Shown: positions 1 to 46,125 of the stretch, one piece after another
Position numbering within the stretch: the first letter of the stretch is position 1
Layout of the letters: the number at the start of each line of letters is the position of its first letter
From: Escherichia coli
GTDB lineage: Bacteria; Pseudomonadota; Gammaproteobacteria; Enterobacterales; Enterobacteriaceae
DNA length: 46,125 bases
Assembly: GCF_965641715.1 (NCBI RefSeq)
Contig: NZ_OZ282456.1
Reading direction: 5' to 3' (one strand)
Notes under the pieces: model-generated
Databases searched by the model: none
What the model was told of the DNA's origin: nothing
The model's input: the letters and a program-made list of their open reading frames with translations, nothing else
Program-made: the position numbers and the translations under genes

Positions 1-849
1 ATGGATAGACCAATGCAGTCTCTACGTTCAGCTTACGTTTGTAATTTGTCGCCGGAGTTCCAGCCTCCAAAGCACCATACGCACAAGCTGCCGCTGGTGT
101 TATCTGATGCTTTACAGCGCATTAATGGTCGTGATCTTACGTGTGAGGTTGCGTTCTACGTTAATCAACCGTCAGAGCGGAAGCGCCGGATAAACGAGCA
201 TCGTCGTCGGGCGATTAATGCTGTGATTGCTGCAATTTTGCACCATGTAAACATCATTTCTAAGCGGGTTCTGGCCAGTGCTGAGGCGTTGGCTGATTTT
301 TGCGGCCTGTCTACCGTATCCGAAGCTGGGAACAAGTCTATAACACGCTGTACAAGGGCGTTGTCGCAACTGAAAGCGTTAGGTTTTATTGATTATGAAC
401 GTCGCTGGGATCGGGTGAATAAACAGTATTGGCCAGCGAAAATAGAGATTCGTGATCAACTGCTGGAAACCGTTGGTATTACTGAACAAGCATGGAGACG
501 TGCGGTTAGCCAGAAACTTAATTACTTCAATGCGAAGAATAGCGAACGGCTTAAAAAAGCGATAACGGAGGCTGATTATAAGCGTATTGTTATTCAGGAG
601 CAGATGGAGAATGTATGGCGTCAGAGGAAGACGGCCAGAGAGATAAAGGCAAAACAGAAAGCAGCGGAGAGAGCTGCGCGTCTTGTTCGGGAAAAGGGAG
701 AGGCCGAACTTCGTCATCAAATCACTAGAGAGGTTAGCCAGGAATTTGCTGATGGCATGTATCCTGGAGCTGACCTTGCATATTTACGATCCCTCGTTGA
801 GCAGCGTTATAACAGGTTAAGAAAGACCTGGAAATCACTCCAGCATTAA
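1..849 (+). CDS. repA: Plasmid replication initiator RepA (IncFII RepA1-like)
   Basis: 282-aa ORF beginning at window position 1; central segment SITRCTRALSQLKALGFIDYERRWD resembles the IncFII RepA1 family as recalled; followed downstream by a DnaA box and AT-rich tract as in IncFII oriR. Confidence 0.7.
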   Translation: MDRPMQSLRSAYVCNLSPEFQPPKHHTHKLPLVLSDALQRINGRDLTCEVAFYVNQPSERKRRINEHRRRAINAVIAAILHHVNIISKRVLASAEALADFCGLSTVSEAGNKSITRCTRALSQLKALGFIDYERRWDRVNKQYWPAKIEIRDQLLETVGITEQAWRRAVSQKLNYFNAKNSERLKKAITEADYKRIVIQEQMENVWRQRKTAREIKAKQKAAERAARLVREKGEAELRHQITREVSQEFADGMYPGADLAYLRSLVEQRYNRLRKTWKSLQH

Positions 850-879
850 CCCACCTGAATGATGAATCCGGTTTTGCCG

Positions 880-1110
880 GAGGATTATCTACGTCGCAAT
901 AAAATAGCTGTTCAAAAAACAATCTAAATTAATTTTCTCTAAACCTGAACACAGTAAAAATATCGCCTTTACAGGCATCGGCTAATAAAGTTATCCACAG
1001 TTTTGATATGTATATGCAAATGGTTTTTTATAATAGATGCACTAAACAAATAAATGCAAAATCACTTTCTTTTATTAAGACTTTCTTTATTTAACTTACG
1101 CAGGCTTTGC
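880..1110. promoter_or_regulatory. Candidate replication origin (oriR-like): perfect DnaA box TTATCCACA at 991-999 plus AT-rich tract 1000-1100
   Basis: Exact DnaA-box consensus about 140 bp after the repA stop, followed by about 100 bp of AT-rich sequence; no ORF. Confidence 0.45.
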
Positions 1111-1492
1111 CTGTGAATATGTTCGCCCTTGCAGCGAGCTAAAGCTCGCGCCGGTTCGAGTCGCTACGCTCAAATATACCTCCCCCGGCACTTGCCGGAG
1201 GCATGGAGCAGCCTGATCATCCTTTTCGAAACGGCGCGTTTCGAACTATACAAAATCAATTTATATAAGGCCGAAATAAGGCCTACGGCCAGGCTTTGCA
1301 GGAGGAAGGGGCGAGCCTTATCAATAAACGTCGATAAATACGCACACAGTAGCCATCAGAACGCGATAAAACGTAAGAAACATCATTTCCTATTAGACAT
1401 AGAAAACTTGTCTTATACGCAATGTAGTAAATTTCTATTGCAACATAGGAAAAGATTTCCTACCATCGTAGATATAATAAATGGAGATGGTT

Positions 1493-1780
1493 ATGGATAA
1501 AGATACTGTTTTAAAAATGTTGAATCCGGCTTGTTTAAAAAAAGCGGATGAATGGGAATCTCCTACATGTGGAGAAGTTCGGGCAGTCATTGGCCTGACC
1601 GGAATGAGCGGCTCGCAGTTGGCCAAAAAACTAGGCTTAAAAGATAGTCGCAATGTTCGCAATTGGCAGATGTTAAAGGAGTCCACATCCAGATCCAGCA
1701 TTCCGTATGCAGCCTGGGCGCTGCTGTGTTACTTCGCTGGGTTAGGGTTAATCTTCATTGATAACAAAACAGATGTTTGA
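1493..1780 (+). CDS. Hypothetical protein with possible HTH and C-terminal hydrophobic segment
   Basis: ORF-track frame 1481-1780; ATG at 1493 preceded by GGAGATGG; no recognisable family. Confidence 0.3.
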   Translation: MDKDTVLKMLNPACLKKADEWESPTCGEVRAVIGLTGMSGSQLAKKLGLKDSRNVRNWQMLKESTSRSSIPYAAWALLCYFAGLGLIFIDNKTDV

Positions 1781-1803
1781 AACATGCAAATATGAGGTTT
1801 GTT

Positions 1804-2067
1804 ATGGAACTTGTACGCAAAACACGCAAAGAGTTCTTGGACCTGTATCGCATGGGAGCTTTCACTTGTGTTGTGGCTACCCAGGACGAAGTGACAAAAA
1901 GCTGGCGGCTTTTTGCTCTCAATAAAAAAGGGATTGCCGTTTTCATTGAAAAAGCCCGTGGTGGTATCCGCGAATGGGCGGGATTGAATTATGTGGCTGA
2001 TTTTTGCGCAGCTATGGGGATTCGTCGCTGGGAAGTCCATATGCCAGGAGTAAAGTCACAAAAATAG
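1804..2067 (+). CDS. Hypothetical protein
   Basis: ORF-track frame 1777-2067; ATG at 1804 preceded by GAGG; no recognisable family. Confidence 0.3.
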   Translation: MELVRKTRKEFLDLYRMGAFTCVVATQDEVTKSWRLFALNKKGIAVFIEKARGGIREWAGLNYVADFCAAMGIRRWEVHMPGVKSQK

Positions 2068-2256
2068 GGCTTTCGCGTCGAAAATGAGGCGAAACTGAAA
2101 ACGAGATTTCATTAACAAATAAGCAACATAAAAAACGGTGGAAAACGCCCAGGAAAACATGATCTTTTGAGCGGATTTTTTAGATCCGACAATGAACGGT
2201 GATCCGGTGGTGCCGATAACGTCCATTATGTTAAATAGCCCCGTTTTTCTTGAAAT

Positions 2257-2304
2257 TATAACTCACAGGTTATATAGTTAGTGATATAAACTACAGGTTA
2301 TAGG
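2257..2304 (+). promoter_or_regulatory. Tandem direct repeats (TATAACTCACAGGTTATATA / TATAAACTACAGGTTATAGG) upstream of the toxin-antitoxin operon; candidate autoregulatory operator
   Basis: Two about 20-bp direct repeats sharing the core ACAGGTTATA immediately 5' of the toxin start. Confidence 0.4.
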
Positions 2305-2311
2305 ATTGAGC

Positions 2312-2659
2312 ATGTGGACGGTACTTTTTAGCCAGCGATTTGACGACTGGCTAAATGAGCAAGAAGACGCTCTTCAGGAAAAGGTTTTGGCTGATTTGAA
2401 AAAGCTACAGGTTTACGGACCTGAGTTACCCAGGCCATATGCCGATACCGTAAAAGGTTCTCGGTACAAAAATATGAAAGAGCTTCGCGTTCAGTTTTCT
2501 GGCCGTCCGATAAGAGCCTTTTATGCGTTCGATCCGATTCGCCGGGCCATCGTTCTTTGTGCAGGAGACAAAAGTAACGATAAGCGGTTTTATGAAAAAC
2601 TGGTGCGTATAGCTGAGGATGAGTTTGCAGCACATCTGAACACACTGGAGAGCAAGTAA
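2312..2659 (+). CDS. Type II toxin, Gp49/HigB-like (RelE/ParE superfamily)
   Basis: Motifs FDDWL...GP.L.RPYADTVKGS...NMKELR...RAFYAFDP.RRAIVL.AGDKS...RFY match the Gp49-like toxin family pattern as recalled; ATG at 2312 with AGGA upstream (track uses TTG at 2306). Confidence 0.65.
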   Translation: MWTVLFSQRFDDWLNEQEDALQEKVLADLKKLQVYGPELPRPYADTVKGSRYKNMKELRVQFSGRPIRAFYAFDPIRRAIVLCAGDKSNDKRFYEKLVRIAEDEFAAHLNTLESK

Positions 2660-2958
2660 TGAGAACATTAGATGAGGCGATTGCCAGCCGTTCACCGGAA
2701 AGCCAGGCGCGAATTAAAGAAATGGCAGATGAGATGATTCTTGAGGTCGGCTTGCAGATGATGCGTGAAGAACTCCAGTTATCACAAAAACAGGTTGCTG
2801 AGGCGATGGGTATAAGCCAGCCAGCAGTAACAAAGCTGGAGCAGCGCGGAAATGATTTAAAGCTGGCGACATTAAAGCGTTACGTTGAAGCTATGGGAGG
2901 CAAATTAAGCCTGGATGTTGAGCTTCCCACAGGAAAACGAATAGCGTTTAACATCTGA
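2659..2958 (+). CDS. HTH (XRE-type) antitoxin / transcriptional regulator (HigA-like)
   Basis: Start overlaps the toxin stop (TAATG); HTH segment LSQKQVAEAMGISQPAVTKLE; toxin-upstream HigBA-like order. Confidence 0.6.
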   Translation: MRTLDEAIASRSPESQARIKEMADEMILEVGLQMMREELQLSQKQVAEAMGISQPAVTKLEQRGNDLKLATLKRYVEAMGGKLSLDVELPTGKRIAFNI

Positions 2959-2972
2959 TCAGAACGAATGAT

Positions 2973-3000
2973 AAGCCCCTGTTGCAAAGGGGCTTTTTTG
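2973..3000 (+). terminator. Rho-independent terminator
   Basis: Perfect 8-bp stem AAGCCCCT / AGGGGCTT with 7-nt loop followed by a T-run. Confidence 0.6.
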
Positions 3001-3003
3001 TGC

Positions 3004-3113
3004 TTATATAATTATAGATTTATATAAAAAGTGCTTTACAGGTGGGAAAAAATTTCCTATGGTTATACCCGAAACCGAGCGATACCCGCCCTGGTTAAAC
3101 CGGAGATAACCCG
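3004..3113 (+). promoter_or_regulatory. Copy A of a triplicated ~110-bp promoter-leader element (AT-rich box, -35 TTTACA at 3035-3040, 17-bp spacer, -10 TATGGT at 3058-3063, leader with GGAG)
   Basis: Near-identical to 12067-12175 and 16786-16895; each copy ends at an ATG. Confidence 0.55.
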
Positions 3114-3494
3114 ATGAGCATGATTAAAATCCGCAAAAACGCTTTCCTTAAAATTCAAACTATCCTGGCTGGTTCTGTTGGCGTGATTTGCCGTTCTTCC
3201 TCAAGCCGCATCGATGACTGCTACGATGATGAGTATCGTGTGTCCTCATGCGATGAGGCTTTAACCTGGCTGAAGGAGAATCAGGAACGTGCCCAGGTAT
3301 ATCTGGAAACAGAGAACGGCAATCAGATGCTGCGTATTAGCGGTCGTTATGGATTTGAAACTACATTCATGGCCTATTTTAATCAGGCTTACTTTGACAA
3401 GGAGTTGGCCTGGTACACTGATCGCATGAGCAAAAGCGAGCCAGCCCCGATTACACCGCCGAACAATAAACCATTTTTATTCCTCGTTAAGTAA
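3114..3494 (+). CDS. Hypothetical protein (driven by promoter-leader copy A)
   Basis: 126-aa ORF directly after the conserved leader and Shine-Dalgarno. Confidence 0.45.
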   Translation: MSMIKIRKNAFLKIQTILAGSVGVICRSSSSRIDDCYDDEYRVSSCDEALTWLKENQERAQVYLETENGNQMLRISGRYGFETTFMAYFNQAYFDKELAWYTDRMSKSEPAPITPPNNKPFLFLVK

Positions 3495-3502
3495 ACACAA
3501 TG

Positions 3503-3529
3503 CGCAAAGTGTCATTTTGACACTTTGCG
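3503..3529. promoter_or_regulatory. 27-bp perfect palindrome CGCAAAGTGTCA-TTT-TGACACTTTGCG; candidate operator
   Basis: 12-bp perfect inverted arms around a 3-bp centre, 29 bp upstream of an HTH regulator ATG; half-site copy AAAGTGTCATTTTGA at 12006-12020. Confidence 0.45.
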
Positions 3530-3557
3530 AGTGTTAATATTGTGCGAGGAGGGTGCT

Positions 3558-3830
3558 ATGACGGGTTATGAATTGAAATTATGGCGTCGTGGGATGAACT
3601 GGACGCAGGAGCGAGCCGCCGAAGAATTTGGGATATCGTTGGCTACATATAAGCGATATGAGAAGGGGGAGCCGCCGAGGGTCATTGAGATGGCCATTCG
3701 CGTTCTGTCGTTTGACGATATGGTGAAGGATCTTTCACACCTTGATAAAGATGCGATTCTGTTAAGGCTGCAAACCCTTGTATGGGAAAAGGTTAAAGTG
3801 TCGGCAGAATTGGAACAAGGGATCAAATGA
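3558..3830 (+). CDS. HTH (XRE-like) transcriptional regulator
   Basis: ATG at 3558 with GAGGAGGG upstream; HTH segment WTQERAAEEFGISLATYKRYEKGE; the track TTG start at 3525 lies inside the palindrome. Confidence 0.5.
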   Translation: MTGYELKLWRRGMNWTQERAAEEFGISLATYKRYEKGEPPRVIEMAIRVLSFDDMVKDLSHLDKDAILLRLQTLVWEKVKVSAELEQGIK

Positions 3831-3882
3831 TCCTTTACGGATCGTTTTATGGTGGTGTAATGTAAGCGCCAGAAAGACAAAA

Positions 3883-3905
3883 ACCGCCTTGCCGGGCGGT
3901 TTTCA
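3883..3905 (+). terminator. Rho-independent terminator (possibly bidirectional)
   Basis: ACCGCC-TTGCCG-GGCGGT hairpin followed by TTTT, preceded by an A-run. Confidence 0.45.
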
Positions 3906-4600
3906 GTCTGAAATTTAAATCTTGCTTGGTAGGCTGGATTTAAAAAGACACCTCTTGATTGGGGCGGCTTTCTTGCGTCTAAAGATAATCAAATCTTTTT
4001 GCGCCTGCAACCCCTTTTTTACTGGTGCCCATTTCAGACTCACGCTCGCGTCGTTGTCTTTGCCACTTCGTTGGGTTCGGTGTTTTTGGGCGAAGTGGCG
4101 CGCGGGTATGCGTACAAGGGGAAAGTGTGCTGACGCAAGCCAGGAACAGCGATCTAAACTAAGTCGAGTCTGAGAAAGGCAGGAGTGCGACAACTCGCCT
4201 GTGCTCTATGAGCAGAAGAAGGTATATCAGACGACCAATGGCATGATTGTGGGCCACAGGGCGCACACGGCGGCGAAGCATTGGAAACGATGTGGAGCTA
4301 TCTGGTGGCATGAGTTCCGGTACTCTATCTCGAGCTTTTTTTGATGCTTTTGAGAAGGGGCCGGAACTCCGGTAAAGGGCACCCTGTATGGGGGGAGGGG
4401 GGGTTGTGTCTGAAGGGTGGTTATCGGTTATGGTGGAATTATGATGCGTAGAAAAGCGAGTTTGCTGCAAGCTATTGGGTCCATTATTTCTTTGTTTCCG
4501 GCAGTTGATCATTTTCGTCATATGGCGACACGTTCCAGTATGGGCTTGGCGCGTGACGCTGACGCTATTCGAAAGGATTTTCAGAAAGTCTCTGGTGTTG

Positions 4601-4635
4601 ATAAGAGAGAAAAGAGTAAGGGGCCGTAGCCCCTT
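4601..4635 (-). terminator. Rho-independent terminator of the antirepressor operon
   Basis: AAGGGGC-CGTA-GCCCCTT hairpin immediately after the antirepressor stop, followed on the minus strand by a T-rich run. Confidence 0.55.
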
Positions 4636-4639
4636 GTAG

Positions 4640-5782
4640 TTATGGTCTGCTTTTCTGTGCCAGCTTATCAGCACATGTTTTTATCAGATCCTGTAGTGTC
4701 CTGGCTGGCAGGTTTGCATCCAGTACGCTGAGTATGCTGTTGTGATCTGCTTGGTCTACTACTTTGCCTGTCGGTGGTAGTAGCTTGAGCTGAGGATTCA
4801 GGTTTTCGTCAAAGCTGATAAGTGCTCTGGCGTTTCTGAGCAGATCAAGAAGTAAGGCTGATATCACATTTTCCTGAGTCATTGCTGGCAGATTTAGCGC
4901 CGCTTTGGTTTTCCCTGTTGCCTTGTCAAACTCCTTGATTAGTTCCTTCCTATAGTTCGGTTCCGTTAATAGCCGATTATGCTCTGTTGCCGCGCGGATA
5001 ATCGTTTTTTCCTGGTACAGTCGTTTAGCCAGATCGCGCTCGTACTGTGTTTTTAACACGCTGCTGATAGCGTTAAAGGCTTCAATGTAGGCTAGCTTGA
5101 TATCCTTCACGCCTGGACCGTCGATACTTTCCATGAGCAAGGTAAATCCGTCTTTTGTCATGCGATAGATTGTTATTTCGCGGTCGCTTCCTTCCAACGG
5201 TCGTTGCTCTTTAAAGAAATGACGCGCCGCAGCTGTGCGAGGAATGCGTAACGCATCGATGGCCATAACGATGGAATTGTTTGTGGTGCTGAATGCCTGG
5301 GCTACATCGGCTGAGGTTGTGAGTGGCTCGTTGTTGCACACCTTAACGTAATACATTGGTTTGGCGTTGAGCGTATCGACAACCTCACGAGCATTGTTTG
5401 GCGAGACGGTAACGGTCGCGGCCGTTTGCGCGTTCTGGTTGAAATAGCAGTCTTCCAGTTTTTCGAACACATCCCAAGCCTGATCGGTTTCGAGCATTTT
5501 GGCGTGACGGGCTGCTCCGTGTTCGGTCCAGAGAATTAGGGAGCGGGCATTTTTACCAACTAACCCGATTGTTTCAGGTCTGTTCTTGAACTCGCGTAAT
5601 TCGTTTTTTTCAATTTTAAAGTAATGCTTTCCGGCTATGAATCGCGTCGTGTTGTTCAGAAAGTTATCAGAAATGTTTTTGATTTTTGTTCCGTATAACT
5701 GCGCCAGAAGTTCAGTTGTAATAACGGGGATCTGGTTATGCAAGATAGGCTGTAGGGTGTTAACGGTCGGAAGCGTTTTCAT
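4640..5782 (-). CDS. Phage antirepressor (Ant-like)
   Basis: 380-aa ORF; N-terminal region with ILWTEHGAARHAKMLETDQAWDVFEKLEDCYF resembles antirepressor N-terminal domains and the C-terminal part resembles KilA-C-type domains, by recall. Confidence 0.55.
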   Translation of the reverse strand: MKTLPTVNTLQPILHNQIPVITTELLAQLYGTKIKNISDNFLNNTTRFIAGKHYFKIEKNELREFKNRPETIGLVGKNARSLILWTEHGAARHAKMLETDQAWDVFEKLEDCYFNQNAQTAATVTVSPNNAREVVDTLNAKPMYYVKVCNNEPLTTSADVAQAFSTTNNSIVMAIDALRIPRTAAARHFFKEQRPLEGSDREITIYRMTKDGFTLLMESIDGPGVKDIKLAYIEAFNAISSVLKTQYERDLAKRLYQEKTIIRAATEHNRLLTEPNYRKELIKEFDKATGKTKAALNLPAMTQENVISALLLDLLRNARALISFDENLNPQLKLLPPTGKVVDQADHNSILSVLDANLPARTLQDLIKTCADKLAQKSRP

Positions 5783-5970
5783 TTTGCACCTCCCATAACT
5801 ACTTTGGTTACGAGGGAGATTTTTGCGTCAGAAACAGCGTTATCGTTGCTGGCGATGCGCATAGCTTCGCGCTCGATTATTTCAGCCAGGCGGAATTTAT
5901 CGGCGTATGAGGCTTTCTTGAGAAGGATCTTTACGAGGTTGACGTAATAGTCATGGGGTAAGTTTGTCAT
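5779..5970 (-). CDS. Small hypothetical protein co-transcribed with the antirepressor
   Basis: Internal ATG at 5970 has GGAG 8 nt upstream; stop overlaps the antirepressor start; the track start at 6006 has no SD. Confidence 0.4.
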   Translation of the reverse strand: MTNLPHDYYVNLVKILLKKASYADKFRLAEIIEREAMRIASNDNAVSDAKISLVTKVVMGGAK

Positions 5971-6130
5971 TGTGATATCTCCAATATATGGAACTATCAC
6001 CGCCATTCGAGGCTAATCAAATGGTGGTGAGCCGTACAGGGTTAGCCTTACCGGACACAATGACGAACCGGCGCGGATTTCTCCGCCCCTGTACGACCCA
6101 CCATAATTTGGGCGTAACAGTGCTCTACGC

Positions 6131-6157
6131 ATAAAAAAACCGCTAACGCGGTATGCG
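6131..6157 (-). terminator. Candidate intrinsic terminator (minus strand) in the antirepressor leader
   Basis: ACCGC-TAAC-GCGGT hairpin with a 7-A run on the plus strand (T7 on the minus strand). Confidence 0.35.
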
Positions 6158-6298
6158 CCATCGTGTTATTCAGGAGGCTAATCCCGACCGTAGATTTTGC
6201 TACGGCTCGGAAAGTGTCCACCAATGGCGCATTCATGTCAATACGGCGGGATTTTAACAGAGACAACCACATAGCGTGGGTTTATTGGTAGGCAGAAA

Positions 6299-6333
6299 CA
6301 AAAAAACCGCCCTATTGAGGACGGTTCTTTTGT
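6299..6333 (-). terminator. Intrinsic terminator (minus strand, possibly bidirectional) in the antirepressor leader
   Basis: 8-bp stem ACCGCCCT/AGGACGGT with one G-U pair, loop ATTG, flanked by an A-run on one side and TCTTTTGTG on the other. Confidence 0.5.
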
Positions 6334-6715
6334 GCTGATCGGATTCGCGGTCCTTTCAGCATAACGTCGTTGTGTAAACAACCACGCAAGCACAAGCGGC
6401 GTATCTATTCTTACTCAACTGAGGTGAATAGTCCACTATTCATATAAAGAAATTTAGTTCCTTAGTTCATGCAGAATGAAGTTTTTTAACTTCTTCGGAT
6501 GTAATTACATGTAATAAAAGCAATTGTTATTCCTTCATTATGAAGGCGAGGACGTGTAATATGGCTTGGGGCCTTTTCGCCGATTCGCACCCGGGCACCG
6601 ACTTTAAGGAAAGGATCATCCACTTGCCGTACACGCAAGCACAAGCGGAGTGCTTGCTCTCGCGTCATTTTCGTCGGTGGAGATGCCGTGAAACGGCCTG
6701 TAAGGGCCACACAAT

Positions 6716-6836
6716 GAAAAAATACTGTATGTGTATTTTTATCGTTGTTACTGGAGCTTTGTTTACGCCACATGGGGAGGGTTGGAAGATTACTGATAAC
6801 GCTCTGAATGTGACGATAAACATTAGCAGCAAGTAG
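6716..6836 (+). CDS. Candidate small hydrophobic peptide (40 aa)
   Basis: MKKYCMCIFIVVTGALFTPHGEGWKITDNALNVTINISSK; AAGGG upstream of the ATG; terminator immediately downstream. Confidence 0.2.
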
Positions 6837-6841
6837 CGATT

Positions 6842-6864
6842 AGGCCCCTTCGGGGGCCTTTTTT
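6842..6864 (+). terminator. Rho-independent terminator
   Basis: AGGCCCC-TTCG-GGGGCCT hairpin followed by TTTTTT. Confidence 0.55.
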
Positions 6865-6921
6865 ACTGCAACCTGCATTTGATAGCTGTTTACCATTGCA
6901 GTAGCTTATATACCGTAAGAG

Positions 6922-6934
6922 CCACAAGATGTGG
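6922..6934. promoter_or_regulatory. Operator-like inverted repeat CCAC-AAGAT-GTGG
   Basis: Same ACCAC-N5-GTGGT architecture as the three sites between the repressor and cro-like genes. Confidence 0.35.
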
Positions 6935-7012
6935 TTACGATTTCAATACGGGGTTGATATGAAAAAGCGGTATGACGAATTTGATGGTTTCTAAGAGACG
7001 TTGACCTCTAAT

Positions 7013-7037
7013 GAGGCGGGTTGGTTGCCCGCCTTTT
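7013..7037 (+). terminator. Rho-independent terminator
   Basis: GGCGGG-TTGGTTG-CCCGCC hairpin followed by TTTTTT. Confidence 0.5.
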
Positions 7038-7049
7038 TTATGGCTACAT

Positions 7050-7199
7050 TTAAACGCTGGAACGCATTAAACCTTTCAGAACTGCTTCACGTACCCATTC
7101 TGGCCTGGTTGATAGCAAGGCAAATAAACGCCCAGCTTTGAGTCGCTTGAGGTCTATTAGACGAGTTTTTAGTAACCGTGTATATTGTTGTTCGGACAT
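7050..7199 (-). CDS. Small hypothetical protein (49 aa) downstream of parG
   Basis: ATG at 7199 with GGGG 8-9 nt upstream; track frame 7050-7232. Confidence 0.25.
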   Translation of the reverse strand: MSEQQYTRLLKTRLIDLKRLKAGRLFALLSTRPEWVREAVLKGLMRSSV

Positions 7200-7261
7200 A
7201 ACAAATTCCCCTTGTTGTGTCGCGACGGCCAACAGTTGGCGCTGGAGGTCGTCACCTTCTC

Positions 7262-7510
7262 TTACTTCTGGTTGTATTGAGCCTTGAGTAACTCAAAAGA
7301 TTTTGTCAGCACTTCTTTCAATGACATATCCATTGAACTGGCGAACGTTTTGTACTCGCGTTTAAATTCAGGGTCGACGTTAAACGCCATTTGTGCCCCA
7401 CCTGATTTGGTTCTGGTTGGCGTTTCAGTCGGGTCGAAAACCTGCGGTTGTTCGATCGATGGCGGTACGCCTTTGCTGTTCTTCTTTGGTGGTTTTGATG
7501 GTGCGGCCAT
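7262..7510 (-). CDS. Partition protein, ParG-like ribbon-helix-helix centromere-binding protein
   Basis: 82 aa; disordered N-tail then FNVDPEFKREYKTFASSMDMSLKEVLTKSFELL, matching the RHH pattern of type Ib ParG; lies immediately downstream of parA. Confidence 0.5.
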   Translation of the reverse strand: MAAPSKPPKKNSKGVPPSIEQPQVFDPTETPTRTKSGGAQMAFNVDPEFKREYKTFASSMDMSLKEVLTKSFELLKAQYNQK

Positions 7511-7553
7511 GTGTATCCCCTCTTATATAAATCTATAAAACTATAATTATATA

Positions 7554-8207
7554 TTACGCGGCAGTAGTCAGAGCCTCAAGCTGGTTGATAATCCCCTGAA
7601 TAACGTCGTCTGCCTTTTTGCGTGGCGCAACGTATGAGCATTCAATGAGGCTTAAGCCCTTATCCTGAGCTTTGCTCAGAGCTGGCTTGTGGGGAATGTA
7701 CTTATCGACAACAAAGTATGGCGTATTAGCCAGGTACTCTTGGGCTTCAATATAGTCAGCTTCATTTTCAGCCGCGCCGGAAAACACCATGCAAATTTTC
7801 TTGATTGGCACACCCTTTTTAACGATGCCGTGAGCAGTGTTAACGGTGGTTTCCAGGTCATCGGTAGAGAATCGGGTTGGCAAAATAACCATATCCAGAA
7901 ATTCAGATAGCTTCGGTACTGATTCAGATGCGTAGGCACCGCCATCAACGATAACCAGGTCGTATACTTCTGATTCGATGATTTTCTGGACTTGTGATGG
8001 TGTGCCGCACGGCTGCGCCGCGATTGCTGGTTCGATATTGTTGGCCATTCTGCGTTGTACCCAACGCGTTACCGTTCCGTTAAGCACATCCATATCGATC
8101 AGGCATACATTCCAGCCAGCCTTTGCATAAGCAACTGCTAAAGCACGGGCAATTGTTGATTTGGTTACGCCGCCTTTTCCGTTGAAAATACCTACAGAGA
8201 TAGTCAT
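7554..8207 (-). CDS. parA: Partition ATPase ParA/ParF (Walker-type)
   Basis: Deviant Walker A GKGGVTKST near the N-terminus; ATG at 8207 has GGAG 9 nt upstream (track start 8222 lacks SD). Confidence 0.8.
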   Translation of the reverse strand: MTISVGIFNGKGGVTKSTIARALAVAYAKAGWNVCLIDMDVLNGTVTRWVQRRMANNIEPAIAAQPCGTPSQVQKIIESEVYDLVIVDGGAYASESVPKLSEFLDMVILPTRFSTDDLETTVNTAHGIVKKGVPIKKICMVFSGAAENEADYIEAQEYLANTPYFVVDKYIPHKPALSKAQDKGLSLIECSYVAPRKKADDVIQGIINQLEALTTAA

Positions 8208-8222
8208 TTGTCGAGACTCCAT

Positions 8223-8345
8223 GTGTTTGGTTATATAATTCTATAAATCTATATTTATAGAACGAGGTAAGCATAACCAACTTTTTGGCGGATGGAAAGC
8301 GTTTTATATAATTATATAAATCTATAATCATATAAGCGGGCGTTA
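8223..8345. repeat. AT-rich repeat array upstream of parA; candidate partition site/operator
   Basis: Two copies of TTATATAATT(C/A)TATAAATCTATA at 8231-8260 and 8304-8335. Confidence 0.4.
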
Positions 8346-8357
8346 GCCCGCTTGCAG

Positions 8358-8732
8358 TCAGAGGTCAGCTATCGTTGATATCAGTTGATTTGCTAGCTGT
8401 CGCTGTTTACGTGAGAGGGTTAGAGCAGCTTCTGAGCGGTCGCTAAGAGGAGTGTTTTCATCAAGAATCATGAGGCATACAGAAATAATAGCCCTGTTAT
8501 ATGCCATCAATGGCTGGCACAGCTTCGATACCGCTGGCACATCGTATTGCAAGGCCGTTTTGAGGCAGACTTTTTGTTCTGATGCCAGATGAAGGATAGA
8601 TTCTATCCAGTCGATATCTTTCTCATTATCAATGATTTGGCATAACATACACTCAATCGCTATGTTCAACGCTTGGATTTCGATTCCAGCAGTGATCAGA
8701 GTTTCGTTTTTATTGGCTGTATGTAATTCCAT
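8358..8732 (-). CDS. Hypothetical protein downstream of the repressor
   Basis: 124-aa ORF; no recognisable family. Confidence 0.4.
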   Translation of the reverse strand: MELHTANKNETLITAGIEIQALNIAIECMLCQIIDNEKDIDWIESILHLASEQKVCLKTALQYDVPAVSKLCQPLMAYNRAIISVCLMILDENTPLSDRSEAALTLSRKQRQLANQLISTIADL

Positions 8733-8764
8733 GCGTAGCCTCTTTTATACTTTCACATGTTGTC

Positions 8765-8785
8765 AAAACCACAAATCGTGGTTTT
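8765..8785. promoter_or_regulatory. Operator-like palindrome AAAACCAC-AAATC-GTGGTTTT
   Basis: ACCAC-N5-GTGGT site in the intergenic gap downstream of the repressor gene. Confidence 0.4.
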
Positions 8786-8824
8786 TTTGAGCGTAGAAAT
8801 GCACGGCTTTCGCCGTGCTGTGTA

Positions 8825-9481
8825 TCATAACCAGTTGACAACACTAACTACGCGGCCCAGAACTTTATAACGCTTAAATTCCTCGTTATTCAGATGCTTA
8901 GTGTTCATTTCAGCATCCCTTTCGGTTGACAGCATAACAGCATTGTCACCCGGTATGACTCTACAGTGCCTCAAAACAACCAGGCCATTTCTGTCTTCAA
9001 GGGCATAGATCCCCTCATGAATCTCTGTATCGTCTGTATTAATCAGGACTTGGGAGCCAGGGGATATTGTTGGTGACATTAACTCATCGTTGCTCTGGAG
9101 AACTGACAGAGACGATGGGTTGATGTTCTTGCTTCGTAGAATCTCCTGTTCTATCGCCAGCACTGGCTTTTCTCCGGCGTGCGATGCTATGTCATTTTTT
9201 ATAGCTACAAGCCCAGGAATAACAGGAGCGTTAGTATTCTGGGGTGGGAACGGGTTATCTGTTAAGCACGCGATATAAGGCGCTGATGCTTTCAGGGCGT
9301 GCGCGATTTTCTTGATGGCAGGTATCGATGGTTGTCTTAATCCGGCCTCATAGTTCTGCAAGGTGCTTAAGCCTATTCCAGTGACTTGCTGGAGATCTCC
9401 GGCAGTCATGCCGGATTGTTTCCGTAGAGTCTGAATGCGCAGACCTATTTCTTTCTTGATGTTCTCGTCGTTGCTTTTCAT
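8825..9481 (-). CDS. CI-like prophage repressor (HTH XRE domain plus S24 LexA-like peptidase domain)
   Basis: N-terminal HTH (LRKQSGMTAGDLQQVTGIGLSTLQNYEAG); C-terminal domain with the layout of self-cleaving CI/LexA repressors. Confidence 0.8.
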   Translation of the reverse strand: MKSNDENIKKEIGLRIQTLRKQSGMTAGDLQQVTGIGLSTLQNYEAGLRQPSIPAIKKIAHALKASAPYIACLTDNPFPPQNTNAPVIPGLVAIKNDIASHAGEKPVLAIEQEILRSKNINPSSLSVLQSNDELMSPTISPGSQVLINTDDTEIHEGIYALEDRNGLVVLRHCRVIPGDNAVMLSTERDAEMNTKHLNNEEFKRYKVLGRVVSVVNWL

Positions 9482-9518
9482 GTCTCATCAATCGTGAATG
9501 GTGGGTTATTTATACATT

Positions 9519-9636
9519 ACCACATTTAGTGGTTTTCACATGGTAAGACGAGAGGTGGACCACAAATAGAAGGTTATTTTTTGTTTCGCCCATTGAAAAA
9601 CCCACGATATGTGGTTTTAATACCACATATCGTGGT
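9519..9636. promoter_or_regulatory. Divergent immunity control region with three operators: ACCACATTTAGTGGT (9519-9533), CCACGATATGTGG (9602-9614), ACCACATATCGTGGT (9622-9636)
   Basis: Three copies of the 5-bp inverted repeat ACCAC/GTGGT with 5-bp spacer, plus a half-site at 9558-9566, between divergent repressor and cro-like genes. Confidence 0.55.
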
Positions 9637-9655
9637 TTTAACTGGAGTTCGTTAA

Positions 9656-10150
9656 ATGACCTTTCAGGAGTGGGTTGACGAAAATGGAGGCCAAATTGGT
9701 GTTGCCAGAAAGTTTGGCTTTACGTCATCACTGATTGGTGCCTGGTATCGCTTCGAGAGATTCCCTCGTGCGGATAACCTGACGCTGCTGGTGGCGTATT
9801 CGGAAGGCCGGATTAACGTCCAGCAATGGGCGGCAGATTTTGCCGAACGTCAGCGCCAGCGTAGCGATGGCACATCGGTTCGGCAGAACAAGATCAAAGG
9901 GAATCTCCCTGTTAACTGCTTATCAAGGCTGAAAGCGGTTTTCTCTGAGCTGGGGATGCCTGCGGAGCGTTGCAATCTACGCGGTCCGCGATTCATTGCT
10001 CGCTGGAAACACTCACACGTAACCGTTTCAGAGGTTCGTGATGCGATTACCGTGCTGGAGCTTAAGAATAAAGATTCCAGCGATATCGAGCTGATTCATA
10101 AGGAGATTAGCAACGCCCGGCGTTCAGCACTTGGGAGGCTTGAGGAATGA
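9656..10150 (+). CDS. Cro/CII-like early regulator (N-terminal Cro/YdaS-type HTH)
   Basis: Divergent from the repressor; N-terminus NGGQIGVARKFGFTSSLIGAWY resembles Cro/YdaS HTH. Confidence 0.4.
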   Translation: MTFQEWVDENGGQIGVARKFGFTSSLIGAWYRFERFPRADNLTLLVAYSEGRINVQQWAADFAERQRQRSDGTSVRQNKIKGNLPVNCLSRLKAVFSELGMPAERCNLRGPRFIARWKHSHVTVSEVRDAITVLELKNKDSSDIELIHKEISNARRSALGRLEE

Positions 10151-10662
10151 TGATTCTGGCCTTCTTTGGTGATAATCACCAGATTCAATCGCAGGTGGTG
10201 CACTACCTTGATCAAACGATTAAAGGATTTGTTATCGATCATATTGATAACGATAGCAAACATCTATCTGTAGATCAGAAAATTGGACGTGTGCAGCGAC
10301 TGGTTGCCAGCCGTAACAGACGTGACACCGTAACAGTAGTCACGGGGATAACGGAGGTCATGGAGTACCAGATGTTGCTGCATCGTGGAGCTGTTTTCTG
10401 CGTTCTTCCTGGCATTCTGCCAGCAATTCTTGCTCGTGGTTTTGTCCCTATTGATGAGTCGTTTTTATATGTAACCCCAAGCCGTTCCCTTCTGGATACG
10501 GAGGCGAAGCGTCGCATTTATATGATGCCGGACGAGGCATTTTCTGAATGTTACCGCCGTGAAATGAGGTTGGGTAAACGAGAAGTGTCTGTTGTTCGTG
10601 ATGGCAGGTTTTTAAGAAGCCGCACGGTGAAAAGCACCAGAAATGACGGGGGCCATCAATGA
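10147..10662 (+). CDS. Hypothetical early protein
   Basis: 171-aa ORF with start overlapping the upstream stop (ATGA). Confidence 0.4.
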   Translation: MMILAFFGDNHQIQSQVVHYLDQTIKGFVIDHIDNDSKHLSVDQKIGRVQRLVASRNRRDTVTVVTGITEVMEYQMLLHRGAVFCVLPGILPAILARGFVPIDESFLYVTPSRSLLDTEAKRRIYMMPDEAFSECYRREMRLGKREVSVVRDGRFLRSRTVKSTRNDGGHQ

Positions 10663-10892
10663 GTAGTTATGTTCGCGGTGCTGCGATGCATTGCCAGAAT
10701 TCCCAATTCTGGCGCTTTCTGACCAGTAAAACAGGGAAGAACGTTTCAAACAGTTCTGAGGCCTCTGTGATTCTGCGTGAGTTTTGCGGGATCTCATCCC
10801 GTAAAGAGCTGGCAAAGAACTACGCGGCCAGAAGCATGTATGTCCAGTTAATCAACGAGTTCAACCTCTTTATCAATGGTAAGGGGCGCTGA
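10659..10892 (+). CDS. Hypothetical protein
   Basis: 77-aa ORF, overlapping start and stop with neighbours. Confidence 0.3.
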   Translation: MSSYVRGAAMHCQNSQFWRFLTSKTGKNVSNSSEASVILREFCGISSRKELAKNYAARSMYVQLINEFNLFINGKGR

Positions 10893-11296
10893 TGAACGGA
10901 CGTACACCAACGAAGAAAGAGAAACTTTATATACAAGCGGTGCTCACTCACGTGGGTTGCATAGCTTGCATTATTGATGGCCGTGAAATTGAGAATCCAG
11001 AGCTGTGGACGGAGCTACATCACGATCCTGATTACGGCAGCGTTGATGAGAATTGCCACTTTCATAGCTTTGGATTGTGCGCACCACATCATCGCGGTGT
11101 TGTGCCTGGTGGTGGGCGCGTGCCTCCGCATATCGCCGTTCGTCACCCTCCCCTGAGTAATTGTGCTCGCTTTGTTGAGCGTTATGGCACCGATGAATTT
11201 TTGTGTGCGCAGACGTGGGAGCTGTTGCCGCAGTCAGTTAAAGACGAAATTGGGTTTGATCTTAGTCTTGGTGAAGTACCAGGGGATACCAAATGA
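10892..11296 (+). CDS. Cys/His-rich protein, possible HNH/Ref-like nuclease
   Basis: Motifs CIACI...HHD...CHFH...CAPHHRG suggest a metal-binding nuclease fold; family uncertain. Confidence 0.3.
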   Translation: MNGRTPTKKEKLYIQAVLTHVGCIACIIDGREIENPELWTELHHDPDYGSVDENCHFHSFGLCAPHHRGVVPGGGRVPPHIAVRHPPLSNCARFVERYGTDEFLCAQTWELLPQSVKDEIGFDLSLGEVPGDTK

Positions 11297-11625
11297 GATA
11301 TACCGGCTTTCGCAAACCAGCGACCAGGAAAAGCAAATACGGCAATAAAAAAACGGTTGTCGATGATATCGCTTTTGATAGCAAAAAAGAGGCTGATTAC
11401 TACTGCGAACTGAAGTTACTGAGAAAAGCTGGCCGCGTTGTGACGTTTCTTATGCAGGTGCCTTTTCATCTGCCTGGTGGTGTCGTTTATAAACTTGATT
11501 TCATGGTGTTTTATGACGATGGGACGATTGATTGTGTCGACACTAAAGGTGTGCGAACAGACGTCTACATCATGAAGAAAAAGCAGGTAGAGGCGCTTTA
11601 TCCCGTCACGATACGGGAGATCTGA
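11293..11625 (+). CDS. DUF1064-family phage protein
   Basis: KYGNKKTVVDDIAFDSKKEADYYCELKLL matches the DUF1064 N-terminal signature as recalled. Confidence 0.5.
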   Translation: MRYTGFRKPATRKSKYGNKKTVVDDIAFDSKKEADYYCELKLLRKAGRVVTFLMQVPFHLPGGVVYKLDFMVFYDDGTIDCVDTKGVRTDVYIMKKKQVEALYPVTIREI

Positions 11626-11628
11626 ACA

Positions 11629-12006
11629 GTGAGACGCGATCTGGATAGCTTGTTTGAGCTATGGGCGCTGTGGGTGCGCAATGGCTGCAACGCCCGTAGC
11701 GGTTTCGCGTCGATGTTAGAAATGATGATGGTTACGCGTTGCCAGTTTACCGGAGGGGGCGGCGCACCAAATGACTCACTGGAAACCAGTATCGAGGGAG
11801 CTGTGACGGCCCTCACGGTAGTTGATGAGACTGCGGCGCTGGTTGTCCGAATTGAATACGGGGCGTGGGAGATTCGGGGCCTCGACATAAATGCACCGCA
11901 TATTGATAAAGCCCACGCCCTTTCTCTTAGTCTCAGACAGTATCGCCGGAAGCTGGCAAAAGCCAGGGCGTATGTTGTCGACTATTTGAAAAAGCGAAGA
12001 GAGTGA
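11629..12006 (+). CDS. Putative antitermination protein Q-like
   Basis: 125 aa; N-terminal L.ELWALW pattern and size resemble small Q antiterminators; position just upstream of a promoter-leader copy and the late genes. Confidence 0.4.
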   Translation: MRRDLDSLFELWALWVRNGCNARSGFASMLEMMMVTRCQFTGGGGAPNDSLETSIEGAVTALTVVDETAALVVRIEYGAWEIRGLDINAPHIDKAHALSLSLRQYRRKLAKARAYVVDYLKKRRE

Positions 12007-12066
12007 AAGTGTCATTTTGAGCTGTTTTGATGGTGTGTAGACATCGGGAACATCGAAAATCTATAA

Positions 12067-12175
12067 ATATATAATTATAGATTTATATAAAAAGTGCTTT
12101 ACAGGTGGGAAAAAATTTCCTAAGGTTATACCCGAAACCGAGCGATACCCGCCCTGGTTAAACCGGAGAAATCTG
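12067..12175 (+). promoter_or_regulatory. Copy B of the triplicated promoter-leader element
   Basis: About 97 percent identical to 3004-3113 and 16786-16895 over about 100 bp; one base shorter before the ATG. Confidence 0.55.
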
Positions 12176-13243
12176 ATGAATAAACAAGTAATTATTTCTG
12201 ACTGGATCAACAACCCTAACAGCCTGTTAAGCACTGATACTGGCTACCTATTACGCCATGTTAATGGTCGTATGGTCAAAAGCGATGAGCACGAAACCTT
12301 TTTCTTTGTTGAAGACGATGGGCGTATCTATGAGGATGGTTACTCTTATGAAGCCCAAACTGGTTGTATCCCTGCGGAGCTGGTGGACGTAACAGAAGAT
12401 CTGCGCAAAGCATGGCTTGAACAGCAGCAGCGCGGAGATGATTACGTAAACACCTATCAGGAACGCCAGAACGCGCGTCTTGCCCGATATATTGCTCGTG
12501 CAGAAAAAGCCAGAAAAGAAGGTGCGGTAGCGCATAAGCGAGCGCATGACCTGTTGGATGTGATCCCGTTAGGCCAGCCGATTTTAGTTGACCATTATAG
12601 CGCGAAAGGCCATCGCCGCCGTTTGTCTAAAGCTGATGCGTTATTCAGAAAAGCGTTTGTTGAATGCGAAAGTAAAGCATCACACTACGAGAGCAAAGCC
12701 GCAGGTGTTGGTCGTAATGGAATTTCGTCTGATGATCCTGATGCGCTATTTAAGTTGCTTCGTAAGCTGCAAGGCTGCATGAAGTCACACGTCAAAATGA
12801 AGGCCGCAAATAAGGCCATTCGCAAATACAAAAAAGACCAATTACAGCAGCTTTCTGCATTAATCGATCTCAGGTTTACAGAAAGCGAAGCCAAAGAGTT
12901 ACTGGCCGGAGATTTCTGTGGGCACATCGGATTCCCTTCATACGCACTGAGCAACAATAAGGCCGAAATCAAACGACTACAGAGCCGTATTAAGGAGCTT
13001 GAATCGGTCAAGTCTGTAACAGGAGCACAGCGCGAAGAATACGACGGCTTTTCTATGGAGATAGATCCAGAGGATAACCGCATCCTGTTTTATTTCCCTG
13101 GCAAACCAGAGGCAAACATTCGTTCGCTGCTTAAATCACGCGCCTTTAAGTGGAGTCCAACCCGTAATGCATGGGTTCGCAAGATTACTCCAAACGCCCT
13201 GGCTGATGCCCGATATCTGAAAGAATCGCTATTGAAAGCCTGA
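12176..13243 (+). CDS. DUF3560-family protein
   Basis: Segments GQPILVDHYSAKGHRRRLSKADA, ISSDDPDALFKL and MKAANKAIRKYKK match DUF3560 as recalled. Confidence 0.5.
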   Translation: MNKQVIISDWINNPNSLLSTDTGYLLRHVNGRMVKSDEHETFFFVEDDGRIYEDGYSYEAQTGCIPAELVDVTEDLRKAWLEQQQRGDDYVNTYQERQNARLARYIARAEKARKEGAVAHKRAHDLLDVIPLGQPILVDHYSAKGHRRRLSKADALFRKAFVECESKASHYESKAAGVGRNGISSDDPDALFKLLRKLQGCMKSHVKMKAANKAIRKYKKDQLQQLSALIDLRFTESEAKELLAGDFCGHIGFPSYALSNNKAEIKRLQSRIKELESVKSVTGAQREEYDGFSMEIDPEDNRILFYFPGKPEANIRSLLKSRAFKWSPTRNAWVRKITPNALADARYLKESLLKA

Positions 13244-13320
13244 CAGTAAGCCTACGGCGGGATATCTCCCGCCGTATATAGAATTATATATTTATATAAA
13301 TGTATAAGGACGCCTCGACA

Positions 13321-13602
13321 ATGAAACGCAAAATTATTAACCCCCAAGATGTGATTAATTTCCTGACCGATCACCCATGTTCAAAAGTGGACGTAATCGC
13401 GGAGCACATTGGTGTGTCGCAGAACTCTATGCGTTGCAGACTGAGAAGCATGGTTGCCGAAGGACAGATAACAACCAGGAAAATAAATGGTTGCCTGTAC
13501 TACTCCGCTAAACCGGAATTGCCATTTGGCATGAATCCTAACTCCATGTTGTTTAACACCTTATTAGCCAAAGTTAAGCCGTTGAGAGGGGCTGTGGCAT
13601 GA
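13321..13602 (+). CDS. Hypothetical protein (possible winged-helix DNA-binding)
   Basis: Track frame 13300-13602; the 13300 start lies inside an AT-rich motif, ATG at 13321 preferred. Confidence 0.35.
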   Translation: MKRKIINPQDVINFLTDHPCSKVDVIAEHIGVSQNSMRCRLRSMVAEGQITTRKINGCLYYSAKPELPFGMNPNSMLFNTLLAKVKPLRGAVA

Positions 13603-13992
13603 GCATCAAAACCCATACCGGAATAATCATTACCAATGATGGTGAGAAAAGAGTGAAGTTGCGCGAAACGCCGACAACCTGGTGTGTTGGTCCGAAAGAA
13701 ACATAATGAAGCACATACAACCGAAAACATGGCAGAAACTGGACTCTATGGGCGTTAAGTTGGAGAAGATTACTCAACTTAAGCAGTGGCATATCGGCGA
13801 ATATTATGGAAGTCCTGGTCGGGATGTTCGGTTGGTCAAAAGTTAAGTATTGTTTTTTTATTGATCGATTAACCACAATATGAAGGTTTTTTTATGGGAA
13901 AACCTTGTTTTAGGTGGTAACTGGGTGTAGTGTTTCATTTAACGTAGTAAAACTGCGTTAAGCGATTACCGCGTAATTTGTTGCTTTATGAA

Positions 13993-14023
13993 GCCCTGCC
14001 TTTTCGGCGGGGCTTTTTTTTTT
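13993..14023 (+). terminator. Strong Rho-independent terminator immediately upstream of the lysis cassette
   Basis: 8-bp stem GCCCTGCC/GGCGGGGC (one G-U), loop TTTTC, followed by a 10-T run; holin ATG 14 bp downstream. Confidence 0.65.
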
Positions 14024-14036
14024 AACGAGGATTTCA

Positions 14037-14432
14037 ATGTCAGCAGAACCAATTTCCGGTACGGCCGTTGCTGCTGGTGGCCTGATGGGTGCCAGCGTTT
14101 TTGGTATTGCAACTGGTATTGATTACGGCGTTGTATTCGGGGCATTTGCTGGCGCTGTTTTCTATGTTGCTACAGCGGTGAATATTAGCCGTCTCAAGCT
14201 GATTGGCTATTTCTTTACATCGTTCATTGTTGGAGTGATTGGAGCGCCGTTAGTTGGCTCATTTCTTGCCAAATGGACCAGCTACAACGATCGTCCTCTG
14301 GATGCGCTTGGTGCGGTTATTGTGGCTGCATTGACCATTAAAATCCTCACGTTCGTAAACAGCCAGGATCTCGGTAGCATCTTTGGAATGCTTTCCCGCT
14401 TACGTGGAGGGGGTTCAAATGGTAAGCAGTGA
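14037..14432 (+). CDS. Holin-like membrane protein
   Basis: 131 aa with several hydrophobic segments; first gene of the lysis cassette. Confidence 0.45.
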   Translation: MSAEPISGTAVAAGGLMGASVFGIATGIDYGVVFGAFAGAVFYVATAVNISRLKLIGYFFTSFIVGVIGAPLVGSFLAKWTSYNDRPLDALGAVIVAALTIKILTFVNSQDLGSIFGMLSRLRGGGSNGKQ

Positions 14433-14715
14433 CCCGTCAGCACTGATTAATGCGGTGCTTTGCACAGTAATAGTAATGGCGCTGATGCTTTATCGACGGA
14501 AAGACTCCAGGCATCGTCCATTTGTTTCCTTTCTGGCTTATATCTACGTCATTGTATACGCCAATGTTCCCTTCCGTTATGTGTTCGGTCTTTATCAAGA
14601 ATCCCACTGGCTGGTGGTTATTGGAAATCTGATTATCTGCATCGTTGTTCTGTATTTCAGGGGCAATCTGGCGCGGATAGTTGACGCATTAGGGTTTAAT
14701 CATGACCAAAGATGA
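14419..14715 (+). CDS. Second membrane protein of the lysis cassette (holin/antiholin-like)
   Basis: ATG at 14419 with GGAGG 8 nt upstream; about three predicted transmembrane segments; track frame 14383-14715. Confidence 0.4.
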   Translation: MVSSDPSALINAVLCTVIVMALMLYRRKDSRHRPFVSFLAYIYVIVYANVPFRYVFGLYQESHWLVVIGNLIICIVVLYFRGNLARIVDALGFNHDQR

Positions 14716-15244
14716 GATTTTTAACAGTGTTCTTGGAAAAGAGGGCGGCTATGTGGATCACCCTGACGACAAGGGAGGCCCAACAAAGTGGGGCATTACT
14801 CAGAACACTGCCCGTGCTCATGGATACCGTGGCGATATGCGCGATTTAACTCGCGAACAGGCTCTGGAAATCCTTGAGGCTGATTACTGGTACGGCCCAC
14901 GTTTTGACCAGATAGCAACTCTGTCGCCGGATATTGCCGCAGAACTGTGCGACACGGGCGTCAACATGGGGCCAACAGTGGCGTCAAAAATGCTTCAACG
15001 CTGGCTGAATGTGTTCAACCTGCGTGGGAAGCTGTATCCCGATTTGGATGCAGACGGACGAATCGGTCCACGTACCATTAATGCGCTGCGTGCTTATCTT
15101 GGGAATCGGGGAAAAGACGGCGAACGGGTGATGCTGACGTCGCTGAACTGTACGCAGGGCGAACGCTATCTGGAGTTGGCGGAGAAGCGCGAGGCTAATG
15201 AGTCGTTTGTCTACGGCTGGATGAAAGAGCGAGTGGTGGTATGA
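14702..15244 (+). CDS. Endolysin (GH108-type N-terminal domain with peptidoglycan-binding C-terminal domain)
   Basis: N-terminal signature GKEGGYVDHPDDKGGPTKWGIT typical of GH108 lysozymes. Confidence 0.75.
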   Translation: MTKDEIFNSVLGKEGGYVDHPDDKGGPTKWGITQNTARAHGYRGDMRDLTREQALEILEADYWYGPRFDQIATLSPDIAAELCDTGVNMGPTVASKMLQRWLNVFNLRGKLYPDLDADGRIGPRTINALRAYLGNRGKDGERVMLTSLNCTQGERYLELAEKREANESFVYGWMKERVVV

Positions 15245-15519
15245 CTGGTTTGAAGGCCGTTTTGTCATTTATTGGCACAATTATATTGGTTGCATTTGGC
15301 GCGTTTGGTTTTGGTCGTATGAAGGGGCGAGAAAAGGCCGAAGATGAAGCTGAAAAGCAGCGCATTAATGAGAATGCAGCCGCCGTAAAAGCCACTGCGG
15401 AGCGGCGTATAGAAGTGACAAAAGAGGTGGGGAATGTACAGCAGAGTGTTAACCATATGGCTGATGACGATGTTGATCGCGAGCTGCGGGAGTCGTGGAA
15501 GCGTCCCGGTGGTGGTTGA
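15241..15519 (+). CDS. i-spanin (Rz-like)
   Basis: N-terminal transmembrane helix then charged coiled-coil region; follows the endolysin with overlapping start. Confidence 0.5.
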   Translation: MTGLKAVLSFIGTIILVAFGAFGFGRMKGREKAEDEAEKQRINENAAAVKATAERRIEVTKEVGNVQQSVNHMADDDVDRELRESWKRPGGG

Positions 15520-15643
15520 TACCGCCTGTGATTGGGTAAAGCCCATCTACCTGACTGATCACGACATCGATGTTATGGACCGACAGACAAAGAAAGATAT
15601 TCTGGCTCATAACAGGGCATGGGAAATCAACTGTCCAAAGTAA
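15434..15643 (+). CDS. o-spanin (Rz1-like lipoprotein) overlapping the i-spanin in another frame
   Basis: Lipobox-like LIASC within the signal sequence; overlapped Rz/Rz1-type arrangement. Confidence 0.5.
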   Translation: MYSRVLTIWLMTMLIASCGSRGSVPVVVDTACDWVKPIYLTDHDIDVMDRQTKKDILAHNRAWEINCPK

Positions 15644-15720
15644 TATATATTTCTATAATTATATAAATATATAGTTACAACATTCTATGCGCTTTTCTCA
15701 TGGGCGCACGCATCAACCAT

Positions 15721-15803
15721 GTTTGTCTGATATGCCGCCGCGCCCAAAAATCCTGAATTTATTGGCTGGGATTTTCGTGCGCGGCGCCACACCAGACAAA
15801 CAA
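15721..15803. other. Long multi-tier inverted repeat upstream of the tRNA
   Basis: Outer arms GTTTGTCTG/CAGACAAAC, middle arms GCCGCGC/GCGCGGC, inner arms AAAATCC/GGATTTT. Confidence 0.35.
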
Positions 15804-15812
15804 ATCAAATAT

Positions 15813-15888
15813 GGCCCCTTAGCTCAGTGGTTAGAGCAGGCGACTCATAATCGCACGGTCATCGGTTCAAATCCGGTAGGGGCCACCA
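15813..15888 (+). tRNA. tRNA with CAT anticodon (Met by anticodon; sequence resembles the lysidine-type tRNA-Ile2)
   Basis: Manual cloverleaf: 7-bp acceptor stem GGCCCCT/AGGGGCC, D-arm GCTC-AGTGGTTA-GAGC, anticodon loop CTCATAA, T-loop GGTTCAAATCC, 3' CCA encoded. Confidence 0.8.
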
Positions 15889-16195
15889 ATTCACTCTCAC
15901 ACATAAAGATAAGCGCGGTGGAGTTACTTCTTCGTGCTCATCTTTATGCGTGCCTGGTGCGCATTTCGGGCGAACGTGGGGCTAAGTTACAGGCAGGGCC
16001 TGTTATCCGCAAAGGGGTAAAAGCTGGAGCGGCACGGAACTGTAGCCGTGTTACCAAAACAGCGTTGTCGGGCGATATCCGGCACACAACAGGCAAGGGC
16101 ATTAATCAGTCTGGTTAGTGCCCTTTTCGTTGTGTTTGCTGTAGAGCTGGCCAGCGTTATGACTGCCGGAGATAAGCGCCGGAGGCACAATTAAC

Positions 16196-16783
16196 ATGGA
16201 GGCAATTGCATTGTTTAATCTGATTTATGCAGATCCCCCCTGGGAATACAAAGACAAGTGTAAGGATGGGAATCGTGGAGCTGGTTTTAAGTATCCAACG
16301 ATGAAAGCTGAGGAGATTGCTCGTATTCCTGTCTGGCAGCTTGCTAATCCTGAATCGTGTTTGTTGGCCATGTGGTGGGTTCCGACTCAGCCAGAAGAAG
16401 CGTTGCTGGTGGTTAAAGCATGGGGATTCAGGCTGATGACCATGAAGGGCTTCACATGGAACAAATGTGGTAGCCGACAACCAGATAAGCTGGTGATGGG
16501 GATGGGGCATATGACTCGTGCAAACAGTGAAGATTGCTTGTTTGCGGTAAAAGGCAAACTGCCGACCCGTCTTGATGCGGGGATCATTCAGTCGTTTACA
16601 TCGCCTCGTCTGGAGCATTCTCGGAAGCCTGATGTGGTCCGTGACAAGCTGGTAAAGCTGTTAGGTGATGTTCCTCGTATTGAGCTGTTTGCTCGCGGTG
16701 ATTTACCTGATGGCTGGCATGGCTGGGGCAACCAGTGCAATGGAGGTATCCAGTTGCATGATGCTCTCTGGCAAGTGGCATAG
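16196..16783 (+). CDS. MT-A70-family DNA N6-adenine methyltransferase
   Basis: Catalytic DPPW motif near the N-terminus (IYADPPWEY), size about 195 aa. Confidence 0.75.
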   Translation: MEAIALFNLIYADPPWEYKDKCKDGNRGAGFKYPTMKAEEIARIPVWQLANPESCLLAMWWVPTQPEEALLVVKAWGFRLMTMKGFTWNKCGSRQPDKLVMGMGHMTRANSEDCLFAVKGKLPTRLDAGIIQSFTSPRLEHSRKPDVVRDKLVKLLGDVPRIELFARGDLPDGWHGWGNQCNGGIQLHDALWQVA

Positions 16784-16785
16784 AA

Positions 16786-16895
16786 TTATATAATTATAGA
16801 TTTATATAAAAAGTGCTTTACAGGTGGGAAAAAATTTCCTAAGGTTATACCCGAAACCGAGCGATACCCGCCCTGGTTAAACCGGAGATAACCCG
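16786..16895 (+). promoter_or_regulatory. Copy C of the triplicated promoter-leader element
   Basis: Near-identical to copies A and B; ends at the ATG of 16896. Confidence 0.55.
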
Positions 16896-17165
16896 ATGAA
16901 AGTACAAGACCGTGAAGTAGTAAAAAACCTCCTGCAATACCTGACCTCAAAAAACCTGACGGGCAGCGTTGAGTTCCGTGAAGCGTTAAAACATTTCAAC
17001 GTCACTACGGTTTATCGTTGGGAAAACGAACATTCTGAAAGACCGTATGTGGTGGATGTTTTTGCGCCTGATATTGAGTGCGGTTTTGAGCGTCATTCGT
17101 TCAAGGAGAAACATTCCGCTGATGTTTTTTGTGAGGTTGTATGTGCGGCAGGAGATGATGAGTGA
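16896..17165 (+). CDS. Hypothetical protein (driven by promoter-leader copy C)
   Basis: 89-aa ORF directly after the conserved leader. Confidence 0.4.
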   Translation: MKVQDREVVKNLLQYLTSKNLTGSVEFREALKHFNVTTVYRWENEHSERPYVVDVFAPDIECGFERHSFKEKHSADVFCEVVCAAGDDE

Positions 17166-17362
17166 TGCGTATTTCCTTCAAACGTGCGACTGAGCAGCAA
17201 CGCAAAGAGTTCCTGGCTGATGATGTAGCGGCCGTTTATGACCTCATGAAAGAGGTTGTGGAATCAGGGAACTACACGGCGGCAAAGATGCTTAAACTGC
17301 AATTCTTGCTGGGCGACCTGAAATACAAATCCGAAGTTGTCGCCGGACGACGCGAGCATTAA
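17162..17362 (+). CDS. Hypothetical protein
   Basis: 66-aa ORF with overlapping start (ATGA) to the upstream gene. Confidence 0.35.
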   Translation: MMRISFKRATEQQRKEFLADDVAAVYDLMKEVVESGNYTAAKMLKLQFLLGDLKYKSEVVAGRREH

Positions 17363-17384
17363 ACCGTAACGATAACGAACAACG

Positions 17385-17411
17385 AGCCTCGGCAATTGCC
17401 GGGGCTTTTTT
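17385..17411 (+). terminator. Rho-independent terminator
   Basis: AGCCTCGG-CAATTG-CCGGGGCT hairpin followed by TTTTTT. Confidence 0.5.
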
Positions 17412-17436
17412 ACATCCAGACAAAGGAGAACATGGG

Positions 17437-17892
17437 ATGCCTTCGACAAGCACCAAAAAAGAAATGGCGATTAGTGATGTGCTGTACGCGCTTTCGATTA
17501 TGTGTGACGGAGCAATGATGAGGATGAAAGTCCTCCATGAAGCATACGGAAAAAGTCACGACGAGGCAGCCAAAGAGTGCCTGAATGAGATTGTGGACTT
17601 CATTGATAGCCATCGGTCGCTGATAGCTCTCGATAACCAGCCTCAAGCCGAAGAATGCCAGAAGCGCGAGTATAAAACGATATATGGGAATAAGTTCTCC
17701 TGTCTAAGCGAGTTGGCTGCAAAGGTGGCCGACATTCTGGAGAACAACGGCGGTCGAATGCGTCAGGTTAGCTATCAGTCTGAATATGAAGCTCTAATCA
17801 TGTTAGTTGATCAGTTAGTTGATACCGGAGCTTTACAGCTCAACTGCGTAAGGCTATCTGGTCATCCGATAAAAATGAATGGAAGGATATAA
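17437..17892 (+). CDS. Hypothetical protein
   Basis: 151-aa ORF; no recognisable family. Confidence 0.4.
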   Translation: MPSTSTKKEMAISDVLYALSIMCDGAMMRMKVLHEAYGKSHDEAAKECLNEIVDFIDSHRSLIALDNQPQAEECQKREYKTIYGNKFSCLSELAAKVADILENNGGRMRQVSYQSEYEALIMLVDQLVDTGALQLNCVRLSGHPIKMNGRI

Positions 17893-17894
17893 CC

Positions 17895-18101
17895 GTGGAC
17901 TTGCCGAGTGATTTGTTCTGGTTTCCGCTTCCAATAAGAGATTTGTTGGTATTTCTGGCTGGCGCTTACGTCTGGAGAAAAGCGAAAGACACCTCGTTAT
18001 CTTTGAGGTTTGTCTTAGCTATATCGGTAGGAACCGCGCTGGGGACGGCGTATCTCTTGACATTACTGGAGATATTCATTGAAGAATGGATAGTTTCATG
18101 A
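17895..18101 (+). CDS. Small membrane protein
   Basis: 68 aa with two hydrophobic segments. Confidence 0.35.
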   Translation: MDLPSDLFWFPLPIRDLLVFLAGAYVWRKAKDTSLSLRFVLAISVGTALGTAYLLTLLEIFIEEWIVS

Positions 18102-18250
18102 ATGGTGTTGGCATTTTTCTGATGGTTGTGGCCGTGTGTTTTTGTATCTCGCTGGTGGTTATTGCTGGTGTCCTGTGGCGCATCTTAGTGGCGCAGAGAG
18201 CTTTTCGGCGTAAGCGGGAGCAATTATTGATTGATAAATTTAGGCAGTAA
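18098..18250 (+). CDS. Small membrane protein (50 aa, below the track cut-off)
   Basis: ATG at 18098 overlaps the upstream stop (ATGA); MNGVGIFLMVVAVCFCISLVVIAGVLWRILVAQRAFRRKREQLLIDKFRQ. Confidence 0.25.
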   Translation: MNGVGIFLMVVAVCFCISLVVIAGVLWRILVAQRAFRRKREQLLIDKFRQ

Positions 18251-18336
18251 TTGGTCGATTAAAATGAGGCATAAATAAAACAATGTGTCTTTTTTAAAGG
18301 TTGTGTAACATTTGCGTTCCATTTAAGGAGGGTAAA

Positions 18337-18744
18337 ATGCGCACCGATCTAGATTATCTAAAAAAGATGCTGACTGTGTTTTTGGATTCAGAAAGCACGT
18401 TCATAACAGTAAATCAACTAAGAGATGCGGGGTTTGATATAGCCTCAGAAAAGGGCATGTTTCATTATATGCAATTGATTGAGCAAGGTTTTATCAGCAA
18501 TATGAAGATGGAAACGCGTGATCCTCTGCGTCTTGGCTATGTTAATTCCTTTGCAGGAATGAGGACTGTTGATGTAGATATTAGATTGACTACAGAGGGA
18601 CAGGATTTTGCCTGTGCACTAGAGAGCAAAGATGTTTTCGCTAGACTAAAAGAAATTAGCAATGAGCCATTGGCTGTTATGAAGGATGTTGGTGTAGAAC
18701 TTCTCAAGTCATTGGCAAAGAAGAAGTTTGGTTTATCTGATTAG
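18337..18744 (+). CDS. Hypothetical protein
   Basis: ATG at 18337 preceded by AAGGAGGG; track frame 18301-18744. Confidence 0.4.
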   Translation: MRTDLDYLKKMLTVFLDSESTFITVNQLRDAGFDIASEKGMFHYMQLIEQGFISNMKMETRDPLRLGYVNSFAGMRTVDVDIRLTTEGQDFACALESKDVFARLKEISNEPLAVMKDVGVELLKSLAKKKFGLSD

Positions 18745-18772
18745 TGCAGATACCTGTTTGCTATTTATTTAT

Positions 18773-18802
18773 AAAACCACCTGCGGGTGGTTTTGTTTTT
18801 TT
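18773..18802 (+). terminator. Rho-independent terminator
   Basis: AAAACCACC-TGCG-GGTGGTTTT hairpin followed by a T-run. Confidence 0.55.
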
Positions 18803-19036
18803 AGCATTACAGCAGCTCTTGTGCTTACCAGGGGCTGCGATAATGCGCAAACCAAAGCTGCCTCATTAACTCCAGCTCGCTGTAGAGTTAATGCTGGTTG
18901 CTTTTTTATTACTGGAAGGTGGGCGACCGCCGTCAGTTGCGACCTGACGACAGTCATTCATACCCACAGGGTGCCGTGGATACAAACCGAGGCCCACTTG
19001 CTTGCACAAGCGAGGGGATTTTAGCGGATAAACGGC

Positions 19037-19660
19037 ATGACAAAACATCTTAATGTGGTTTCTTTACCACTTTCTGTGTTGATTGGTTATGAAAAGAACG
19101 CTCGCACACACTCCGTGGAGCAGGTAGATCAGATTGTTGCCAGCATACAGGAGTACGGATGGACTAATCCGATCCTGATAGACGAGAACAACGTTGTAAT
19201 TGCTGGTCATGGTCGAATTGCTGCGGCCACTCAGTTGGGGATGGATGATGTTCCCTGCATTGTTCTGGAAGGGCTAACGGAGAATCAGAAGAAGGCATAT
19301 CGTCTGGCCGACAACCGTATTCCGCTGAATGCTGGTTGGGATGAAGAGCTGTTAAGCGCGGAGCTTGCAGATCTTGCGGCCGATGATTTTGCTCTGGACT
19401 CAATTGGTTTTACTCAGCGCGAACTGGATAACTTATTGAGTGCGGCAGTCTACGATGACACAGAGGGTATGGATATCCCATTTGAGAAGGATGAGGCCAA
19501 ATCAGGCGTAAAAGTTCAGTACCTGTCATTTGGAGGTCATAAAATCCCGGCAACGGATGAGGAAGCGGATCGTTTTGACTGCGCGGTGTCTCGTTATGTT
19601 GATGATAATGGCAGCTATATCGGATTTGTATCCGCATTGCTGGCTGGGGAGGTGTGCTGA
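19037..19660 (+). CDS. ParB N-terminal (ParB/Srx-like nuclease) domain protein
   Basis: Motifs YEKNARTHS and VIAGHGR typical of ParB-like domains found in phages; paralogous to 22327-22917. Confidence 0.6.
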   Translation: MTKHLNVVSLPLSVLIGYEKNARTHSVEQVDQIVASIQEYGWTNPILIDENNVVIAGHGRIAAATQLGMDDVPCIVLEGLTENQKKAYRLADNRIPLNAGWDEELLSAELADLAADDFALDSIGFTQRELDNLLSAAVYDDTEGMDIPFEKDEAKSGVKVQYLSFGGHKIPATDEEADRFDCAVSRYVDDNGSYIGFVSALLAGEVC

Positions 19661-21033
19661 TGCTTCACCTCAATTACGACATAACGCACCTACGCGGCGC
19701 GGAATATAACCCGCGTTTTATCGGTGAGGATGATCTTGCGAGGCTGGCAGAAAGCGTCAGGGAGCTGGGGCTTGTGAAGCCATTGATAGTGCGCGGCGAT
19801 TTGCTGGTGGCGGGACACCAAAGGACGAAGGCGCTACGTAAGTTGGGAATAACGCGTGCTGCGGTGTATGTGTTGCCCTGTGAAACGACGGTATACGACG
19901 AAGTACGGTTTAACCAACTGCATAACGGAACGGATTTTGATAGCGGAGATGAGCGTTGCAGGGTGTCCGGTCTGGAAGATAAGCATGGTTTTGTTCAGGT
20001 ATCGGCAAGCCAGATCTCAGGCAATATGCGCGCGAAAATGGCATATGTTCGAAAGAACATAGCGGAACTGGTTATCAAGTATGGTCCGTGGGGGGGTTGT
20101 GTTGCGACTCAGTCTGGCGAGGTTATTCACTGTGCTCAGTATGCATTAGCAGCGAAGATGACGCGCACACCGCTAACGGTGTTTGTGATCCCTGATGTTG
20201 AGAAGGAAAAATACCAAAGTTATCTGAATAAAACTTATGGTGTATTTGAGTATTCTCATCTGGAGAAAACAACATACATCCAGACGTATGCGCAGCTTAT
20301 GCGGTTGCGTAATGGTGGCAGCCTGAAATCAAACCTGTATGAGTCGTTGATCCTCCCGATCATTGCCAAGACGCCAAGAGGAATTGATTTTGGTTCGGGG
20401 CAGGGAGACTACGCGCGAATGCTCAGGGCAAAGGGGTATAACCTGCATGATCTCGAGCTTTTCCGCCGTAAGGGCGCAGGAAACACTCTGGATAGGGCTG
20501 CAACAAACCGAATGATTGATACGCTGGTGGACGACTTAAAAACGCGAGGGCGTTACGACTACGTGATTTGCGATAGCGTTTTGAACTCGGTCGATAGTGT
20601 CGAGGCTGAATGGTCCGTTCTGACGGTTCTGAAAGGCCTGTGTAAAGCTGGTGGGTCAATATTCTTTTCTGGTCGTAGCCGTGGAGAGCTGGAAACAGTC
20701 CTGAAGCAAACACAAGCGGCGAGTTCCAAAAGCCGGCTTTATTTTATTGATCATAACGGTTTTACCGCGTTGTACCGGAAGGGGCACTGGTTTTACCAGA
20801 AGTTTCACTCTGATGATGAAGTGAAGCAGTTGTGTCGTGTACATGGTTTCAGGATTAAGCGGTCAATATTCAACTGTAAGAGCTGGTATTTGCACGTCAT
20901 TAACGATGATTCCCTTAGTTGGGCGAGTCTGGAGAAAGCTGTTCGTTTTGAGTTTGAGTTGCCGTTGCCTGGTGGTTCAACAATCGGACGATCTGATGAT
21001 GTGCTGGCGGCTTTCCGGCCGTTGATTAAGTAG
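19654..21033 (+). CDS. ParB-N-terminal-domain protein fused to a Rossmann-type SAM methyltransferase-like domain (no DPPY/NPPY motif seen)
   Basis: N-terminal LVAGHQRTKA ParB-like motif; GIDFGSGQGDYA glycine-rich motif and YDYVICDSVL; no PP[YFW] catalytic motif found by eye. Confidence 0.45.
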   Translation: MLMLHLNYDITHLRGAEYNPRFIGEDDLARLAESVRELGLVKPLIVRGDLLVAGHQRTKALRKLGITRAAVYVLPCETTVYDEVRFNQLHNGTDFDSGDERCRVSGLEDKHGFVQVSASQISGNMRAKMAYVRKNIAELVIKYGPWGGCVATQSGEVIHCAQYALAAKMTRTPLTVFVIPDVEKEKYQSYLNKTYGVFEYSHLEKTTYIQTYAQLMRLRNGGSLKSNLYESLILPIIAKTPRGIDFGSGQGDYARMLRAKGYNLHDLELFRRKGAGNTLDRAATNRMIDTLVDDLKTRGRYDYVICDSVLNSVDSVEAEWSVLTVLKGLCKAGGSIFFSGRSRGELETVLKQTQAASSKSRLYFIDHNGFTALYRKGHWFYQKFHSDDEVKQLCRVHGFRIKRSIFNCKSWYLHVINDDSLSWASLEKAVRFEFELPLPGGSTIGRSDDVLAAFRPLIK

Positions 21034-21049
21034 TGTGTAGGAGGCGCTG

Positions 21050-21769
21050 GTGGCTGACAGAATTGAGATAAAGATGGATTTTTCTTCTCAGGATATTCAA
21101 CGACAACTCCAGCGCCTTGAAGAACGCGAATTGCCGTTCGCAATGGCGCTTGCGGCAACCAGAACGGCAAAGGCTTCTCAGGCTGCGATTAAGAATGAAA
21201 TTAATCGGGTATTTGACAGGCCCACGCCGTGGATTCAGAACTCTACTTACGTTTTGGCCGCAAAGAAGAGTGATCCTACAGCCATTGTGTATGCTCGTGA
21301 ATGGGGAGGAACGCCAGCCCCTGTAACGTTGACTCCGCAAATCGAAGGTGGCCAACGACAGTACAAACGCTCAGAAGGGGCGCTAAGGGCTGGTGGATAT
21401 TTGCCTAACGGCTGGCAGCTTGCTCCTGGTCCCGGCGCAAAGCTGGACAAATACGGGAATATTTCGCGGGGGCAATTACAGCAGGTCTTATCTGGCCTAA
21501 GAGTTCAGCGAGATGCGCATCAAAATCGCCGTCAGGGCAAGCCTACGGAGTTTTTTGTTGTTCGACCTGGTACAAGTAACCCGCTTCAACCAGGCGTCTG
21601 GCAGCGCGTTGGGCGGCGTCCTACGTTGATCCTTACGTTTATCCAGCAACCTAACTATTCGCAGCGTCTTGATTGGCATGGCGTGGCGCTGCGTGCTGGT
21701 GAGGATGCGTTTGCTGATGAAGTCACAAAGGCTATTGATGACATTCTTTCTAAGACCTTCTCTCGTTAA
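21050..21769 (+). CDS. Hypothetical protein
   Basis: 239-aa ORF between the ParB-like genes; no recognisable family. Confidence 0.4.
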   Translation: MADRIEIKMDFSSQDIQRQLQRLEERELPFAMALAATRTAKASQAAIKNEINRVFDRPTPWIQNSTYVLAAKKSDPTAIVYAREWGGTPAPVTLTPQIEGGQRQYKRSEGALRAGGYLPNGWQLAPGPGAKLDKYGNISRGQLQQVLSGLRVQRDAHQNRRQGKPTEFFVVRPGTSNPLQPGVWQRVGRRPTLILTFIQQPNYSQRLDWHGVALRAGEDAFADEVTKAIDDILSKTFSR

Positions 21770-21959
21770 TCATCGTGTGGTTGATGGTGTTGTTATGCAG
21801 AGTGTATTCACTGTGTTCTGTAGTGTCGCTCGCTGGCTGTCTGTGGGGGAGCACGAGCATCGTTTCATCGTCCGGCAGAATTGGGTCCTTCTGGCCAAAA
21901 GCGTTGGATGCGGGTCATTCGAACCCCGATGTTCGGCTAGCTAAACGTGAAAAAAGTTA

Positions 21960-22326
21960 GGTTAAAAGTTGCGGTAAAAGAAATTTACTCATCTCATTGA
22001 AAAATATCGGGAAAACGTGATTTTTTGCTGTATTTGTGCTGGTAAAAAGAAAGTAGAAAATTTTCTTTTAGATCATCAAGATACGCGCAGATCTTTAACC
22101 AATGTGATGTTGTTCTGATAAAAATCGTTATAAATCATGCAAATACATCCAATCTTTTAACCAAAACACTATCGCAAGATCCTTTTTACTTATAAAAACT
22201 TAATAAAATCATATAATTATGCTGGTTTGTGTGATTTTTTATGAGTAAAAAGATCGTCATTTTTCTCTTTTAGTATCAATAAGTTAAACAGTTTTCTTTA
22301 ACCTGTTGTGTTATGGCGGTTAAAAA
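21960..22326. other. AT-rich non-coding region with GATC-containing motifs and short direct repeats; candidate cos/packaging or regulatory region
   Basis: About 370 bp without a credible ORF; AGATCA, AGATCT, AGATCC and AGATCG motifs; ATCTTTTAACCAA repeated at 22087-22100 and 22151-22164. Confidence 0.3.
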
Positions 22327-22917
22327 ATGGCTCTAAAAATCGAATATTTACCAGTCGGTAAGCTGCTCAGATATGCCAAAAATTCACGGACTCATTCAGA
22401 TGAGCAAGTTGAACAGTTGGTGAACAGTATCCGTGAGTTCGGTTTCACTAATCCTGTGCTGATCGATGAAAAGAATGAACTGATTGCGGGGCATGGGCGG
22501 CTTGCAGCAGCCGAAATTCTGGAAATGGATAAAGTTCCGGCGATTCGGTTGAGTAACCTTTCTGAAAAACAGAAGAAGGCGTACAGGATTGCAGATAACA
22601 AGCTGGCCTTAAATGCTGGCTGGGATATGCAGCTTCTGGCCGAAGAAGTCAAAGAGTTAATGGATGATGATTTTGATATTGATCTGCTTGGGTTTAATGA
22701 TGCAGAGCTTGACGAAATGTTAAGCGATGAACAGCCGCAGGAAGAAGACGATAATTCTTCCCCTGTTGTTCAAATTAAGTACCTGGCTATTGATCAAGAA
22801 CGTATTCCCGCGACGGATATGGAAATTGCATTGTTGCTGGATGTTTATCGTCAGTACCACGACGCGCATGAAACGCATGAGGGATTTGTTCAGTATCTTG
22901 CTAATGGTTGCAAGTAA
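22327..22917 (+). CDS. ParB N-terminal (ParB/Srx-like nuclease) domain protein
   Basis: YAKNSRTHS and LIAGHGR motifs; similar over about 130 aa to the 19037-19660 product. Confidence 0.6.
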   Translation: MALKIEYLPVGKLLRYAKNSRTHSDEQVEQLVNSIREFGFTNPVLIDEKNELIAGHGRLAAAEILEMDKVPAIRLSNLSEKQKKAYRIADNKLALNAGWDMQLLAEEVKELMDDDFDIDLLGFNDAELDEMLSDEQPQEEDDNSSPVVQIKYLAIDQERIPATDMEIALLLDVYRQYHDAHETHEGFVQYLANGCK

Positions 22918-23468
22918 TGGCCATCGTCAGTAAGTCAGAGTTTGCCCGCCGGAAAGGTATTTCTCCGGCAATGGTTACGAAGCTCTGTCGTTCCGGTCGC
23001 ATTCCAGTGCTGAAAAGCGGCAAGCTGGATTTTGATAAAGCCAGTGCGGCTTATGAAGCGAGCCGACAGGTTGGTCGTGAGGTATCTGCTGAAAATGGAA
23101 AAAGAGGGCATGGGATATCTTCGGAACAACCAGAGTTACCCGCTGATGATGCCGGATTAGCTGGTGGTACTTCCGGTGTTGCGGTGCAATTCAACAAGGC
23201 TAAGACCGCAGAAAAAATTTATCAGGCAAAGCTGAAACGCCTTGAATTTGAAGAAAAGGAAGGCTCTCTCATCGCTAAAGATGCGGTCAGGGATGATGCA
23301 TTTCTGGCAGCTAATGAATTGCGTAGCCGCTTATTTAGTATTGCTCCAAGAGCAGCTCCCCGTTGTGAAGGCAAAACAGCCAGGGAGATCGAACGCATTA
23401 TTGAAGACGAGATTAATTTTGCGCTTCAGGCGCTCCAGGAATCCCGATTTATTAAGCAGGAAGAATAA
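22917..23468 (+). CDS. Terminase small subunit
   Basis: N-terminal HTH-like SKSEFARRKGISPAMVTKLCRSGRIP; immediately upstream of the large terminase; ATG at 22917 overlaps the upstream stop (TAATG). Confidence 0.5.
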   Translation: MAIVSKSEFARRKGISPAMVTKLCRSGRIPVLKSGKLDFDKASAAYEASRQVGREVSAENGKRGHGISSEQPELPADDAGLAGGTSGVAVQFNKAKTAEKIYQAKLKRLEFEEKEGSLIAKDAVRDDAFLAANELRSRLFSIAPRAAPRCEGKTAREIERIIEDEINFALQALQESRFIKQEE

Positions 23469-23473
23469 ACCTC

Positions 23474-25330
23474 ATGGGCGAAACAGTATGGAGCACCGCT
23501 TTTTTCCGTGCGCTTCGCCCTAAATCACGGCTAACTGTTTCCGAATGGGCTGATAAGTATCGTCATGTAGCGCCGGGAACGTCTCCAGAGCCAGGGCCGT
23601 GGCGTACAAGCCGAGTGCCATATTTGCGTGAACCAATGGATGTTATTGGTGACGCTGATACAGAAACAGTAGTGATGCAATGTAGCTCGCAAATTGGTAA
23701 ATCCGAATTACAGCTAAATGTTATGGGTTACTTTGCAGATCAGGAGCCATCTCCTCAGTTGATGATTTATCCAACGGTAGAGGCGGCTGAGGCTTTTTCA
23801 AAAGAGCGTATTGATCCGACGTTCAAATATTCCCCTGGTTTGAAACACAAGCTGCATGAAGGGAAAGAGGGGCGCGGTGCAGCCAAAAAGTCCAGCACGA
23901 CTATACGTATGAAGCATTACGCTGGTGGATATATAGCACTTGTTGGTGCTAATTCCCCAGCAGGTCTTGCATCCAGGCCAATTCGAATACTGTTAGCTGA
24001 TGAGATTGATCGTTACGGTGTGACGCAGGAGGGCGACCCACTAAAACTAGGTATTCAGCGTACTACCAACTTTCATAATCGTAAGAAAGTTTTTGTTTCT
24101 ACTCCTGTTTTGGAGGAAACGAGCAAAATCCACAAGTGGTTTAAGCTCTCCGATCAGCGTTACTACCATGTTCCTTGCCCATGTTGTGGCACCATGCAGG
24201 TGATGAAATGGTCGCAAGTCAGATGGGATAAGAGCGATTCAGGTGAGGCGTTACCGGAAACGGCCAGATATGAGTGCTGTGAGTGCGGCGGGATTATGCG
24301 CGGATCTGGTAAACCAGACGTTGATTGGTTGGCGAAGGGGGTATGGATAGCTGAACATACTGGAGTTAAAGGTATTGTTGGTTTTCATATTAACAGTCTT
24401 TACTCCCCGTGGGTTGCATTGTCAGAGCTGGTTGAAGAATTTACGGAAGCAACCAGAAACCGCGATAAAAATGGATTAATGGAGTTTATTAACCTTAAGC
24501 TGGGTGAGCCATGGAAAGAGGATGCTAAAGACGATATCGATCCTGAATACTTGTTGCAACGCAGAATAAGGTTTGAAGAGTTTTTACCAGATGATGTTTT
24601 ATTGTTAAGTGCTGGTGTTGACGTACAGGACACGTATTTAGTTTGTGAATTGGTCGGTTGGGGAAAAGGTAAGGAGTCATGGGGGATAGAATATAAAATA
24701 TTCCCAGGTGATCCCGCACAAGATGTTGTCTGGAAACAACTTGATGAATACTTACTCCGTAGCTGGTCATTCCGTGACGGTCGAAAATTACAGATTTCTT
24801 CCGTTTGTATTGACTCTGGTGGGCATTTTACGACAGAGGTATATCGCTTTACTAAGCCGAGAGAATCAAGGCGAATATACTCTATCAGGGGGCGTGGTGG
24901 GGTAGGTTTACCATTTATAGGAAAGCCAAGTAATAATAACCGTGTGGGTGCTATGTTGTTTAATTTGGGGGTTGATGATGGTAAAGGGACCATCATGGCA
25001 AGAATTAAACTACATGATCCTGGTCCTGGTTATATGCATTTCCCATTAGATTCTGACAGAGGATATGATACCGAATACTTTAAAGGATTATTATCAGAGA
25101 AGAAAATATTTGAATATAAAAATGGGCAGACAAAAGAAAAGTGGGTGAAAGTCTACGAGCGTAACGAGCCTCTTGATTGCCGTAACTATGCAACTGCCGC
25201 GATGGAAATTCTGAACCCTAATTTTAACTGGCTTGCCGAACAGGAAATGCGAGGTAATGTGTATGTGCAGAACTCGTCAGGTATACGTAGAAGACGCCGT
25301 AGAGTTATAAGTAAAGGCGTAACCATATAG
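23474..25330 (+). CDS. Terminase large subunit (lambda gpA-like)
   Basis: 618 aa; Walker A-like QCSSQIGKSE; overall layout of GpA-family terminases. Confidence 0.85.
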   Translation: MGETVWSTAFFRALRPKSRLTVSEWADKYRHVAPGTSPEPGPWRTSRVPYLREPMDVIGDADTETVVMQCSSQIGKSELQLNVMGYFADQEPSPQLMIYPTVEAAEAFSKERIDPTFKYSPGLKHKLHEGKEGRGAAKKSSTTIRMKHYAGGYIALVGANSPAGLASRPIRILLADEIDRYGVTQEGDPLKLGIQRTTNFHNRKKVFVSTPVLEETSKIHKWFKLSDQRYYHVPCPCCGTMQVMKWSQVRWDKSDSGEALPETARYECCECGGIMRGSGKPDVDWLAKGVWIAEHTGVKGIVGFHINSLYSPWVALSELVEEFTEATRNRDKNGLMEFINLKLGEPWKEDAKDDIDPEYLLQRRIRFEEFLPDDVLLLSAGVDVQDTYLVCELVGWGKGKESWGIEYKIFPGDPAQDVVWKQLDEYLLRSWSFRDGRKLQISSVCIDSGGHFTTEVYRFTKPRESRRIYSIRGRGGVGLPFIGKPSNNNRVGAMLFNLGVDDGKGTIMARIKLHDPGPGYMHFPLDSDRGYDTEYFKGLLSEKKIFEYKNGQTKEKWVKVYERNEPLDCRNYATAAMEILNPNFNWLAEQEMRGNVYVQNSSGIRRRRRRVISKGVTI

Positions 25331-25341
25331 AGGAAATATAA

Positions 25342-25581
25342 ATGAACAATGAAGCATTTTCTCTGACTGAAGCCAGAGAGATGTTATCTGTCTGGCGGGA
25401 AGCATATCGCGCTATTGCTATTGGCGGTCAGTCATATAAATTTGGTACGCGGCAGTTAACTCGTGCGGATTTATCAGAAGTCAGAAAAGAGATGGATTAC
25501 TGGCGTAATGAAGTAGAAAGATTATCAGCAGGTATACGCCGAGGCCCACGAATTAAACGAGTGGTGATAAGAGATTTATGA
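25342..25581 (+). CDS. Head-tail joining protein (gpW-like)
   Basis: 79 aa between large terminase and portal, as in lambda. Confidence 0.5.
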   Translation: MNNEAFSLTEAREMLSVWREAYRAIAIGGQSYKFGTRQLTRADLSEVRKEMDYWRNEVERLSAGIRRGPRIKRVVIRDL

Positions 25582-27152
25582 ATATTCTTGATCGAGTTAT
25601 TGCGCCGTTTTCACCTCAGAGGGCATTAAATCGAGCTTTGGCAAGAAAACGGTTAGAAGCACTTGAAGGTATTAATAACCTTGGATATTCACGTCATGGT
25701 GCAAGCACTCATAAAAAATCATTAAGGGGTTGGTTTAGTAAAGCTGGTTCTCCTGATGATGATATTGTTAAAAATATAGATAAATTGCGTGAGCGTTCTC
25801 GTGATCTCTTCATGGGAAACCCGCTATCGGTTGGCGCAATAAAAACTATCAGGACAAACGTTGTTGGTTCCGGTTTAAAACTAAATGCGAACATTGATGC
25901 CGATTTCTTGGGGATGACGCAGGAAGAAGCGCGAGCATGGGAAAAGCATGTTGAGCGTGAGTTTAGATTATGGGCTGATTCTCCAAATTGTGATGCATCA
26001 AGAATGTGTACTTTTGGACAATTGCAATCATTGGTCCAAATATCTGCGTTAACATCTGGCGATATATTTGCTGCGCTACCAGTTATTAAGCGTAAGGGTG
26101 TTATATATGATTTGTGCGTCTATTTAATTGAAGGTGATCGTGTTTGCAATCCAGAGGATCGTTTTATACCAAATCTTTACGGTGGCGTAGAGGTTGGTGA
26201 ATTTAGCGAGCCTGTGGCGTACTGGGTTGCAAAACATCACCCAGCCGGGACTTCTGGTTTTGTAACCCGCAAGTGGGAACGTATTCCCGCATATGGGAGT
26301 AAAACAGGAAGAAGAAATATTCTGCATGTCATGCAGGATTTTGAAAGGCCTGGGCAACGCCGTGGCGTTCCTGTCCTTGCTCCTGTTATTGAAGCATTGA
26401 AGCAGTTAGGACGATACACCGATGCTGAATTGGTTGCTGCGGTTGTGTCAGGGATGTTTACTGTCTTTATTAAAACAGACGCTCCTGATGGACCAGTCGG
26501 TGAATCGGGTATCCCTCAGTACGAGCAGATCGATAACCATGATGATAACACCCAAGAAATGGGGAATGGCTCCATAGTAAGTTTGGGTGAAGGTGAGTCG
26601 ATAGATACAGCAAATCCCGGGCGACCAAATACGGCATTTGATGGTTTTGTTGTCGCCATATGCCGTCAAATTGGGGCTGCTTTAGAACTCCCTTACGAAC
26701 TCTTGGTAAAGCATTTTACAGCAAGTTATAGCGCAAGCAGGGCCGCATTACTTGAAGCCTGGAAAATGTTCCGTATGCGACGTGACTGGATGGTTCAGTC
26801 ATTTTGCCAACCGATCTATGAGGAATGGTTGGCCGAAGCCGTTGCTAAAGGTCGTGTTATTGCCCCTGGTTTTTTTTATGGGCCTGAATATCGCGCTGCA
26901 TGGAGTGGCGCTCAATGGTATGGCCCATCACAAGGCCAATTAGATCCCCTTAAAGAAGTCAAAGCTGCAAAACTGCGTGTTGAGGAAACATTCTCTACCC
27001 GTGAAAAGGAAGCGGCTGAAATGTCAGGTCTTAACTGGGAAGAAACCGCACAAATTTGTGGCAGAGAAGAGAATGCTCGCCGTGAGTTGGGGCTGATTAC
27101 GCCTCCTGTTTCTGAGGTAAATGAACAAAATATGGAGACAGATGATGCCTAA
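25578..27152 (+). CDS. Portal protein (lambda gpB-like)
   Basis: 524 aa, position after gpW-like gene; size and order of lambda-family portal. Confidence 0.8.
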   Translation: MNILDRVIAPFSPQRALNRALARKRLEALEGINNLGYSRHGASTHKKSLRGWFSKAGSPDDDIVKNIDKLRERSRDLFMGNPLSVGAIKTIRTNVVGSGLKLNANIDADFLGMTQEEARAWEKHVEREFRLWADSPNCDASRMCTFGQLQSLVQISALTSGDIFAALPVIKRKGVIYDLCVYLIEGDRVCNPEDRFIPNLYGGVEVGEFSEPVAYWVAKHHPAGTSGFVTRKWERIPAYGSKTGRRNILHVMQDFERPGQRRGVPVLAPVIEALKQLGRYTDAELVAAVVSGMFTVFIKTDAPDGPVGESGIPQYEQIDNHDDNTQEMGNGSIVSLGEGESIDTANPGRPNTAFDGFVVAICRQIGAALELPYELLVKHFTASYSASRAALLEAWKMFRMRRDWMVQSFCQPIYEEWLAEAVAKGRVIAPGFFYGPEYRAAWSGAQWYGPSQGQLDPLKEVKAAKLRVEETFSTREKEAAEMSGLNWEETAQICGREENARRELGLITPPVSEVNEQNMETDDA

Positions 27153-28209
27153 TTGGTGGGAAATAAAAAATAGCACGGGTGAAGATGACTCTCCGGCTGA
27201 ACTTTTAATCTACGGATATATTGGCGAATTTGATGAGGTTTCTTCTTCTGACATAGTTAATAAATTAAAGGATATATCATCAAATGCTATCAACGTAAAA
27301 ATTAATAGTTATGGTGGTTCTGTTTTTACTGCTCAAGCTATTCTTTCTTCATTAAAACGTCATAAGGCTAATATTACTGTTTATATTGATGGTATTGCTG
27401 CATCGGCTGCAACCATTATTGCAATGGCAGGTGATAAAGTTGTTATCCCATCTAATGCTATGATGATGATCCATAATCCGTGGACATTTGCTGCTGGTGA
27501 TGCGGATGAACTACGTGATATTGCTGAGATGATGGATAAGATACGAGATAGTATTTTATCTGCATATAAGGAGAAAACAGGGCTTTCTGAGGATAAATTA
27601 ATTGAACTAATGGATCAGGAAACATGGCTAAATGCAGAAGAGGCTGTAGAGCTTGGATTTGCTGACGAAGTTGAAAAACCAATGCGCTTATCCGCTTCTA
27701 TAAAGGAAGGGATGCTTTCGCTCAATGGAATAACTTTTGAAGCATCAAGGTTTTCAAAATTACCTGATTCTCTCGCAAAGTTGCCACAAAATAAAAATGA
27801 ATTATCTACTGAATTAAATGAACAAAATGAGGACGATGTTGTGACTCTTGATGAATTAAAAAATAAACATCCAGAATTATACAATCAGGTTTTTAATGCT
27901 GGTAAAGACGAGGGCGTTAAATCAGAACGCGAGCGCATTGAAACAATCGAGAATAGCGTGATTCCAGGTCATGACGACCTGGTTAAGAATGCAAAATTCA
28001 AAACGGGAGTTTCTGCGGCTGAACTTGCTTTGGAAATTATGAATGCAGAGCGAGCGCGTAACAAAAACTTTCTTAATCAACGGCAAGAAGACGCAAATGA
28101 GGTGAATGATTCAGTTGATGTTAATCAACCAGAAAACAACGGCGATAAACAAGCTGAAGTAGTAAAAAATGTTATTGGGTCAGTATTTAAAAACCGCGAT
28201 AAAAATTAA
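27121..28209 (+). CDS. Prohead protease/scaffold (ClpP/S49-like, gpC-like)
   Basis: N-terminal ClpP-like segment (INSYGGSVFTAQAI) followed by acidic scaffold-like C-terminus. Confidence 0.7.
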   Translation: MNKIWRQMMPNWWEIKNSTGEDDSPAELLIYGYIGEFDEVSSSDIVNKLKDISSNAINVKINSYGGSVFTAQAILSSLKRHKANITVYIDGIAASAATIIAMAGDKVVIPSNAMMMIHNPWTFAAGDADELRDIAEMMDKIRDSILSAYKEKTGLSEDKLIELMDQETWLNAEEAVELGFADEVEKPMRLSASIKEGMLSLNGITFEASRFSKLPDSLAKLPQNKNELSTELNEQNEDDVVTLDELKNKHPELYNQVFNAGKDEGVKSERERIETIENSVIPGHDDLVKNAKFKTGVSAAELALEIMNAERARNKNFLNQRQEDANEVNDSVDVNQPENNGDKQAEVVKNVIGSVFKNRDKN

Positions 28210-28218
28210 GGTGAGTTT

Positions 28219-28602
28219 ATGCGAGAGTCTTTTTCATTTGAACCAGATAATCTGATTATTTCTGGTGGTATGCCAGCAATTACAACAAGTATTAAACTTG
28301 CCAGCGGTAAAGTAAATCGAGGTGAGTTGCTTGCTTTTGTCAGTATTGATCAGACAACAAATGTTGTCACTGTAGCACCAATAAATCTCTCTGGTGAGGG
28401 GGTGGCAAAAGAACCGTATTGTATCGCTCAACACAGTATTGATGCGACTGATTCAGCGCAAGTTGGAACAGCATGGCTGACCGGAATGTTCAATGCACAT
28501 GCGGTTATCCTTCCTGAATCAGCAAAGATTGCCGATGTATATCTGGCTTGCCGGAAGGTTGGGATATTCCTTAACACCGCACAACAAAATCCATCTGCAT
28601 AA
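28219..28602 (+). CDS. Head decoration protein (gpD-like)
   Basis: 127 aa, between protease and major capsid gene as in lambda. Confidence 0.6.
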   Translation: MRESFSFEPDNLIISGGMPAITTSIKLASGKVNRGELLAFVSIDQTTNVVTVAPINLSGEGVAKEPYCIAQHSIDATDSAQVGTAWLTGMFNAHAVILPESAKIADVYLACRKVGIFLNTAQQNPSA

Positions 28603-28622
28603 TATAAAGAGGTCGTATTTTT

Positions 28623-29666
28623 ATGCCGAATATTGATATTTTTGAACGACGTACAATGCTTGAGCCTGTTATTCAGAATTTCAAGGCTCGTCGTTTTCTT
28701 CTTCGTACCTTTTTTCCTGGTGTTCAGACCTTTAATACAAAGAAAGTTGATCTGGATTTTGTTCGCGGTGGCCGTACTATGGCTCCGTTTGTTGGTAAAG
28801 GTTTTGGCTCAAAAACCGTTGAGCGACGCGGCTTTGTAACGAGAACTCTGGAGCCACCACTTGTTGCACCTGATTTGGTAACAACAGCAGAGCTGCTTTT
28901 AAACAGGCTTCCGGGTGAGAATATTTACAACGCAAAATCGCCAGCAGAACGAGCCGCCGAGCAATTAGGTAAAGATTTGCTTGAGCTTGATGAAATGGTT
29001 AACCGCCGTGAAGAATGGATGTGTGCACAAGTCTTGTTTACGGGGCAGGTTGATATTGTTGGTGAAGGTGTGGATGACACAGTTTATTTTTGGCCTGAAG
29101 AGGAAGGAGATAAACCATATCTTGAACTGACAGGTGATGATTTATGGAGTGCTGCAAAATCAGATCCGTTGGTCAATGTTCGCAACTGGAAACGTCGGGT
29201 ATCACTAACTTCAGGTTTTACACCTCGTGTTGCCGTAATGGGCGCAAAAGTTGTTGATGCTTTCGTTAAAAATGAAGCAGTAACTAAATATCTTGATAAT
29301 CGCCGAAAAGAGCTTGGGTATATTGAGCCTAAGGAGTTAGAAGAAGGCGTAACTCATTATGGCAATCTTGAAGGTGTCGATTTTTATGGTTACGACGAAC
29401 TTATTCGCAATGATAAAACAGGAAAACCAGAACCATTAGTACCGGAAGATAAGATCCTCTTTGGCTCTCCTGGTCGAGGAACGATGCTGTATGGTGCTGT
29501 AGAGCTTGTAGATGACGCCGAAAAGACTCTAACGATTGTTGAGTCACCACGAGTTCCAGACACCTGGGTAACTCGTAAGCCGGCTGGCCGTTATGTTGCC
29601 ATGAAGTCATCTCCACTGCCTAATCCTGGTGTGGCTGATGCCTATCTGGTGGCTAAGGTGGTTTAA
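28623..29666 (+). CDS. Major capsid protein (lambda gpE-like)
   Basis: 347 aa; position and size of E-family capsid protein. Confidence 0.8.
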   Translation: MPNIDIFERRTMLEPVIQNFKARRFLLRTFFPGVQTFNTKKVDLDFVRGGRTMAPFVGKGFGSKTVERRGFVTRTLEPPLVAPDLVTTAELLLNRLPGENIYNAKSPAERAAEQLGKDLLELDEMVNRREEWMCAQVLFTGQVDIVGEGVDDTVYFWPEEEGDKPYLELTGDDLWSAAKSDPLVNVRNWKRRVSLTSGFTPRVAVMGAKVVDAFVKNEAVTKYLDNRRKELGYIEPKELEEGVTHYGNLEGVDFYGYDELIRNDKTGKPEPLVPEDKILFGSPGRGTMLYGAVELVDDAEKTLTIVESPRVPDTWVTRKPAGRYVAMKSSPLPNPGVADAYLVAKVV

Positions 29667-30059
29667 ATGGCCAGACTGATTAAAAACATTGATACGATAA
29701 GCCACGGCTCGCTAAAAGCGGGCCGTTTGCTTAATGGGCTAATGGATAACTCCAGAATTGCCGAACTGATTGCGTCAGGACATGCTATTGCCACCGAAGA
29801 GGATGGTGATTTGGCATCGGCCGGGGGCTATGATGCTGCTAAGTTAGCTTTTGAGCATGGATACGCATCTGCTGTTAATGATGCTGTGGACGCGGGGTTG
29901 ATTACGCGAACGGAGGCGGGTAGCTGTGTATTCGAGGTTGAGTTTGAGGATGATGGCGGCAATGAGGAAACGGTTGCTGATGATTCATCTGAATCTGTAG
30001 CTACTTCTGATACCAGTAATGCGAAAAAATCAACGCAAAAAAAAGGTAATAAGAAGTAA
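29667..30059 (+). CDS. Hypothetical head/connector-region protein
   Basis: 130-aa ORF with acidic C-terminus, in head completion region. Confidence 0.35.
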   Translation: MARLIKNIDTISHGSLKAGRLLNGLMDNSRIAELIASGHAIATEEDGDLASAGGYDAAKLAFEHGYASAVNDAVDAGLITRTEAGSCVFEVEFEDDGGNEETVADDSSESVATSDTSNAKKSTQKKGNKK

Positions 30060-30403
30060 TGAACTCCTTCAAAGAGGTTATAGCGCAAGATATTTCTGCA
30101 ATATTCCTCAATGAAAAAGAGTTTGCCGATACATATAACATAGACGGCAAGGATATCCTTGCCGTTATTGATACAGACCTTATTCATGAGCGGAATAAAC
30201 GCTCATATGCTGAGTTTGCAGAGGGAATAAATCAGGGGCAAATAATATTATTTGTTTCAAGAAAAGATTTTCCTGTTCTCCCTGTCAAAGACCAGTCAAT
30301 GAAAATCAACGGTAAAAATTATATTGTTGATGAAGTATCAGATAATGTTGGTGTATTGGAAATAACTCTCACTGTTAATACTAACAGAGGAATGCCGATT
30401 TGA
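30059..30403 (+). CDS. Hypothetical head-tail connector-region protein
   Basis: 114-aa ORF with overlapping start and stop. Confidence 0.35.
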   Translation: MNSFKEVIAQDISAIFLNEKEFADTYNIDGKDILAVIDTDLIHERNKRSYAEFAEGINQGQIILFVSRKDFPVLPVKDQSMKINGKNYIVDEVSDNVGVLEITLTVNTNRGMPI

Positions 30404-30885
30404 TTAATCTTTTGATAGATGCAATAAAAAATCGGTTGGAACATGAGGTTTTCCATGATTTATTAGTGCAGGGGCCTCCTTATGATGAAACAGACAGCGA
30501 TATTAAATTGTTTGTTCCAACAATATTTAAAGGGTACTTGCCTCCTAAATCACAACCATCTCCAGATAAACCGCCAGAATTTCCTCATGTGATTATCAGG
30601 CCCACGGAAGGAGGAATGCAGCCTGAAACGGATGAAGTTAAGGTTAAGTTTCTTCTAGGTGGTTTTTGTGAGGACCATACTGGATATGAATGGGTAATGG
30701 CTCTTCTTGAAAGGATGATGTTTCATTTTCAGGAGAAGCCTTTACTTGAAGAGAAATTTCTCTTTCAGGGCGATATCAGATGGCGAATGTTTGATGATCA
30801 ACCGTATCCATATTGGATAACGGAAGCAACTGGAACGTGGCTAGTATTAAAGCCTCAGAATATTCAGTCTCAGGAGTTTATCTAA
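30400..30885 (+). CDS. Hypothetical tail-completion-region protein
   Basis: 161-aa ORF. Confidence 0.35.
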   Translation: MINLLIDAIKNRLEHEVFHDLLVQGPPYDETDSDIKLFVPTIFKGYLPPKSQPSPDKPPEFPHVIIRPTEGGMQPETDEVKVKFLLGGFCEDHTGYEWVMALLERMMFHFQEKPLLEEKFLFQGDIRWRMFDDQPYPYWITEATGTWLVLKPQNIQSQEFI

Positions 30886-31176
30886 ATGGCTAATAAGAAA
30901 AGTAGTAAAGAAGATATAGAAAAGAAGGAAGATGTTGCTCAAACATTTGTATATATAGGACCAACAATCCCTCAACTCTCAATTTTGAAGCATAAACTAT
31001 TTAAGAATGGCTTATCTCCAGAGTGTAAAAAATTAATATCACATATTCCTGGTGCAAAGTGTTTGTTTGTGGCAACCAGTGATTTTGCAGATGCAGAGAA
31101 AAGACTTTCTGATAAAACCAGTGTCGAGTATGTAATGTACTCTAGAGTTTCTTCTTCTATCATGGAGATTAAATAA
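30886..31176 (+). CDS. Hypothetical protein
   Basis: 96-aa ORF immediately upstream of the sheath gene. Confidence 0.3.
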   Translation: MANKKSSKEDIEKKEDVAQTFVYIGPTIPQLSILKHKLFKNGLSPECKKLISHIPGAKCLFVATSDFADAEKRLSDKTSVEYVMYSRVSSSIMEIK

Positions 31177-32639
31177 TGGGATATCGCCACGGTATTTATA
31201 TATCTGAACTGGCTACATCTATAACTCCTCCAGTGCAAGTTAGTGCTGGGTTGATTGTCGCATTTGGTACGGCTCCTGTTAATCAGTTAGAAGATCCAGC
31301 CTCAGCGGTAAATAAACCTATCATTGCTTATACATACGCAGAGGCCGTATCTAAAATAGGATATAGCACAAACTTCGAGAAATATACTTTAAGCGAAGTA
31401 ATTAAAGTCGCATTTGGAATATATGGTGTTGCGCCAGTTGTATTTATCAATGTGCTTGATCCAGCAAAGCATAAGAAAGACGTTACTGATGAGTTAGTAA
31501 AACTTTCTGGCGGGAAAGGTACGCTCTCTAACGATGGTGTCTTATATAAATCTGTTGTTGTGAAAAAAGCAGATGGTGATTCACCTGGGTTAACGGTTGA
31601 TACCGATTATGTGCTGGCGCTGGATGATAATGGCTATACGGTCATTACAGCTATTAGCGGAGGAAAAATTACCGAAAAAGACGCTACTCTTAAGGTTAGT
31701 TATACGCATCTTGATCCCGGTGCCGTAACTAAAAATGACATTATCGGTGGTGTGGATTCCAACACTAAAGCCAATACAGGGCTTGAGTTACTGTCAGATG
31801 TGTATCCCCGCTTCAAGTTAGTTCCTGGACAAGTGATTGCACCTGGATTTAGTTCTGATAGTGAAGTTGGTCAGCTAATGGCGGCTAAAGCCGCGCTGAT
31901 TAGTGAATTGTTCAAAGCAGAAGCTATAACGGATGCGCCGACCGATAAATCTACTATCAGTGATTACTCGGCTGTTCCTGAATGGAAACAGAACAATAAT
32001 CACATGGCCGCTAACCAGACAGTGTGCTGGCCGATGGTGAAACTTGGTGACAATATTTACCATCACTCAACCCATTTAGCGGCCGCAACATGCTTGCTGG
32101 ATAGTCAGTATGGTGATATTCCATCACGTTCTCCGTCAAATATAAAACTACAGATGGACGGTGCTGTACGTAAAAATGGCAGTGAAGTATGGCTTAACAT
32201 TAGCCAGGCAAACTACTTAAATGGACAGGGGATTGTAACAAGCCTTAATTTTGATGGTTGGAAATCATGGGGAAACCGTAATGCTATTTATCCAACATCT
32301 ACAGACCCCAAAGACGCATTTCGTGTTTGCCGACGTATGTTTAACTGGGTGGGTAATACGTTAATTCTTTCGCATTGGTCAAAAATAGACAATCCTGCAA
32401 ACCGTCGATTAATTGAATCGATTGTTACAAGTGCGAATATTTGGCTTAACGGCCTCACAGGTAATCAGGATATTGCAGGTGGTGTTGTTACCTTTGATCA
32501 GTCTGAAAACACGATTACGTCATTAATGGACGGGATTGTTAAATTCCATGTAAAAATGACACCGTTCTCACCTGCCAGAGATATAGAGTTCGTCATGGAA
32601 TATAATCCTGATTATCTGCTGAACTTGTTTTCTGAATAA
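31176..32639 (+). CDS. Contractile tail sheath protein
   Basis: 487 aa, followed by tube gene; Mu/P2-like order. Confidence 0.8.
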   Translation: MGYRHGIYISELATSITPPVQVSAGLIVAFGTAPVNQLEDPASAVNKPIIAYTYAEAVSKIGYSTNFEKYTLSEVIKVAFGIYGVAPVVFINVLDPAKHKKDVTDELVKLSGGKGTLSNDGVLYKSVVVKKADGDSPGLTVDTDYVLALDDNGYTVITAISGGKITEKDATLKVSYTHLDPGAVTKNDIIGGVDSNTKANTGLELLSDVYPRFKLVPGQVIAPGFSSDSEVGQLMAAKAALISELFKAEAITDAPTDKSTISDYSAVPEWKQNNNHMAANQTVCWPMVKLGDNIYHHSTHLAAATCLLDSQYGDIPSRSPSNIKLQMDGAVRKNGSEVWLNISQANYLNGQGIVTSLNFDGWKSWGNRNAIYPTSTDPKDAFRVCRRMFNWVGNTLILSHWSKIDNPANRRLIESIVTSANIWLNGLTGNQDIAGGVVTFDQSENTITSLMDGIVKFHVKMTPFSPARDIEFVMEYNPDYLLNLFSE

Positions 32640-32655
32640 ATAATAGGAGGTTGCT

Positions 32656-33177
32656 TTGAGCAATCAAATTCCTGAGAGACTTATTAACTTTACAGTATAC
32701 GGTGAGGGAAACCGTATTATCGGTGTTGCTGACGCAAAGCTGCCATCAATTGAGATGATGACAGAAACTGTTAGTGGTGCAGGTATCGCTGGAGAGCTTG
32801 AGAGCGGAACGCTGGGGCATTTCAAACCAATGACTGTCTCTCTTAAATGGCGAACTCTGACCTCTGCTGGTACAAAATTATTTCTATCCTCATCTCATCA
32901 GGTAGATTTTCGCGGTAGCCAGCAGGTTTATGATGCAGGAACAGGAAAATATAAAACGGTTCCTATTCGGGCTTCAATGAAGCTAAACCCTAAAAAACTG
33001 GATTTAGGTTCGCTACAGGTGGCAAAGGCTACTGATTCAGAGAATGAATTTGAAGTTCTCTATATCAAATTATTTATTGATGGAAAAGAAGTCCTGGAAA
33101 TTGATAAGTTGAACTTTATTTGTATCTTTGATGGTGAAGATATATTAAAAAGCGTTCGTGATGATTTAGGTTTATAA
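32656..33177 (+). CDS. Tail tube protein
   Basis: 173 aa; TTG start with AGGAGG upstream; follows the sheath. Confidence 0.7.
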   Translation: MSNQIPERLINFTVYGEGNRIIGVADAKLPSIEMMTETVSGAGIAGELESGTLGHFKPMTVSLKWRTLTSAGTKLFLSSSHQVDFRGSQQVYDAGTGKYKTVPIRASMKLNPKKLDLGSLQVAKATDSENEFEVLYIKLFIDGKEVLEIDKLNFICIFDGEDILKSVRDDLGL

Positions 33178-33186
33178 GGTGACAAA

Positions 33187-33468
33187 ATGGAAACCGTTAA
33201 ATTAAGTAAAGAATATCGTTTTGAAGACTTTGAGCCGGTGACTGAACTCAACCTTGATTTAGACAACCTAAAAGGCAGTGATATTTTAGAGGTATCGGAC
33301 TTACTGCAATCTCAAGGGCATGTTTCAGTTCAGACATCACTTGATAATAAAGTCCATGCAGCCTTGGCTGCTCGCTGTATTGGTCGTCCAATAGAGTATC
33401 TGAATGGATTACCAGCGAAAGACTTTGTTAAAGTTTGTCAAAAGGTACAGAATTTTTTGCTCTCGTAG
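33187..33468 (+). CDS. Tail assembly chaperone
   Basis: Small ORF between tube and tape measure; 3' end overlaps a second frame. Confidence 0.5.
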   Translation: METVKLSKEYRFEDFEPVTELNLDLDNLKGSDILEVSDLLQSQGHVSVQTSLDNKVHAALAARCIGRPIEYLNGLPAKDFVKVCQKVQNFLLS

Positions 33469-33617
33469 GTTTTGATGAGCAAAAACCTATTGATAAGCAA
33501 ATAATGAGGGCCGCGAGTTCTCTATCTCAATCATCTCAATCAACACCTATATCCTACTGGCTTTCGCTTCGGTTGAGGCGAATCGTCGCATGGATTGACG
33601 TGTTTAATGAGGATTAA
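33435..33617 (+). CDS. Tail assembly chaperone frameshift extension (-1 frame; expected to be translated as a fusion from 33187)
   Basis: Overlapping -1 ORF; candidate slippery heptamer T_TTT_TTG at 33453-33459. Confidence 0.4.
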   Translation: MSKGTEFFALVGFDEQKPIDKQIMRAASSLSQSSQSTPISYWLSLRLRRIVAWIDVFNED

Positions 33618-33622
33618 TACTA

Positions 33623-36415
33623 ATGGCCAGCAATAAGAACTTTAAGCTGGCTTTTGAAATTGGCGGCAAAGTTGCCGCCTCTCTCCCCAAAAGTTTTACT
33701 ACAGCTAATCAGGCTGTTGCTAAATTAAATGCAGAGCTTGCTGGATTAACGAAAGAACATGGGGAAATTCAAAAGCTACAATCTGTAAAAGTAAAGGTTG
33801 GACAGACTGCCCTCGAATATCATAAAGCTGCTGCTCGCGTTGAAGAGTTACAGAAGCAAATAAAAAACACGGCCAATCCAACCAGAGCGATGCTTCGTGA
33901 CTTTGAGAAGGCAAAAACACATTCATCAAATTTACGAGCATCACTACGTTCTCAGCGTGAAGAACTGGCCGCTTTAAAGTCTGCGTATCAGGGAGCTGAT
34001 ACATCTGCCAGAGCTTTAGCCTCAAGAGAGAAAGAGCTTAAAGCAAGCATTGATCGTAATCGTGAGGCTCAGGCCCGTAGCGTTGAGCAGGTTAACCGCT
34101 ACAGAACGGCTTTGGCTTTAGCCAGAGCAAATGTTCAGCAAGTGAAAAAACAGCAGGAGGAACTTAACCGGGCATTAGAAAAACAACGTATTGATAAAAT
34201 TAACAGCTATAAAAATGCGTTGGCTGAAGCACGGAAAAATGTTCTTGCAGTAAAACGTGCTCAGGAGGAGTTAAACCGCGCGTTGGAAAGGCAGCGTGAA
34301 TTGAAGCGAGAGCATCTTGGTGAGGCAAAGAGTCAACTTGTAAGGTCAGGATTACAAACTGGTGCTGTAGCGGCTGGTGCATTTGCTGCTGCTAACAATG
34401 CAGCAAATTTCAATCGTGAAAACAAAATGATTGGTCTTACGGCAGATATGAAGCCGGAAGAAGTTCAGGCGATGGGGCAGGCGATGCTTGTTACTGGAAC
34501 GGCCACCAACCAGTTTGCATCTGATATTCAGGCCGCTCAGGGTTTTCTTGTCGCTGCTGGGCAGGATTATAAAGAGGCTCAGGCGAATCTACTAACTATT
34601 GGGCGAACAGCTACAGCTACTGGCTCTGATATCCTCGATGTCTCGAAAGCATCATTTACATTAAGTGACTCATTGAAGATTGATCCATCTCAAATGAAGT
34701 CTGCAATGGGGATTCTGGTTCAGGCAGGGAAAGAGGGAAACTTTGAATTTAAAGATATGGCCAAAAATCTTCCTGTGCTTGGTGCTCAGTTCCAGGCATT
34801 AAAAATGGGAGGTAAAGAAGCCGCCGCGACGATGGGGGCAGCTTTGCAGATAGCTCGCAAAGGTGCTGCAACTTCGGATGAGGCTGCTAATAATATGAAC
34901 AACTTTTTGGCGAAAATACTTTCCCCTGAAACACTAAAAAAAGCAAAGAAAAATTTCGGTGTAGATTTATATAAAATTGTCACAACAGCGCAGAAAAAAG
35001 GGAAGAATCCATTCGAAGCTGCAATGCATTCTGTCATGAAAATGACTAAGAACGGAGATCAGAAGTTACTTGGTGAGCTATTTGGCGATATGCAGGTTCA
35101 GAACTTTGTTCGTCCGATGATTCAAAACTGGAAGGAATACCAGAGAATCAAAGCAACATCTCTTGGGGCTGGAAGTGCTGTTATTGACCGCGATTTTGCC
35201 AACATAACGAAAGACAATGCGGAGCGATTGAAACAATTACGTATTCAGGCTAGCAATGCATCATTAAGTTTTGGTCAGGCCTTGCAACCAGCTTTGAATG
35301 CCGCGCTTAGTGTTTTGGTTCCGCTGATTACAAAAATTAGTGAATTTGTAGCTAACAACCCCAATTTTGTGTCTCAGATTGTGATGGCGGCAGGTGCGTT
35401 TCTAACCATGAAAAGTGTGGTTATAGCGTGTAGGGTAGCTATGCTGGCTTTATCTGTAGCGACAAAGCTAACACCCTTCGGGTGGATTCAGATGGCTATA
35501 TCTGCGCTGGTTGCCGCAGGAATATTGCTCTATCAGAACTGGGATAAGATCAGAGATTATGCTGTCAGAGTTTGGCCTTCTGTTAAGGAATATACAGTTA
35601 AATCATTTGAGGCTATAAAAAACTTTATCTTAAACTTTGACCTCAATGGATGGATTATATCTATGTTTGGTAAAGCATGGGATTATCTTTCCAACATAAA
35701 CTGGAGTTCGGCAGGAGTAAGAATTTACAGTACATTAATTAGTGCTTTTAAATGGATGTCTCCGCTTCCGTTCTTAATTAAAGCATTTAAACTTACAACA
35801 AATTACCTTTCTGGCATTAACTGGAGCGAAACAGGAAAGAAAATCATAGATACACTGGTATCTGTTTTTATGCGTTTTTCACCCGTTGGACTCTTTATAA
35901 GAGCATTTCAATCTGTAACAGCTTATTTGTCTGGAATAAACTGGAGTGAGTCAGGCGCAAAAATAATTGAGACGTTAATCACAGGGATAAAATCAAAAGC
36001 AAATGCTCTAATCAATGAGGTGAAAGGCGTTTTTTCTTCTGTTCGTGAGTATTTACCGTTCTCTGATGCGAAAAAAGGTCCATTCTCACAGCTAACAAAG
36101 TCAGGTGGTGCAATAATGACTACTCTGGCATCTGGTGTTAGCAGAAATAACAGCTTACAGAATGCAATCGCAACCCAGTTCGGGCAATCAAATTTATCAC
36201 CTCACGGGATCTCTGCTGCCGGGAGTTCTGGACTTCGCCAGAACGTTAACGCTGTGACTGGTGGAATAACCTATTCACCTGTAATCAATCTTCCGGCTGG
36301 TTCACCAAAGGAAACTGAGGCGGCAGCTAAAAGAGCATTAGATGCGGGATATTCTGATTTTGAGAAGAAATTGAGTGCTCATATGTTCCAACAACGGAGA
36401 TTAAGTTTTGGATGA
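33623..36415 (+). CDS. Tail tape measure protein
   Basis: 930 aa; coiled-coil N-terminal half, hydrophobic central segments, internal repeats (GINWSE x3). Confidence 0.85.
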   Translation: MASNKNFKLAFEIGGKVAASLPKSFTTANQAVAKLNAELAGLTKEHGEIQKLQSVKVKVGQTALEYHKAAARVEELQKQIKNTANPTRAMLRDFEKAKTHSSNLRASLRSQREELAALKSAYQGADTSARALASREKELKASIDRNREAQARSVEQVNRYRTALALARANVQQVKKQQEELNRALEKQRIDKINSYKNALAEARKNVLAVKRAQEELNRALERQRELKREHLGEAKSQLVRSGLQTGAVAAGAFAAANNAANFNRENKMIGLTADMKPEEVQAMGQAMLVTGTATNQFASDIQAAQGFLVAAGQDYKEAQANLLTIGRTATATGSDILDVSKASFTLSDSLKIDPSQMKSAMGILVQAGKEGNFEFKDMAKNLPVLGAQFQALKMGGKEAAATMGAALQIARKGAATSDEAANNMNNFLAKILSPETLKKAKKNFGVDLYKIVTTAQKKGKNPFEAAMHSVMKMTKNGDQKLLGELFGDMQVQNFVRPMIQNWKEYQRIKATSLGAGSAVIDRDFANITKDNAERLKQLRIQASNASLSFGQALQPALNAALSVLVPLITKISEFVANNPNFVSQIVMAAGAFLTMKSVVIACRVAMLALSVATKLTPFGWIQMAISALVAAGILLYQNWDKIRDYAVRVWPSVKEYTVKSFEAIKNFILNFDLNGWIISMFGKAWDYLSNINWSSAGVRIYSTLISAFKWMSPLPFLIKAFKLTTNYLSGINWSETGKKIIDTLVSVFMRFSPVGLFIRAFQSVTAYLSGINWSESGAKIIETLITGIKSKANALINEVKGVFSSVREYLPFSDAKKGPFSQLTKSGGAIMTTLASGVSRNNSLQNAIATQFGQSNLSPHGISAAGSSGLRQNVNAVTGGITYSPVINLPAGSPKETEAAAKRALDAGYSDFEKKLSAHMFQQRRLSFG

Positions 36416-36626
36416 TTATAGAACGGTTCAAGGGGACTCATGGGATAGTATCGCGTTAAAGTTGTATGGTAATGAGTACCTGTCTTATCTTCTTATTGAT
36501 GCTAATACTGAGCACCGCTTTACGGTGCTTTTTTCTGCGGGAATTATTCTTAAAGTTCCTGATGCTCCGGTTATGCCAATATCAGTAAACAATTTGCCTC
36601 CGTGGAGACGCAATAGTGTTACGTAA
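36408..36626 (+). CDS. Small tail protein (LysM-like)
   Basis: 72 aa after tape measure; YRTVQGDSWDSIALKLYG resembles a LysM motif. Confidence 0.4.
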   Translation: MDDYRTVQGDSWDSIALKLYGNEYLSYLLIDANTEHRFTVLFSAGIILKVPDAPVMPISVNNLPPWRRNSVT

Positions 36627-37617
36627 AACGCTTTTTGATGTTATATATCAGAATGTAAATATTACCGCTCATATGTCACCTGATGTTTTGTCAATGTCTT
36701 ATACAGATAATGAAGATGGTCAGGTCGATGATATTTCTATTATATTAAAAAATGATGATGGGAAATGGTCTGGAGACTGGACACCTAAAAAGGGTGATTT
36801 TATTGATTTGAGCTTTAAGCCTATAAATCAAATCGTCCTTGAGTGCGGGAAATTCCAGGTAGATGGCATAACTTGCTCTGGACCACCTTCTGTTGTTGAG
36901 GTAACTGCTGTTTCTGTTCCTGTTTCATCAGGCATTAGACGTGATTTAAAAAGTAATGCATGGGAAAAAACAACTCTTAAAGATATAGCAACTTCTATAG
37001 CTAAATTAGCTAACCTTGAACTGTTTTTTCTTATTGATGGTGATAGTAATCCATATTATGCGCGTGAAGATCAAATGGAGGAAAGCGATTTAAAATTTCT
37101 CCATCGACTTTGCCAGGATGAAGGGTTGTCGTTAAAGGTCACTGATAGCCAATTAATAATATTTGCTCAAGAGATGTTTGAGCAAAAAGATCCTATCGCT
37201 ACGCTTACGTTAGGTATTGATGAGATAATCAGATATAGCTTTAGCACACAATCTACAGATTTGTATAAAAGTTGCACGTGCAAATATCGCGTACCTAAAA
37301 AAAGAAAGTCGCTTTCGTATACTTGGGTAGATCCATCCGTAGAAGAAGGGTCGAATCTTAAGATAAGAAAACTGGTAGCTAATTTAGATGAAGCAAAACG
37401 TAAGGCAAAGGCTGCTTTGCGGATTAAAAATAGATATCAAAATACAGGATCTTTAGTATTGGTTGGAGACACCAGATTGGTTGCTGGTGTAACTATAAAT
37501 CTTGACGGATTCGGTTCATTTTCTGGAAAATATCTTATATCGAAAGCTGTGCATTCAATTGGGGCTAGTGGTTATACCACCTCGATTGATGTCCGAAGAG
37601 TAATTAATGGGTATTAA
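36616..37617 (+). CDS. Baseplate hub / late control gene D-like tail protein
   Basis: 333 aa; position after tape measure in Mu/P2-like tail order. Confidence 0.55.
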   Translation: MLRKTLFDVIYQNVNITAHMSPDVLSMSYTDNEDGQVDDISIILKNDDGKWSGDWTPKKGDFIDLSFKPINQIVLECGKFQVDGITCSGPPSVVEVTAVSVPVSSGIRRDLKSNAWEKTTLKDIATSIAKLANLELFFLIDGDSNPYYAREDQMEESDLKFLHRLCQDEGLSLKVTDSQLIIFAQEMFEQKDPIATLTLGIDEIIRYSFSTQSTDLYKSCTCKYRVPKKRKSLSYTWVDPSVEEGSNLKIRKLVANLDEAKRKAKAALRIKNRYQNTGSLVLVGDTRLVAGVTINLDGFGSFSGKYLISKAVHSIGASGYTTSIDVRRVINGY

Positions 37618-37619
37618 TT

Positions 37620-38240
37620 ATGAATGATTTAGAAACATTATTACGTCAGACTATAAGAGTTGGCGTTGTTTCTGATATTGATGATGGTGATGTTACAGCA
37701 AGAGTTACTTTCGATGATCAGGATAACGTCACTTCGGCAAAGTTATCAGTTATTGTGAAAAATACGGATAAGAATGCTGATTACTGGATGCCAGATATTG
37801 GTGAGCAAGTTTTGTGTATCTTTCATCCCGCAGGGCCGCAACAAGGTTTTATTCTTGGTAGTTTTTATGATGAAACACAGAAGCCGCCATCTAATACGGT
37901 TAATAAACGCGTCATTAGATTTAATAACGGAACTCGTATTGAGGTAGACAGAGAATCTAATTTACTCCTTGTTGATGCTGTCGGAGATGTAACCGTTAAG
38001 GCTACAGGAACCGTAACTATTGATGCTCCAGAAACCATCATTACCGGAAATGCTACAGTTGAAGGATTACTAACCTTCAAAGGTGGAATGAAAGGATCTT
38101 CTGCTGGAGGTGTTGCAGCTACAATTTCTGGGGATGTTAAGGTTGTTGGTGGTGATATAGATGTTGATGGGATTAAATCTAAAGGCCACCATCACACAGC
38201 TCAGGGGGAATACGCTCCGACAACGGAGGCTCAGGCATGA
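37620..38240 (+). CDS. Baseplate spike protein (gpV-like)
   Basis: 206 aa; beta-helix-like repeats GDVTVKATGTVTIDAPE...GDVKVVGGDIDVDG. Confidence 0.7.
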   Translation: MNDLETLLRQTIRVGVVSDIDDGDVTARVTFDDQDNVTSAKLSVIVKNTDKNADYWMPDIGEQVLCIFHPAGPQQGFILGSFYDETQKPPSNTVNKRVIRFNNGTRIEVDRESNLLLVDAVGDVTVKATGTVTIDAPETIITGNATVEGLLTFKGGMKGSSAGGVAATISGDVKVVGGDIDVDGIKSKGHHHTAQGEYAPTTEAQA

Positions 38241-38704
38241 TTGTGGGTATGCTTGGTACAATGCCTTTTGTTGCCTCATCAATAGTGGTGAATACGTTCA
38301 ACAATTTTAAAAGGACGTCAAAGCGTCGTGTTGCGCGCCATGATGTTATTGGGCTTAAACCTGTTCTGGAGGATATAGGTCCAGATCTGGATGAAGTTAG
38401 TTTTAATATGCGGTTGGATACAACACTTGGCATTGTTCCATTGGCTGCGCTTTCATTACTTAGGACAATGCAATCAATTCAGGAAGTAAATCCTGTTGTA
38501 ATTGGTATTCAGTATTTTGGTAATTTTATAATTACAGATATAGAGGAATCATGGACTTATTTCGGTCCAACTGGGAATCCACGAGTGATTATCGTCGGCA
38601 TTAAATTACAGGAAGTCGGACAGACCTCTCTGAAAGAAGCATTAGTTGATATTGCTGGCAATATAGAGTCAAAAACTAGAAGTGCGTTAGGTAAATTATT
38701 ATGA
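38237..38704 (+). CDS. Baseplate protein (Mu gp46-like)
   Basis: 155 aa between spike and gp25-like genes. Confidence 0.45.
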   Translation: MIVGMLGTMPFVASSIVVNTFNNFKRTSKRRVARHDVIGLKPVLEDIGPDLDEVSFNMRLDTTLGIVPLAALSLLRTMQSIQEVNPVVIGIQYFGNFIITDIEESWTYFGPTGNPRVIIVGIKLQEVGQTSLKEALVDIAGNIESKTRSALGKLL

Positions 38705-39021
38705 ATAATACGTTTACCATATCATCACCTTCTTACTCGATTGATTGGTCGCCCAAAACAGTTGTAGAAGAAGTTTTGCAAAATGTCTCTACTATTATTA
38801 ATACTCAGATTGGCACTGTACCATATGCCAGAAAATTAGGAGTTAATTCAAGTCTTGTTGATAGCCCCAGCCCAATTTTTATTGCTACAGCAACACGAGA
38901 AATAATTCAAAAAATTAGTGAGTTTGAGCCTAGAGCGATTATCCATTCTGTTACTTTTGAAAGAACGGACGTTTCTGATGGTTTTATTAGGCCAAAACTT
39001 GTGATAGGAGTTAGAGAATGA
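38701..39021 (+). CDS. Baseplate wedge protein (gpW/gp25-like)
   Basis: 106 aa; size and position typical of gp25-like proteins. Confidence 0.65.
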   Translation: MNNTFTISSPSYSIDWSPKTVVEEVLQNVSTIINTQIGTVPYARKLGVNSSLVDSPSPIFIATATREIIQKISEFEPRAIIHSVTFERTDVSDGFIRPKLVIGVRE

Positions 39022-40142
39022 CGTTGCCGCGCGGTGGTTTGCCAGATATTACTTTCGCAGATTCTAACCCGACTGATATAACAACTCGTTCAATCAGGGC
39101 TTTTGAGAGTATAACAGGTGAAACATTAGCACCTGCTGATCCACGTAGATTATTCATCTTGTCATTGTGTGAGATTATTATACAGCAAAGAAAAGCTATC
39201 GATTTTTCTGCAAAACAAAACCTTCTTACATATGGTGGGGGTGAATATCTCGATCATATAGGCTATCTGACGGATACGCCTAGGCTGGAAGCTCAATCTG
39301 CCTTGACTACATTTGAGTTTAATCTGTCAACAAAATTATCTGGGATATATACAATACCTGCTGGCACTCAAATTTCAACTGGAAATAGTGTTATTTTCCA
39401 AACAGATGTTTTGTTGGAAATACCAGCTGGGAAAACAGTTGGTACAGTCTCAGGATATGCTGTTATACCTGGTTTATCGGGGAATGGCTTTTTACCAGGG
39501 CAAATAAATGAGTTGGTGACTCCGTTGCCGTATGTTTCCAGCGTAAGGAATCTAACAACATCTAATTCTGGTGCTGATACAGAGTCAGATGATAATTATG
39601 CTGAAAGAATAAAACTTTCGCCGGAAAAACTATCTACAGCAGGGCCGGAGGATTCTTATAAATATTGGACAAGAACAGCCAATCAGAATATAAAAGATGT
39701 GAATGTATATACACCATCGCCCGGAACTGTAGAAATCCGTTCTTTGTTAGAGAACGGAGATATACCTTCTGATGAATTATTAGAGCAGATAAATAGCGTT
39801 CTCTCTGCAACTAATATTCGACCATTCACAGATAAAGTTCTTGTTAAGAAACCAGAGAGCATTGAATACGATATAATAATTAAATACTGGATTAACTCAT
39901 CGGACAAAAACAGAACAACTTTAATTCAAGGTGAGGTTGAGAAAGCTATTGATGAGTATAAACAATGGCAACGTTCTGTTATGGGAAGAGATATAAATCC
40001 AGATGAAATTATTCAACGTTTAAAAAATGCTGGGGCTAAAAGATTAGAAATATCAAGTCCTGTATTTACTGTGGTTGGAGAGACGCAGGTCGCCAGAGAG
40101 AGAAATATAAATTGCCAGTATGCGGGGTTAGAGGATGGCTGA
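39018..40142 (+). CDS. Baseplate protein J-like
   Basis: 374 aa following the gp25-like gene. Confidence 0.7.
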   Translation: MTLPRGGLPDITFADSNPTDITTRSIRAFESITGETLAPADPRRLFILSLCEIIIQQRKAIDFSAKQNLLTYGGGEYLDHIGYLTDTPRLEAQSALTTFEFNLSTKLSGIYTIPAGTQISTGNSVIFQTDVLLEIPAGKTVGTVSGYAVIPGLSGNGFLPGQINELVTPLPYVSSVRNLTTSNSGADTESDDNYAERIKLSPEKLSTAGPEDSYKYWTRTANQNIKDVNVYTPSPGTVEIRSLLENGDIPSDELLEQINSVLSATNIRPFTDKVLVKKPESIEYDIIIKYWINSSDKNRTTLIQGEVEKAIDEYKQWQRSVMGRDINPDEIIQRLKNAGAKRLEISSPVFTVVGETQVARERNINCQYAGLEDG

Positions 40143-40716
40143 TATCTTTAATGTTGGCTTGTTGGATGTTTTACCTCCTAACTTAGCTAGAGATCCCAAC
40201 GTGATAGCTATGTCGAAAGCTATCGATGATGAACTACAAGCAATTAACAATTTAATATATAAGACAGAAATATATAGCGTTGTTGATAACCTGGATTCAG
40301 TTGTTCTCGATCATTTAGCCTGGCAATGGAATGCTGATACATGGAGGGATAGTTGGCCTGTATCGTTAAAGCGTTCTGTTTTTAAATCAATAATACGAAC
40401 AAAGCGAATAAAGGGTACAAGGGCAGCGGTTGAAGATGTAGTAAATAGCTTGGGTGGAGAGGTAAACATAACAGAATGGTTTGAAACATCACCACCTGGC
40501 GAACCATATACAGCCTCAATTGTTGCTTCGATTAACTCTTTTGATGGTGCCGTTCCTTCGAAAGAGATGTTGGAAGATACGTTAAGAAGTATCAAGAGCG
40601 CAAAGTCGGCAAGAACATTATTTACATTTTCGCAAGCAGCCAATGTTTCTGGTGGTGTCGGTATTGTTGGTGCTTGTCAGCCTGTGTCTTATGTACGATT
40701 AATTGGCGAGTGCTAA
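40135..40716 (+). CDS. Tail protein I-like
   Basis: 193 aa following J, preceding the tail fibre. Confidence 0.55.
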   Translation: MADIFNVGLLDVLPPNLARDPNVIAMSKAIDDELQAINNLIYKTEIYSVVDNLDSVVLDHLAWQWNADTWRDSWPVSLKRSVFKSIIRTKRIKGTRAAVEDVVNSLGGEVNITEWFETSPPGEPYTASIVASINSFDGAVPSKEMLEDTLRSIKSAKSARTLFTFSQAANVSGGVGIVGACQPVSYVRLIGEC

Positions 40717-40746
40717 TTCGCAATTTGTTAATTCAAGGAATTAAGC

Positions 40747-43065
40747 GTGAGTAAATTATTCTTTACGATGACTGACGCCGGGCGTCAGGAGCTGGTTAAT
40801 GCCAACAAAACAGGAACAAATAAAGTTGAGATTGTTTCTGTTGGTTTAGGTAGTAGATATTATGTCACGTCAACTTCACAAACAAATATAACAAACGAAA
40901 TAAAACGACTTACCACAATAGGTGGCAAAGTTGTTTCCCCTGATACAATTCATGTAACAGCGAAGGATGATAGTAAAGATGAGTATGTTGTCCATACAAT
41001 AGGATTGTATACGAATAAGGGTACGTTGTTTGCTGTATACTCACAAGAACAAGCAATAATAAATAAAGCATCATCTACTATCGCTTTAATATCAAGTGAT
41101 ATAGCAATTAAAACTCTTGATACTAAAAATATTACATTTGGTGATATTGAGTTTATTAATCCTCCCGCGACCGAAACTGTTGTTGGGGTGGCAAGGTTTG
41201 CTAATGAACAAGAAATTGATGCAGGTACAGATGATTCCCTTGCTGTTTCAGCAAAGCGGCTTAAGCAAGCCATTGTGAAACATGAGCAATCACGTAATCA
41301 TCCCGATGCAACTTTAACCTCAAAAGGCTTTGTTCAACTTAGCAGCGCCACCAATAGCTCGTCTGAAACGCTTGCTGCGACGCCTAAGGCTGTTAAGGCA
41401 GCATATGACCTGGCTAATGGCAAATACACCGCACAGGACGCTACCACGGCGCGAAAAGGGATTGTTCAGCTCAGTAGCGCCACTAACAGTGATTCGGAAA
41501 CGCTGGCCGCAACACCAAAGGCTGTTAAGGCAGCGTATGATCTTGCGGCCGGAAAGGCTCCGTCCAATCACACGCATTCGTGGGAGCAGATAACAAATGT
41601 GCCTGTAGCTTCACTGACAGTAAGGGGAATCACTCAGCTCAGTAGTGCAACCAACAGCACGTCTGAAACACTGGCCGCGACATCGAAAGCGGTAAAGGTG
41701 GTAATGGATGAAACGAACAAGAAAGCGCCCTTAAACAGTCCTGCGCTGACCGGAACGCCAACAACACCAACTGCGCCAAAAGGTACTAACAATACTCAGA
41801 TCGCAAGCACGGCTTATGTTATGGCTGCGATCGCTGCCCTCGTGGACTCGTCGCCTGACGCACTGAATACGCTGAACGAGCTGGCTGCGGCGTTGGGCAA
41901 CGACCCGAATTTTGCGACCACCATGACTAACGCGCTTGCGGGTAAGCAACCGAAAGATGCCACCCTGACGGCGCTGGCCGGGCTTGCTACTGCGGCAGAC
42001 AAGTTTCCGTATTTTACGGGGAATGATGTCGCCAGCCTGGCAACCCTGACAAAAGTCGGGCGGGATATTCTTGCGAAATCGACCGTTGCTGCCGTTATCG
42101 AATACCTCGGTTTGCAGGAAACGGTAAATCAGGCTTCTGGCGCATTACAGAAAAACCAGAACGGTGCAGATATTCCGAATAAAGATAAATTCATACAAAA
42201 CACAGGGGCCTGTCGTGCATTTAGCGGTCAGACTGATATCGATGGTTCACAAGGTGCATGGTCGACAGTTGCATTTATCTCGTGGCTGGAGAATAACGGA
42301 GCTTTCCGACATCCATACTGGATGTGTAAAGGGTCATGGTCCTATGCCAGAAACAGGGTTATTACGGATACCGGTTGTGGAAATATCTGCCTTGCCGGAG
42401 CCGTGATTGAGGTTATGGGAACCCGCGGCGCAATGACCATACGCGTTACCACGCCGAGCACGTCCAGCGGTGGCGGAATTACTAACGCTCAATTCACTTA
42501 TATTGATCATGGTGATGCTTATGCCCCCGGCTGGCGACGAGACTACAACACGAAAAACCAGCAGCCTGCATTTGCTTTAGGGCAAACAGGAAGCAGGGTT
42601 GCAAATGATAAAGCTGTTGGCTGGAACTGGAATAGCGGTGTTTATGATGCAGATATCAGCGGTGCATCGACATTAATCCTCCACTTCAATATGAATACGG
42701 GGAGCTGCCCTGCTGTACAGTTCCGCGTGAATTACAGGAACGGCGGTATTTTTTATCGTTCAGCGCGTGATGGTTATGGATTTGAGGCTAACTGGTCAGA
42801 GTTTTACACCACGACCCGCAAACCCTCTGCGGGAGATGTTGGTGCATACACGCAGGCAGAATGTAACTCAAGGTTTATTACAGGTATTCGCCTTGGCGGT
42901 CTGTCATCTGTTCAGACATGGAATGGTCCCGGCTGGTCTGACAGGTCAGGTTATGTCGTTACGGGTTCAGTTAACGGAAACCGTGATGAATTAATTGATA
43001 CAACTCAGGCAAGGCCAATTCAGTATTGCATTAATGGGACGTGGTATAACGCGGGGAGTATTTAA
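40747..43065 (+). CDS. Tail fibre protein (constant N-terminal part plus currently expressed variable C-terminal part)
   Basis: 772 aa; three copies of the fibre repeat [19 protein letters not shown]; crossover site inside the coding sequence at 42104-42128. Confidence 0.8.
42104..42128. other. Left inversion crossover site (gix/cix-like) inside the tail-fibre gene
   Basis: ACCTCGGTTTGCAGGAAACGGTAAA; matches the reverse complement of 45158-45182 at 24 of 25 positions. Confidence 0.7.
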
Positions 43066-43067
43066 TT

Positions 43068-43601
43068 ATGATGCACTTAAAAAATATTACTGCTGGCAAC
43101 CCTAAAACAAAAGAGCAATACCAGCTAACGAAACAATTTAACATCAAATGGCTTTATACAGAGGATGGGAAAAACTGGTATGAGGAACAAAAGAACTTTC
43201 AGCCTGATACGTTGAAAATGGTCTATGACCACAACAACGTTATTATTTGTATTGAAAAGGATGTTTCAGCAATTAATCCAGAAGGCGCAAGCGTCGTTGA
43301 GGTTCCTGATATTACAGCAAATCGCCGGGCTGATATTTCTGGTAAATGGATGTTCAAAGATGGCGTAGTGGTAAAGCGAACTTATACCGAGGAAGAGCAG
43401 AGGCAGCAGGCGGAAAATGAAAAGCAAAGCCTGCTACAGCTCGTTAGGGATAAAACCCAGCTATGGGACTCACAGCTACGGCTGGGCATCATTTCCGACG
43501 AGAATAAACAAAAATTAACCGAGTGGATGCTCTATGCGCAGAAAGTCGAATCTACAGACACCTCCAGCCTGCCAGTAACATTTCCCGAACAACCTGAATG
43601 A
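43068..43601 (+). CDS. Tail fibre assembly protein (current orientation)
   Basis: 177 aa; paralogous to the minus-strand 43630-44160 product (shared [13 protein letters not shown] and [12 protein letters not shown] segments). Confidence 0.7.
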
Positions 43602-43629
43602 GACAAGGCCCGATCGCGGGCCTTAATTT

Positions 43630-44160
43630 TTATTCAGGCTTTTGTGGCCATTCAGGATTTGCCGTATCCACACGGCTGACCAGAACACTGTAGCGTTCCC
43701 ATGCTTCCAGTCGTGTGCGTTCCTCGTCTGTTGCCATATTCAGCCTGACAGCGCGTTCCAGCGGCTGGATGACTGATTCAGCTTCGGAAAGCAATGCGGC
43801 CTTTTGTGATTCGCCTTGTTGTTGCTGTTCGTCTGCCGTATAAATCCGTTTAACTACAGCTCCATCCTTAAACATCCACTTTCCTGAATCATCAGCGCGG
43901 CGGTTGGCTGTAATATCAGGAACCTCAACGACGCTAAAACCTTCAGGGTTAAGCGTGGAGGCATCTTTAGTGATGGCGACAATAATATTATTTGCATCGT
44001 AAACAATCTTTATTGTGTCTGGCTGAAAGTTTTTCACTTCCTCATACCAGTTTTTATCGTCTTCGGACCATAACCAGATAACATCAAAATTCTTTGTTAG
44101 CTGATATTGTTCTTTCGTTTTAGGATTTCCAGACTTAATATTTTTTAAATGCTGCATCAT
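43630..44160 (-). CDS. Tail fibre assembly protein (alternative orientation)
   Basis: 176 aa; paralogue of 43068-43601 on the opposite strand. Confidence 0.7.
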
Positions 44161-45156
44161 TTACACCTGTGCGACGTTATACCATGTGCCATTGATGTAT
44201 TTTTGTATTGGCCTGAAGATGGCTTCATCATCGCCATCTACTTCACCAATGATTCTTAATCCGGTAATTGCGTGTCCGGCTTTTTCATAACGACCACCAC
44301 GCGCCATCAATTGAACAACTCGCGTACCCAGGCGAACATCTCTCACATATCTGGAATCAAAATTGCCATAGTTGCCAGGAATAACTTGCGAGCCACAAAG
44401 CCAGTTACCGTTATTGTCCATGTACGCCTGACCATCGGTGCCATTGGCTGTCCTTGAGTTATTAATCATGTAAAAACCAAACTGGTAGTTACCAAGTCCA
44501 CCGACAAAAAATTTGCGTTCTGCATGGTCTTGTCTTAACAAAGCCTGCGCAGAACTTGTTGATACTGCGTTTCTACCAAAAATGACATTCTGGTTTCGCA
44601 TATCAATCCATGAGGTTGAGCCACTATTAATAGCAAACCTGTTTGCATACACCCAGGCGTTAGTTGTTATATCTCCTGTAACATCCAGACCATGCCCCAT
44701 AGTTATGCGGCCAGTTCTGAGATTAAGCGTAAAGGGACGTAGTGGCCCTATATTACCATTTTCCCCCTCATTCTCTCGTGTAGGGATGATATGCAGGCAT
44801 TCTTCAGAACGGCGAAAAATGGCACCAAAAGATGAATTAAATATCCTCAGTGCATTGACTGTCGATATTTTTACTTCACTGCTGAAAAGAGCTTTAACAA
44901 GAACATACAAAGCATCCCATTTAAGATTCATCAGGTCTTTTGTTGTGGTGCTTTGTTTGCTTCTCCATTTGAAATATTCATTGCCGTTGTCGCCTGTCTC
45001 AAACCACATGTATGAATCAGTGTCACCATCGGCATCATTTTTAAATCCAATCTTCGCCCAGTCAGTATTTCGAATCCAGGCAAGGATTGAGTCATTTTCA
45101 AAAGTAAGCCCACCGGACAAAGTATCGCCATTTTTTTGCACGGCGTTACCAGCCCT
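44161..45156 (-). CDS. Alternative tail-fibre C-terminal segment (silent; no own start, would fuse to the constant part after inversion)
   Basis: Open minus-strand frame continues to the crossover site and encodes LGLQETVN there, identical to the plus-strand fibre at the left site. Confidence 0.65.
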   Translation of the reverse strand, partial: RAGNAVQKNGDTLSGGLTFENDSILAWIRNTDWAKIGFKNDADGDTDSYMWFETGDNGNEYFKWRSKQSTTTKDLMNLKWDALYVLVKALFSSEVKISTVNALRIFNSSFGAIFRRSEECLHIIPTRENEGENGNIGPLRPFTLNLRTGRITMGHGLDVTGDITTNAWVYANRFAINSGSTSWIDMRNQNVIFGRNAVSTSSAQALLRQDHAERKFFVGGLGNYQFGFYMINNSRTANGTDGQAYMDNNGNWLCGSQVIPGNYGNFDSRYVRDVRLGTRVVQLMARGGRYEKAGHAITGLRIIGEVDGDDEAIFRPIQKYINGTWYNVAQV

Positions 45157-45157
45157 G

Positions 45158-45182
45158 TTTACCGTTTCCTGTAAACCGAGGT
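45158..45182. other. Right inversion crossover site (gix/cix-like)
   Basis: TTTACCGTTTCCTGTAAACCGAGGT; contains TTCCTGTAAACCGAGGTTTT, resembling the Gin/Cin crossover sequence as recalled. Confidence 0.7.
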
Positions 45183-45255
45183 TTTTGCGAATTGCCTCTG
45201 TGTCGTCTGAACGATATTTTTTCCCGCTTTTAGCAACAATCGCGGTTTAGAAAGT

Positions 45256-45810
45256 ATGCAATATGGTTATGCGAGGGTGTCAACTTTTGACCAGAATTTG
45301 GAATTACAACTGGAGGCGCTCAGGAGTTTAGGATGTGACCGGATTTTTGAAGATAAAATATCCGGTGCTAAATCAAAACGACCAGGACTTGATAAGCTAC
45401 TTAAGGTGTTACAGCCGGGCGATACGGTTATTGTCTGGAAGCTGGACCGAATGGGGCGTTCTCTGATTCATCTTGTTGATTTACTTAACCATTTTTTATC
45501 AAACAACATTGAGTTTATTTCGATTACGGAAGGGATAAAAATTAGCACTTCAATTGGCCGCTTTGCCTACACGATGCTGAGTGCAGTCGCAGAGATGGAG
45601 CGGGAAAATATGATTGAAAGAACGCGTGCAGGATTGGCGGTGGCAAGGGCTAACGGCAGGATAGGAGGACGCCGCTCAAAATTGGCACCAGAGCAATGGG
45701 AACAGATCGGAAGGCTTATTGCGAATGGTGTTTCACGTAAGCGGATAGCGATTATCTTCGATGTTACCTTATCCACGCTTTACCGCAGGTTTCCGGCTGG
45801 GAATCATTGA
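45256..45810 (+). CDS. Serine recombinase, DNA invertase (Gin/Cin/Hin family)
   Basis: 184 aa; N-terminal YARVSTFDQNLELQ with catalytic Ser context, C-terminal HTH; adjacent to the invertible segment. Confidence 0.85.
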   Translation: MQYGYARVSTFDQNLELQLEALRSLGCDRIFEDKISGAKSKRPGLDKLLKVLQPGDTVIVWKLDRMGRSLIHLVDLLNHFLSNNIEFISITEGIKISTSIGRFAYTMLSAVAEMERENMIERTRAGLAVARANGRIGGRRSKLAPEQWEQIGRLIANGVSRKRIAIIFDVTLSTLYRRFPAGNH

Positions 45811-45941
45811 CTGGAGTTAGGCCAGTAGTATGATGCTCGCAAAACGAGATCCAATTTAGATCCTTTTACTGGTGGATTATCGTTCGATCAGTGAGAGACT
45901 TCGTGCATGACCGAAAGTGTTGTGGTAGAGTTCTCTTAAAA

Positions 45942-45956
45942 CCACGTAACGTGGTT
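45942..45956. promoter_or_regulatory. Operator-like inverted repeat ACCAC-GTAAC-GTGGT
   Basis: Same architecture as the immunity-region operators; between the invertase and the window end. Confidence 0.35.
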
Positions 45957-45994
45957 ATGATTGTGGGTGTCTGGTTGGAAAGTGACCAGATATG

Positions 45995-46028
45995 GAAACA
46001 AAAAGCCCGCAGATAAATCTGCGGGCTT
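45995..46028 (-). terminator. Rho-independent terminator (minus strand)
   Basis: Perfect 10-bp stem AAGCCCGCAG/CTGCGGGCTT, loop ATAAAT, with T-run on the minus strand. Confidence 0.55.
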
Positions 46029-46081
46029 CTTGCGACATCCACGGAAACAAAAACCAACAACAATCCATGGGCGCCTCGACA
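46029..46081 (-). ncRNA. Candidate short antisense RNA (CopA-like) ending at the 45995-46028 terminator
   Basis: Minus-strand -10 TATAAT at 46088-46093 with a weak -35 about 17 bp upstream; predicted transcript about 85 nt; only meaningful if the molecule is circular and this lies in the repA leader. Confidence 0.25.
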
Positions 46082-46125
46082 ACTCCCATTATACGTTGGT
46101 TTTCCGTGGACGCAAGAGCGAACAT

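Follow-up and report, generated by a model that had tools for sequence, protein, structure and literature searches.

The RepFIIA basic replicon of plasmids R1 and R100, with its countertranscript upstream of repA, is the closest comparison for the replicon described here (PMC5883639). A second point of reference is the origin of phage G4, G4ori, which has three stem-loops and a primer start at the T of a CTG located 3′ of them (PMC6783573). The DNA analyzed here, called the window throughout, is a stretch of 46,125 nucleotides; it is a complete circular Escherichia coli phage-plasmid and equals the 46,125-bp circular record CP055628.1. In R1 and R100 a G site is said to lie ~380–400 bp beyond oriR, and the direction of replication assumed below goes back to what was reportedly found for those plasmids. 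The plasmid-type G sites of R100, R6K, and F reportedly share three conserved blocks.

The initiator and its control region

The original prediction was an IncFII-like replication module at positions 1–1250. Profile matches of RepA and a side-by-side comparison of the layout with that of R100 both agree with it.

1–849, plus strand: repA, replication initiator of 282 amino acids, IncFII/IncL-M family (profile matches)

RepA matched Pfam IncFII_repA (PF02387; E = 1e-43), NCBIfam RepA_IncFII_LM (NF040977; 232 bits, cutoff 70), and PHROG 7060. It failed the narrow incFII_RepA equivalog TIGR03474 (79.2 bits vs. a cutoff of 446.9) and is ~30–40% identical to the RepA of R1/R100 over part of the protein. 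By these matches RepA is a distant member of the IncFII/IncL-M family, outside IncFII sensu stricto (R1/R100-type). The profile search did not place it in a family with an origin upstream of the initiator gene, the outcome that had been named as contrary to the prediction. The label IncFII-like thus stands for family and layout, with the reservations that RepA is distant and that the control half of the replicon is found at the other end of the window. The replicon itself is ordinary: one more distant IncFII/L-M-type initiator and origin, carried by a phage-plasmid. In each 3-kb bin the plus strand contains more G than C, and nearly all the genes lie on it; this uniform skew and gene orientation suggest rightward unidirectional replication.

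Because the window is a whole circular plasmid, the control region sits at ~45800–46125, across the junction.

~45800–46125, across the circular junction: control region of the same replicon (fold and promoter scan)
45807–45834, sense strand: promoter-like site (promoter scan)
46115–46088 (promoter) to 46027–46004 (terminator, plus T-run), minus strand: predicted countertranscript of ~85 nt with a stem-loop
46115–46119: Shine-Dalgarno sequence AAGAG

The predicted countertranscript region had a fold z-score of −7.8, and repA may be under antisense-RNA control. An Rfam search of the control region returned no CopA match, only generic sub-threshold matches. Six-frame reading of the junction revealed no short Tap-like ORF ending at the repA start; the sole upstream ORF in another frame there overruns ~200 nt into repA.

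Layout of the origin

Downstream of repA the window has a DnaA box, initiator-type sites, and an AT-rich tract, which is the order of IncFII and IncL-M origins.

867–881, plus strand: post-stop hairpin TCCGG-TTTTG-CCGGA, located where R1/R100 have the CIS region, with a putative function
991–999, plus strand: DnaA box TTATCCACA (exact match)
1010–1063, plus strand: three ATGCA-core repeats (1014–1018, 1037–1041, and 1054–1058), putative RepA binding sites
1064–1094, plus strand: AT-rich tract and candidate unwinding site, with a 15-nt sequence in two direct copies, ACTTTCTTT(T)ATT(T)AA

The TCCGG...CCGGAGG hairpin after the repA stop is also present in R100 and in relative L003. The DnaA box, predicted ~140 bp after repA, starts 141 bp past its end (176 bp past the stop in R100) and is the sole exact copy of TTATCCACA in the 46-kb window. 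The box alone is not significant, because ~0.35 exact copies are expected by chance and copies with one mismatch number 14 vs. 12.4 expected. Its placement was examined in 90 related origins. An exact TTATNCACA occurs in 56 of them and a copy with at most one mismatch in 84, on the same strand and with a constant spacing ahead of the hairpin block described below, over a background of 0.002 per 240 nt. On this comparison the position of the box, unlike its mere presence, is significant.

The triplet of ATGCA repeats, with an outer spacing of 40–42 bp, recurs in three relatives (L002, L003, and L005) whose RepA proteins are 28–85% identical, and RepA may bind there. The same three relatives share the CTTTTCTTTTA motif of the AT-rich tract. 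GC-content falls to 22–28% across 1000–1095, as the predicted AT-rich tract after the DnaA box required.

A row of hairpins beyond the AT-rich tract

Between the AT-rich tract and a motif at 1292–1305 lies a row of five hairpins, designated hp0 and I through IV. The two palindromes of the original prediction are hairpins I and III of this row, which is conserved and unannotated.

1101–1120, minus strand: hp0, CAGGC-TTT-GCCTG (1101–1113), overlapping an inverted DnaA-box-like sequence, TGTGAATAT (1112–1120)
1121–1158, minus strand: block 1, invariant flanks CCCTTGCAG and GCCGGTTCG around hairpin I (1134–1149)
1182–1201, minus strand: hairpin II, CCCCCGGCA-CT-TGCCGGAGG, arms 89% complementary
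1225–1245, minus strand: hairpin III, 9-bp arms and loop GCG, TTCGAAACG/GCG/CGTTTCGAA
1280–1290, minus strand: hairpin IV, GGCC-TAC-GGCC (tentative, weak evidence)
1292–1325, minus strand: G-site-like motif, GGCTTTGCAGGAGGAAGGGG plus CCTTATCAAT; the minus strand reads CCTCCTGCAAAGCC

The inverted repeat announced at about 1135–1150 is present at 1134–1149 as hairpin I (GCGAGCT/AA/AGCTCGC). The one described as a 21-bp perfect palindrome does have perfect 9-bp arms; it is no true 21-bp palindrome, because its 3-nt spacer GCG is not self-complementary. Hairpin II (1182–1201), hp0 (1101–1113), and hairpin IV (1280–1290) are absent from the original prediction. Relatives have TGTGGA(T/A)A at the place of the inverted DnaA-box-like sequence, and the counterparts of hairpin IV are GGCC-TTC-GGCC in L003 and GGCC-TAC-GGCC in L246. 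The window has 11 perfect repeats whose arms reach 9 or more and whose loops do not exceed 6, vs. 1.2 in shuffles; for 1095–1320 the chance expectation is 0.01.

Covariation and strand bias

In an alignment of 48 representatives, 92.1% of the stem positions were paired, compared with 78.5% in shuffles and 34–55% in slid controls; covariation was 0.384 vs. 0.153 in shuffles, and none of 500 shuffles reached that value. An independent set found by BLAST (n = 10) gave 95.4% pairing and a covariation of 0.567 vs. 0.168; both partners had changed in 17 of its 21 pairs. The stem of hairpin I was 99.7–100% paired and every variable pair in it covaries; that of hairpin II was 97.9% paired, with five of seven pairs covarying. 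All eight pairs of hp0 were changed on both sides in the BLAST-found set; its pairing was 80% in the MAFFT alignment, where it is poorly aligned, and 94% in a model-based alignment, which leans toward structure. Hairpin III is restricted to some subfamilies and was seen in two of them 95–115 nt after block 1. Three of its nine pairs differ on both sides and yet remain paired (TTCGAAACG/CGTTTCGAA vs. GCGAAAAG/CTTTTCGC), and its loop is either GCG or GCA.

The substitutions also distinguish the two strands. Hairpin II contained 23 minus-strand G:T cells, at five different pairs, and no A:C cells; these cells are not phylogenetically independent and represent roughly 6–7 separate events. The same bias recurs in the window's own hairpin II, where a plus-strand C:A mismatch is a minus-strand T:G wobble, and in the outer pair of type-B hairpin III. 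The single-stranded DNA fold z-score of the minus strand was −3.4.

Throughout the block the single-strand flanks are invariant, the stems covary, and the loops vary. The CTG directly 3′ of hairpin I was kept in 10 of 10 BLAST-found relatives, and its neighboring bases vary. Invariance of CTTGCAGCG and CGCGYCGGTTCG in the metagenome set is by construction, because those loci were picked with a pattern that fixes these bases. Invariant flanks next to covarying stems are the pattern that would be expected for recognition of folded single-stranded DNA, and the hairpins probably form in single-stranded DNA rather than in RNA. The original idea that these sequences may bind protein or have to do with the replication fork was right in spirit; covariation and wobble bias point to hairpins on one strand of single-stranded DNA, not to duplex protein-binding sites.

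Distribution of block 1

The 50-nt block 1 was detected by blastn in distant plasmids. Hairpin I with its flanks (CCCTTGCAG...GCCGGTTCG) is present in at least 3,608 PLSDB plasmid records, never annotated. In tblastn searches, block 1 followed an IncFII-type repA at a distance of 285–590 bp and in the same orientation in 83 of 116 metagenome and genome instances, and most of the remaining ones were at contig ends; five of five further PLSDB plasmids had it within the same distance range and in the same orientation. The flanking genes differ among these plasmids, and repA/oriR alone is common to them. A contig scan with CAGCGN{9,12}CGCGYCGGTTCG was too loose: nearly all its matches were chance matches in GC-rich genomes, and the real ones were limited to L020, L070, and L071. 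When 1095–1330 was compared with phages by blastn, only the near-identical Yersinia phages vB_YpM_39/41/44 were found, and no microvirus. No description of block 1 was found in the searchable literature, a scope that leaves out most subscription journals, and a text search for its sequence strings returned unrelated primers only.

Candidate primase start sites

The minus strand, read 5′ to 3′, presents hairpins III, II, and I and then the CTG at 1134–1132, so that a template CTG lies 3′ of the stem-loops, as in a G site; conservation of stem-loops, another mark of such sites, is seen in the covariation, the minus-strand wobble, and the fold z-score. Within block 1 the order is hairpin I, the CTG, and then CAAGGGCG. 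Two 5′-CTGCAA-3′ motifs (1134–1129 and 1301–1296) bracket the hairpins. The second belongs to the G-site-like motif, in which the T of the CTG in CCTCCTGCAAAGCC stands opposite A1300. Of the 14 bases at 1292–1305, 13 agree with the primer start of G4 (primer annotated in NC_001420), a match that is not significant alone (z ~3); the similarity of block 1 to the G4 start is limited to CTGCAA(G)G. The strict G-site-like motif occurs in 50 of 92 related origins, at +145–170 or +325–403 nt from block 1, over a background of 0.007 per 700 nt, and is thus position-specific across the family.

We consider it reasonably probable that 1–1335 together with ~45800–46125 is a theta-replication module whose hairpins, located on the leading-strand template, are G-site-type single-stranded DNA priming signals. 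Family membership, conserved layout, hairpin covariation, minus-strand bias, and the invariant CTG were all computed here; the binding of RepA and DnaA, the direction of replication, and the use of either CTG by primase are read from the sequence and would combine as follows. RepA would bind the three ATGCA repeats beside the DnaA box (991–999), and RepA and DnaA would melt the AT-rich repeats at 1064–1094, leading to DnaB loading. Unwinding away from repA would expose the minus strand, which would be the leading-strand template, and the exposed strand would fold into hp0 and hairpins I (1149–1134), II (1201–1182), III (1245–1225), and IV. SSB would be kept off defined stretches by the hairpins, which would also offer a CTG to DnaG. 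DnaG would start the leading-strand primer opposite T1133, T1300, or both, and synthesis would then run rightward around the circle.

Other readings of the hairpin row

Covariation and a minus-strand wobble of the G:U type fit RNA as well as single-stranded DNA. The row could be transcribed from the minus strand, either as a small RNA or as a structured 3′ end, or its transcript could keep transcription of downstream genes from running into the origin, and a terminator-like call on the minus strand does cover the window's hairpin II. Against this, no sigma-70-like promoter was found on either strand of 800–1600, where 2.3 would be expected by chance, and Rfam 15 on 1–1600 (gathering threshold; E ≤ 10) returned only chance-level snoRNA/miRNA matches (E = 0.2–5.7). 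Relatives do not share the T-rich tail of hairpin II and read GGGAGCTAC there, and the variation of the flanking genes around a common repA/oriR also argues against a transcribed element. We regard a role as RNA as unlikely.

A role of the palindromes as intrinsic terminators was rejected because there are no conserved T-runs: hairpins I and III have none on either strand, and the weak tail of hairpin II is absent from relatives.

Conserved one-strand hairpins beside an unwinding region would be expected equally if primosomes assembled there in a PriA-dependent way (phiX174-type ssi), or if another replication protein that binds single-stranded DNA loaded or paused there. A covariance model of the hairpin block found no match in the phage G4 origin, and with no model-level sequence homology to G4 the recognizing protein could differ. 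Primosome assembly sites are not known to have a defining consensus. DnaG initiation, in contrast, is marked by features seen here: an invariant CTG directly 3′ of hairpin I and a CTGCAA(A/G)G that resembles the G4 start. We regard this second possibility, too, as improbable.

Perfect inverted repeats adjoin the origin, and initiators often bind partial palindromes; the repeats might be bound as duplexes by a dimer of RepA, of a phage repressor, or of a host factor, or might extrude as cruciforms. Recognition of a duplex predicts the opposite of what was found, since here the stem bases vary with pairing kept and the unpaired flanks are invariant. The asymmetry between G:T and A:C is incompatible with a symmetric duplex or cruciform, and the element is present in plasmids with only repA in common. 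We consider duplex sites very unlikely. Finally, the notion that the palindromes are chance features of real or decayed coding sequence is effectively refuted by the covariation and repeat-expectation results: the 123-codon ORF that spans them (1129–1500), called doubtful in the original prediction, matches no NCBIfam or PHROG family and is unannotated in RefSeq relatives, and conservation tracks pairing, not reading frame.

Significance

Within the priming reading, a more specific proposal is that block 1 and hairpin II form a distinct, undescribed single-stranded DNA element, a second G4-like primase entry site at the edge of the unwinding region that would be standard in most IncFII-family plasmids (Klebsiella IncFII(K)-type, Salmonella pSLT-type, Yersinia, Serratia, Pantoea, and phage-plasmids). 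We hold this proposal tentatively, with somewhat less than even confidence; under it, block 1 would have been overlooked so far because the model plasmids R1 and R100 carry a deletion. What the analysis describes is a noncoding element of ~120 nt, adjacent to the unwinding region, that combines strong structural covariation with an invariant primase trinucleotide and a clear strand bias. At least 3,608 plasmids carry it, among them the main Klebsiella resistance/virulence backbones and the Salmonella virulence plasmid. It is unannotated and absent from both plasmids behind the IncFII replication model. If it is a leading-strand priming signal, it would offer a testable account of how DNA synthesis starts so near the origin. 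It would also serve as a landmark in annotating IncFII-type origins and could be one of the factors that set copy number or host range.

Comparison with known systems

The window resembles R100 in having repA, the post-stop hairpin, the DnaA box, repeated initiator-type motifs, and the AT-rich tract in the same order, and R100 retains hp0 and hairpin II. In contrast, R100 lacks the ~50-nt block 1 with hairpin I and lacks hairpin III. R100 replicates without block 1, and block 1 is therefore not essential to this type of origin. Farther on, the window and R100 both have a GCAGG-plus-G-run motif at the expected location of the R1/R100 G site, and R100 has GGTCTGGCAGGGCTGGGG at the place corresponding to the G-site-like motif; the distance from this motif to hp0 is ~190 bp in the window and ~365 bp in R100. 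Homology of the motif rests on its family-wide position, because local alignment of window 1096–1480 with R100 beyond oriR scored below shuffles. The window also differs from R1/R100 in that no Tap-like leader ORF or CopB was seen in it. R1-like relatives have Ter sites by the origin, whereas none adjoins the origin in the window, the only Ter-core match being 14.6 kb away.

With the plasmid-type G sites of R100, R6K, and F the window shares a candidate primase start motif downstream of the origin and conserved blocks. The family-wide GGCTTTGCAGGG...CCTATCAA...CCGGCTNCGCCGG resembles the three blocks reported for those sites and may correspond to them; the window has the first two blocks without the terminal CCGGCT-N-CGCCGG hairpin.

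Phage G4oric, the origin of complementary-strand synthesis, is the prototype of a priming signal that needs primase only. The window differs from it in that hairpin I abuts its CTG, whereas the G4 hairpin is 6 nt from it, and in that there are two CTGCAA motifs, the one with the best match to G4 standing on the 5′ side of the hairpins in the template rather than on the 3′ side. Homology to G4oric was rejected because the covariance model finds nothing in G4. What remains is a short start-site match and an analogy of layout, with three window hairpins lying within ~115 nt 5′ of a CTG in a CTGCAA(A/G)G context.

The plasmid and its replicon

The window is matched at 99.9% identity over the query by CP055628.1, a circular E. 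coli plasmid that is also 46,125 bases long, and at 95–99% identity by approximately 58 more plasmids of about 47 kb that are called non-mobilizable. Because relatives carry tail-fibre genes and three 49-kb Yersinia myophages have a region in common with it at 98%, the window is a phage-plasmid. Position 1 is merely the point at which the circular record was opened, at the repA ATG; therefore, whatever precedes repA on the circle is found at the other end of the window.

Features of the replicon
1–849, plus strand: repA ORF, 282-aa product
991–999, plus strand: DnaA box TTATCCACA, 141 bp past the repA stop codon
1014, 1037, and 1054: three ATGCA cores
1064–1094: two 15-nt direct repeats, within the low-GC stretch 1000–1095
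46115–46088, minus strand: countertranscript promoter-like TTGCGT-16-TATAAT, predicted from sequence
46027–46004, minus strand: strong countertranscript terminator, with a T-run

RepA matched the Pfam family IncFII_repA (E 1e-43) and the NCBIfam equivalog RepA_IncFII_LM (232 bits; cutoff, 70), and did not reach the narrow incFII_RepA model (79 vs. 447 bits). In tblastn it was 30–40% identical, over part of its length, to RepA of the type found in the model IncFII plasmids R1 and R100. The RefSeq repA of near-identical plasmids is 43 codons longer than the ORF here.

The original prediction was of an IncFII-like oriR, with an exact DnaA box about 140 bp past RepA and an AT-rich tract. Both elements were found, the GC content between 1000 and 1095 being 22–28%, and the profile search did not place RepA in a family whose origin lies upstream of the gene. 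The layout is borne out by the RepA family match and by the order of elements, which is that of R100: DnaA box, initiator-type repeats, AT-rich tract, and then structured GC-rich DNA. Both plasmids have a TCCGG...CCGGAGG hairpin right after the stop codon; the DnaA box of R100 is 176 bp downstream of the stop, compared with 141 bp here.

The 991–999 copy of TTATCCACA is the only exact one in the window, although a single such match to a 9-mer would not be surprising in 46 kb. Of 90 distinct related origins, 56 had an exact TTATNCACA at a constant distance on the same strand, and 84 had the box there with at most one mismatch, against a background of 0.002 per 240 nt. Because place and strand are kept across these origins, the DnaA box is genuine. 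The ATGCA triplet, with an outer spacing of 40–42 bp, also occurs in plasmids whose RepA is merely 28–37% identical. Because DnaA binding to the R1 box requires that RepA be bound directly downstream of it (PMC5883639), the ATGCA repeats are likely to be RepA sites. We conclude that the region makes up the origin half of a replicon of the IncFII/L-M type and is ordinary in kind.

The control half (45807–46125) runs on into 1–849 over the circular junction. A promoter-like site on the sense strand is also present there, and a Tap-like leader ORF was not seen. A long stem-loop (fold z-score −7.8) lies between the minus-strand promoter-like site and the terminator, and the predicted transcript would be expected to be a CopA-like countertranscript of approximately 85 nt; Rfam models do not recognise it.

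Elsewhere in the plasmid, gathering-level Rfam matches were obtained for C4 antisense RNA (6020–6108, minus strand), isrK (6133–6206, minus), and ryfA (6567–6864, plus), which are P1/P7-style immunity RNAs, here in a phage-plasmid of 46 kb. A serine recombinase ORF (45256–45810, plus) is immediately upstream of the repA control region. Because it abuts oppositely oriented tail-fibre/assembly-like ORFs (43630–45141, minus), the interval 43630–45810 may be an invertible tail-fibre switch of the Cin/Gin type. A RelE/ParE-family toxin and HTH antitoxin pair is encoded at 2306–2958, a short way past the origin region; its homologues are annotated as toxin/antitoxin in a Salmonella relative (L003).

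Hairpins beside the origin and distribution of block 1

Two palindromes had been noted beside the origin. The one described as a perfect 21-bp palindrome (1225–1245; hairpin III) has perfect 9-bp arms with a GCG spacer between them and is therefore no palindrome of 21 bp in the strict sense. The other is an inverted repeat (7+2+7) at 1134–1149 (hairpin I). Hairpins at 1101–1113 (hp0), 1182–1201 (hairpin II), and 1280–1290 (hairpin IV) had been overlooked. Inverted repeats of such quality are far above chance, 0.01 being expected in the 226-nt stretch.

In a sensitive blastn search of PLSDB with 850–1480 as the query, about 95 plasmids beyond the immediate family had only a piece of approximately 50 nt (window 1124–1171; 84–97% identity). 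Their hosts were Klebsiella, Enterobacter, Citrobacter, Serratia, and Pantoea. In every examined case the piece lay approximately 290–360 bp downstream of a distantly related repA on the same strand, and the neighbouring genes other than repA varied. When the sequences were read side by side, invariant flanks CCCTTGCAG and GCCGGTTCG surrounded hairpin I, together forming block 1. Changes in the hairpin I stem were compensatory (GCGAGC/GCTCGC, GCGGAC/GTCCGC, GCGACG/CGTCGC), as were those in the stem of a second hairpin approximately 30 nt beyond.

A pattern scan of metagenome contigs gave 120 loci; adding the window itself and loci from plasmids and genomes brought the block instances to 130, of which 116 were genuine. 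An IncFII-type repA was found 285–590 bp upstream in 83 of the 116, most of the others being at contig ends, and many RepA proteins beside block 1 were 75–78% identical to the R1/R100 type. When one copy from a related locus was used as a blastn query, block 1 was found in at least 3,608 PLSDB plasmids (Klebsiella, 2,203; Salmonella, 531, including a pSLT-type plasmid; Escherichia, 238; Enterobacter, 221; Yersinia, 99); the feature column was "none" for nearly all rows among the matches listed. The core block is widespread, unannotated, and missing from the model plasmids R1 and R100.

The first real gene past the origin, at 1493–1780, encodes 95 aa (PHROG 8351) with weak similarity to HTH/repressor proteins; its synteny is kept in the Salmonella and Serratia (L005) relatives, and the gene is missing in the other block-1 plasmids.

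Similarity to a primase-only priming signal

On the minus strand of the window, read 5′ to 3′, hairpin III is followed by 23 nt, hairpin II, approximately 30 nt, hairpin I, and CTG-CAAGGGCG, giving three stem-loops within 115 nt and a CTG at the 3′ edge. This is the layout by which the phage G4 origin has been defined: priming in G4 requires only primase and SSB, and the primer begins at the T of a CTG that lies 3′ of three stem-loops, which keep approximately 30 nt SSB-free on each side (PMC6783573). The CTG 3′ of hairpin I was kept in 10/10 pattern-independent relatives, even where the bases beside it differed (CTCTG, CTGTAAGGG, CTGCGGGGG, and CTGCTAGGT). A second motif, farther from the origin at 1292–1305, has 13 of 14 bases as in the G4 primer start (GGCTTTGCAGGAGG vs. 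GGCTTTGCAGTAGG); the z-score of this match is only about 3, yet its location coincides exactly with the annotated G4 start. When the motif was defined strictly, as YTNNCAGGR and then a G-run, it was present in 50 of 92 related origins at +145–170 or +325–403 nt from block 1 (background, 0.007 per 700 nt); among R1-like plasmids, CCTATCAA and a CCGGCT-N-CGCCGG hairpin come after it. It is possible that the hairpins are a PriA-type assembly site instead of a primase signal.

A primer started at either CTG motif would be extended away from repA, as the two motifs are carried by the minus strand. Replication by a single rightward fork would fit the plus-strand GC skew, which is positive in all 3-kb bins of the whole window (0.009–0.21) and never changes sign, and with the location of nearly all ORFs of at least 150 aa on the plus strand; the skew could come from transcription instead.

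Covariation and strand

Pairing was counted in 48 representatives, less than 90% identical to one another, chosen via a sequence pattern and placed in minus-strand orientation. The three helices were 92.1% paired, compared with 78.5% in shuffles and 34–55% in slid controls, and the covariation score was 0.384 vs. 0.153, with 0 of 500 shuffles as high. Hairpin I was 99.7% paired (3/3 variable pairs covarying) and hairpin II 97.9% (5/7 pairs). Because these representatives had been picked with a pattern, the count was repeated on an independent set of 10 copies found by BLAST only; these were 95.4% paired, with both sides changed in 17 of 21 pairs and a covariation score of 0.567 vs. 0.168. Hairpin III, which is subfamily-specific, recurs 95–115 nt past block 1 in two subfamilies, which differ in the stem but have GCG as the loop in common, and 3 of its 9 pairs are altered on both sides with pairing kept.

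The non-Watson–Crick cells of hairpin II were G:T on the minus strand in 23 cases, at five pairs, and A:C in none; the cells are partly dependent and represent roughly six or seven events, all pointing one way. In the window itself, the plus-strand C:A mismatch of hairpin II is a minus-strand T:G wobble. Because the wobble cells are one-sided, the element folds as a single minus strand, either ssDNA or RNA. A minus-strand RNA is possible; however, no promoter was predicted in 800–1600, no Rfam family matches the hairpin region, no conserved T-run follows any of the hairpins, and the sole neighbour common to plasmids with the element is repA/oriR, so ssDNA is favoured. Recognition as a duplex palindrome and cruciforms are excluded by the one-sided G:T vs. 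A:C cells.

The comparative data thus indicate that the two palindromes noted originally belong to a conserved array of ssDNA hairpins, specific to one strand, whose most likely role is to provide leading-strand priming signals.

Ter-like sites

The plasmid has a single exact match to the Ter core, GAATGTTGTAACTA at 15672–15685 (minus strand), which is 14.6 kb from the origin and approximately 130 bp from a tRNA gene (15813–15885, plus); it may be a chance match, as 1.5 are expected with one mismatch allowed. R1-like relatives (L131, L136, L139, and many more) have a Ter-like TAGTTACAACA after hairpin II and ATGTTGTAACTA, in opposite orientation, approximately 130 bp past it; in R100 (L249) the pair is at 40077–40090 and 40213–40226. 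As a pair, the two sites make a small fork trap that separates oriR from the G-site-like motif, and they enclose a conserved CCACTGAAAAGCG...GGCC-loop-GGCC block. The window's subfamily has neither the pair nor this block.

Comparison with G4, R1, and R100

The likeness to G4 is one of layout and a short motif, not homology; a covariance model of the block found no G4 match. Pairwise comparison of the window with R100 gave no significant similarity past oriR. R100 has GGTCTGGCAGGGCTGGGG approximately 365 bp beyond hp0; this is the place at which R1 reportedly begins leading-strand synthesis, at its "G site" (Masai and Arai, 1989; Bernander et al., 1992). R100 and an IncFIC replicon (L008) keep hp0 and hairpin II (L249, 40003–40061; L008, 1191–1249) and have a clean deletion of the approximately 50-nt block containing hairpin I. 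R100 lives without block 1, and this deletion is probably the reason that the textbook R1 model does not include the block.

Follow-up and report, generated by a model that had tools for sequence, protein, structure and literature searches.

The 46,125-nt stretch of DNA analysed here (hereafter the window) represents a 46-kb Escherichia coli phage-plasmid and carries, close to its replication module, an ordinary HigBA-type (Gp49-family) toxin-antitoxin addiction cassette (Table 1). A first-pass annotation of the bare sequence had proposed a Gp49/HigB-like toxin ahead of an XRE-type helix-turn-helix antitoxin, with overlapping stop and start codons, and this description is borne out: both families are recovered by profile search (see below) and, according to the open reading frame list, the end of higB and the start of higA share a single base (TAATG, at 2659). 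An internal GGAG sits 8 nt 5′ of the higA ATG and, together with this overlap, suggests that translation of the two genes is coupled. The toxin-first (reverse) gene order, with the antitoxin following immediately, recurs in 75 of 80 homologous loci, and the same number have an adjacent antitoxin of ~99 amino acids. The functional unit slightly exceeds positions 2257–2958, taking in the −35 hexamer on one side and the terminator on the other. Two long antisense open reading frames (minus strand, 2328–2645 and 2426–2695) lie wholly within the conserved coding region, and an Rfam scan found no RNA family within 2059–3003.

Table 1: Features of the higBA locus and the adjoining Xer site, in window coordinates.
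Feature	Position	Strand	Details
Xer accessory sequences, cer/psi-type (probable)	2059..2208	+	non-coding, ~150 bp, common to other plasmids; outside the toxin-antitoxin operon
Xer core site	2209..2236	+	GGTGCCGATAA-CGTCCA-TTATGTTAAAT: XerC arm, 6-bp centre, XerD arm identical to that of dif
Sigma-70 promoter (predicted)	2250..2278	+	−35 TTGAAA 2250–2255, 17-nt spacer, −10 TATAGT 2273–2278; 10/12 consensus
Operator O1 (putative)	2257..2274	.	perfect palindrome TATAAC-TCACAG-GTTATA; fills promoter spacer, overlaps −10 hexamer
Operator O2 (putative)	2285..2302	.	TATAAA-CTACAG-GTTATA, one arm mismatch; over predicted transcript start
higB-like toxin gene	2312..2659	+	ATG 2312, TAA 2657–2659, 115 aa, Gp49/COG4679 branch of RelE/ParE superfamily
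higA-like antitoxin gene	2659..2958	+	ATG 2659, 99 aa, XRE helix-turn-helix
Intrinsic terminator (predicted)	2973..3003	+	stem AAGCCCCU/AGGGGCUU then U-run; −15.5 kcal/mol, z = −2.3

The annotated position beside the replication module is roughly right, but the end of repA is at 849, and between it and the higBA promoter come the origin region, two small open reading frames and an Xer site. None of the 61 E. coli plasmids that match at least 80% of window positions 1–4200 lacks the pair. The region is also identical in the virion-derived Yersinia phages vB_YpM_39/41/44, on which our literature searches found nothing; a tblastn search of the phage collection returned seven records only.

The toxin matches Pfam family Gp49 (PF05973) with an E-value of 5.4e-23 (81 bits against a cutoff of 23.9), a domain found in all of the best 120 of 1062 toxin homologues (E ≤ 0.001), and also matches the PHROG ‘toxin’, which the PHROGs database files under ‘moron/host takeover’. 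Neither the toxin itself nor a 21-sequence profile gave a meaningful match to a solved structure when searched against PDB sequences, so the fold was assigned from an AlphaFold2 model (pLDDT 94.8, pTM 0.87) searched with Foldseek. The model has the N-terminal helices followed by an antiparallel beta-sheet of the RelE-type fold, and its best PDB matches are RelE, Vibrio cholerae HigB2, Streptococcus pneumoniae HigB and YoeB, with ParE ranking lower. The invariant residues K56, R59, R68, K87/K91 and Y94 are our guess at the catalytic set. The antitoxin consists of ~30 N-terminal residues followed by an Xre/Cro-type helix-turn-helix of the COG5606/COG1396 kind (HTH_3, E = 3.9e-10), with the recognition helix at approximately residues 53–61 (SQPAVTKLE); its closest solved relatives are Mycobacterium tuberculosis HigA3 (6lty) and HigA2 (7ewc) and S. 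pneumoniae HigA (6af3). Pfam, PHROG, fold and HigA relatives, which include the profile search that the first-pass annotation had called for, place both proteins in toxin-antitoxin families and not among regulators of other kinds.

Upstream of higB, that annotation had noted two direct repeats of about 20 bp with a shared element. Two repeats are indeed there, TATAACTCACAGGTTATA (2257–2274) and TATAAACTACAGGTTATA (2285–2302), alike at 15 of 18 positions, with starts 28 bp apart and ACAGGTTATA in common, but they are 18 bp long, and each is itself an inverted repeat, so that the pair is better described as two palindromic sites than as simple direct repeats. The shared element occurs in only these two copies in 46 kb (0.05 expected), as does the pattern TATAAC-N6-GTTATA with at most one mismatch (0.15 expected). 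O2 abuts the Shine–Dalgarno sequence AGGA (2302–2305), and homologues keep it at the same distance from the start codon (about −27). A third palindrome between the two operators, TATATAGTTAGTGATATA (2271–2288), was considered as an operator and rejected: it is not conserved in pPCP1 or other loci and we regard it as a by-product of the two TATA-ended sites.

Comparison of homologous loci agrees with the suggestion that the repeats are operators. At least one palindrome of the form.ATA-NN-N6-NN-TAT. lies within 110 nt upstream in 77 of the 80 loci, a conservation that owes something to common ancestry, against 2.4 of 80 for shuffled sequences and ~1% for other 110-nt windows of the same loci. 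Half of the loci (40/80) have two palindromes, approximately at −55 and −29 relative to the start codon, and promoter geometry is retained, with TTG 5–7 nt before O1 in 40 of 44 homologous loci and a TAnnnT hexamer beginning at nucleotide 17 of O1. Bases 4–6 of the half-site vary symmetrically on both arms, tracking antitoxin residue 59, which is lysine in the window: Q accompanies AAG (34 loci), K accompanies AAC in the window and pPCP1 and, in a QPT context, AGC, while A accompanies AGA, and E or G accompanies AGG. The antitoxin of a Klebsiella plasmid is 90% identical to that of the window, K59Q being the sole change in its recognition helix, and both operators of that plasmid read AAG/CTT where the window has AAC/GTT. 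Overlap with the promoter, conservation and co-variation together provide strong sequence evidence that O1 and O2 act as autoregulatory HigA operators. They also make explicit an operator grammar for this HigA subfamily—an 18-bp palindrome, TATA-NN-N6-NN-TATA, that is usually paired over the promoter—and a directly testable specificity code in which one recognition-helix residue tracks the half-site bases.

These results also bear on whether the pair might be non-toxic, with the helix-turn-helix protein serving as a regulator of phage or plasmid genes and the Gp49 protein merely modulating it. The antitoxin does score weakly against generic repressor families, but the rest of the 46-kb element holds no further copy of its operator motif, so there would be no HigA regulon beyond its own promoter, while the toxin keeps the RelE/HigB fold and the invariant residues of its family, among them G64, on which the toxicity of its IncC homologue depends. 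We consider such a regulatory role highly improbable.

The pair already carries a type II toxin-antitoxin label in GenBank and two toxins 55% identical to its own have been tested experimentally, so this is no new kind of system. The closest tested homologue, HigBA (tad-ata) of IncC (IncA/C2) plasmids, is likewise plasmid-borne with the toxin gene first; its toxin and antitoxin are 55% and 46% identical to those of the window. The IncC toxin is toxic, is neutralised by its antitoxin, cleaves mRNA in a ribosome-dependent manner and, with its partner, stabilises pACYC184, while the substitution G64V abolishes activity (Qi, Kamruzzaman & Iredell, 2021; PMC8265657). The window toxin keeps G64, as do at least 90% of 55 homologues. 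The IncC promoter, like that of the window, has two TATA-NN-N6-NN-TATA palindromes, but these read TATAGG/CCTATA and overlap, starting 16 bp apart rather than 28 bp, and E takes the place of K59 in the recognition helix. The IncC genes are separated by a 4-nt gap where those of the window overlap, a scan of 2.5 kb on either side of the IncC locus found no Xer site, and the host replicon is a conjugative plasmid rather than a phage-plasmid.

Acinetobacter baumannii HigBA2 from pAB120 also combines a GP49-domain toxin with an XRE antitoxin, and there HigA represses the promoter with HigB as co-repressor (Armalyte et al., 2018; PMC5906591). The A. baumannii plasmid homologue compared here, which may differ from the pAB120 allele, is 55% (toxin) and 62% (antitoxin) identical to the window pair; one operator only, TATAGA-N6-TCTATA near −31, takes the place of two, its genes overlap by 8 nt rather than 1 nt and a pdif site lies ~500 bp upstream on the opposite strand. 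From these homologues, at 55% toxin identity, it can be expected that higB is toxic and neutralised by higA (PMC8265657; PMC5906591). The cleavage reported for IncC HigB, taken with a RelE-like fold bearing invariant basic residues and a tyrosine, suggests that the toxin is probably a ribosome-dependent mRNA endonuclease.

More distant systems share the architecture. The gp49/gp48 pair of N15, likewise a phage-plasmid, belongs to the same toxin family (PF05973 is named after N15 gp49), with the toxin first and an XRE helix-turn-helix antitoxin, and is reported to stabilise plasmids (Dziewit et al., 2007, as cited in PMC2701414 and PMC5906591). BLASTP gave no alignment between the window toxin and N15 gp49 and only profile comparison joins them (hhalign probability 71%, 26% identity over 81 columns), so N15 is treated as a distant relative; between the antitoxins, identity is 35% and confined to the helix-turn-helix. 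Tad-Ata of Paracoccus pAMI2 likewise has a toxin of the same Pfam family, encoded first, and an XRE helix-turn-helix antitoxin. S. pneumoniae HigBA (6af3/6af4) and V. cholerae HigBA2 (5jaa) are among the best structural matches of the toxin model (TM 0.46–0.71), but these systems, like those of M. tuberculosis, are chromosomal, with toxins only 14–18% identical to that of the window. Proteus vulgaris Rts1 HigBA, with a classical HigB, has operators O1 and O2 over its promoter (PMC12266136); it resembles the window pair in its toxin-first order and two inverted-repeat operators overlapping the promoter and works as a plasmid addiction system, with no sequence similarity detectable between the two pairs.

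The neighbouring Xer site adds to the functional context. Sites of the cer/psi type have a core of 28–30 bp, with a 6–8-bp centre, and, on the XerC side, some 150–200 bp of accessory sequence to which PepA binds together with ArgR or ArcA. The core in the window has this layout, departs from the dif arms at two positions, sits 14 bp ahead of the higBA promoter and is the only match to a dif-type pattern (≤3 mismatches) in 46 kb, where 0.01 would be expected. Window positions 2059–2260 are 88% identical to a segment of 24–31-kb E. coli plasmids, with or without a toxin-antitoxin pair alongside, and 2125–2244 are 81% identical to positions 6403–6522 of Yersinia pestis pPCP1. A search for ARG boxes found none near the site, matches across the whole window being at chance level. 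We read 2059–2236 as an Xer (cer/dif-like) plasmid dimer-resolution site directly beside higBA, its accessory part being probable.

With RepA and the origin, ParA and this adjoining site, higBA forms a maintenance cluster, and the positional argument for post-segregational killing—which the first-pass annotation had drawn from proximity to repA—is stronger because a resolution site adjoins the operon. Killing of cells that lose the plasmid prophage is the best-supported role, and we think it very probable that the locus is a self-contained GP49-domain HigBA (tad-ata-like) type II operon working in the following way. One promoter would drive higB and then higA, coupled through TAATG, with transcription stopping at the terminator. 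HigA, probably as a dimer, alone or with HigB, would bind both operators and shut the operon off, occupancy of O1 covering the promoter spacer and −10 hexamer and that of O2 the transcript start beside the ribosome-binding site. HigA would also neutralise the RelE-fold HigB. Should a daughter cell lose the phage-plasmid, the less stable HigA would not be replaced, HigB would be freed to halt translation, probably by cutting mRNA on the ribosome, and plasmid-free cells would be removed. The present analysis itself establishes the genes, the families and folds of their products, the layout of promoter, operators and terminator, and the conservation and co-variation of the operators; for the toxic and RNase activities of HigB, for autorepression, for the instability of the antitoxin and for stabilisation of the plasmid, the scheme draws on characterised homologues. 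A host that already carries a near-identical HigA, as Y. pestis does on pPCP1, would neutralise the killing. Taken alone, the finding is of little consequence, adding one more plasmid addiction cassette with close characterised relatives.

On a phage-plasmid, such a pair could serve defence instead of, or besides, addiction. Its main role might then be anti-phage defence or superinfection exclusion: an infecting phage that shuts off host transcription or degrades the antitoxin would activate the toxin, infection would be aborted, and lysogen and phage-plasmid would be protected. The module is borne by a temperate phage, its region is identical in the vB_YpM phages, its toxin falls under ‘moron/host takeover’, PADLOC reports weak similarities to NsnC (6e-7) and HTH_VI, and toxin-antitoxin systems in general are reported in phage defence. 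However, the pair fits no recognised PADLOC defence system, it lies among plasmid maintenance functions rather than in a defence island and its closest tested homologue acts as an addiction module. The two roles are compatible, but we judge defence unlikely to be the main one.

Addiction may also have a mobile side. Homology of the window with pPCP1 and the Klebsiella plasmid runs from the Xer core to the higA stop codon, and between the sister plasmids pSCU-171-2 and pEc631_3 the sole difference is the cassette 3′ of the Xer site. In pPCP1 and pE600029_8 the homologous module has an Xer site on either side, and Acinetobacter higBA homologues lie in modules between pdif sites (PMC13141974). 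The recurrence of this link in the phage-plasmid, in Klebsiella and E. coli plasmids and in pPCP1 suggests a route of exchange among enterobacterial replicons. It is conceivable, at a little under even chances, that higBA is the addiction part of an Xer-linked unit (accessory sequences, core and higBA) moved by XerCD among enterobacterial plasmids and phage-plasmids; this would be an enterobacterial counterpart of the Acinetobacter dif modules, described in a 2026 paper as unique to that genus. The same observations, with the pPCP1 module lying between hybrid Xer sites, would also suit a selfish cassette that spreads by Xer recombination and persists through its own addiction, with little or no benefit to the phage-plasmid. 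Yet the window has a single Xer site, not the bracketing pair of an Acinetobacter-type module, and hence holds no excisable module, and every one of the 61 near-full-length family members has the pair, which points to stable retention. Addiction would not be contradicted by a selfish origin, but the selfish reading seems improbable as the main account of the locus.

In Y. pestis pPCP1 the Xer-site/higBA unit is joined to the virulence-associated gene pla and lies between two hybrid Xer sites, in which cer and the window-type site are combined reciprocally. An uninterrupted cer is found in a related E. coli plasmid, a window-type accessory sequence lies just inside the pPCP1 module, next to site B, and the published limits of the ‘pla-depleted’ region in post-Black-Death strains (NC_003132.1: 6,428–8,530) coincide with the last base of each site’s central region. 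On these four features, the unit with pla resembles a 2.1-kb circle that has inserted itself at the cer site of a ColE1-type plasmid. Our literature searches found no toxin-antitoxin system or Xer site described for pPCP1, and the Xer observation may already be published; no pla-minus pPCP1 record occurs in the plasmid collection. No specific mechanism for pla loss was offered by Susat et al. (2020). If the circle reading is true, pla depletion would be XerCD excision, removing the plasmid’s toxin-antitoxin genes as well, and HigBA addiction could explain why mixed populations of pla-positive and pla-negative plasmids persist, as opposed to complete loss of pla. The link would thus provide a concrete, testable mechanism, and a possible role for a toxin-antitoxin system, in a virulence-attenuating change seen in ancient and modern Y. 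pestis; the predicted pla-minus joint reads GGTGCGTACAA-CGGGAG-TTATGGTAAAT.

Both genes of the toxin–antitoxin operon described in the first-pass annotation, a Gp49/HigB-like toxin followed by an XRE-type HTH antitoxin, are present as open reading frames; the toxin stop and antitoxin start overlap by one base (TAATG), with a GGAG 8 nt ahead of the antitoxin ATG. Profile searches agreed with this assignment, matching the toxin to Pfam Gp49 (PF05973, E = 5e-23) and the antitoxin to HTH_3 (E = 4e-10). A promoter scan gave a sole strong candidate promoter, and a predicted terminator hairpin (AAGCCCCU/AGGGGCUU, then a U-run) begins fifteen bases 3′ of the antitoxin stop (folding energy −15.5 kcal/mol, z = −2.3). 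With a single promoter and a downstream hairpin, the operon is therefore a self-contained transcription unit of ~750 bp, inside which there was no Rfam match.

Coordinates of features in the window and in related plasmids
Feature	Position	Strand	Remarks
RepA, IncFII-type	1-849		NCBIfam RepA_IncFII_LM, 8.8e-69
DnaA box	~990-998		TTATCCACA, perfect; AT-rich stretch downstream of repA
GGAAA-N3-TTTCC palindromes	1448-1460, 3045-3057, 12108-12120, 16827-16839		0.07 expected
Two-gene cassette	1493-2064		95-aa weak-HTH protein, 87-aa protein
Xer core	2209-2236		GGTGCCGATAA-CGTCCA-TTATGTTAAAT
Candidate promoter	2250-2278		TTGAAA 2250-2255, 17-nt spacer, TATAGT 2273-2278
O1 repeat	2257-2274		TATAACTCACAGGTTATA
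O2 repeat	2285-2302		TATAAACTACAGGTTATA
Shine-Dalgarno AGGA	2302-2305		
Toxin ORF (higB)	ATG 2312 to TAA 2657-2659	+	115 aa
Antitoxin ORF (higA)	ATG 2659 to 2958	+	99 aa
97-bp promoter-plus-leader unit	3004-3100, 12068-12163, 16786-16882		three copies, ~99% identical
Partial copies of 97-bp unit	8312-8337, 13277-13300		
Two-gene cassette	3114-3827		126-aa protein, 90-aa HTH protein
ORF6N/Rha antirepressor-like gene	4640-5782	minus	
C4 antisense RNA	6020-6108	minus	
isrK	6133-6206	minus	
ryfA	6567-6864	plus	
tRNA-Met (CAT)	15813-15888		
Xer sites, Y. pestis CO92 pPCP1 record (L090)	6412-6439, about 8511-8541		
Xer sites, pPCP1 locus (L004)	2986-3014, 5086-5113		
higBA-pla module, pE600029_8 (L095)	about 7306 to 990		across record start
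Cassette region, pSCU-171-2 (L089)	3200-3900		
Cassette region, pEc631_3 (L088)	3200-4270		

PHROGs families label the two proteins ‘toxin’ and ‘HTH DNA binding protein’. Toxin relatives in a large protein database number >1,000; PF05973 is present in 120/120 of the best matches listed, and those with names among them are RelE/ParE-family or addiction-module toxins. N15 gp49, the namesake of the Pfam family, is only a distant relative (BLASTP without alignment, hhalign probability 71%). As PDB sequence searches with the toxin, as single sequence or profile, found nothing, its structure was modelled from 55 homologues (pLDDT 94.8, pTM 0.87). All of the best Foldseek matches were mRNA interferases of the RelE type: RelE from T. 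thermophilus, archaea, E. coli and M. tuberculosis, V. cholerae HigB2, S. pneumoniae HigB (TM up to 0.71) and YoeB; the gyrase poison ParE was placed lower. Among solved proteins, the antitoxin is closest in sequence to HigA3 and HigA2 of M. tuberculosis and HigA of S. pneumoniae. The analysis shows anatomy, family and fold, together with the operator conservation described below, and a pair of non-toxic regulators is a scarcely credible reading.

The tandem direct repeats reported upstream of the toxin gene stand as two copies, alike at 15/18 positions, starting 28 bp apart and sharing ACAGGTTATA, which is confined to them within the window (0.05 expected); the description needs refining in that each copy is itself an inverted repeat, TATAAC-N6-GTTATA. 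With one mismatch allowed, this palindrome occurs in the window solely at these two sites (0.15 expected), leaving the antitoxin without another obvious target on the element. Given the promoter position, O1 fills the spacer and extends two bases into the −10 hexamer; O2 covers the predicted start of transcription, and its end reaches the Shine-Dalgarno sequence.

Palindromes of the form.ATA-NN-N6-NN-TAT., with one arm mismatch or none, were sought in the 110 nt preceding the toxin start at 80 loci, each from a different bacterial species and encoding a toxin relative of 54-98% identity. At least one operator-type palindrome was found in 77/80 loci and two in 40/80, counts that are not independent events because the loci are related; dinucleotide shuffles gave at least one site in 2.4/80 and two in 0.06/80, and other 110-nt windows of the same loci held a site in ~1%. 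Relative to the start codon the palindromes are located near −55 and −29, with a usual spacing of 25-29 bp. TTG sits 5-7 nt ahead of the upstream palindrome, and TAnnnT starts from its base 17, in 40 of the 44 loci with an upstream site, so the promoter-over-operator geometry is conserved.

Variation in the palindrome arms is symmetric (AAC/GTT, AAG/CTT, AGA/TCT, AGC/GCT, AGG/CCT, AAA/TTT, AAT/ATT) and tracks the antitoxin recognition-helix residue aligned with K59. Arm bases 4-6 are AAG with Q (34 loci), AAC with K (window and pPCP1), AGA with A (QPSLSAIE, Acinetobacter), AGC with K in QPTLAKIE (5 loci) and AGG with E or G (IncC and one other). The clearest comparison is between the window and a Klebsiella plasmid: the antitoxins are 90% identical, K59Q is the sole recognition-helix change, and both Klebsiella operators have AAG/CTT where the window has AAC/GTT. 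A dimeric HTH repressor would be expected to show just such a coupling of symmetric arm changes to a helix residue, and conservation and arm co-variation together mark the repeats as predicted operators for the antitoxin.

Operon DNA was matched in the plasmid collection (CHARACTERISED relatives) to IncC plasmids, small Acinetobacter plasmids and Y. pestis pPCP1, the last at 95% nucleotide identity. Protein identities to the window toxin and antitoxin, respectively, are 99% and 94% for pPCP1, 67% and 90% for the Klebsiella plasmid, 55% and 62% for an A. baumannii plasmid, and 55% and 46% for IncC. The IncC pair has been shown to be a genuine HigBA: its toxin stops growth, reduces AAA-rich mRNAs and loses activity through G64V, and its operon keeps pACYC184 stable for 70 generations (PMC8265657); G64 is conserved in the window toxin. 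In the A. baumannii pAB120 pair, HigA autorepresses with HigB as co-repressor, and the same study groups GP49-domain toxins, among them M. tuberculosis HigB2/HigB3 and the Tad toxins, as a branch of the RelE superfamily with reversed gene order (PMC5906591). From relatives of 55% identity we infer that the window toxin is toxic and an RNase, that its antitoxin is unstable and that the pair stabilises its replicon.

The pair is most probably an addiction module of the type II HigBA class, with autorepression at O1 and O2. HigA would repress its own promoter through both sites, and HigB, RelE-like and probably a ribosome-dependent mRNase, would be set free upon loss of the plasmid-prophage. Phage defence is unlikely to be the main role, and a defence function may exist alongside addiction. 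The earlier finding is confirmed and correctly interpreted, yet ordinary: this is a further instance of a well-known kind of toxin–antitoxin system, already labelled so in the database record, and further value comes from the operator code and from the linkage to a Xer site, with its implication for pPCP1.

The 46,125-bp window is a phage-plasmid, the complete circular plasmid pRHB38-C13_5 (CP055628.1) of E. coli from pig faeces, rotated and reverse-complemented, so that subtracting a record coordinate from 25329 gives the window coordinate. Besides ParA, it encodes a virion module with a contractile tail, an invertase for the tail fibre, holins and lysis functions. Near-identical elements include a 48.5-kb plasmid of E. 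coli ATCC 25922 and three phages, vB_YpM_39/41/44, isolated using Y. pestis EV76, in which the toxin gene already carries the name higB2. The DnaA box downstream of repA probably belongs to the replication origin.

The Xer core lies 14 bases upstream of the −35 hexamer, and its XerD arm is identical to that of E. coli dif. It is the window's one Xer core (0.01 expected), and the cer/dif-like site at 2059-2236 is probably the dimer-resolution site of the element; an ARG box was looked for near it and none was found. The conserved, non-coding 150 bp (2059-2208), a putative accessory sequence, plus core are 88% identical to a segment of 24-31-kb E. coli plasmids, where it occurs with or without the adjoining toxin–antitoxin genes. 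The sister E. coli plasmids pSCU-171-2 and pEc631_3 are 99.8% identical until just past the Xer core and then carry different cassettes on a backbone identical elsewhere: higBA in the former; an HTH gene, a DUF5397 gene and a ‘virulence factor’ gene in the latter, preceded by a TATAGT-N6-GTTATA palindrome and with a remnant of the higA 3′ end retained. Homology among the window, the Klebsiella plasmid and pPCP1 runs from Xer core to antitoxin stop. This linkage and cassette exchange place the operon in a maintenance cluster (repA, origin, Xer site, toxin–antitoxin) and make it an exchangeable unit. The pair is kept in 61/61 E. coli plasmids covering at least 80% of window 1-4200, and a purely selfish cassette appears highly improbable.

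In pPCP1, the higBA homologue and pla are bracketed by two directly repeated hybrid Xer cores. Site A is GGTGCGTACAA-(A)nTTGCCG-TTATGTTAAAT, flanked on its XerC side by sequence common to thousands of ColE1-type plasmids and on its XerD side by the higBA promoter; site B is GGTACTGATAA-CGGGAG-TTATGGTAAAT, its XerC-side flank being 81% identical to window 2125-2208. In an E. coli plasmid from this replicon cluster, the two pPCP1 flanks are joined across an intact GGTGCGTACAA-TGAGACG-TTATGGTAAAT. Given the hybrid sites and this uninterrupted relative, A and B look like reciprocal products of circle integration, as if a circle carrying a window-type Xer site, higBA and pla had entered a ColE1-type cer site. 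The same higBA-pla module occurs in E. coli pE600029_8 (8,419 bp, a ColE1-type colicin plasmid from human stool) between GGTGCGTACAA-TATTGCCG-TTATGTTAAAT and GGTACCGATAA-CGGGAG-TTATGGTAAAT, and homology to pPCP1 continues past both sites.

XerC-type exchange is expected at the last base of the Xer central region. The pla-depleted region of post-Black-Death strains is NC_003132.1:6,428-8,530 (Susat et al. 2020, PMC7471286), limits that coincide, in sites B and A respectively, with the final base of the central region; the ‘transcriptional regulator’ and ‘hypothetical protein’ deleted with pla (PMC7471286) are the HigA and HigB homologues. A Bacillota assembly (Amphibacillus jilinensis Y1 Scaffold15, 9,631 bp) also contains higBA of the pPCP1 type, its promoter and Xer sites identical; the scaffold is pPCP1-sized and most likely Y. 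pestis plasmid DNA contaminating that assembly.

Small two-gene cassettes flank the operon on either side; their four proteins fall into PHROG families without an assigned function and matched no known toxin–antitoxin or defence family. The 97-bp units reach right to the ATG of three different operons. Their promoter is TTTACA-17-TATGGT, with a GGAAAAAATTTCC palindrome spanning the spacer, and their conserved 5′ leader (~50 nt) folds only weakly (z = −1.7). The fourth GGAAA-N3-TTTCC copy sits upstream of ORF 1493-1777, placing the Xer-site/toxin–antitoxin unit between two operons that share the putative operator of another regulator. The phage-plasmid also carries a tRNA-Met gene, and window 4640-6864, where the antirepressor-like gene adjoins C4, isrK and ryfA, looks like a P1 immI-like immunity region.

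Follow-up and report, generated by a model that had tools for sequence, protein, structure and literature searches.

Why does a phage-plasmid keep the same noncoding block of about 110 bp in three places? The window, that is, the whole stretch of Escherichia coli DNA that was analysed (46,125 nucleotides), is an entire phage-plasmid (CP055628.1). An earlier note, made from the sequence alone, had described near-identical copies at 3004–3113 (A), 12067–12175 (B) and 16786–16895 (C), and direct reading and pairwise alignment confirm them. Copy A differs from copy C by a single base, the third of the -10 hexamer (TATGGT versus TAAGGT); copy B is identical to C through GGAGA and then shows one deletion and two substitutions within the 8 bases that precede the ATG. 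The identity of about 97% estimated by eye becomes 99% and 91%, ungapped over 114 nt, in a repeat search, and the block shared by B and C starts an 8-bp unit earlier, at 12059 and 16778. The described features are present: an AT-rich box, TTTACA, a 17-bp spacer, TA(T/A)GGT and a GGAG 8 nt before the ATG. The genes behind the copies (126 aa; 355 aa, DUF3560; 89 aa) are indeed mutually unrelated. A search of related phage-plasmids, as the note had proposed, finds the same three copies in other records. The same trio turns up in 65 plasmid records and in three Yersinia phage genomes, and the cassette is present in 71 of 5426 complete E. coli genomes, at a median of 3 places per genome; given this recurrence, the repeat is not due to chance.

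The answer that we favour, with moderate confidence, is that two repressors encoded by the plasmid control a strong promoter in each copy, an arrangement comparable to that of the omega regulon of plasmid pSM19035. The cassette probably places the three genes under the plasmid's own partition and maintenance regulators. It consists of four modules: an array of 8-bp units, a sigma-70 promoter, a 17-bp palindrome in the promoter spacer, and a leader with a hairpin and a GGAG ribosome site.

2973–2995: terminator insulating cassette A
2996–3113, plus strand: cassette A, with array units at 3004–3027, hairpin at 3073–3096, GGAG at 3102–3105 and ATG at 3114; the first unit position (2996–3003) is occupied by the tail of the upstream terminator
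3035–3040 (-35 TTTACA), 3043–3059 (palindrome TGGGAAAAAATTTCCTA) and 3058–3063 (-10 TATGGT), plus strand: promoter of cassette A
3114–3830, plus strand: unit behind cassette A, encoding a 126-aa protein of unknown function (3114–3494) and a 90-aa XRE-type HTH protein (3558–3830)
12059–12175, plus strand: cassette B, with a four-unit array at 12059–12090, hairpin at 12136–12159, GGAG at 12165–12168 and ATG at 12176
12098–12103 (-35), 12106–12122 (palindrome) and 12121–12126 (-10 TAAGGT), plus strand: promoter of cassette B
12176–13243, plus strand: gene behind cassette B, encoding the 355-aa DUF3560 protein
13990–14016: terminator
16778–16895, plus strand: cassette C, with a four-unit array at 16778–16809, hairpin at 16855–16878, GGAG at 16884–16887 and ATG at 16896; the first array unit overlaps the stop codon of an MT-A70 methylase gene
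16817–16822 (-35), 16825–16841 (palindrome) and 16840–16845 (-10 TAAGGT), plus strand: promoter of cassette C
16896–17362, plus strand: unit behind cassette C, encoding two proteins of unknown function (89 aa and 65 aa); a terminator follows at 17384–17407

Reading the block as a promoter plus leader is supported by relatives in which the sigma-70 hexamers are kept 17 bp apart in an otherwise changed sequence. In L061, L062, L064, L065 and L066, a diverged -35 (TTGCGG, TTGCAA, TTGACA and similar) lies 17 bp from TAATAT, TATTAT or TATTCT. All copies in the window have the sigma-70 promoter TTTACA-17-TA[T/A]GGT, with A at position 2 and T at position 6 of the -10; copy A passes a consensus scan (9/12), and copies B and C reach 8/12 by eye. 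The spacer is filled by the 17-bp palindrome, TAGGAnn-N3-nnTCCTA, which also overlaps the first two bases of the -10 and whose outer TAGGA half-sites are invariant. The palindrome recurs at a fourth promoter, which has neither the array nor the shared leader and precedes the gene of a 95-aa protein.

1438–1466, plus strand: fourth palindrome promoter, with TTGCAA at 1438–1443, TAGGAAAAGATTTCCTA at 1446–1462 and TACCAT at 1461–1466
1493–1780, plus strand: gene of a 95-aa HTH-like protein beside repA, a proposed palindrome-binding autorepressor

This arrangement, with the palindrome at the three cassettes and at the promoter of the 95-aa gene, is found in six loci of two array-unit groups, and in L062 the homologue of the 95-aa gene sits inside a cassette operon. 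The HTH assignment is based on sequence reading and one weak PHROG match (E=3e-4). Counting against the pairing of this protein with the palindrome, L067 has a homologue of the gene and lacks the TAGGA palindrome.

What the earlier note called an AT-rich box belongs to a set of eight phased 8-bp arrays; the note overlooked this, as well as the conserved palindrome in the promoter spacer and the covarying hairpin in the leader. In the cassettes, three or four units of TTATA[T/G]A[A/T], 8 bp long, stand in tandem, and the array ends 7 bp upstream of the -35. Five further arrays lie outside the cassettes, two of them bracketing the promoter of the partition gene parA.

8304–8335, minus strand: parA array 1, four 8-bp units immediately preceding the parA promoter
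8298–8293 (-35 TTTCCA) and 8275–8270 (-10 TATGCT), 17-bp spacer, minus strand: parA promoter
8231–8262, minus strand: parA array 2, four units in the interval from the parA promoter to the parA ribosome site
7554–8207, minus strand: ParA, small Walker-type, 217 aa, without an N-terminal HTH
7523–7554, minus strand: four-unit array after the parA stop codon and before the 82-aa gene's ribosome site
7262–7510, minus strand: gene of an 82-aa protein after parA, with a basic disordered tail and then a strand-helix-helix pattern; proposed ParG/omega-like array binder
13276–13307, plus strand: four-unit array abutting the ribosome site of a 93-aa MarR-like gene (13321–13602)
15643–15674, plus strand: four-unit array, some 140 bp ahead of a tRNA gene (15813–15885)

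A matrix scan finds exactly eight four-unit phased sites, scoring 26–43 bits with a matrix built from those same eight sites, and 100 shuffles reach at most 11.4 bits. All eight arrays share one orientation relative to the downstream gene, and their positions are conserved in Salmonella plasmids and a Yersinia phage. In relatives with 35–55% ParA identity, two arrays again bracket the parA promoter, a layout seen in L061, L062 and L063, and the unit sequence differs. It is TTATATAA in the window, ATTTAAAT in L061, L064 and L065, AGATATA in L062 and L066, and ACGAATTA in L063 and L067. The 8-bp period is less clear in the ATTTAAAT lineages, which counts against the proposed operator.

The only domain matches of ParA are CbiA, ParA and MipZ, and the pair formed by a small-ParA gene and a small-protein gene recurs in seven distant loci. 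Profile comparisons and structural models suggest that the 82-aa protein resembles, weakly but repeatedly, ribbon-helix-helix (RHH) proteins. Each single test lies below significance: hhalign aligns the protein to the RHH region of ParG (P=0.0012, probability 19%); a PDB search up to E=10 gives '56B' (2KEL, E=0.12) as the sole match, over the proposed strand-helix-helix stretch; and sub-threshold matches link members of the family to Pfam RHH_10 (12/40, at E<=0.1), Antitox_RHH (6/40) and 56B_RHH (5/40). The last of these Pfam families is named after the protein '56B'. Pfam ParG does not match the 82-aa protein, and one of its relatives carries the UniRef name ParG. The AlphaFold2 monomer consists of a disordered tail and two helices; a fused-dimer model failed (pLDDT 46), which counts against the assignment.

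Loci with a common array unit also have a common predicted beta-strand in the small protein, so that four unit types pair with four beta-strand types, each in two or three loci. The protein of about 125 aa that neighbours the small protein is 22% identical between L063 and L067 despite their common unit; in the sequences compared, it does not track the array unit. On the same comparisons, the arrays track the par locus, the unit changing along with the small protein, a co-variation that is confounded by shared descent, since all parts of the locus diverge in parallel; the ~125-aa protein, by its contrasting behaviour, is the sole and partial control for this.

The leader carries a 7-bp hairpin and the GGAG ribosome site. 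RNAalifold predicts the hairpin independently. In the alignment, 97.4% of cells are paired, compared with 12–42% in shifted-partner controls, and four pairs change on both sides, which is equalled in 1 of 500 shuffles. By our own structural parse, all seven pairs are kept in 18 distinct variants, with the loop free to vary. The hairpin is followed by AAACCGGAG, not by a T-run. AACCGGAGATAA is kept in the window and in four distant loci (L061, L064, L065 and L067), and L062 and L066 have CA(C/T)NTGA(A/G)GAGATA in its place.

Between E. coli and Salmonella plasmids, the cassette is 88–91% identical, the driven genes 52–68% and other intergenic regions 72–73%; to judge from these identities, the cassette is under constraint. 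Relatives whose ParA is 35–55% identical have the same architecture, usually in three copies, before other gene families, and among distant relatives this cassette type precedes at least eight unrelated gene families. The tight co-regulation of the three genes that the earlier note proposed is very likely; its portable cassette holds on the evolutionary scale only, as positions are fixed within the close family. Paralogous copies within a plasmid match at 101–104 of 104 positions in two of three genomes and at 95–100 in S. salamae, and copies compared between E. coli and Salmonella plasmids match at 89–94 of 104. Which of the positions A, B and C carries the -10 variant or a given pre-ATG spacer variant changes from plasmid to plasmid. 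Such patterns indicate that the copies evolve together; their likeness would be maintained by strong selection and sequence exchange among them.

Each copy would act as a composite cassette for the host RNA polymerase, in which a sigma-70 promoter is joined to a short, structured 5' leader and to a strong ribosome site, with two different operator types flanking and overlapping the promoter. The first operator would be the 8-bp array, the same element as around the parA promoter, bound cooperatively by dimers of the 82-aa protein, a candidate centromere-binding protein of the ParG/omega RHH type. The second would be the spacer palindrome, bound by the 95-aa HTH-like protein encoded beside repA; the promoter of the 95-aa gene has the same palindrome in the same place. 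The hairpin would start 2–3 nt from the predicted RNA 5' end and most likely shields the mRNA from decay. In a new cell that has no regulators yet, the promoters would fire strongly and would then be turned down as both plasmid proteins accumulate. In this way, three accessory operons would be coupled to the circuit for partition and maintenance. The position of the array upstream of the -35 counts against this scheme: a protein bound there could activate rather than repress.

Strong leader conservation and a covarying hairpin could also mean that the leader is the main control point, its hairpin or ribosome-site region being targeted by an antisense RNA or an RNA-binding translational repressor. 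The plasmid does have c4- and isrK-like RNAs (homologues at 6020–6206), but their complementarity to the leader is at most 6 nt, and plasmid-wide the longest complementary match is 11 nt, with five 10-mers where 3.9 are expected, which is chance level. The comparison with RNA family models suggested earlier gives no Rfam 15 match at E<=1 in 2990–3140, and a gathering scan of the window finds only c4, isrK, ryfA and a tRNA, all outside the leader. Loop sequences differ even among copies of one genome, which argues against loop-specific recognition; a protein may recognise the shape of the stem. Taken together, leader control is quite unlikely to be the main mechanism. The suggestion in the earlier note that the leader holds a Q-type antitermination or regulator-loading site for the gene upstream of copy B is highly improbable. 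Copy B does come after the last gene of an early rightward operon (11629–12006), and TATACC just past the -10 loosely resembles a -10-like pause element. However, comparison of this supposedly Q-like gene with Pfam, NCBIfam and PHROGs brings up no family of Q proteins or antiterminators; its 125-aa product matches only an unannotated PHROG and, below threshold, the PA0613 family. Copies A and C lie far from it, A behind its insulating terminator, and the cassette is kept in distant lineages with different initial transcribed sequences. A search for a terminator-like site between the -10 and the ATG finds none, which leaves nothing for antitermination to act on.

An explanation that dispenses with a dedicated regulator is that these are 'moron' promoters, strong and constitutive, with the AT-rich tract as UP element, triplicated and homogenised by gene conversion. 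Their canonical hexamers at 17 bp, the A-tract just upstream of the -35 and the evident exchange between copies would fit, as would an unrelated low-GC phage whose own multi-copy promoter cassette contains the identical 18-mer TATAAAAAGTGCTTTACA, suggesting convergence on a strong UP/-35 arrangement. A generic AT-rich tract, however, needs no phased 8-bp units, and the units are common to the parA operator and to sites lying right at a ribosome site, where no promoter follows. Their sequence switches by lineage together with the par locus, and the palindrome is conserved as a palindrome in several lineages besides recurring at the fourth promoter. We consider unregulated promoters unlikely for these reasons. 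The arrays might also be bound by a host protein such as H-NS, IHF or Fis, or by another plasmid protein, the association with par being incidental; they are extremely AT-rich, like H-NS targets, and the RHH assignment of the 82-aa protein is weak. Yet host nucleoid proteins are nearly identical in these enterobacterial hosts, and the array unit is sharply lineage-specific. The ~125-aa neighbour fails to follow the unit, and the arrays surround the parA promoter in every lineage, which is the normal operator/centromere position of small-ParA systems (PMC3130281). A different binder therefore seems improbable.

Phage-plasmids occur frequently in clinical isolates of E. coli, Salmonella and their relatives. 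The present family, of which the plasmid in the quality-control strain ATCC 25922 is a member, appears from its sequences to run a compact two-operator circuit in which partition-protein arrays are reused at several promoters and are combined with a promoter and an RNA leader in a single repeated block. If the reading with two plasmid-encoded repressors is true, it would account for a noncoding block being better conserved than any other DNA of the early region, and the genes behind the cassette would form a co-regulated set, for example of establishment or anti-defence candidates. The cassette could become a compact, repressible expression part for engineering. A wider version can be offered tentatively: the eight arrays would be both centromeres and operators, and the partition protein would regulate transcription globally, as an enterobacterial, phage-borne equivalent of omega; the cassette would work as a 'plug' that can be transferred to any newly acquired accessory gene, giving a burst on entry and then a copy-number-linked shut-down by the two repressors; the hairpin would set mRNA lifetime, and the driven genes, whose functions are uncharacterised and which differ from lineage to lineage, would serve establishment or anti-defence. 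The two-operator circuit, if confirmed, would be, to our knowledge, the first omega-like global partition regulon in a Gram-negative phage-plasmid.

Several known systems share parts of this design. In the IncP plasmid RK2, the two plasmid-encoded repressors KorA and KorB, one of which is the partition protein, jointly control many promoters, producing an expression burst on entry into a new host and then shut-down. The proteins and operators are unrelated to those considered here, and the operators of RK2 are not packaged with a shared promoter and leader. In the linear phage-plasmid N15, work by Grigoriev and Lobocka in 2001 reportedly placed the IR sites near phage control regions. N15 has four natural SopB sites, IR1–IR4 (PMC7205306). 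It resembles the present element as a phage-plasmid with partition-protein sites (here candidate sites) spread over the genome rather than gathered in one centromere, but it has a large HTH-type ParB (SopB), single inverted repeats and no repeated promoter-leader cassette.

ParG of TP228, with its parH/OF sites, occupies boxes that recur every 8 bp ahead of the par operon, with one dimer on each; the boxes act as operator and centromere (PMC3130281). The gene order is alike, a small Walker ParA gene followed by that of a protein of about 76–82 aa whose N-terminal tail is basic and flexible and whose C-terminal part is a strand-helix-helix. The similarity to ParG falls short of significance (P=0.0012), the boxes have another sequence, and ParG sites occur only around the par promoter, in contrast to the dispersed arrays of the phage-plasmid. 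Closest is omega, the RHH ParB of the Firmicute plasmid pSM19035, a small partition protein acting through short tandem repeats, direct or inverted, at several promoters; its 7-bp repeats overlap three promoters, serve also as centromeres, and must number at least four in a row (PMC9499535). Like pSM19035, the phage-plasmid has several arrays, each of four units, both at the parA promoter and beside further transcription units, where binding and a centromere role are putative. Unlike the 7-bp WATCACW of omega, its units are 8 bp long and AT-only, it is an enterobacterial phage-plasmid, and there are eight sites, three of which are embedded in a larger repeated cassette with a second operator and a conserved RNA leader.

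The three near-identical copies of the promoter-leader cassette described in the earlier note (copy A, 3004-3113; copy B, 12067-12175; copy C, 16786-16895) were confirmed by reading and by alignment. Copies A and C differ by a single base, which lies inside the -10 hexamer, and the differences of copy B are confined to the eight bases that separate GGAG from the ATG. The genes behind the copies encode a 126-aa protein, a 355-aa DUF3560 protein and an 89-aa protein and are indeed mutually unrelated. The view of the cassette as portable does not apply to close relatives, in which the three positions are fixed, but it holds on an evolutionary scale. Distant loci carry two or three cassettes each (some loci are incomplete), ahead of other small genes. 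These fall into at least eight unrelated families, all without known function, which makes the cassette a reusable unit of expression and regulation on this scale. PADLOC gave no defence match for the cassette-driven proteins of the window or for the distant-locus families, and PHROGs and NCBIfam matched such proteins only to families of "unknown function".

These distant relatives could be reached only via homologues of ParA, not via cassette DNA patterns. ParA homologues at 35-55% identity led to seven loci (L061-L067). A leader 19-mer found only close relatives among viral contigs, and its three matches in species-representative genomes were due to chance. A promoter 18-mer returned mostly unrelated phages, and all loci retrieved with the DUF3560 protein showed at least 95% identity. 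An unrelated low-GC phage (L043-L045, L049 and L054; IMG/VR contigs 3300028797_000212, 3300028914_000103 and 3300031993_000745) has its own multi-copy promoter-leader cassette, with TTTACA-17-TATAAT, a leader hairpin, AAGGAG and different genes behind it. The exact 18-mer TATAAAAAGTGCTTTACA common to its cassette and that of the window is apparently the result of convergence.

Identity of the cassette between the E. coli plasmid and plasmid L003 of Salmonella Weltevreden is 88-91%, compared with 52-68% for the cassette-driven genes, 64-82% for other genes and 72-73% for other regulatory intergenic regions. Paralogous copies within a plasmid are alike at 101-104 of 104 positions in two of three genomes and at 95-100 in S. 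salamae, whereas orthologous copies are alike at only 89-94. About ten lineage-specific changes are common to all three paralogs, and the T/A variant of the -10, like two forms of the spacer that leads up to the ATG, is found at A, B or C depending on the plasmid. Paralogs that are more alike than orthologs, with variants shuffled among the three places, show sequence exchange between the copies (gene conversion or recombination) on top of strong selection.

The A-tract AAAAAGTGC lies ahead of the cassette promoter, TTTACA-17-TA(T/A)GGT, where a proximal UP subsite would be. The hexamers of the distant loci have diverged (TTGCGG, TTGCAA or TTGACA; TAATAT, TATTAT or TATTCT), yet their spacing is still exactly 17 bp and their place in the cassette is unchanged, which is good comparative support for a genuine sigma-70 promoter. 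A palindrome occupies the whole spacer and extends over the first two -10 bases. It reads TGGGAAA-AAA-TTTCCTA in the window, TAGGAAA-ATA-TTTCCTA, a perfect palindrome, in Salmonella, and TAGGACT-AAA-AGTCCTA in L062.

A fourth copy of the palindrome (1446-1462) has the same spacer position in a promoter, TTGCAA-17-TACCAT, that lacks both the array and the shared leader and lies upstream of a gene for a 95-aa protein adjoining repA. The pairing of the palindrome with a 95-aa homologue recurs in L003, L004, L061, L064 and L065. In L062 the homologue comes second in a cassette operon, and it is present in L067, where the TAGGA palindrome is absent. The 95-aa protein contains a helix-turn-helix-like stretch, SGSQLAKKLGLKDSRNVRNW, and weakly matches a PHROG of transcriptional repressors. 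With the palindrome in its own promoter, the gene looks autoregulated, which makes its product the best candidate for the palindrome binder, a tentative assignment with slightly less than an even chance of being right. The 90-aa XRE-type helix-turn-helix protein encoded with the 126-aa protein behind cassette A was rejected as a general palindrome binder, because L062, L064 and L065 lack it yet keep the palindrome.

The "AT-rich box" noted upstream of the -35 is present but is actually a phased array of tandem 8-bp units, TTATA[T/G]A[A/T], and the unit TTATATAA is itself palindromic. The plasmid contains exactly eight arrays of about four units, all inside 2996-16809 and all in one orientation relative to the downstream gene. 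With a matrix built from these same sites, their scores are 26-43 bits, and 100 shuffles reach at most 11.4. Two Salmonella plasmids and one Yersinia phage have arrays at the same eight positions.

Placement of the eight arrays.
Four arrays directly ahead of a -35: parA array 1, with TTTCCA-17-TATGCT behind it, and those of the three cassettes.
Three arrays abutting a ribosome site, which leaves no space for a promoter: parA array 2 and those of the genes for an 82-aa protein and a MarR-like 93-aa protein.
One array ahead of a tRNA gene.

The tRNA gene (15813-15885, plus strand) lies inside a mechanical 143-aa ORF and is missing from the gene table of the plasmid record; it is tRNA-Met in the record of a related Yersinia phage. 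The array lies about 140 bp upstream, and the stretch between them has no obvious sigma-70 promoter. A GC-rich hairpin, ACGGCGGGATATCTCCCGCCGT (13255-13274), separates the stop codon of the DUF3560 gene from the array that comes next, and a similar one, AAGCGGGCTAACGCCCGCTT (8336-8355, minus strand), lies ahead of parA array 1; a transcription barrier may often stand ahead of arrays.

Around parA, L061-L067 have the gene order of the window (cI-like gene, ~125-aa gene, parA, ~80-aa gene), with an IncFII-type repA in the same stretch in five of the seven. Two arrays bracket the parA promoter in every distant locus inspected, and the unit sequence differs.

Array units and the corresponding strand segment of the ~80-aa protein.
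Window and Salmonella plasmids: unit TTATATAA, segment AQMAFNV.
L061, L064 and L065: unit ATTTAAAT, segment K(S/P)M(N/Y)FN(V/M).
L062 and L066: unit AGATATA, segment KQLLLRL.
L063 and L067: unit ACGAATTA, segment VPMNFKV.

The same unit goes with the same segment of the ~80-aa protein, the would-be DNA-reading strand. The ~125-aa neighbour does not track the unit, being only 22% identical between L063 and L067 despite their common unit. These comparisons with distant loci tie the arrays to the partition system.

The ~80-aa protein, represented in the window by the 82-aa protein encoded after parA (7262-7510, minus strand), has a conserved basic, proline-rich tail followed by a strand-helix-helix pattern. 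It looks like a ribbon-helix-helix (RHH) protein, each similarity being weak but recurrent. hhalign against ParG gave P=0.0012 across the RHH region; the sole PDB match up to E=10 was "56B" (2KEL; E=0.12), over the proposed strand-helix-helix stretch. Many family members have sub-threshold Pfam matches to RHH_10, Antitox_RHH and 56B_RHH, the last named for the 2KEL protein, and UniRef names one relative ParG. For the 82-aa protein, PDB searches with a narrow profile or the C-terminal domain alone gave nothing useful, Foldseek with the monomer model gave no meaningful match, and a linker-fused dimer model had low confidence. ParG boxes repeat every 8 bp and take one dimer each (PMC3130281), and omega binds 7-bp repeats that overlap three promoters and double as centromeres, requiring at least four contiguous repeats (PMC9499535). 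As such repeats are bound by ParG and omega, the RHH-like similarity makes the 82-aa protein the best candidate for the array binder, with about an even chance of being correct.

The cI-like repressor (8825-9481, minus strand) was rejected for this role: CCACnnTATGTGG palindromes elsewhere are its likely operators, which leaves the arrays to a different regulator. The palindromes lie at 6267-6279, 8769-8781, 9520-9532, 9602-9614 and 9623-9635, and also at 6922 and 45942, and the window has eight matches of this form against 0.45 expected. They are concentrated in the gap that separates the cI-like gene from the early operon, ahead of the isrK/c4 region and ahead of a 124-aa gene. If they are operators of the cI-like repressor, as is probable, its regulon is separate from the arrays.

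The leader hairpin (3073-3096) consists of 4 + 3 base pairs, starts 10 nt past the -10, 2-3 nt from the expected RNA 5' end, and ends 5 nt ahead of AAACCGGAGATAA, which is followed by the ATG. This ribosome-site motif is nearly unchanged in L061, L064, L065 and L067, and L062 and L066 have the variant CAYNTGARGAGATA. All distant loci keep the hairpin with a changed sequence: AACC/GGTT becomes GGCC/GGCC or GGTC/GACC, GCG/CGC becomes GGC/GCC, GAC/GTC or GGT/GCC, and the loop varies freely, even inside one genome. RNAalifold independently predicted the same seven pairs. Pairing holds in 97.4% of cells, against 12-42% in shifted-partner controls. Four pairs are changed on both sides, a result matched in 1 of 500 shuffles; the independent double-change events number about four, because several fall on one branch.

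Because no T-run comes after it, the hairpin is not a terminator. A Q-type antitermination site in the leader, as once suggested, is not supported: there is neither a Q-like family match nor a terminator to read through, and the candidate gene at 11629-12006 matches no Q or antiterminator family. The leader matches no Rfam family, an RNAduplex scan for an antisense partner found only the cassettes' own antisense strands, and exact complements within the plasmid are at chance level, with no antisense partner. Stem-loops at the 5' end, such as that of ompA, protect mRNA from 5'-end-dependent decay. By analogy, such protection is most likely the role of this hairpin, because it sits at the RNA 5' end.

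The 46,125 bp of the window are the whole of the circular plasmid CP055628.1 (pRHB38-C13_5 of E. coli), in rotated and reverse-complemented form. It is a phage-plasmid: besides a full myovirus structural module, which includes an invertible tail-fibre segment, it has an IncFII-type RepA, HigBA, a small ParA, a lysis cassette, a cI-like repressor and c4/isrK-like RNAs. One region on its minus strand (4640-6206) has a layout like the immI region of P1:

6133-6206, minus strand: isrK-like RNA.
6020-6108, minus strand: c4 antisense RNA.
5779-5970, minus strand: small ORF.
4640-5782, minus strand: ORF6N/Rha-domain protein, which could be an antirepressor.

The chromosomal E. coli sRNA family ryfA has a full-length match (135 bits) on this phage-plasmid, at 6567-6864 (plus strand). 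At 43064-44161 and 45256-45810, inverted repeats of 361 bp flank alternative tail-fibre and assembly genes beside a Hin-type invertase and mark an invertible host-range segment. Three diverged 93-nt direct repeats (41322-41714) in the tail-fibre gene and three 42-nt repeats spaced by 120 nt (35683-35964) in the tape-measure gene are ordinary internal protein repeats.

Close relatives comprise 65 plasmid records and three Yersinia phages (vB_YpM_39/41/44). Among complete E. coli genomes, 71 of 5426 are carriers, with a median of three cassette places. They include the quality-control strain ATCC 25922, in which a 48,488-bp family member (NZ_CP009073.1 and other records) has three copies at 95% identity; another record of this strain, NZ_CP032086.1 (94,204 bp, 6 cassette places), looks like a dimer or a misassembly. 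L064 (Serratia CP074139.1) and L065 combine the module shared with the window (cI, parA, the small protein, cassettes and IncFII-type repA) with a lambda-like siphovirus tail of GpJ type, whereas the tail in the window is that of a myovirus. This maintenance and regulatory module moves between phage-plasmids of different morphotypes.

On balance, the cassette is probably a promoter and leader unit turned down by two plasmid proteins. Host RNA polymerase would initiate at a good promoter, and the leader would yield a stable, well-translated mRNA. We infer that control is negative: the partition protein, bound to the array ahead of the -35, and the 95-aa protein, bound to the spacer palindrome, would each turn the promoter down, so that expression would be high just after the plasmid enters a new cell and low after it has become established. 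The sequences themselves show the architecture and its conservation, the co-variation and the pairing in the leader RNA; the identity of the two binders, the direction of control, the transcription start and the function of the hairpin are proposals drawn from them.

The searchable literature yielded no description of this cassette, of regulation in this plasmid family or of the TTATATAA motif. In function, the closest systems are the pSM19035 omega regulon and the TP228 ParG operator, although this one is not assignable to the ParG or omega family, because the RHH fold of the 82-aa protein is putative. The dispersed arrays can be likened to the dispersal of partition sites in the phage-plasmid N15, and the proposed control by two repressors to the dual global repression exerted by KorA and KorB of RK2.

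Follow-up and report, generated by a model that had tools for sequence, protein, structure and literature searches.

The 46-kb Escherichia coli phage-plasmid pRHB38-C13_5, which makes up the whole stretch of DNA analysed here (46,125 nucleotides, hereafter the window), carries eight intergenic arrays of 8-bp direct repeats, which we read, with a probability of about 0.72, as dispersed centromere and operator sites in which iterated units are bound by a ParG-like protein, the 82-aa predicted ribbon-helix-helix (RHH) product of its partition operon. The segregation protein may, judging from comparison with related elements, also occupy the promoters of phage genes. Phage-plasmids must combine stable low-copy inheritance with a silent lytic programme, and if this reading is true, one small partition protein acting on both the centromere and phage promoters would form a direct molecular link between the two lifestyles.

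Arrays were defined as at least three consecutive 8-bp units, each matching T-A-T-A-n-A at four or more of the five positions, and scanning both strands of the window returned exactly eight loci. All of these lie between 3005 and 16810, in approximately one third of the element (the plasmid/regulatory third), and each consists of three or four head-to-tail units, giving 31 units in total with the summary consensus TATA-K-A-W-W (T in 30, A in 28, T in 31, A in 31, T/G in 20/11, A in 29, A/T in 21/10 and T/A in 20/8 units at the successive positions). The exact 22-mer TATATAATTATAGATTTATATA is found in three copies, at 3005, 12068 and 16787, and allowing one to three mismatches adds eight overlapping matches, all of them in the other five sites (0 expected from shuffles), which are offset by 8 bp and so make the direct-repeat structure visible. 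The sequence TATAGATTTA occurs six times versus 0.16 expected, and a third-order Markov model fitted to the 7.1 kb of intergenic DNA in the window, arrays included, gave a mean of 0.21 array loci and a maximum of three, with eight reached in none of 1000 simulations. An excess over chance is seen with both the shuffled controls and the Markov model, and the eight sites of the preliminary description are all present, either exactly or within a few bases, and all intergenic according to the annotation of the record, although the limits given as 12053 and 16786 are better placed at 12060–12091 and 16779–16810. That description's view of the motif as a core with a reverse-complement arm has to be replaced by a run of direct 8-bp repeats, and while both orientations do occur as it had noted, this merely mirrors the strand of the adjacent gene: seven of the eight arrays point towards the downstream gene, and the eighth (15642–15675) reads equally well in both directions.

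The arrays fall into three groups: three belong to the par operon, three are found at the head of a triplicated promoter and two come after terminators or operon ends, with 12 of the 31 units in the par operon and the other 19 in five arrays dispersed over 14 kb. In the par operon, parA (7554–8207, minus strand) encodes a 217-aa Walker-type ATPase with a deviant Walker A motif (GKGGVTKS, residues 10–17) and without an N-terminal DNA-binding domain, as is the case for the small Walker-type ParA proteins of type Ib partition. It matches the ParA-like phrog_164 (E 9e-39) and the NCBIfam ParA_partition model NF041546 (E 4e-22), the latter at 78.6 bits and hence under the curated cut-off of 180. 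The parG-like gene (7262–7510, minus strand) follows immediately downstream. The putative parA promoter (8270–8298, minus strand; TTTCCA at 8298–8293, a 17-bp spacer and TATGCT at 8275–8270, read by consensus) is bracketed by array D (8303–8334, minus strand, four units), which ends 4 bp upstream of the putative −35, and array C (8230–8261, minus strand, four units), which is located between the putative −10 and the parA start codon, by its sequence context an operator position. Array B (7522–7553, minus strand, four units) takes up the parA-parG spacer, reaching from the stop codon of parA to the ribosome-binding site of the parG-like gene. As in type Ib systems, iterated repeats are found upstream of or overlapping the predicted par promoter (arrays D and C), with array B preceding parG; the copies do not flank the partition genes as had been described, as two are upstream of parA, one is in the spacer and none is downstream of parG.

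With regard to the triplicated promoter, the earlier assignment of the motif as its upstream box holds for all three copies, which are headed by arrays A, E and H. Array A (3005–3028, plus strand; three units, TATATAAT, TATAGATT and TATATAAA) is preceded by the RelE/XRE module terminator and separated by 6 bp from the downstream −35 of copy 1 (3004–3117, plus strand), in which the array is followed by TTTACA (3035–3040), 17 bp, TATGGT (3058–3063), a leader of about 50 nt, GGAG and ATG. Array E (12060–12091, plus strand, four units) heads copy 2 (12067–12180, plus strand; −35 at 12098–12103 and −10 TAAGGT at 12121–12126) upstream of a DUF3560 gene (12176–13243), and array H (16779–16810, plus strand, four units) heads copy 3 (16786–16899, plus strand; −35 at 16817–16822 and −10 TAAGGT at 16840–16845) after a methyltransferase gene and upstream of the gene at 16896–17362 and the structural genes. 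This layout resembles that of the parA promoter: array D has a single mismatch to the 22-mer TATATAATTATAGATTTATATA shared by arrays A, E and H, and the −35 regions are alike (GCTTTCCA at the parA promoter versus GCTTTACA at the triplicated promoter). An array abuts the −35 in the parA promoter and likewise in three other σ70-like promoters, all consensus predictions, and as in omega-type systems centromere-type arrays are found at the (predicted) promoters of at least three separate operons. Of the remaining two, array F (13277–13308, plus strand, four units) has a terminator-like hairpin on one side and on the other the ribosome-binding site of the gene that precedes the lysis cassette (13321–13602; 93-aa MarR-like product), and array G (15642–15675, four units, orientation ambiguous) lies directly against the stop codon of the final lysis-cassette ORF, with tRNA-Met about 140 bp downstream.

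The 82-aa protein is predicted to be an RHH protein with a disordered N-terminal tail, as in ParG. Residues 1–39 are predicted to be disordered and basic, and an AlphaFold2 (AF2) model built with 78 homologues has pLDDT values of 92–97 at residues 41–80 and a low-confidence tail, with helices predicted at residues 47–59 and 64–80 and an extended segment before them. The sequence QMAFNV (about residues 40–45) would form the beta-strand according to alignment with ParG; DSSP did not call a beta-strand in the monomer model. The RHH_10, Antitox_RHH and ParG models of Pfam match members of the family, with RHH families matching 6–32 of the 78 homologues and ParG only one (E 3e-4), and there was no Pfam match for the 82-aa protein itself, with ParG (PF09274) absent even at E 10. 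Fold searches with the protein gave no matches, and BLASTP found no match between it and TP228 ParG. Profile searches against the PDB gave three matches in all, each weak (E 0.16–0.68) and each an RHH protein, TP228 ParG included, and hhalign against TP228 ParG gave a probability of 65% (E 6e-5) over the whole RHH. The protein is ParG-like in architecture and is not placed in the Pfam ParG family, with no significant PF09274 match. The ParG-like family comprises about 100 clusters at 50% identity, distributed over phage-plasmids and small conjugative plasmids (one with cfr), and is annotated as hypothetical in every record examined, with no PHROGs function.

Next we compared the arrays with those of related elements. 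Each of the eight has a syntenic counterpart in the Salmonella plasmid L002, the arrays together being 89% identical (220/248) versus 68% (652/960) for their flanks and array G matching its counterpart at 31 of 32 positions, and the infectious Yersinia phage vB_YpM_39 has the full set of eight as well. An array at the position of array B was found in L002, in p737A1-27K-cfr (L025) and in pESA2 (L033), and one at the position equivalent to array C in every par locus examined. L025 and pESA2 are conjugative plasmids without phage genes, which have only ParA (45–46% identity), the ParG-like protein (39%, E 4e-14 in L025; 35%, E 1e-11 in pESA2) and a toxin-antitoxin module or invertase in common with the regulatory third of the window. 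In both, TATA-type 8-bp arrays occupy the parA leader as well as the spacer between parA and parG, with an additional array just upstream of the parA promoter region in pESA2, and both have dispersed arrays: between virB9 and virB10 and in a second T4SS spacer in L025, and between mobC and a nuclease gene, upstream of a methylase gene and between virB9 and virB10 in pESA2 (five arrays versus 0.07 expected).

More distant homologues have other 8-bp units at the matching positions: CTTTAAAT in L029 and L028, TTTCGCTAA/TTAGCGAAA in L027, TAACGAWW in L032, TACATAWW in L030 and GCATGNNT in L031. The dispersed arrays of L029 are likewise of the CTTTAAAT type (seven versus 0.1 expected). The 8-bp period is found in all ten homologous par loci, and autocorrelation over the ten parA-upstream regions gave 78 and 80 matches at lags 8 and 16, versus at most 22 at other lags and a mean of 8.6 (maximum 26) in shuffles. 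The beta-strand P-[LI]-N-F-N-V pairs with the unit core CTTTA, and L-N-F-K-V with CG-containing units; on these alignments the unit sequence tracks the predicted beta-strand residues of the ParG-like protein, with the 8-bp period and the positions constant. The co-variation in distant phage-plasmids does not single out ParG, because all genes diverged together, and the probable assignment to the ParG-like protein rests mainly on the two related conjugative plasmids. The preliminary description had suggested that the par-linked copies are bound by ParG and the others by a shared regulator or architectural protein; both proposals gain support from the comparative evidence, and most likely merge, with the ParG-like protein itself as the shared protein.

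The arrays could instead be part of intrinsic promoter architecture, either as UP elements with which the alpha subunit of RNA polymerase makes contact or as AT-rich sites for host nucleoid proteins (H-NS, IHF or Fis), a reading we consider unlikely, in which no binding protein specific to the element would take part. Arrays A, D, E and H do lie at about −42 to −74 of a σ70-like promoter and are followed by an A-run, and all arrays are extremely AT-rich with many TpA steps, but the other four do not precede any −35: B is in an intra-operon spacer, C in a leader, F between a terminator and the ribosome-binding site that directly follows, and G past the end of an operon. The strict 8-bp register and the near-invariant T-A-T-A-n-A go beyond what an UP element requires, and homologous par loci carry, at matching positions, CG-containing units (TTTCGCTAA, TAACGAAA and GCATG) which resemble neither UP elements nor H-NS sites and vary with the ParG-like beta-strand. 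The exact motif also had no occurrence in any of the species-representative enterobacterial genomes scanned, and in unrelated taxa the genome scan gave only five isolated matches. With four of the eight arrays at the appropriate position, and CG-containing 8-bp units there in relatives, we did not class the arrays as UP elements.

It is distinctly unlikely that the arrays are operators of a different regulator encoded by the element, for which we considered the 124-aa protein at 8358–8732, the RstR-like helix-turn-helix (HTH) protein at 3558–3830, the XRE antitoxin at 2659–2958 and a late activator from the early operon. Several uncharacterised small and HTH proteins do adjoin arrays, the orientation of seven arrays to the downstream gene is as expected of promoter-linked operators, and the XRE antitoxin is common to L025 at 95%. 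However, among these candidates the toxin-antitoxin pair alone has a homologue in L025, and none has one in pESA2, although both plasmids carry dispersed TATA-type arrays; the HTH protein at 3558–3830, named earlier as an alternative binder, is missing from both. The toxin-antitoxin promoter region (2068–2311), where the XRE antitoxin would necessarily bind, contains no array, and the CI-like repressor has distinct palindromic sites of its own (CCACGATATGTGG, at 9602–9635 and 6267–6279).

We regard as very improbable that the arrays are weak promoters or transcriptional punctuation, i.e. tandem TATAAT-like −10 boxes serving as internal promoters or as RNA polymerase traps where operons meet, with the link to the par genes by descent only. 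Every unit is indeed −10-like (TATAAT, TAGATT, TATAAA), and arrays B and F, like the virB/mob spacer arrays of the plasmids, directly precede ribosome-binding sites, positions suited to an internal promoter, but a promoter scan found no −35 partner at proper spacing, the units at matching positions in relatives do not resemble −10 hexamers, and this reading accounts for neither the 8-bp period nor the way the units co-vary with the beta-strand. Such promoters would moreover be compatible with ParG binding over them, and hence no true alternative. Iterons bound by the Rep protein were rejected, as there is no array within 2 kb of repA (13–849) or in the 643-bp intergenic region following it, and the RepA of a relative carries the annotation IncFII-type (PF02387), a class controlled by antisense RNA and not by iterons.

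Returning to the ParG-like protein as the binder, we infer from the sequence comparisons that it would physically contact the arrays, with each 8-bp unit taking one dimer and the three or four units being coated cooperatively. Arrays D, C and B would form the autoregulatory operator of the par operon, because they bracket the predicted parA promoter and precede parG, and would also be the centromere on which the ParA ATPase acts in the style of type Ib. The five remaining arrays would be bound as well, providing extra centromere sites, and the adjacent promoters would most likely be damped, making the partition protein a plasmid-wide regulator through which phage genes (replication, lysis and late region) would be coupled to the plasmid state. 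Repression via the triplicated promoter is not guaranteed, because its arrays end 6 bp upstream of the −35 and not over it, and these arrays would be just as compatible with activation or with a solely structural role as centromere. We tentatively propose, as a possible but rather doubtful extension, that the protein is both segregation factor and plasmid-wide regulator in a copy-number-sensing switch between partition and the lytic programme. In the low-copy plasmid state, coated arrays at the triplicated promoter, before the pre-lysis gene and at the start of the late region would keep phage functions low, and upon induction runaway replication would titrate the ParG-like protein and release them; transfer operons of small conjugative plasmids would be controlled by the family in a corresponding way. 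Binding of the arrays by the ParG-like protein, if true, would provide a function for an unannotated protein family, and the matched variants of beta-strand and 8-bp unit offer a natural specificity series for the study or engineering of DNA recognition by RHH proteins and of plasmid incompatibility.

Among known systems, the closest in organisation is the type Ib system ParF-ParG-parH/OF of TP228 (ParG, PDB 1P94), in which a small Walker ATPase gene is likewise followed by the gene for ParG, which at about 80 aa combines a flexible tail at the N-terminus with an RHH at the C-terminus, as predicted for the 82-aa protein. One ParG dimer binds per 4-bp box, and the boxes, separated by 4-bp AT-rich spacers and hence repeated every 8 bp as in our arrays, form both operator and centromere upstream of parFG and over the par promoter (PMC3130281). 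In contrast, sequence similarity between the two proteins is marginal, the TP228 box is ACTC versus TATAKA here, and TP228 has 20 contiguous boxes versus 12 in three short operon arrays here, with another 19 at other genes, a dispersal not described for TP228; the spread of arrays of only three or four units over 14 kb counts against our reading. For such dispersal the RHH protein omega of pSM19035 (inc18), which acts with the ParA protein delta, is a better parallel, as it is both centromere-binding protein and global regulator, with repeat arrays inside several promoters, upstream of and over the −35, that are parS sites and operators at once (PMC4627068). It differs in its 7-bp heptads (WATCACW), its Firmicute host and its unrelated sequence, and in serving plasmid maintenance genes only, whereas the arrays described here are located at replication-like, lysis-proximal and late-region phage promoters, and those of L025 and pESA2 inside transfer operons. 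KorB of the IncP-1 plasmid RK2 is also a partition protein with about a dozen dispersed operators, co-regulating replication, maintenance and transfer operons, but it is an HTH protein of the ParB family which recognises a 13-bp palindrome and partly acts at a distance, with neither an RHH nor repeat arrays. Finally, the phage-plasmid N15 has four partition-protein sites (IR1–IR4) which are scattered through the genome and not clustered, although its SopAB system is of type Ia, with SopB a large HTH/CTP-binding ParB capable of spreading, each site is a single 16-bp palindrome and not an array of 8-bp repeats, and N15 is a linear lambdoid phage unrelated to the myovirus studied here. The N15 Sop system reportedly facilitates late gene expression, going by the title of the 2008 J Bacteriol paper of Ravin, Rech and Lane that PMC11652158 cites, and N15 is the only partial precedent we can name for a link between partition and phage genes.

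An exact 22-mer occurs three times in the window, with eight more matches (1–3 mismatches) in the other five sites and none in shuffled sequence controls. Matches offset from one another by exactly 8 bp show that an 8-bp unit is directly repeated head to tail, which replaces the core with a reverse-complement arm of the preliminary description. The unit consensus is TATAKAWW (31 units; T30 A28 T31 A31 (T20/G11) A29 (A21/T10) (T20/A8)). With a detector requiring at least three consecutive 8-bp units, eight loci and no others were found in the whole window (arrays A to H), and all eight are in annotated intergenic DNA (3005–16810), with none in the 29-kb structural module. The eight intergenic AT-rich sites described previously are thus borne out, as is their excess over chance: a third-order Markov model trained on intergenic DNA from the window, with the arrays left in, gave a mean of 0.21 loci and never more than three in 1000 simulations, versus eight observed. 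The tape-measure gene contains a partial look-alike of an array end (TAGATTTATATAAAA, 34962–34999) with one and a half units; it falls short of the three-unit threshold and is probably due to chance.

At the partition locus, array D (8303–8334) is located 4 bp upstream of a putative parA promoter (TTTCCA-17-TATGCT), array C (8230–8261) extends from 8 bp past the putative −10 to the parA ribosome-binding site, and array B (7522–7553) occupies the entire parA-parG spacer. Arrays A, E and H (starting at 3005, 12060 and 16779) form the 5' ends of three copies of a 114-bp unit, in the order array, AAGTGC, TTTACA, 17 bp, TAWGGT, conserved leader of approximately 50 nt, GGAG and ATG; combining an array with a promoter-like site, this unit therefore has the design of the parA promoter minus the downstream array. 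The copies precede a 126-aa gene with an RstR-like HTH gene, a DUF3560 gene, and the first late-region genes. Array F (13277–13308) follows a terminator-like hairpin and precedes the ribosome-binding site of a MarR-like gene that itself lies before the lysis genes, and array G (15642–15675) adjoins the end of the lysis cassette, approximately 140 bp upstream of tRNA-Met. The stop codon of an unannotated 69-aa ORF (15434–15643, plus strand) also adjoins array G; in a different frame, the Rz-like gene (15241–15519) ends inside this ORF, which may encode an outer-membrane spanin. The leader of the triplicated unit (3064–3117, 12127–12180 and 16846–16899) is conserved among the three copies and kept with few changes in the Salmonella relative, folds into a weak hairpin only (z −1.1 to −2.1), and gave no Rfam match. 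Terminator-like hairpins are present within the regions downstream of these leaders (13990–14016 and 17384–17407), making a role of the leader in antitermination or translational control conceivable.

The window is identical, as reverse complement, to the complete circular E. coli plasmid pRHB38-C13_5 (CP055628.1, 46,125 bp; window position = 25329 − record position). It carries the modules of a phage-plasmid: an IncFII-type repA, a RelE/XRE toxin-antitoxin pair, a P1-like C4 RNA/antirepressor module, parA with a small gene downstream, an early operon opposite a CI-like repressor, a lysis cassette, tRNA-Met, an MT-A70 methylase, and a complete myovirus head and tail gene set. Rfam searches placed two RNAs, a C4 antisense RNA (70.8 bits) and one that is isrK-like (65.7 bits), at 6020–6206 (minus strand). 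Immediately downstream of both (4640–5970, minus strand) are a 63-aa ORF and an antirepressor of ORF6N/Ant-like type, an arrangement that resembles the P1/P7-style immI module, here in a non-P1 phage-plasmid. The antirepressor module and parG are separated by an unannotated gap, which contains a full-length match to ryfA RNA (6567–6864, plus strand; 135.5 bits, gathering score 80). Near-identical genomes are found in Yersinia phages vB_YpM_39, 41 and 44, deposited as infectious, and the family also includes approximately 60 plasmids from Escherichia, Salmonella and Klebsiella. Phage-plasmids of the pSLy3 group are related to SSU5 and hence a different element. When close relatives with a swapped partition module were sought, the 61 PLSDB records matching the par region were the only relatives, and none with another par module was found. 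In the Salmonella plasmid pAR-0407-1, with DNA about 72–76% identical to the window, all eight arrays are present at the same positions, and are 89% identical versus 68% for their 60-bp flanks; the arrays are likewise conserved in a Salmonella-type viral-contig relative and in a Yersinia phage. In viral contigs, the motif was found only in members of this phage family, apart from one match attributed to chance. The exact motif was absent from the species-representative enterobacterial genomes scanned; the scan of species representatives gave five isolated single matches in unrelated taxa, none with a ParG-like gene nearby, which we judged to be due to chance.

The small gene downstream of parA (7262–7510, minus strand) encodes an 82-residue protein with a basic, proline-rich N-terminal part followed by QMAFNV-DPEFKREYKTFASS-MDMSLKEVLTKSFELLKAQ. 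It had no match in Pfam, NCBIfam or the PDB sequences, nor in BLASTP against TP228 ParG (sequence agreeing with the 1p94 alignment over residues 29–66); fold searches were empty, and its PHROGs family is listed as of unknown function. All homologues obtained in a word-indexed search were at least 79% identical, and an exhaustive profile search reached further, to 102 protein clusters, most of 70–90 aa. The AlphaFold model (78 homologues in the alignment; pLDDT 92–97 over residues 41–80) has helices at 47–59 and 64–80; before them lie an extended segment and a tail of low confidence. When homologues were scanned individually against Pfam, RHH_10 was matched by six at E ≤0.001 and 32 at ≤0.1, Antitox_RHH by two and 16, and ParG by one and four, at the same thresholds. 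The family profile had only three matches in the PDB, all ribbon-helix-helix (RHH) proteins (SvtR 2kel, ParG 1p94 and antitoxin 7e4j) and all weak (E 0.16–0.68), and hhalign aligned the whole fold with TP228 ParG at a probability of 65%. Based on sequence and model, we read the protein as a putative RHH protein, ParG-like in architecture; membership of the Pfam ParG family is not demonstrable.

Arrays accompany homologues of this protein in conjugative plasmids. The 27.7-kb conjugative plasmid p737A1-27K-cfr has no phage genes, and contains a parA 45% identical to that of the window with a 77-aa ParG-like homologue downstream (39%, E 4e-14). Its own array variant (TCTATAAAAATATAATTATATTTTTATAG) is present in the parA leader, the parA-parG spacer and two type IV secretion operon spacers, and it also has a 48-bp perfect copy of the array-plus-(−35). 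This copy (CP100008.1, 7441–7488) is cut by an IS26 end, and the nearby RelE/XRE module (7984–8863) is 96% identical to window positions 2068–2948; both are evidence that this family of phage-plasmids has recently exchanged DNA with small conjugative plasmids carrying resistance. The Cronobacter plasmid pESA2 has a homologous pair (ParG-like 35%, E 1e-11 in pairwise BLASTP) and five TATA-type arrays versus 0.07 expected, located upstream of parA, in the parA-parG, mobC-nuclease and virB9-virB10 spacers and near a methylase gene; an additional periodic tract in its parA leader was read by eye. Another element-encoded regulator with the arrays as its operators is unlikely, as pESA2 shares none of the candidates: tblastn of 38 proteins from the regulatory third of the window recovered only ParA and an invertase, next to the ParG-like homologue confirmed separately by BLASTP. 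Binding by the antitoxin is also unlikely, since the antitoxin's own promoter region is without an array.

The association of arrays with ParG-like homologues extends to more distant loci, where arrays are found at corresponding positions with other units: CTTTAAAT in L029 and L028, TTTCGCTAA / TTAGCGAAA in L027, TAACGAWW in L032, TACATAWW in L030 and GCATGNNT in L031. Autocorrelation of ten parA-upstream regions peaked at lags 8 and 16 only, and in L027–L032 the upstream array adjoins or overlaps a GCTTTACA-like −35. The phage-plasmid relative L029 also has dispersed arrays of its own CTTTAAAT type (seven versus 0.1 expected), one of which adjoins a promoter-like site (TTGCGC-17-TATTAT). The beta-strand residues of the ParG-like proteins covary with the unit: CTTTA is paired with P-[LI]-N-F-N-V and CG-containing units with L-N-F-K-V, and TATA-type proteins have Q-M-A-F-N-V in the window and Q-L-N-L-Y-V or similar in the conjugative plasmids. 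A reading of the arrays as UP elements or host nucleoid-protein sites fits the four arrays upstream of a −35, and only those, and fails on the CG-containing units of the relatives.

Rep iterons were excluded by position, and the CI-like repressor was rejected as array binder, with a divergent promoter region that has no array and its own distinct palindromes. A perfect 14-bp inverted repeat (CCACGATATGTGG...CCACATATCGTGG, 9602–9635) between the repressor and the divergent early operon, and the related CCACGCTATGTGG (6267–6279) upstream of the isrK/C4 RNAs, are probably CI operators distinct from the AT-rich arrays. The palindrome with a 12-bp stem between the 126-aa and RstR-like HTH genes (CGCAAAGTGTCA...TGACACTTTGCG, 3503–3529) could be an operator for the RstR-like protein, or a terminator. 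A 93-nt repeat present as three tandem copies (63–78% identical, 41322–41714), apparently in the tail-fibre region, and three 42-nt repeats with 120-bp spacing inside the tape-measure gene (35683–35964) are coding-sequence repeats unrelated to the arrays.

The par architecture of the window matches two experimentally characterised systems, TP228 ParG and pSM19035 omega. In TP228, one ParG dimer binds per 4-bp box, with boxes every 8 bp; located upstream of parFG, they act as operator and as centromere (PMC3130281). Omega, an RHH protein, binds arrays of repeats that lie within several promoters, and is both centromere-binding protein and global regulator, with weak activation at low and repression at high occupancy (PMC4627068). 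Given this match we propose that the ParG-like protein coats the arrays, and infer its binding, stoichiometry, centromere activity and regulatory role alike: each array would take up three to four dimers, which at parA would give autoregulation and a partition complex. At the other five arrays, they would supply further centromere sites and modulate the promoters next to them. The effect at these five would most likely be repression, because arrays overlap the −35 in relatives; its sign is uncertain, because window arrays stop 4–6 bp upstream of the putative −35.

Type Ib partition systems that combine an RHH protein with iterated sites are already known, as are dispersed sites which are also operators, as for omega. 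KorB is another example of dispersed partition-protein sites doubling as operators, and N15 SopB provides a precedent among phage-plasmids. New here are the protein family, to which no record or library checked assigns a function; the TATAKAWW unit; the siting of arrays, in a myovirus phage-plasmid, at phage promoters and the lysis and late-region junctions; and the equivalent dispersed layout in small conjugative plasmids.

Follow-up and report, generated by a model that had tools for sequence, protein, structure and literature searches.

A putative self-repression operator of a widespread helix-turn-helix protein family on an Escherichia coli phage-plasmid, and its partial copy in the remnant of a deleted gene

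A small XRE-family repressor that acts on a palindrome placed over its own promoter is a textbook arrangement and, in itself, matters little. The closest described systems are RstR of CTXphi, P2 C and the Cro-type proteins of 434 and lambda, i.e., short HTH_3 proteins with a palindromic operator over their own promoters; the controller (C) proteins, such as C.Esp1396I and C.AhdI, which are XRE dimers of ~80-90 amino acids with a palindrome upstream of their own genes at the -35 region; the Aca1 and Aca2 proteins, which bind inverted repeats and repress, with operators located within the promoter that precedes the acr gene; and the HipB, HigA and MqsA (C-terminal domain) antitoxins, which as type II antitoxins autoregulate via palindromes. 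In this work, we analysed a 46,125-bp stretch of Escherichia coli DNA (the window), in which a gene for a 90-aa helix-turn-helix (HTH) protein is preceded by an inverted repeat at positions 3503-3529. By analogy with the systems listed above, the protein may work like a small autorepressor of the Cro, C-protein or Aca type. The account that we favour, and hold to be probably correct, is that the repeat is the cognate self-repression operator of this protein, while a partial copy of it at 12006-12020 is a relic that has no tie to three repeated promoters of the same element. The account provides a candidate consensus operator (AAAGTG-N9-CACTTT and its variants) and a predicted promoter layout for an uncharacterised HTH family that is found on ~3,800 enterobacterial plasmid records, in some of which the gene heads operons with nuclease genes.

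Across its full length, the window has the same sequence as the complete E. coli plasmid CP055628.1, and its first 17 kb share ~98% identity with Yersinia phages vB_YpM_39/41/44. Its gene content marks the 46-kb element as a phage-plasmid: genes for tail, terminase and lysis functions occur alongside a ParA-like gene, and a repA of the IncFII type is present in relatives. More than 60 close relatives are found in Escherichia, and more distant ones, with HTH proteins 69-74% identical to the one described here, in Salmonella, Klebsiella aerogenes, Yokenella and Citrobacter. A literature search for the names of the Yersinia phages, the phage-plasmid type and the pCTX-M3 regulators gave nothing relevant. 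The pSLy3 group was considered as the family of the element and the label was dropped, since the published placement of pSLy3 is in the SSU5 supercommunity and nothing ties the element to pSLy3. Besides the 90-aa protein, at least three further HTH proteins are encoded on the element. They include the HTH protein (2659-2958) of a HigB2/HigA-like pair (2306-2958), which forms an operon separate from the 90-aa HTH gene, and a CI-like repressor (8825-9481), which has repeats of its own, of the ACCAC-N6-GTGGT type, at 8758, 9598-9639 and 45931. The CI-like repressor and the Ant/Rha genes are sited away from the 90-aa HTH gene.

The gene of the 90-aa XRE-family protein occupies positions 3558-3830 of the plus strand, as judged by its translation, Pfam and PHROG matches and predicted fold. 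A Shine-Dalgarno-like GAGGAGGG, read from the sequence at 3546-3553 of the same strand, ends 4 nt before the ATG at 3558. An in-frame TTG at 3525 was rejected as the start codon, as the N-terminus MTG[FY]EL[KR]LWR is invariant across the family. The preliminary description had called the gene downstream of the repeat an HTH regulator, and the protein does match the HTH_3 (PF01381, i-Evalue 8.9e-7, residues 6-40) and HTH_31 (5.4e-6) profiles of Pfam, while AlphaFold2 predicts for it a five-helix lambda-repressor-like fold (mean pLDDT 83.5; helices 3-12, 17-24, 28-36, 41-59 and 64-87). This fold is generic: the best Foldseek matches in the PDB are HipB, SinR, Aca1/2, P2 C and C.Esp1396I, all with E >= 0.05. 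The best matches of a PDB sequence search are MqsA and HipB, at E = 0.06-0.2, and the best NCBIfam match is the RstR family NF041951 (E = 2.6e-8), at 34.1 bits against a cut-off of 80 and over the N-terminal 45 residues only. Searches with PADLOC, NCBIfam, Pfam (on both neighbouring ORFs), PDB sequences and Foldseek against the PDB gave nothing specific beyond a generic XRE HTH. The protein also matches the full-length profile of phrog_6962 (function unknown; E = 1.5e-45), in which residues 1-78 align with profile positions 1-73 of 73. The protein is best filed as a member of an uncharacterised and widespread family, made up of PHROG 6962 and its plasmid homologues, for which comparison of sequences now defines a putative operator consensus.

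None of the described systems accommodates the protein completely. CTXphi rstR is matched by tblastn at 31% identity and P2 C is among the fold matches, but the protein is not a member of the RstR family by the curated cut-off (34 bits vs 80); furthermore, unlike the genes of RstR, P2 C and the Cro-type proteins, its gene is not located at an immunity switch, has one operator only and is not accompanied by a divergent lytic promoter. The likeness to C proteins extends to C.Esp1396I being a fold match and to homologues on pOXA-48-like IncL/M plasmids and at a locus designated L031, where the HTH gene is co-transcribed with, and precedes, a Mrr_cat "restriction endonuclease" gene. In the window, however, the HTH gene has no adjacent nuclease or methyltransferase gene and is directly followed by a likely terminator; its product shows no sequence-level match to the C-protein family, and we know of no described C-box that is related to the repeat at 3503-3529. 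As for Aca proteins, which are also among the fold matches, the likeness is in a conserved small HTH gene that lies downstream of a variable small gene in a mobile element. Here, the variable gene is a 126-aa ORF, orf126 (3114-3494, plus strand; PHROG 8090, function unknown), which is driven by promoter copy A (3004-3117) and for which Pfam, NCBIfam and PADLOC gave no match. In contrast to Aca operators, the proposed operator is located downstream of orf126, in front of the HTH gene, and promoter copy A contains no AAAGTG-N9-CACTTT site; nor does the 90-aa protein belong to an Aca family at the sequence level. Finally, the antitoxins HipB, HigA and MqsA give the best PDB sequence matches mentioned above and weak Pfam and NCBIfam matches, and palindrome-mediated autoregulation is what is proposed for the 90-aa protein. 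All of these matches, however, are below family cut-offs, neither orf126 nor the 171-aa ORF on the other side of the HTH gene matches a toxin family, and the upstream gene is not conserved.

The repeat itself has the form CGCAAAGTGTCA-TTT-TGACACTTTGCG, with no strand assigned. It had been described as a perfect palindrome of 27 bp located 29 bp before the ATG of the regulator. Its 12-nt arms are indeed fully complementary; the central TTT is not self-complementary, however, and the element is more accurately an inverted repeat with 12-bp arms and an asymmetric 3-bp spacer. It does lie upstream of the gene, at a distance of 28 nt rather than 29, the ATG being at 3558 and not at 3559. The part that is conserved, i.e., the core AAAGTGTCA-N3-TGACACTTT, corresponds to 3506-3526, and the pattern AAAGTG-N9-CACTTT has a single full match within the 46-kb window, which is the repeat at 3503-3529. 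A search for further operators, which covered the window and the complete Salmonella relative, found none besides the site upstream of the HTH gene; matches to the operator pattern with 4-6 mismatches are at or below the shuffle expectation.

A predicted extended -10 element, TG-T-TAATAT (TGTTAATAT; 3532-3540, plus strand), starts 5 nt past the operator core, and its function as a promoter is proposed from the sequence. The spacing is a conserved property: TGnTA is invariant and located exactly 5 nt after CACTTT in 9/9 aligned phage-plasmid sequences, which represent five lineages. No canonical -35 partner for this -10 element was found by a simple -35/-10 scan. The TTGACA at 3517-3522, in the right arm of the repeat, was considered for this role and rejected, as it is only 12 bp from the TAATAT. 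Transcription from the predicted start would leave a leader of only 11-14 nt. In some Escherichia relatives, an insertion of ~580 bp parts the operator and the -10 element from the HTH start codon, so tight coupling between them is not obligatory. Downstream of the gene, a G+C-rich hairpin flanked by runs of A and T (AAAAACCGCCTTGCCGGGCGGTTTTCA; 3871-3905, no strand assigned, with a terminator-like prediction on the minus strand at 3905-3878) is likely a bidirectional terminator that ends the HTH transcript. It is nearly identical in Salmonella, and beyond it lies the 171-aa ORF, which is convergent and has no Pfam match.

With this layout, the proposed operator would span approximately -44 to -18 of an extended -10 promoter, that is, its -35/spacer region. 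A dimer of the HTH protein would bind the two AAAGTGTCA half-sites, the centres of which are about one helical turn apart, and occupancy of the operator would block RNA polymerase, so that the HTH gene would repress itself. The symmetric site covaries with the HTH gene family across more than 15 loci, and we infer that a dimer of the 90-aa protein would recognise this two-fold symmetric site in a sequence-specific manner.

The pairing of repeat and gene is preserved well beyond the Escherichia elements. In the phage-plasmid orthologues, the core GTGTCA-N3-TGACAC is kept while its flanks diverge, the operator sequences being GTGGAAAGTGTCAATTTGATACTTTCCAC in Salmonella, ATGCTCAAAGTGTCAAATTGACACTTTGAGCAT in K. 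aerogenes, TGCGCAAAGTGTCAATGTGACACTTTACGCA in Yokenella and ATGGTGTCAATGTGACACTTT in Citrobacter. In E. coli, Salmonella and K. aerogenes, the module is preceded by orf126; in Yokenella, by a 146-aa gene together with a HicB-like gene; and in Citrobacter, which has no orf126, only by the HigBA-like pair. Since the upstream gene varies while the operator and the HTH gene persist, the latter two behave as one unit. By tblastn, homologues of the 90-aa protein were detected in 3,782 plasmid records, 3,303 of which were typed as conjugative, and which include IncI, pOXA-48-like IncL/M and IncFII plasmids. In the contexts sampled, homologues with 32-58% identity that reside in unrelated surroundings have the same type of site upstream. 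In Providencia, the palindrome is TTAAAAGTGACAAAATGACACTTTTAA and lies in a promoter region divergent from a helicase gene, which is not a terminator position; in Serratia, it is AATGTGACAATATGGCACATT; in IncI plasmids, there are two copies of AAAGTGAA-N5-TTCACTTT; in IncFII and pOXA-48-like IncL/M plasmids, AAAATGTTCAAATATGAACATTTT stands at the head of the operon to which the HTH gene belongs; at L031, ATGGTGACAAATTGGCACTTT is found ahead of the operon; and metagenome loci have two tandem copies of the palindrome. Within 150 bp upstream of the gene, 11/16 loci have a palindrome in which 10 or more arm positions match, compared to 3.6% of random 150-bp windows. Altogether, the palindrome and the HTH gene were found together in 15 or more independent genomic contexts, in which the core is conserved and the spacing to the extended -10 element is kept. 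The earlier suggestion of a regulatory site that belongs with the neighbouring HTH gene is thus borne out, as far as comparison of sequences can tell. Presence in tandem copies, occurrence where there is no co-directional upstream gene and conservation at the level of sequence, beyond that of pairing, are the behaviour of a protein-binding site, to judge by these alignments.

One may ask whether the protein that binds is the product of the adjacent gene. The element encodes the other HTH proteins listed above, and the assignment of the operator to the 90-aa protein is a prediction from sequence, so that the repeat could instead be bound by another protein of the element or of the host, for example, the CI-like repressor or the HigA-like HTH protein, its proximity to the HTH gene then being incidental. 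We consider this very improbable. Plasmids that have a member of the 90-aa HTH family, but nothing else of the phage-plasmid, have the palindrome too, and the CI-like repressor has repeats of a different kind. In addition, the inner half-site shifts where the presumed recognition helix of the homologue shifts, to AAAGTGAA-N5-TTCACTTT in IncI, to AAATGTTCA-N4-TGAACATTT in IncFII and to TGCGCAG-type sequences in others.

The same palindrome is found outside the family. When 100,044 species genomes were scanned for exact occurrences of AAAGTGTCANNNTGACACTTT, 47 loci were obtained, nearly all of them in Firmicutes or Bacteroidota, that adjoin type I R-M, GIY-YIG or small winged-helix genes. No homologue of the 90-aa protein adjoins any of the 47 loci (hmmsearch with the family profile, E <= 10), and the idea that they represent the same system was rejected in favour of an unrelated use of the same palindrome. 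The scan returned no enterobacterial locus, which may reflect the lack of these plasmids from species representatives. A scan of IMG/VR with the family alignment yielded 13 loci, mostly near-identical.

The position of the repeat also invites an interpretation at the level of RNA. It begins 9 nt after the stop codon of orf126, and the HTH gene is not separated from promoter copy A and orf126 by any canonical terminator. This leaves room for read-through from copy A, and the HTH gene, being downstream of this copy, may also be transcribed in this way; such a relationship with one of the repeated promoters differs from the link first proposed. The repeat could then function mainly or additionally as an RNA hairpin, i.e., as a terminator, a 3'-end stabiliser or a processing site of the transcript initiated at promoter A and covering orf126. 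The predicted RNA fold that contains the 12-bp stem has an energy of -24.3 kcal/mol (z = -3.5 vs shuffles), and variants of the repeat within Escherichia are transitions compatible with G·U pairing. The outermost three pairs covary between genera (CGC/GCG, TGG/CCA and CTC/GAG), changing on both sides with pairing kept, and the resulting covariation score is reached by 4/500 shuffles. Extended G+C-rich arms are found where a co-directional gene is located upstream (E. coli, Salmonella, K. aerogenes and Yokenella) and are lost in Citrobacter, where orf126 is missing. On the plus strand, however, the hairpin is followed by AGUGUUAAUAUUG, a tail without a U-tract, as would not be expected of an intrinsic terminator, and the terminator-like prediction at 3503-3529 is for the minus strand only, on which there is no transcription toward it. 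Moreover, the core is conserved in sequence and not only in pairing, including the case with no upstream co-directional gene (Providencia) and tandem copies, and symmetric changes like those of the outer pairs could also be generated by template-switch mutation in quasi-palindromes. Overall, we regard the reading of the repeat as mainly or additionally an RNA element as unlikely.

It should be mentioned that the outer pairs covary even though the helix SLATYKRYEKG, the presumed recognition helix, is identical in the proteins concerned. The covariation of these pairs goes beyond the need of a plain protein-binding site and hints at an additional hairpin role. It could be due to contacts made by the variable helix 2, to mutational homogenisation of quasi-palindromes, or to an RNA hairpin on the promoter-A transcript. 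A further possibility, though an unlikely one, is that the repeat is dual-purpose, operator and RNA hairpin at once, with the covarying outer arms coupling read-through from promoter A to occupancy by the HTH protein. With the repeat being an operator in the first place, as we prefer, read-through from promoter copy A may also be limited by the bound protein, by the hairpin or by both.

The window contains AAAGTGTCATTTTGA of the repeat in two exact copies, one at 3506-3520 and the other at 12006-12020. The first base of the second copy is also the final one of the TGA stop codon (12004-12006) of the ORF at 11629-12006, and the copy lies 46 bp upstream of promoter copy B; the preliminary description was right in reporting a half-site copy there, between the stop of what it called a Q-like gene and this promoter. 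It went on to propose a connection, through this copy, between the regulator and the regulon of the triplicated promoter, and this part is not supported: as set out below, the copy belongs to a gene remnant, contains a single half-site, has no counterpart near promoter B in relatives and is absent from the other promoter copies.

A random match, which had been named as the alternative, does not explain the copy either. Under a first-order Markov model, 0.003 exact 15-mer matches of the repeat are expected elsewhere in the window, which contains ~9 unrelated exact 15-mer pairs. Instead, descent from a coding sequence, rather than selection for binding, explains the identity. An intact gene for a protein of 145-152 aa (no Pfam family) is present in Salmonella, K. 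aerogenes, Yokenella and Citrobacter, as well as on several metagenome contigs, where it overlaps the stop codon of the "Q-like" ORF and fills the space before promoter B. The Escherichia clade has no such gene. What is left of it is the segment 12004-12027 of the plus strand (TGAAAGTGTCATTTTGAGCTGTTT), which contains AAAGTGTCATTTTGA and which is identical at 21/24 aligned positions to a stretch from within the Salmonella coding sequence (TGAAAGGCTCATTTTGAGCTATTT). The Smith-Waterman score of this alignment is 18, compared to 9.0 +/- 1.2 for shuffles (maximum 14; 0/500 reach 18), and the deletion junction is exactly at the stop codon (TGA/AAG). When the relic junction was searched for with two positions left free, the TG form of the relic and the GC form of the intact gene, both already known, were the only ones obtained. 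The segment retained in the remnant, which lies outside the regulatory system proposed here, encodes a conserved peptide, L-E-[RKSQ]-[LVC]-I-L-S-Y-L, the aligned segment of Salmonella reading …E-R-L-I-L-S-Y-L….

The intact genes also account for the exactness of the match. The equivalents of the 15-mer in them are AAAGGCTCATTTTGA (13/15), AAAAGGTCATTTTGA (13/15) and AAAGTCTCATTTTGA (14/15, encoding E-S-L). In the relic, the codons are GAA AGT GTC (E-S-V), of which the Ser codon AGT is found in one intact gene and the Val codon GTC in two others. As the codons of the relic are thus seen in intact genes, the 15/15 identity is ordinary coding variation frozen in the remnant, and no selection for binding is needed.

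It is conceivable, nonetheless, that the 15-mer at 12006-12020 is a functional secondary operator or half-operator that was co-opted from the gene remnant and modulates promoter copy B. In addition to the exactness of the match, the site ranks first among the secondary matches to the full operator in the window, agreeing with it at 14/18 specified positions, and it is invariant in four Escherichia-clade sequences while intergenic bases nearby, ~10 bp downstream, vary. All four mismatches, however, fall in the right half, which retains 5/9 positions; the invariant Escherichia block runs past the match (…GAGCTGTTTTG), so that conservation is not delimited by the site; and the 13-14/15 agreement in intact genes occurs in genera whose operators have a different spacer. 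The centre of the site is ~120 bp upstream of the predicted start of promoter B and upstream of AT-rich repeats. No operator-like site was found beside promoter B in Salmonella, K. aerogenes and Citrobacter, though the operator and the three promoter copies are kept there, and in the window there is no copy of the site at promoter copies A and C. RNA structure or a terminator is not predicted at the second site either (z = -1.2; no terminator-like site). We therefore consider it quite improbable that the site is a secondary operator of promoter B. A related version, in which the remnant was co-opted as a weak landing pad with a single half-site, ~120 bp upstream of promoter B, is improbable as well; if true, it would mean that a regulatory site arose from pseudogene debris and that the Escherichia lineage acquired a control input lacking in its Salmonella, Klebsiella and Citrobacter relatives. 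Functional binding at the second site in any form is hardly to be expected, and 12006-12020 is, to judge from these comparisons, most probably not a functional binding site.

Two further elements of the earlier proposal concern the surroundings of the second site. The triplication of the promoter is real: three promoter/leader copies of ~114 bp each are located at 3004-3117, 12067-12180 and 16786-16899. For copy B (12067-12180, plus strand), which is context only, the predicted -35 and -10 elements are TTTACA (12098-12103) and TAAGGT (12121-12126), and nothing points to an action of the HTH protein at this copy, the orthologous promoters of relatives having no operator-like site. The name "Q-like" for the ORF at 11629-12006, on the other hand, finds no support, as the ORF belongs to PHROG 5285 (function unknown), no Q-family protein was recognised in it, and its only NCBIfam match is to PA0613_fam, at 21 bits vs a cut-off of 100. 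The tie between the regulator and the promoters is to be dropped, and control of the promoter family is to be sought elsewhere, for example, in flanking AT-rich repeats. Such repeats, of the TATAAATCTATAA type, flank all three promoter copies.

An AT-rich repeat of ~16-24 bp (TTATATAAATCTATAA / TATAATTATAGATTTATATAA) is present in at least ten copies in the window (2996-3027, 7523-7554, 8231-8262, 8304-8335, 12051-12090, 13276-13307, 15643-15682, 16778-16809, and 34962-34976), and these copies are apparently intergenic, lying outside likely genes. The repeat is located immediately 5' of each of the three promoter/leader copies (A, B, and C), it also occurs in the region upstream of the parA-like gene, and in the relatives it is kept upstream of the promoter copies. 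The preliminary description had linked this triplicated promoter regulon to the XRE-family HTH gene (3558-3830) through a half-site copy of the probable operator of the latter, an inverted repeat with the core AAAGTG-N9-CACTTT (3503-3529). As the shared control element of the regulon, the AT-rich repeat is a better candidate than the HTH operator. It may be recognized by the small protein encoded beside parA (7262-7510) or by another regulator. A likeness to the operator half-site AAAGTG does exist in all three promoter copies, where AAAAAGTG directly precedes the -35 element TTTACA (3029-3040, 12092-12103, and 16811-16822). We treat this likeness as a coincidence and not as an HTH half-site, because no symmetric partner for AAAAAGTG was found in the promoter copies and because some relatives carry AAAAAGCG in its place.

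The gene preceding promoter copy B (11629-12006) had been labeled "Q-like", a label without support: its product shows no recognizable relationship to lambda Q and belongs to PHROG 5285 (function unknown), with a weak sub-threshold match to the PA0613 family (21 bits at a cut-off of 100). In four other genera, a conserved gene of 145-152 aa, also of unknown function, overlaps the stop codon of the preceding gene; it is intact in the phage-plasmids from Salmonella, K. aerogenes, Yokenella, and Citrobacter (L009, 26287-26730; L015, 7473-7913; L016, 18310-18768; and L017, 17862-18320). The gene has been lost from the Escherichia lineage, the remnant there being ~60 nt long (12007-12066 in the window).

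The surroundings of the HTH gene differ among the relatives in several ways. In some Escherichia relatives, i.e., the loci L018 (positions 1-600, IMGVR_UViG_3300029841_000009) and L024 and the plasmid matches H44 and H48-H51, an insertion of ~580 bp separates the operator/-10 (…CACTTTGCGAGTGTTAATAT|) from the HTH start codon. The inserted DNA carries a minus-strand ORF of 141 aa and takes the place of the ribosome-binding region, and the HTH gene beyond it is otherwise 97-100% identical. E. coli and Salmonella are near-identical over the final ~60 nt of the HTH gene and the terminator that follows it (3770-3905 versus 2290-2430 of the Salmonella sequence L002), whereas identity is ~72% over the remainder of the gene and the upstream region, a pattern that looks like a recombination boundary within the HTH gene. 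Further downstream, the interval that runs from the HTH gene to the Ant/Rha-type gene (3900-4700 in the window, with equivalents in L009, L015, L016, and L017) looks like a variable-cargo hotspot. Its accessory ORFs differ from one relative to another: 171 aa on the minus strand in the window, 211-218 aa on the plus strand in the Salmonella, K. aerogenes, and Yokenella equivalents, and 54 aa in the Citrobacter one; no Pfam family was found for these ORFs in the window or in the relatives.

The operator-like palindrome (C)CAAAGTGTCA-N3-TGACACTTTG(G) was found in 47 genomes (L034-L080, a scan of genome contigs), chiefly of Lachnospiraceae and other Clostridia, where it is often adjoined by type I restriction-modification or GIY-YIG genes. 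No homologue of the 90-aa HTH family adjoins it in any of the 47, and it is a conserved motif not related to the HTH system. Within the window, a second palindrome family, of the AAACCACNNNTCGTGGTTTT type and different from the HTH operator, flanks the CI-like repressor gene (8825-9481) at 8758-8785 and 9598-9639, with a third copy near the window end (45931-45958). These palindromes are probably the operators of the CI-like repressor.

In the tail-fibre region, two inverted repeats of 361 nt (43064-43424 and 43801-44161) are 70% complementary and separated by 376 nt, and in the Salmonella and Citrobacter relatives a recombinase/resolvase gene lies directly 3' of the tail-fibre assembly genes. 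This region looks like an invertible host-range segment.
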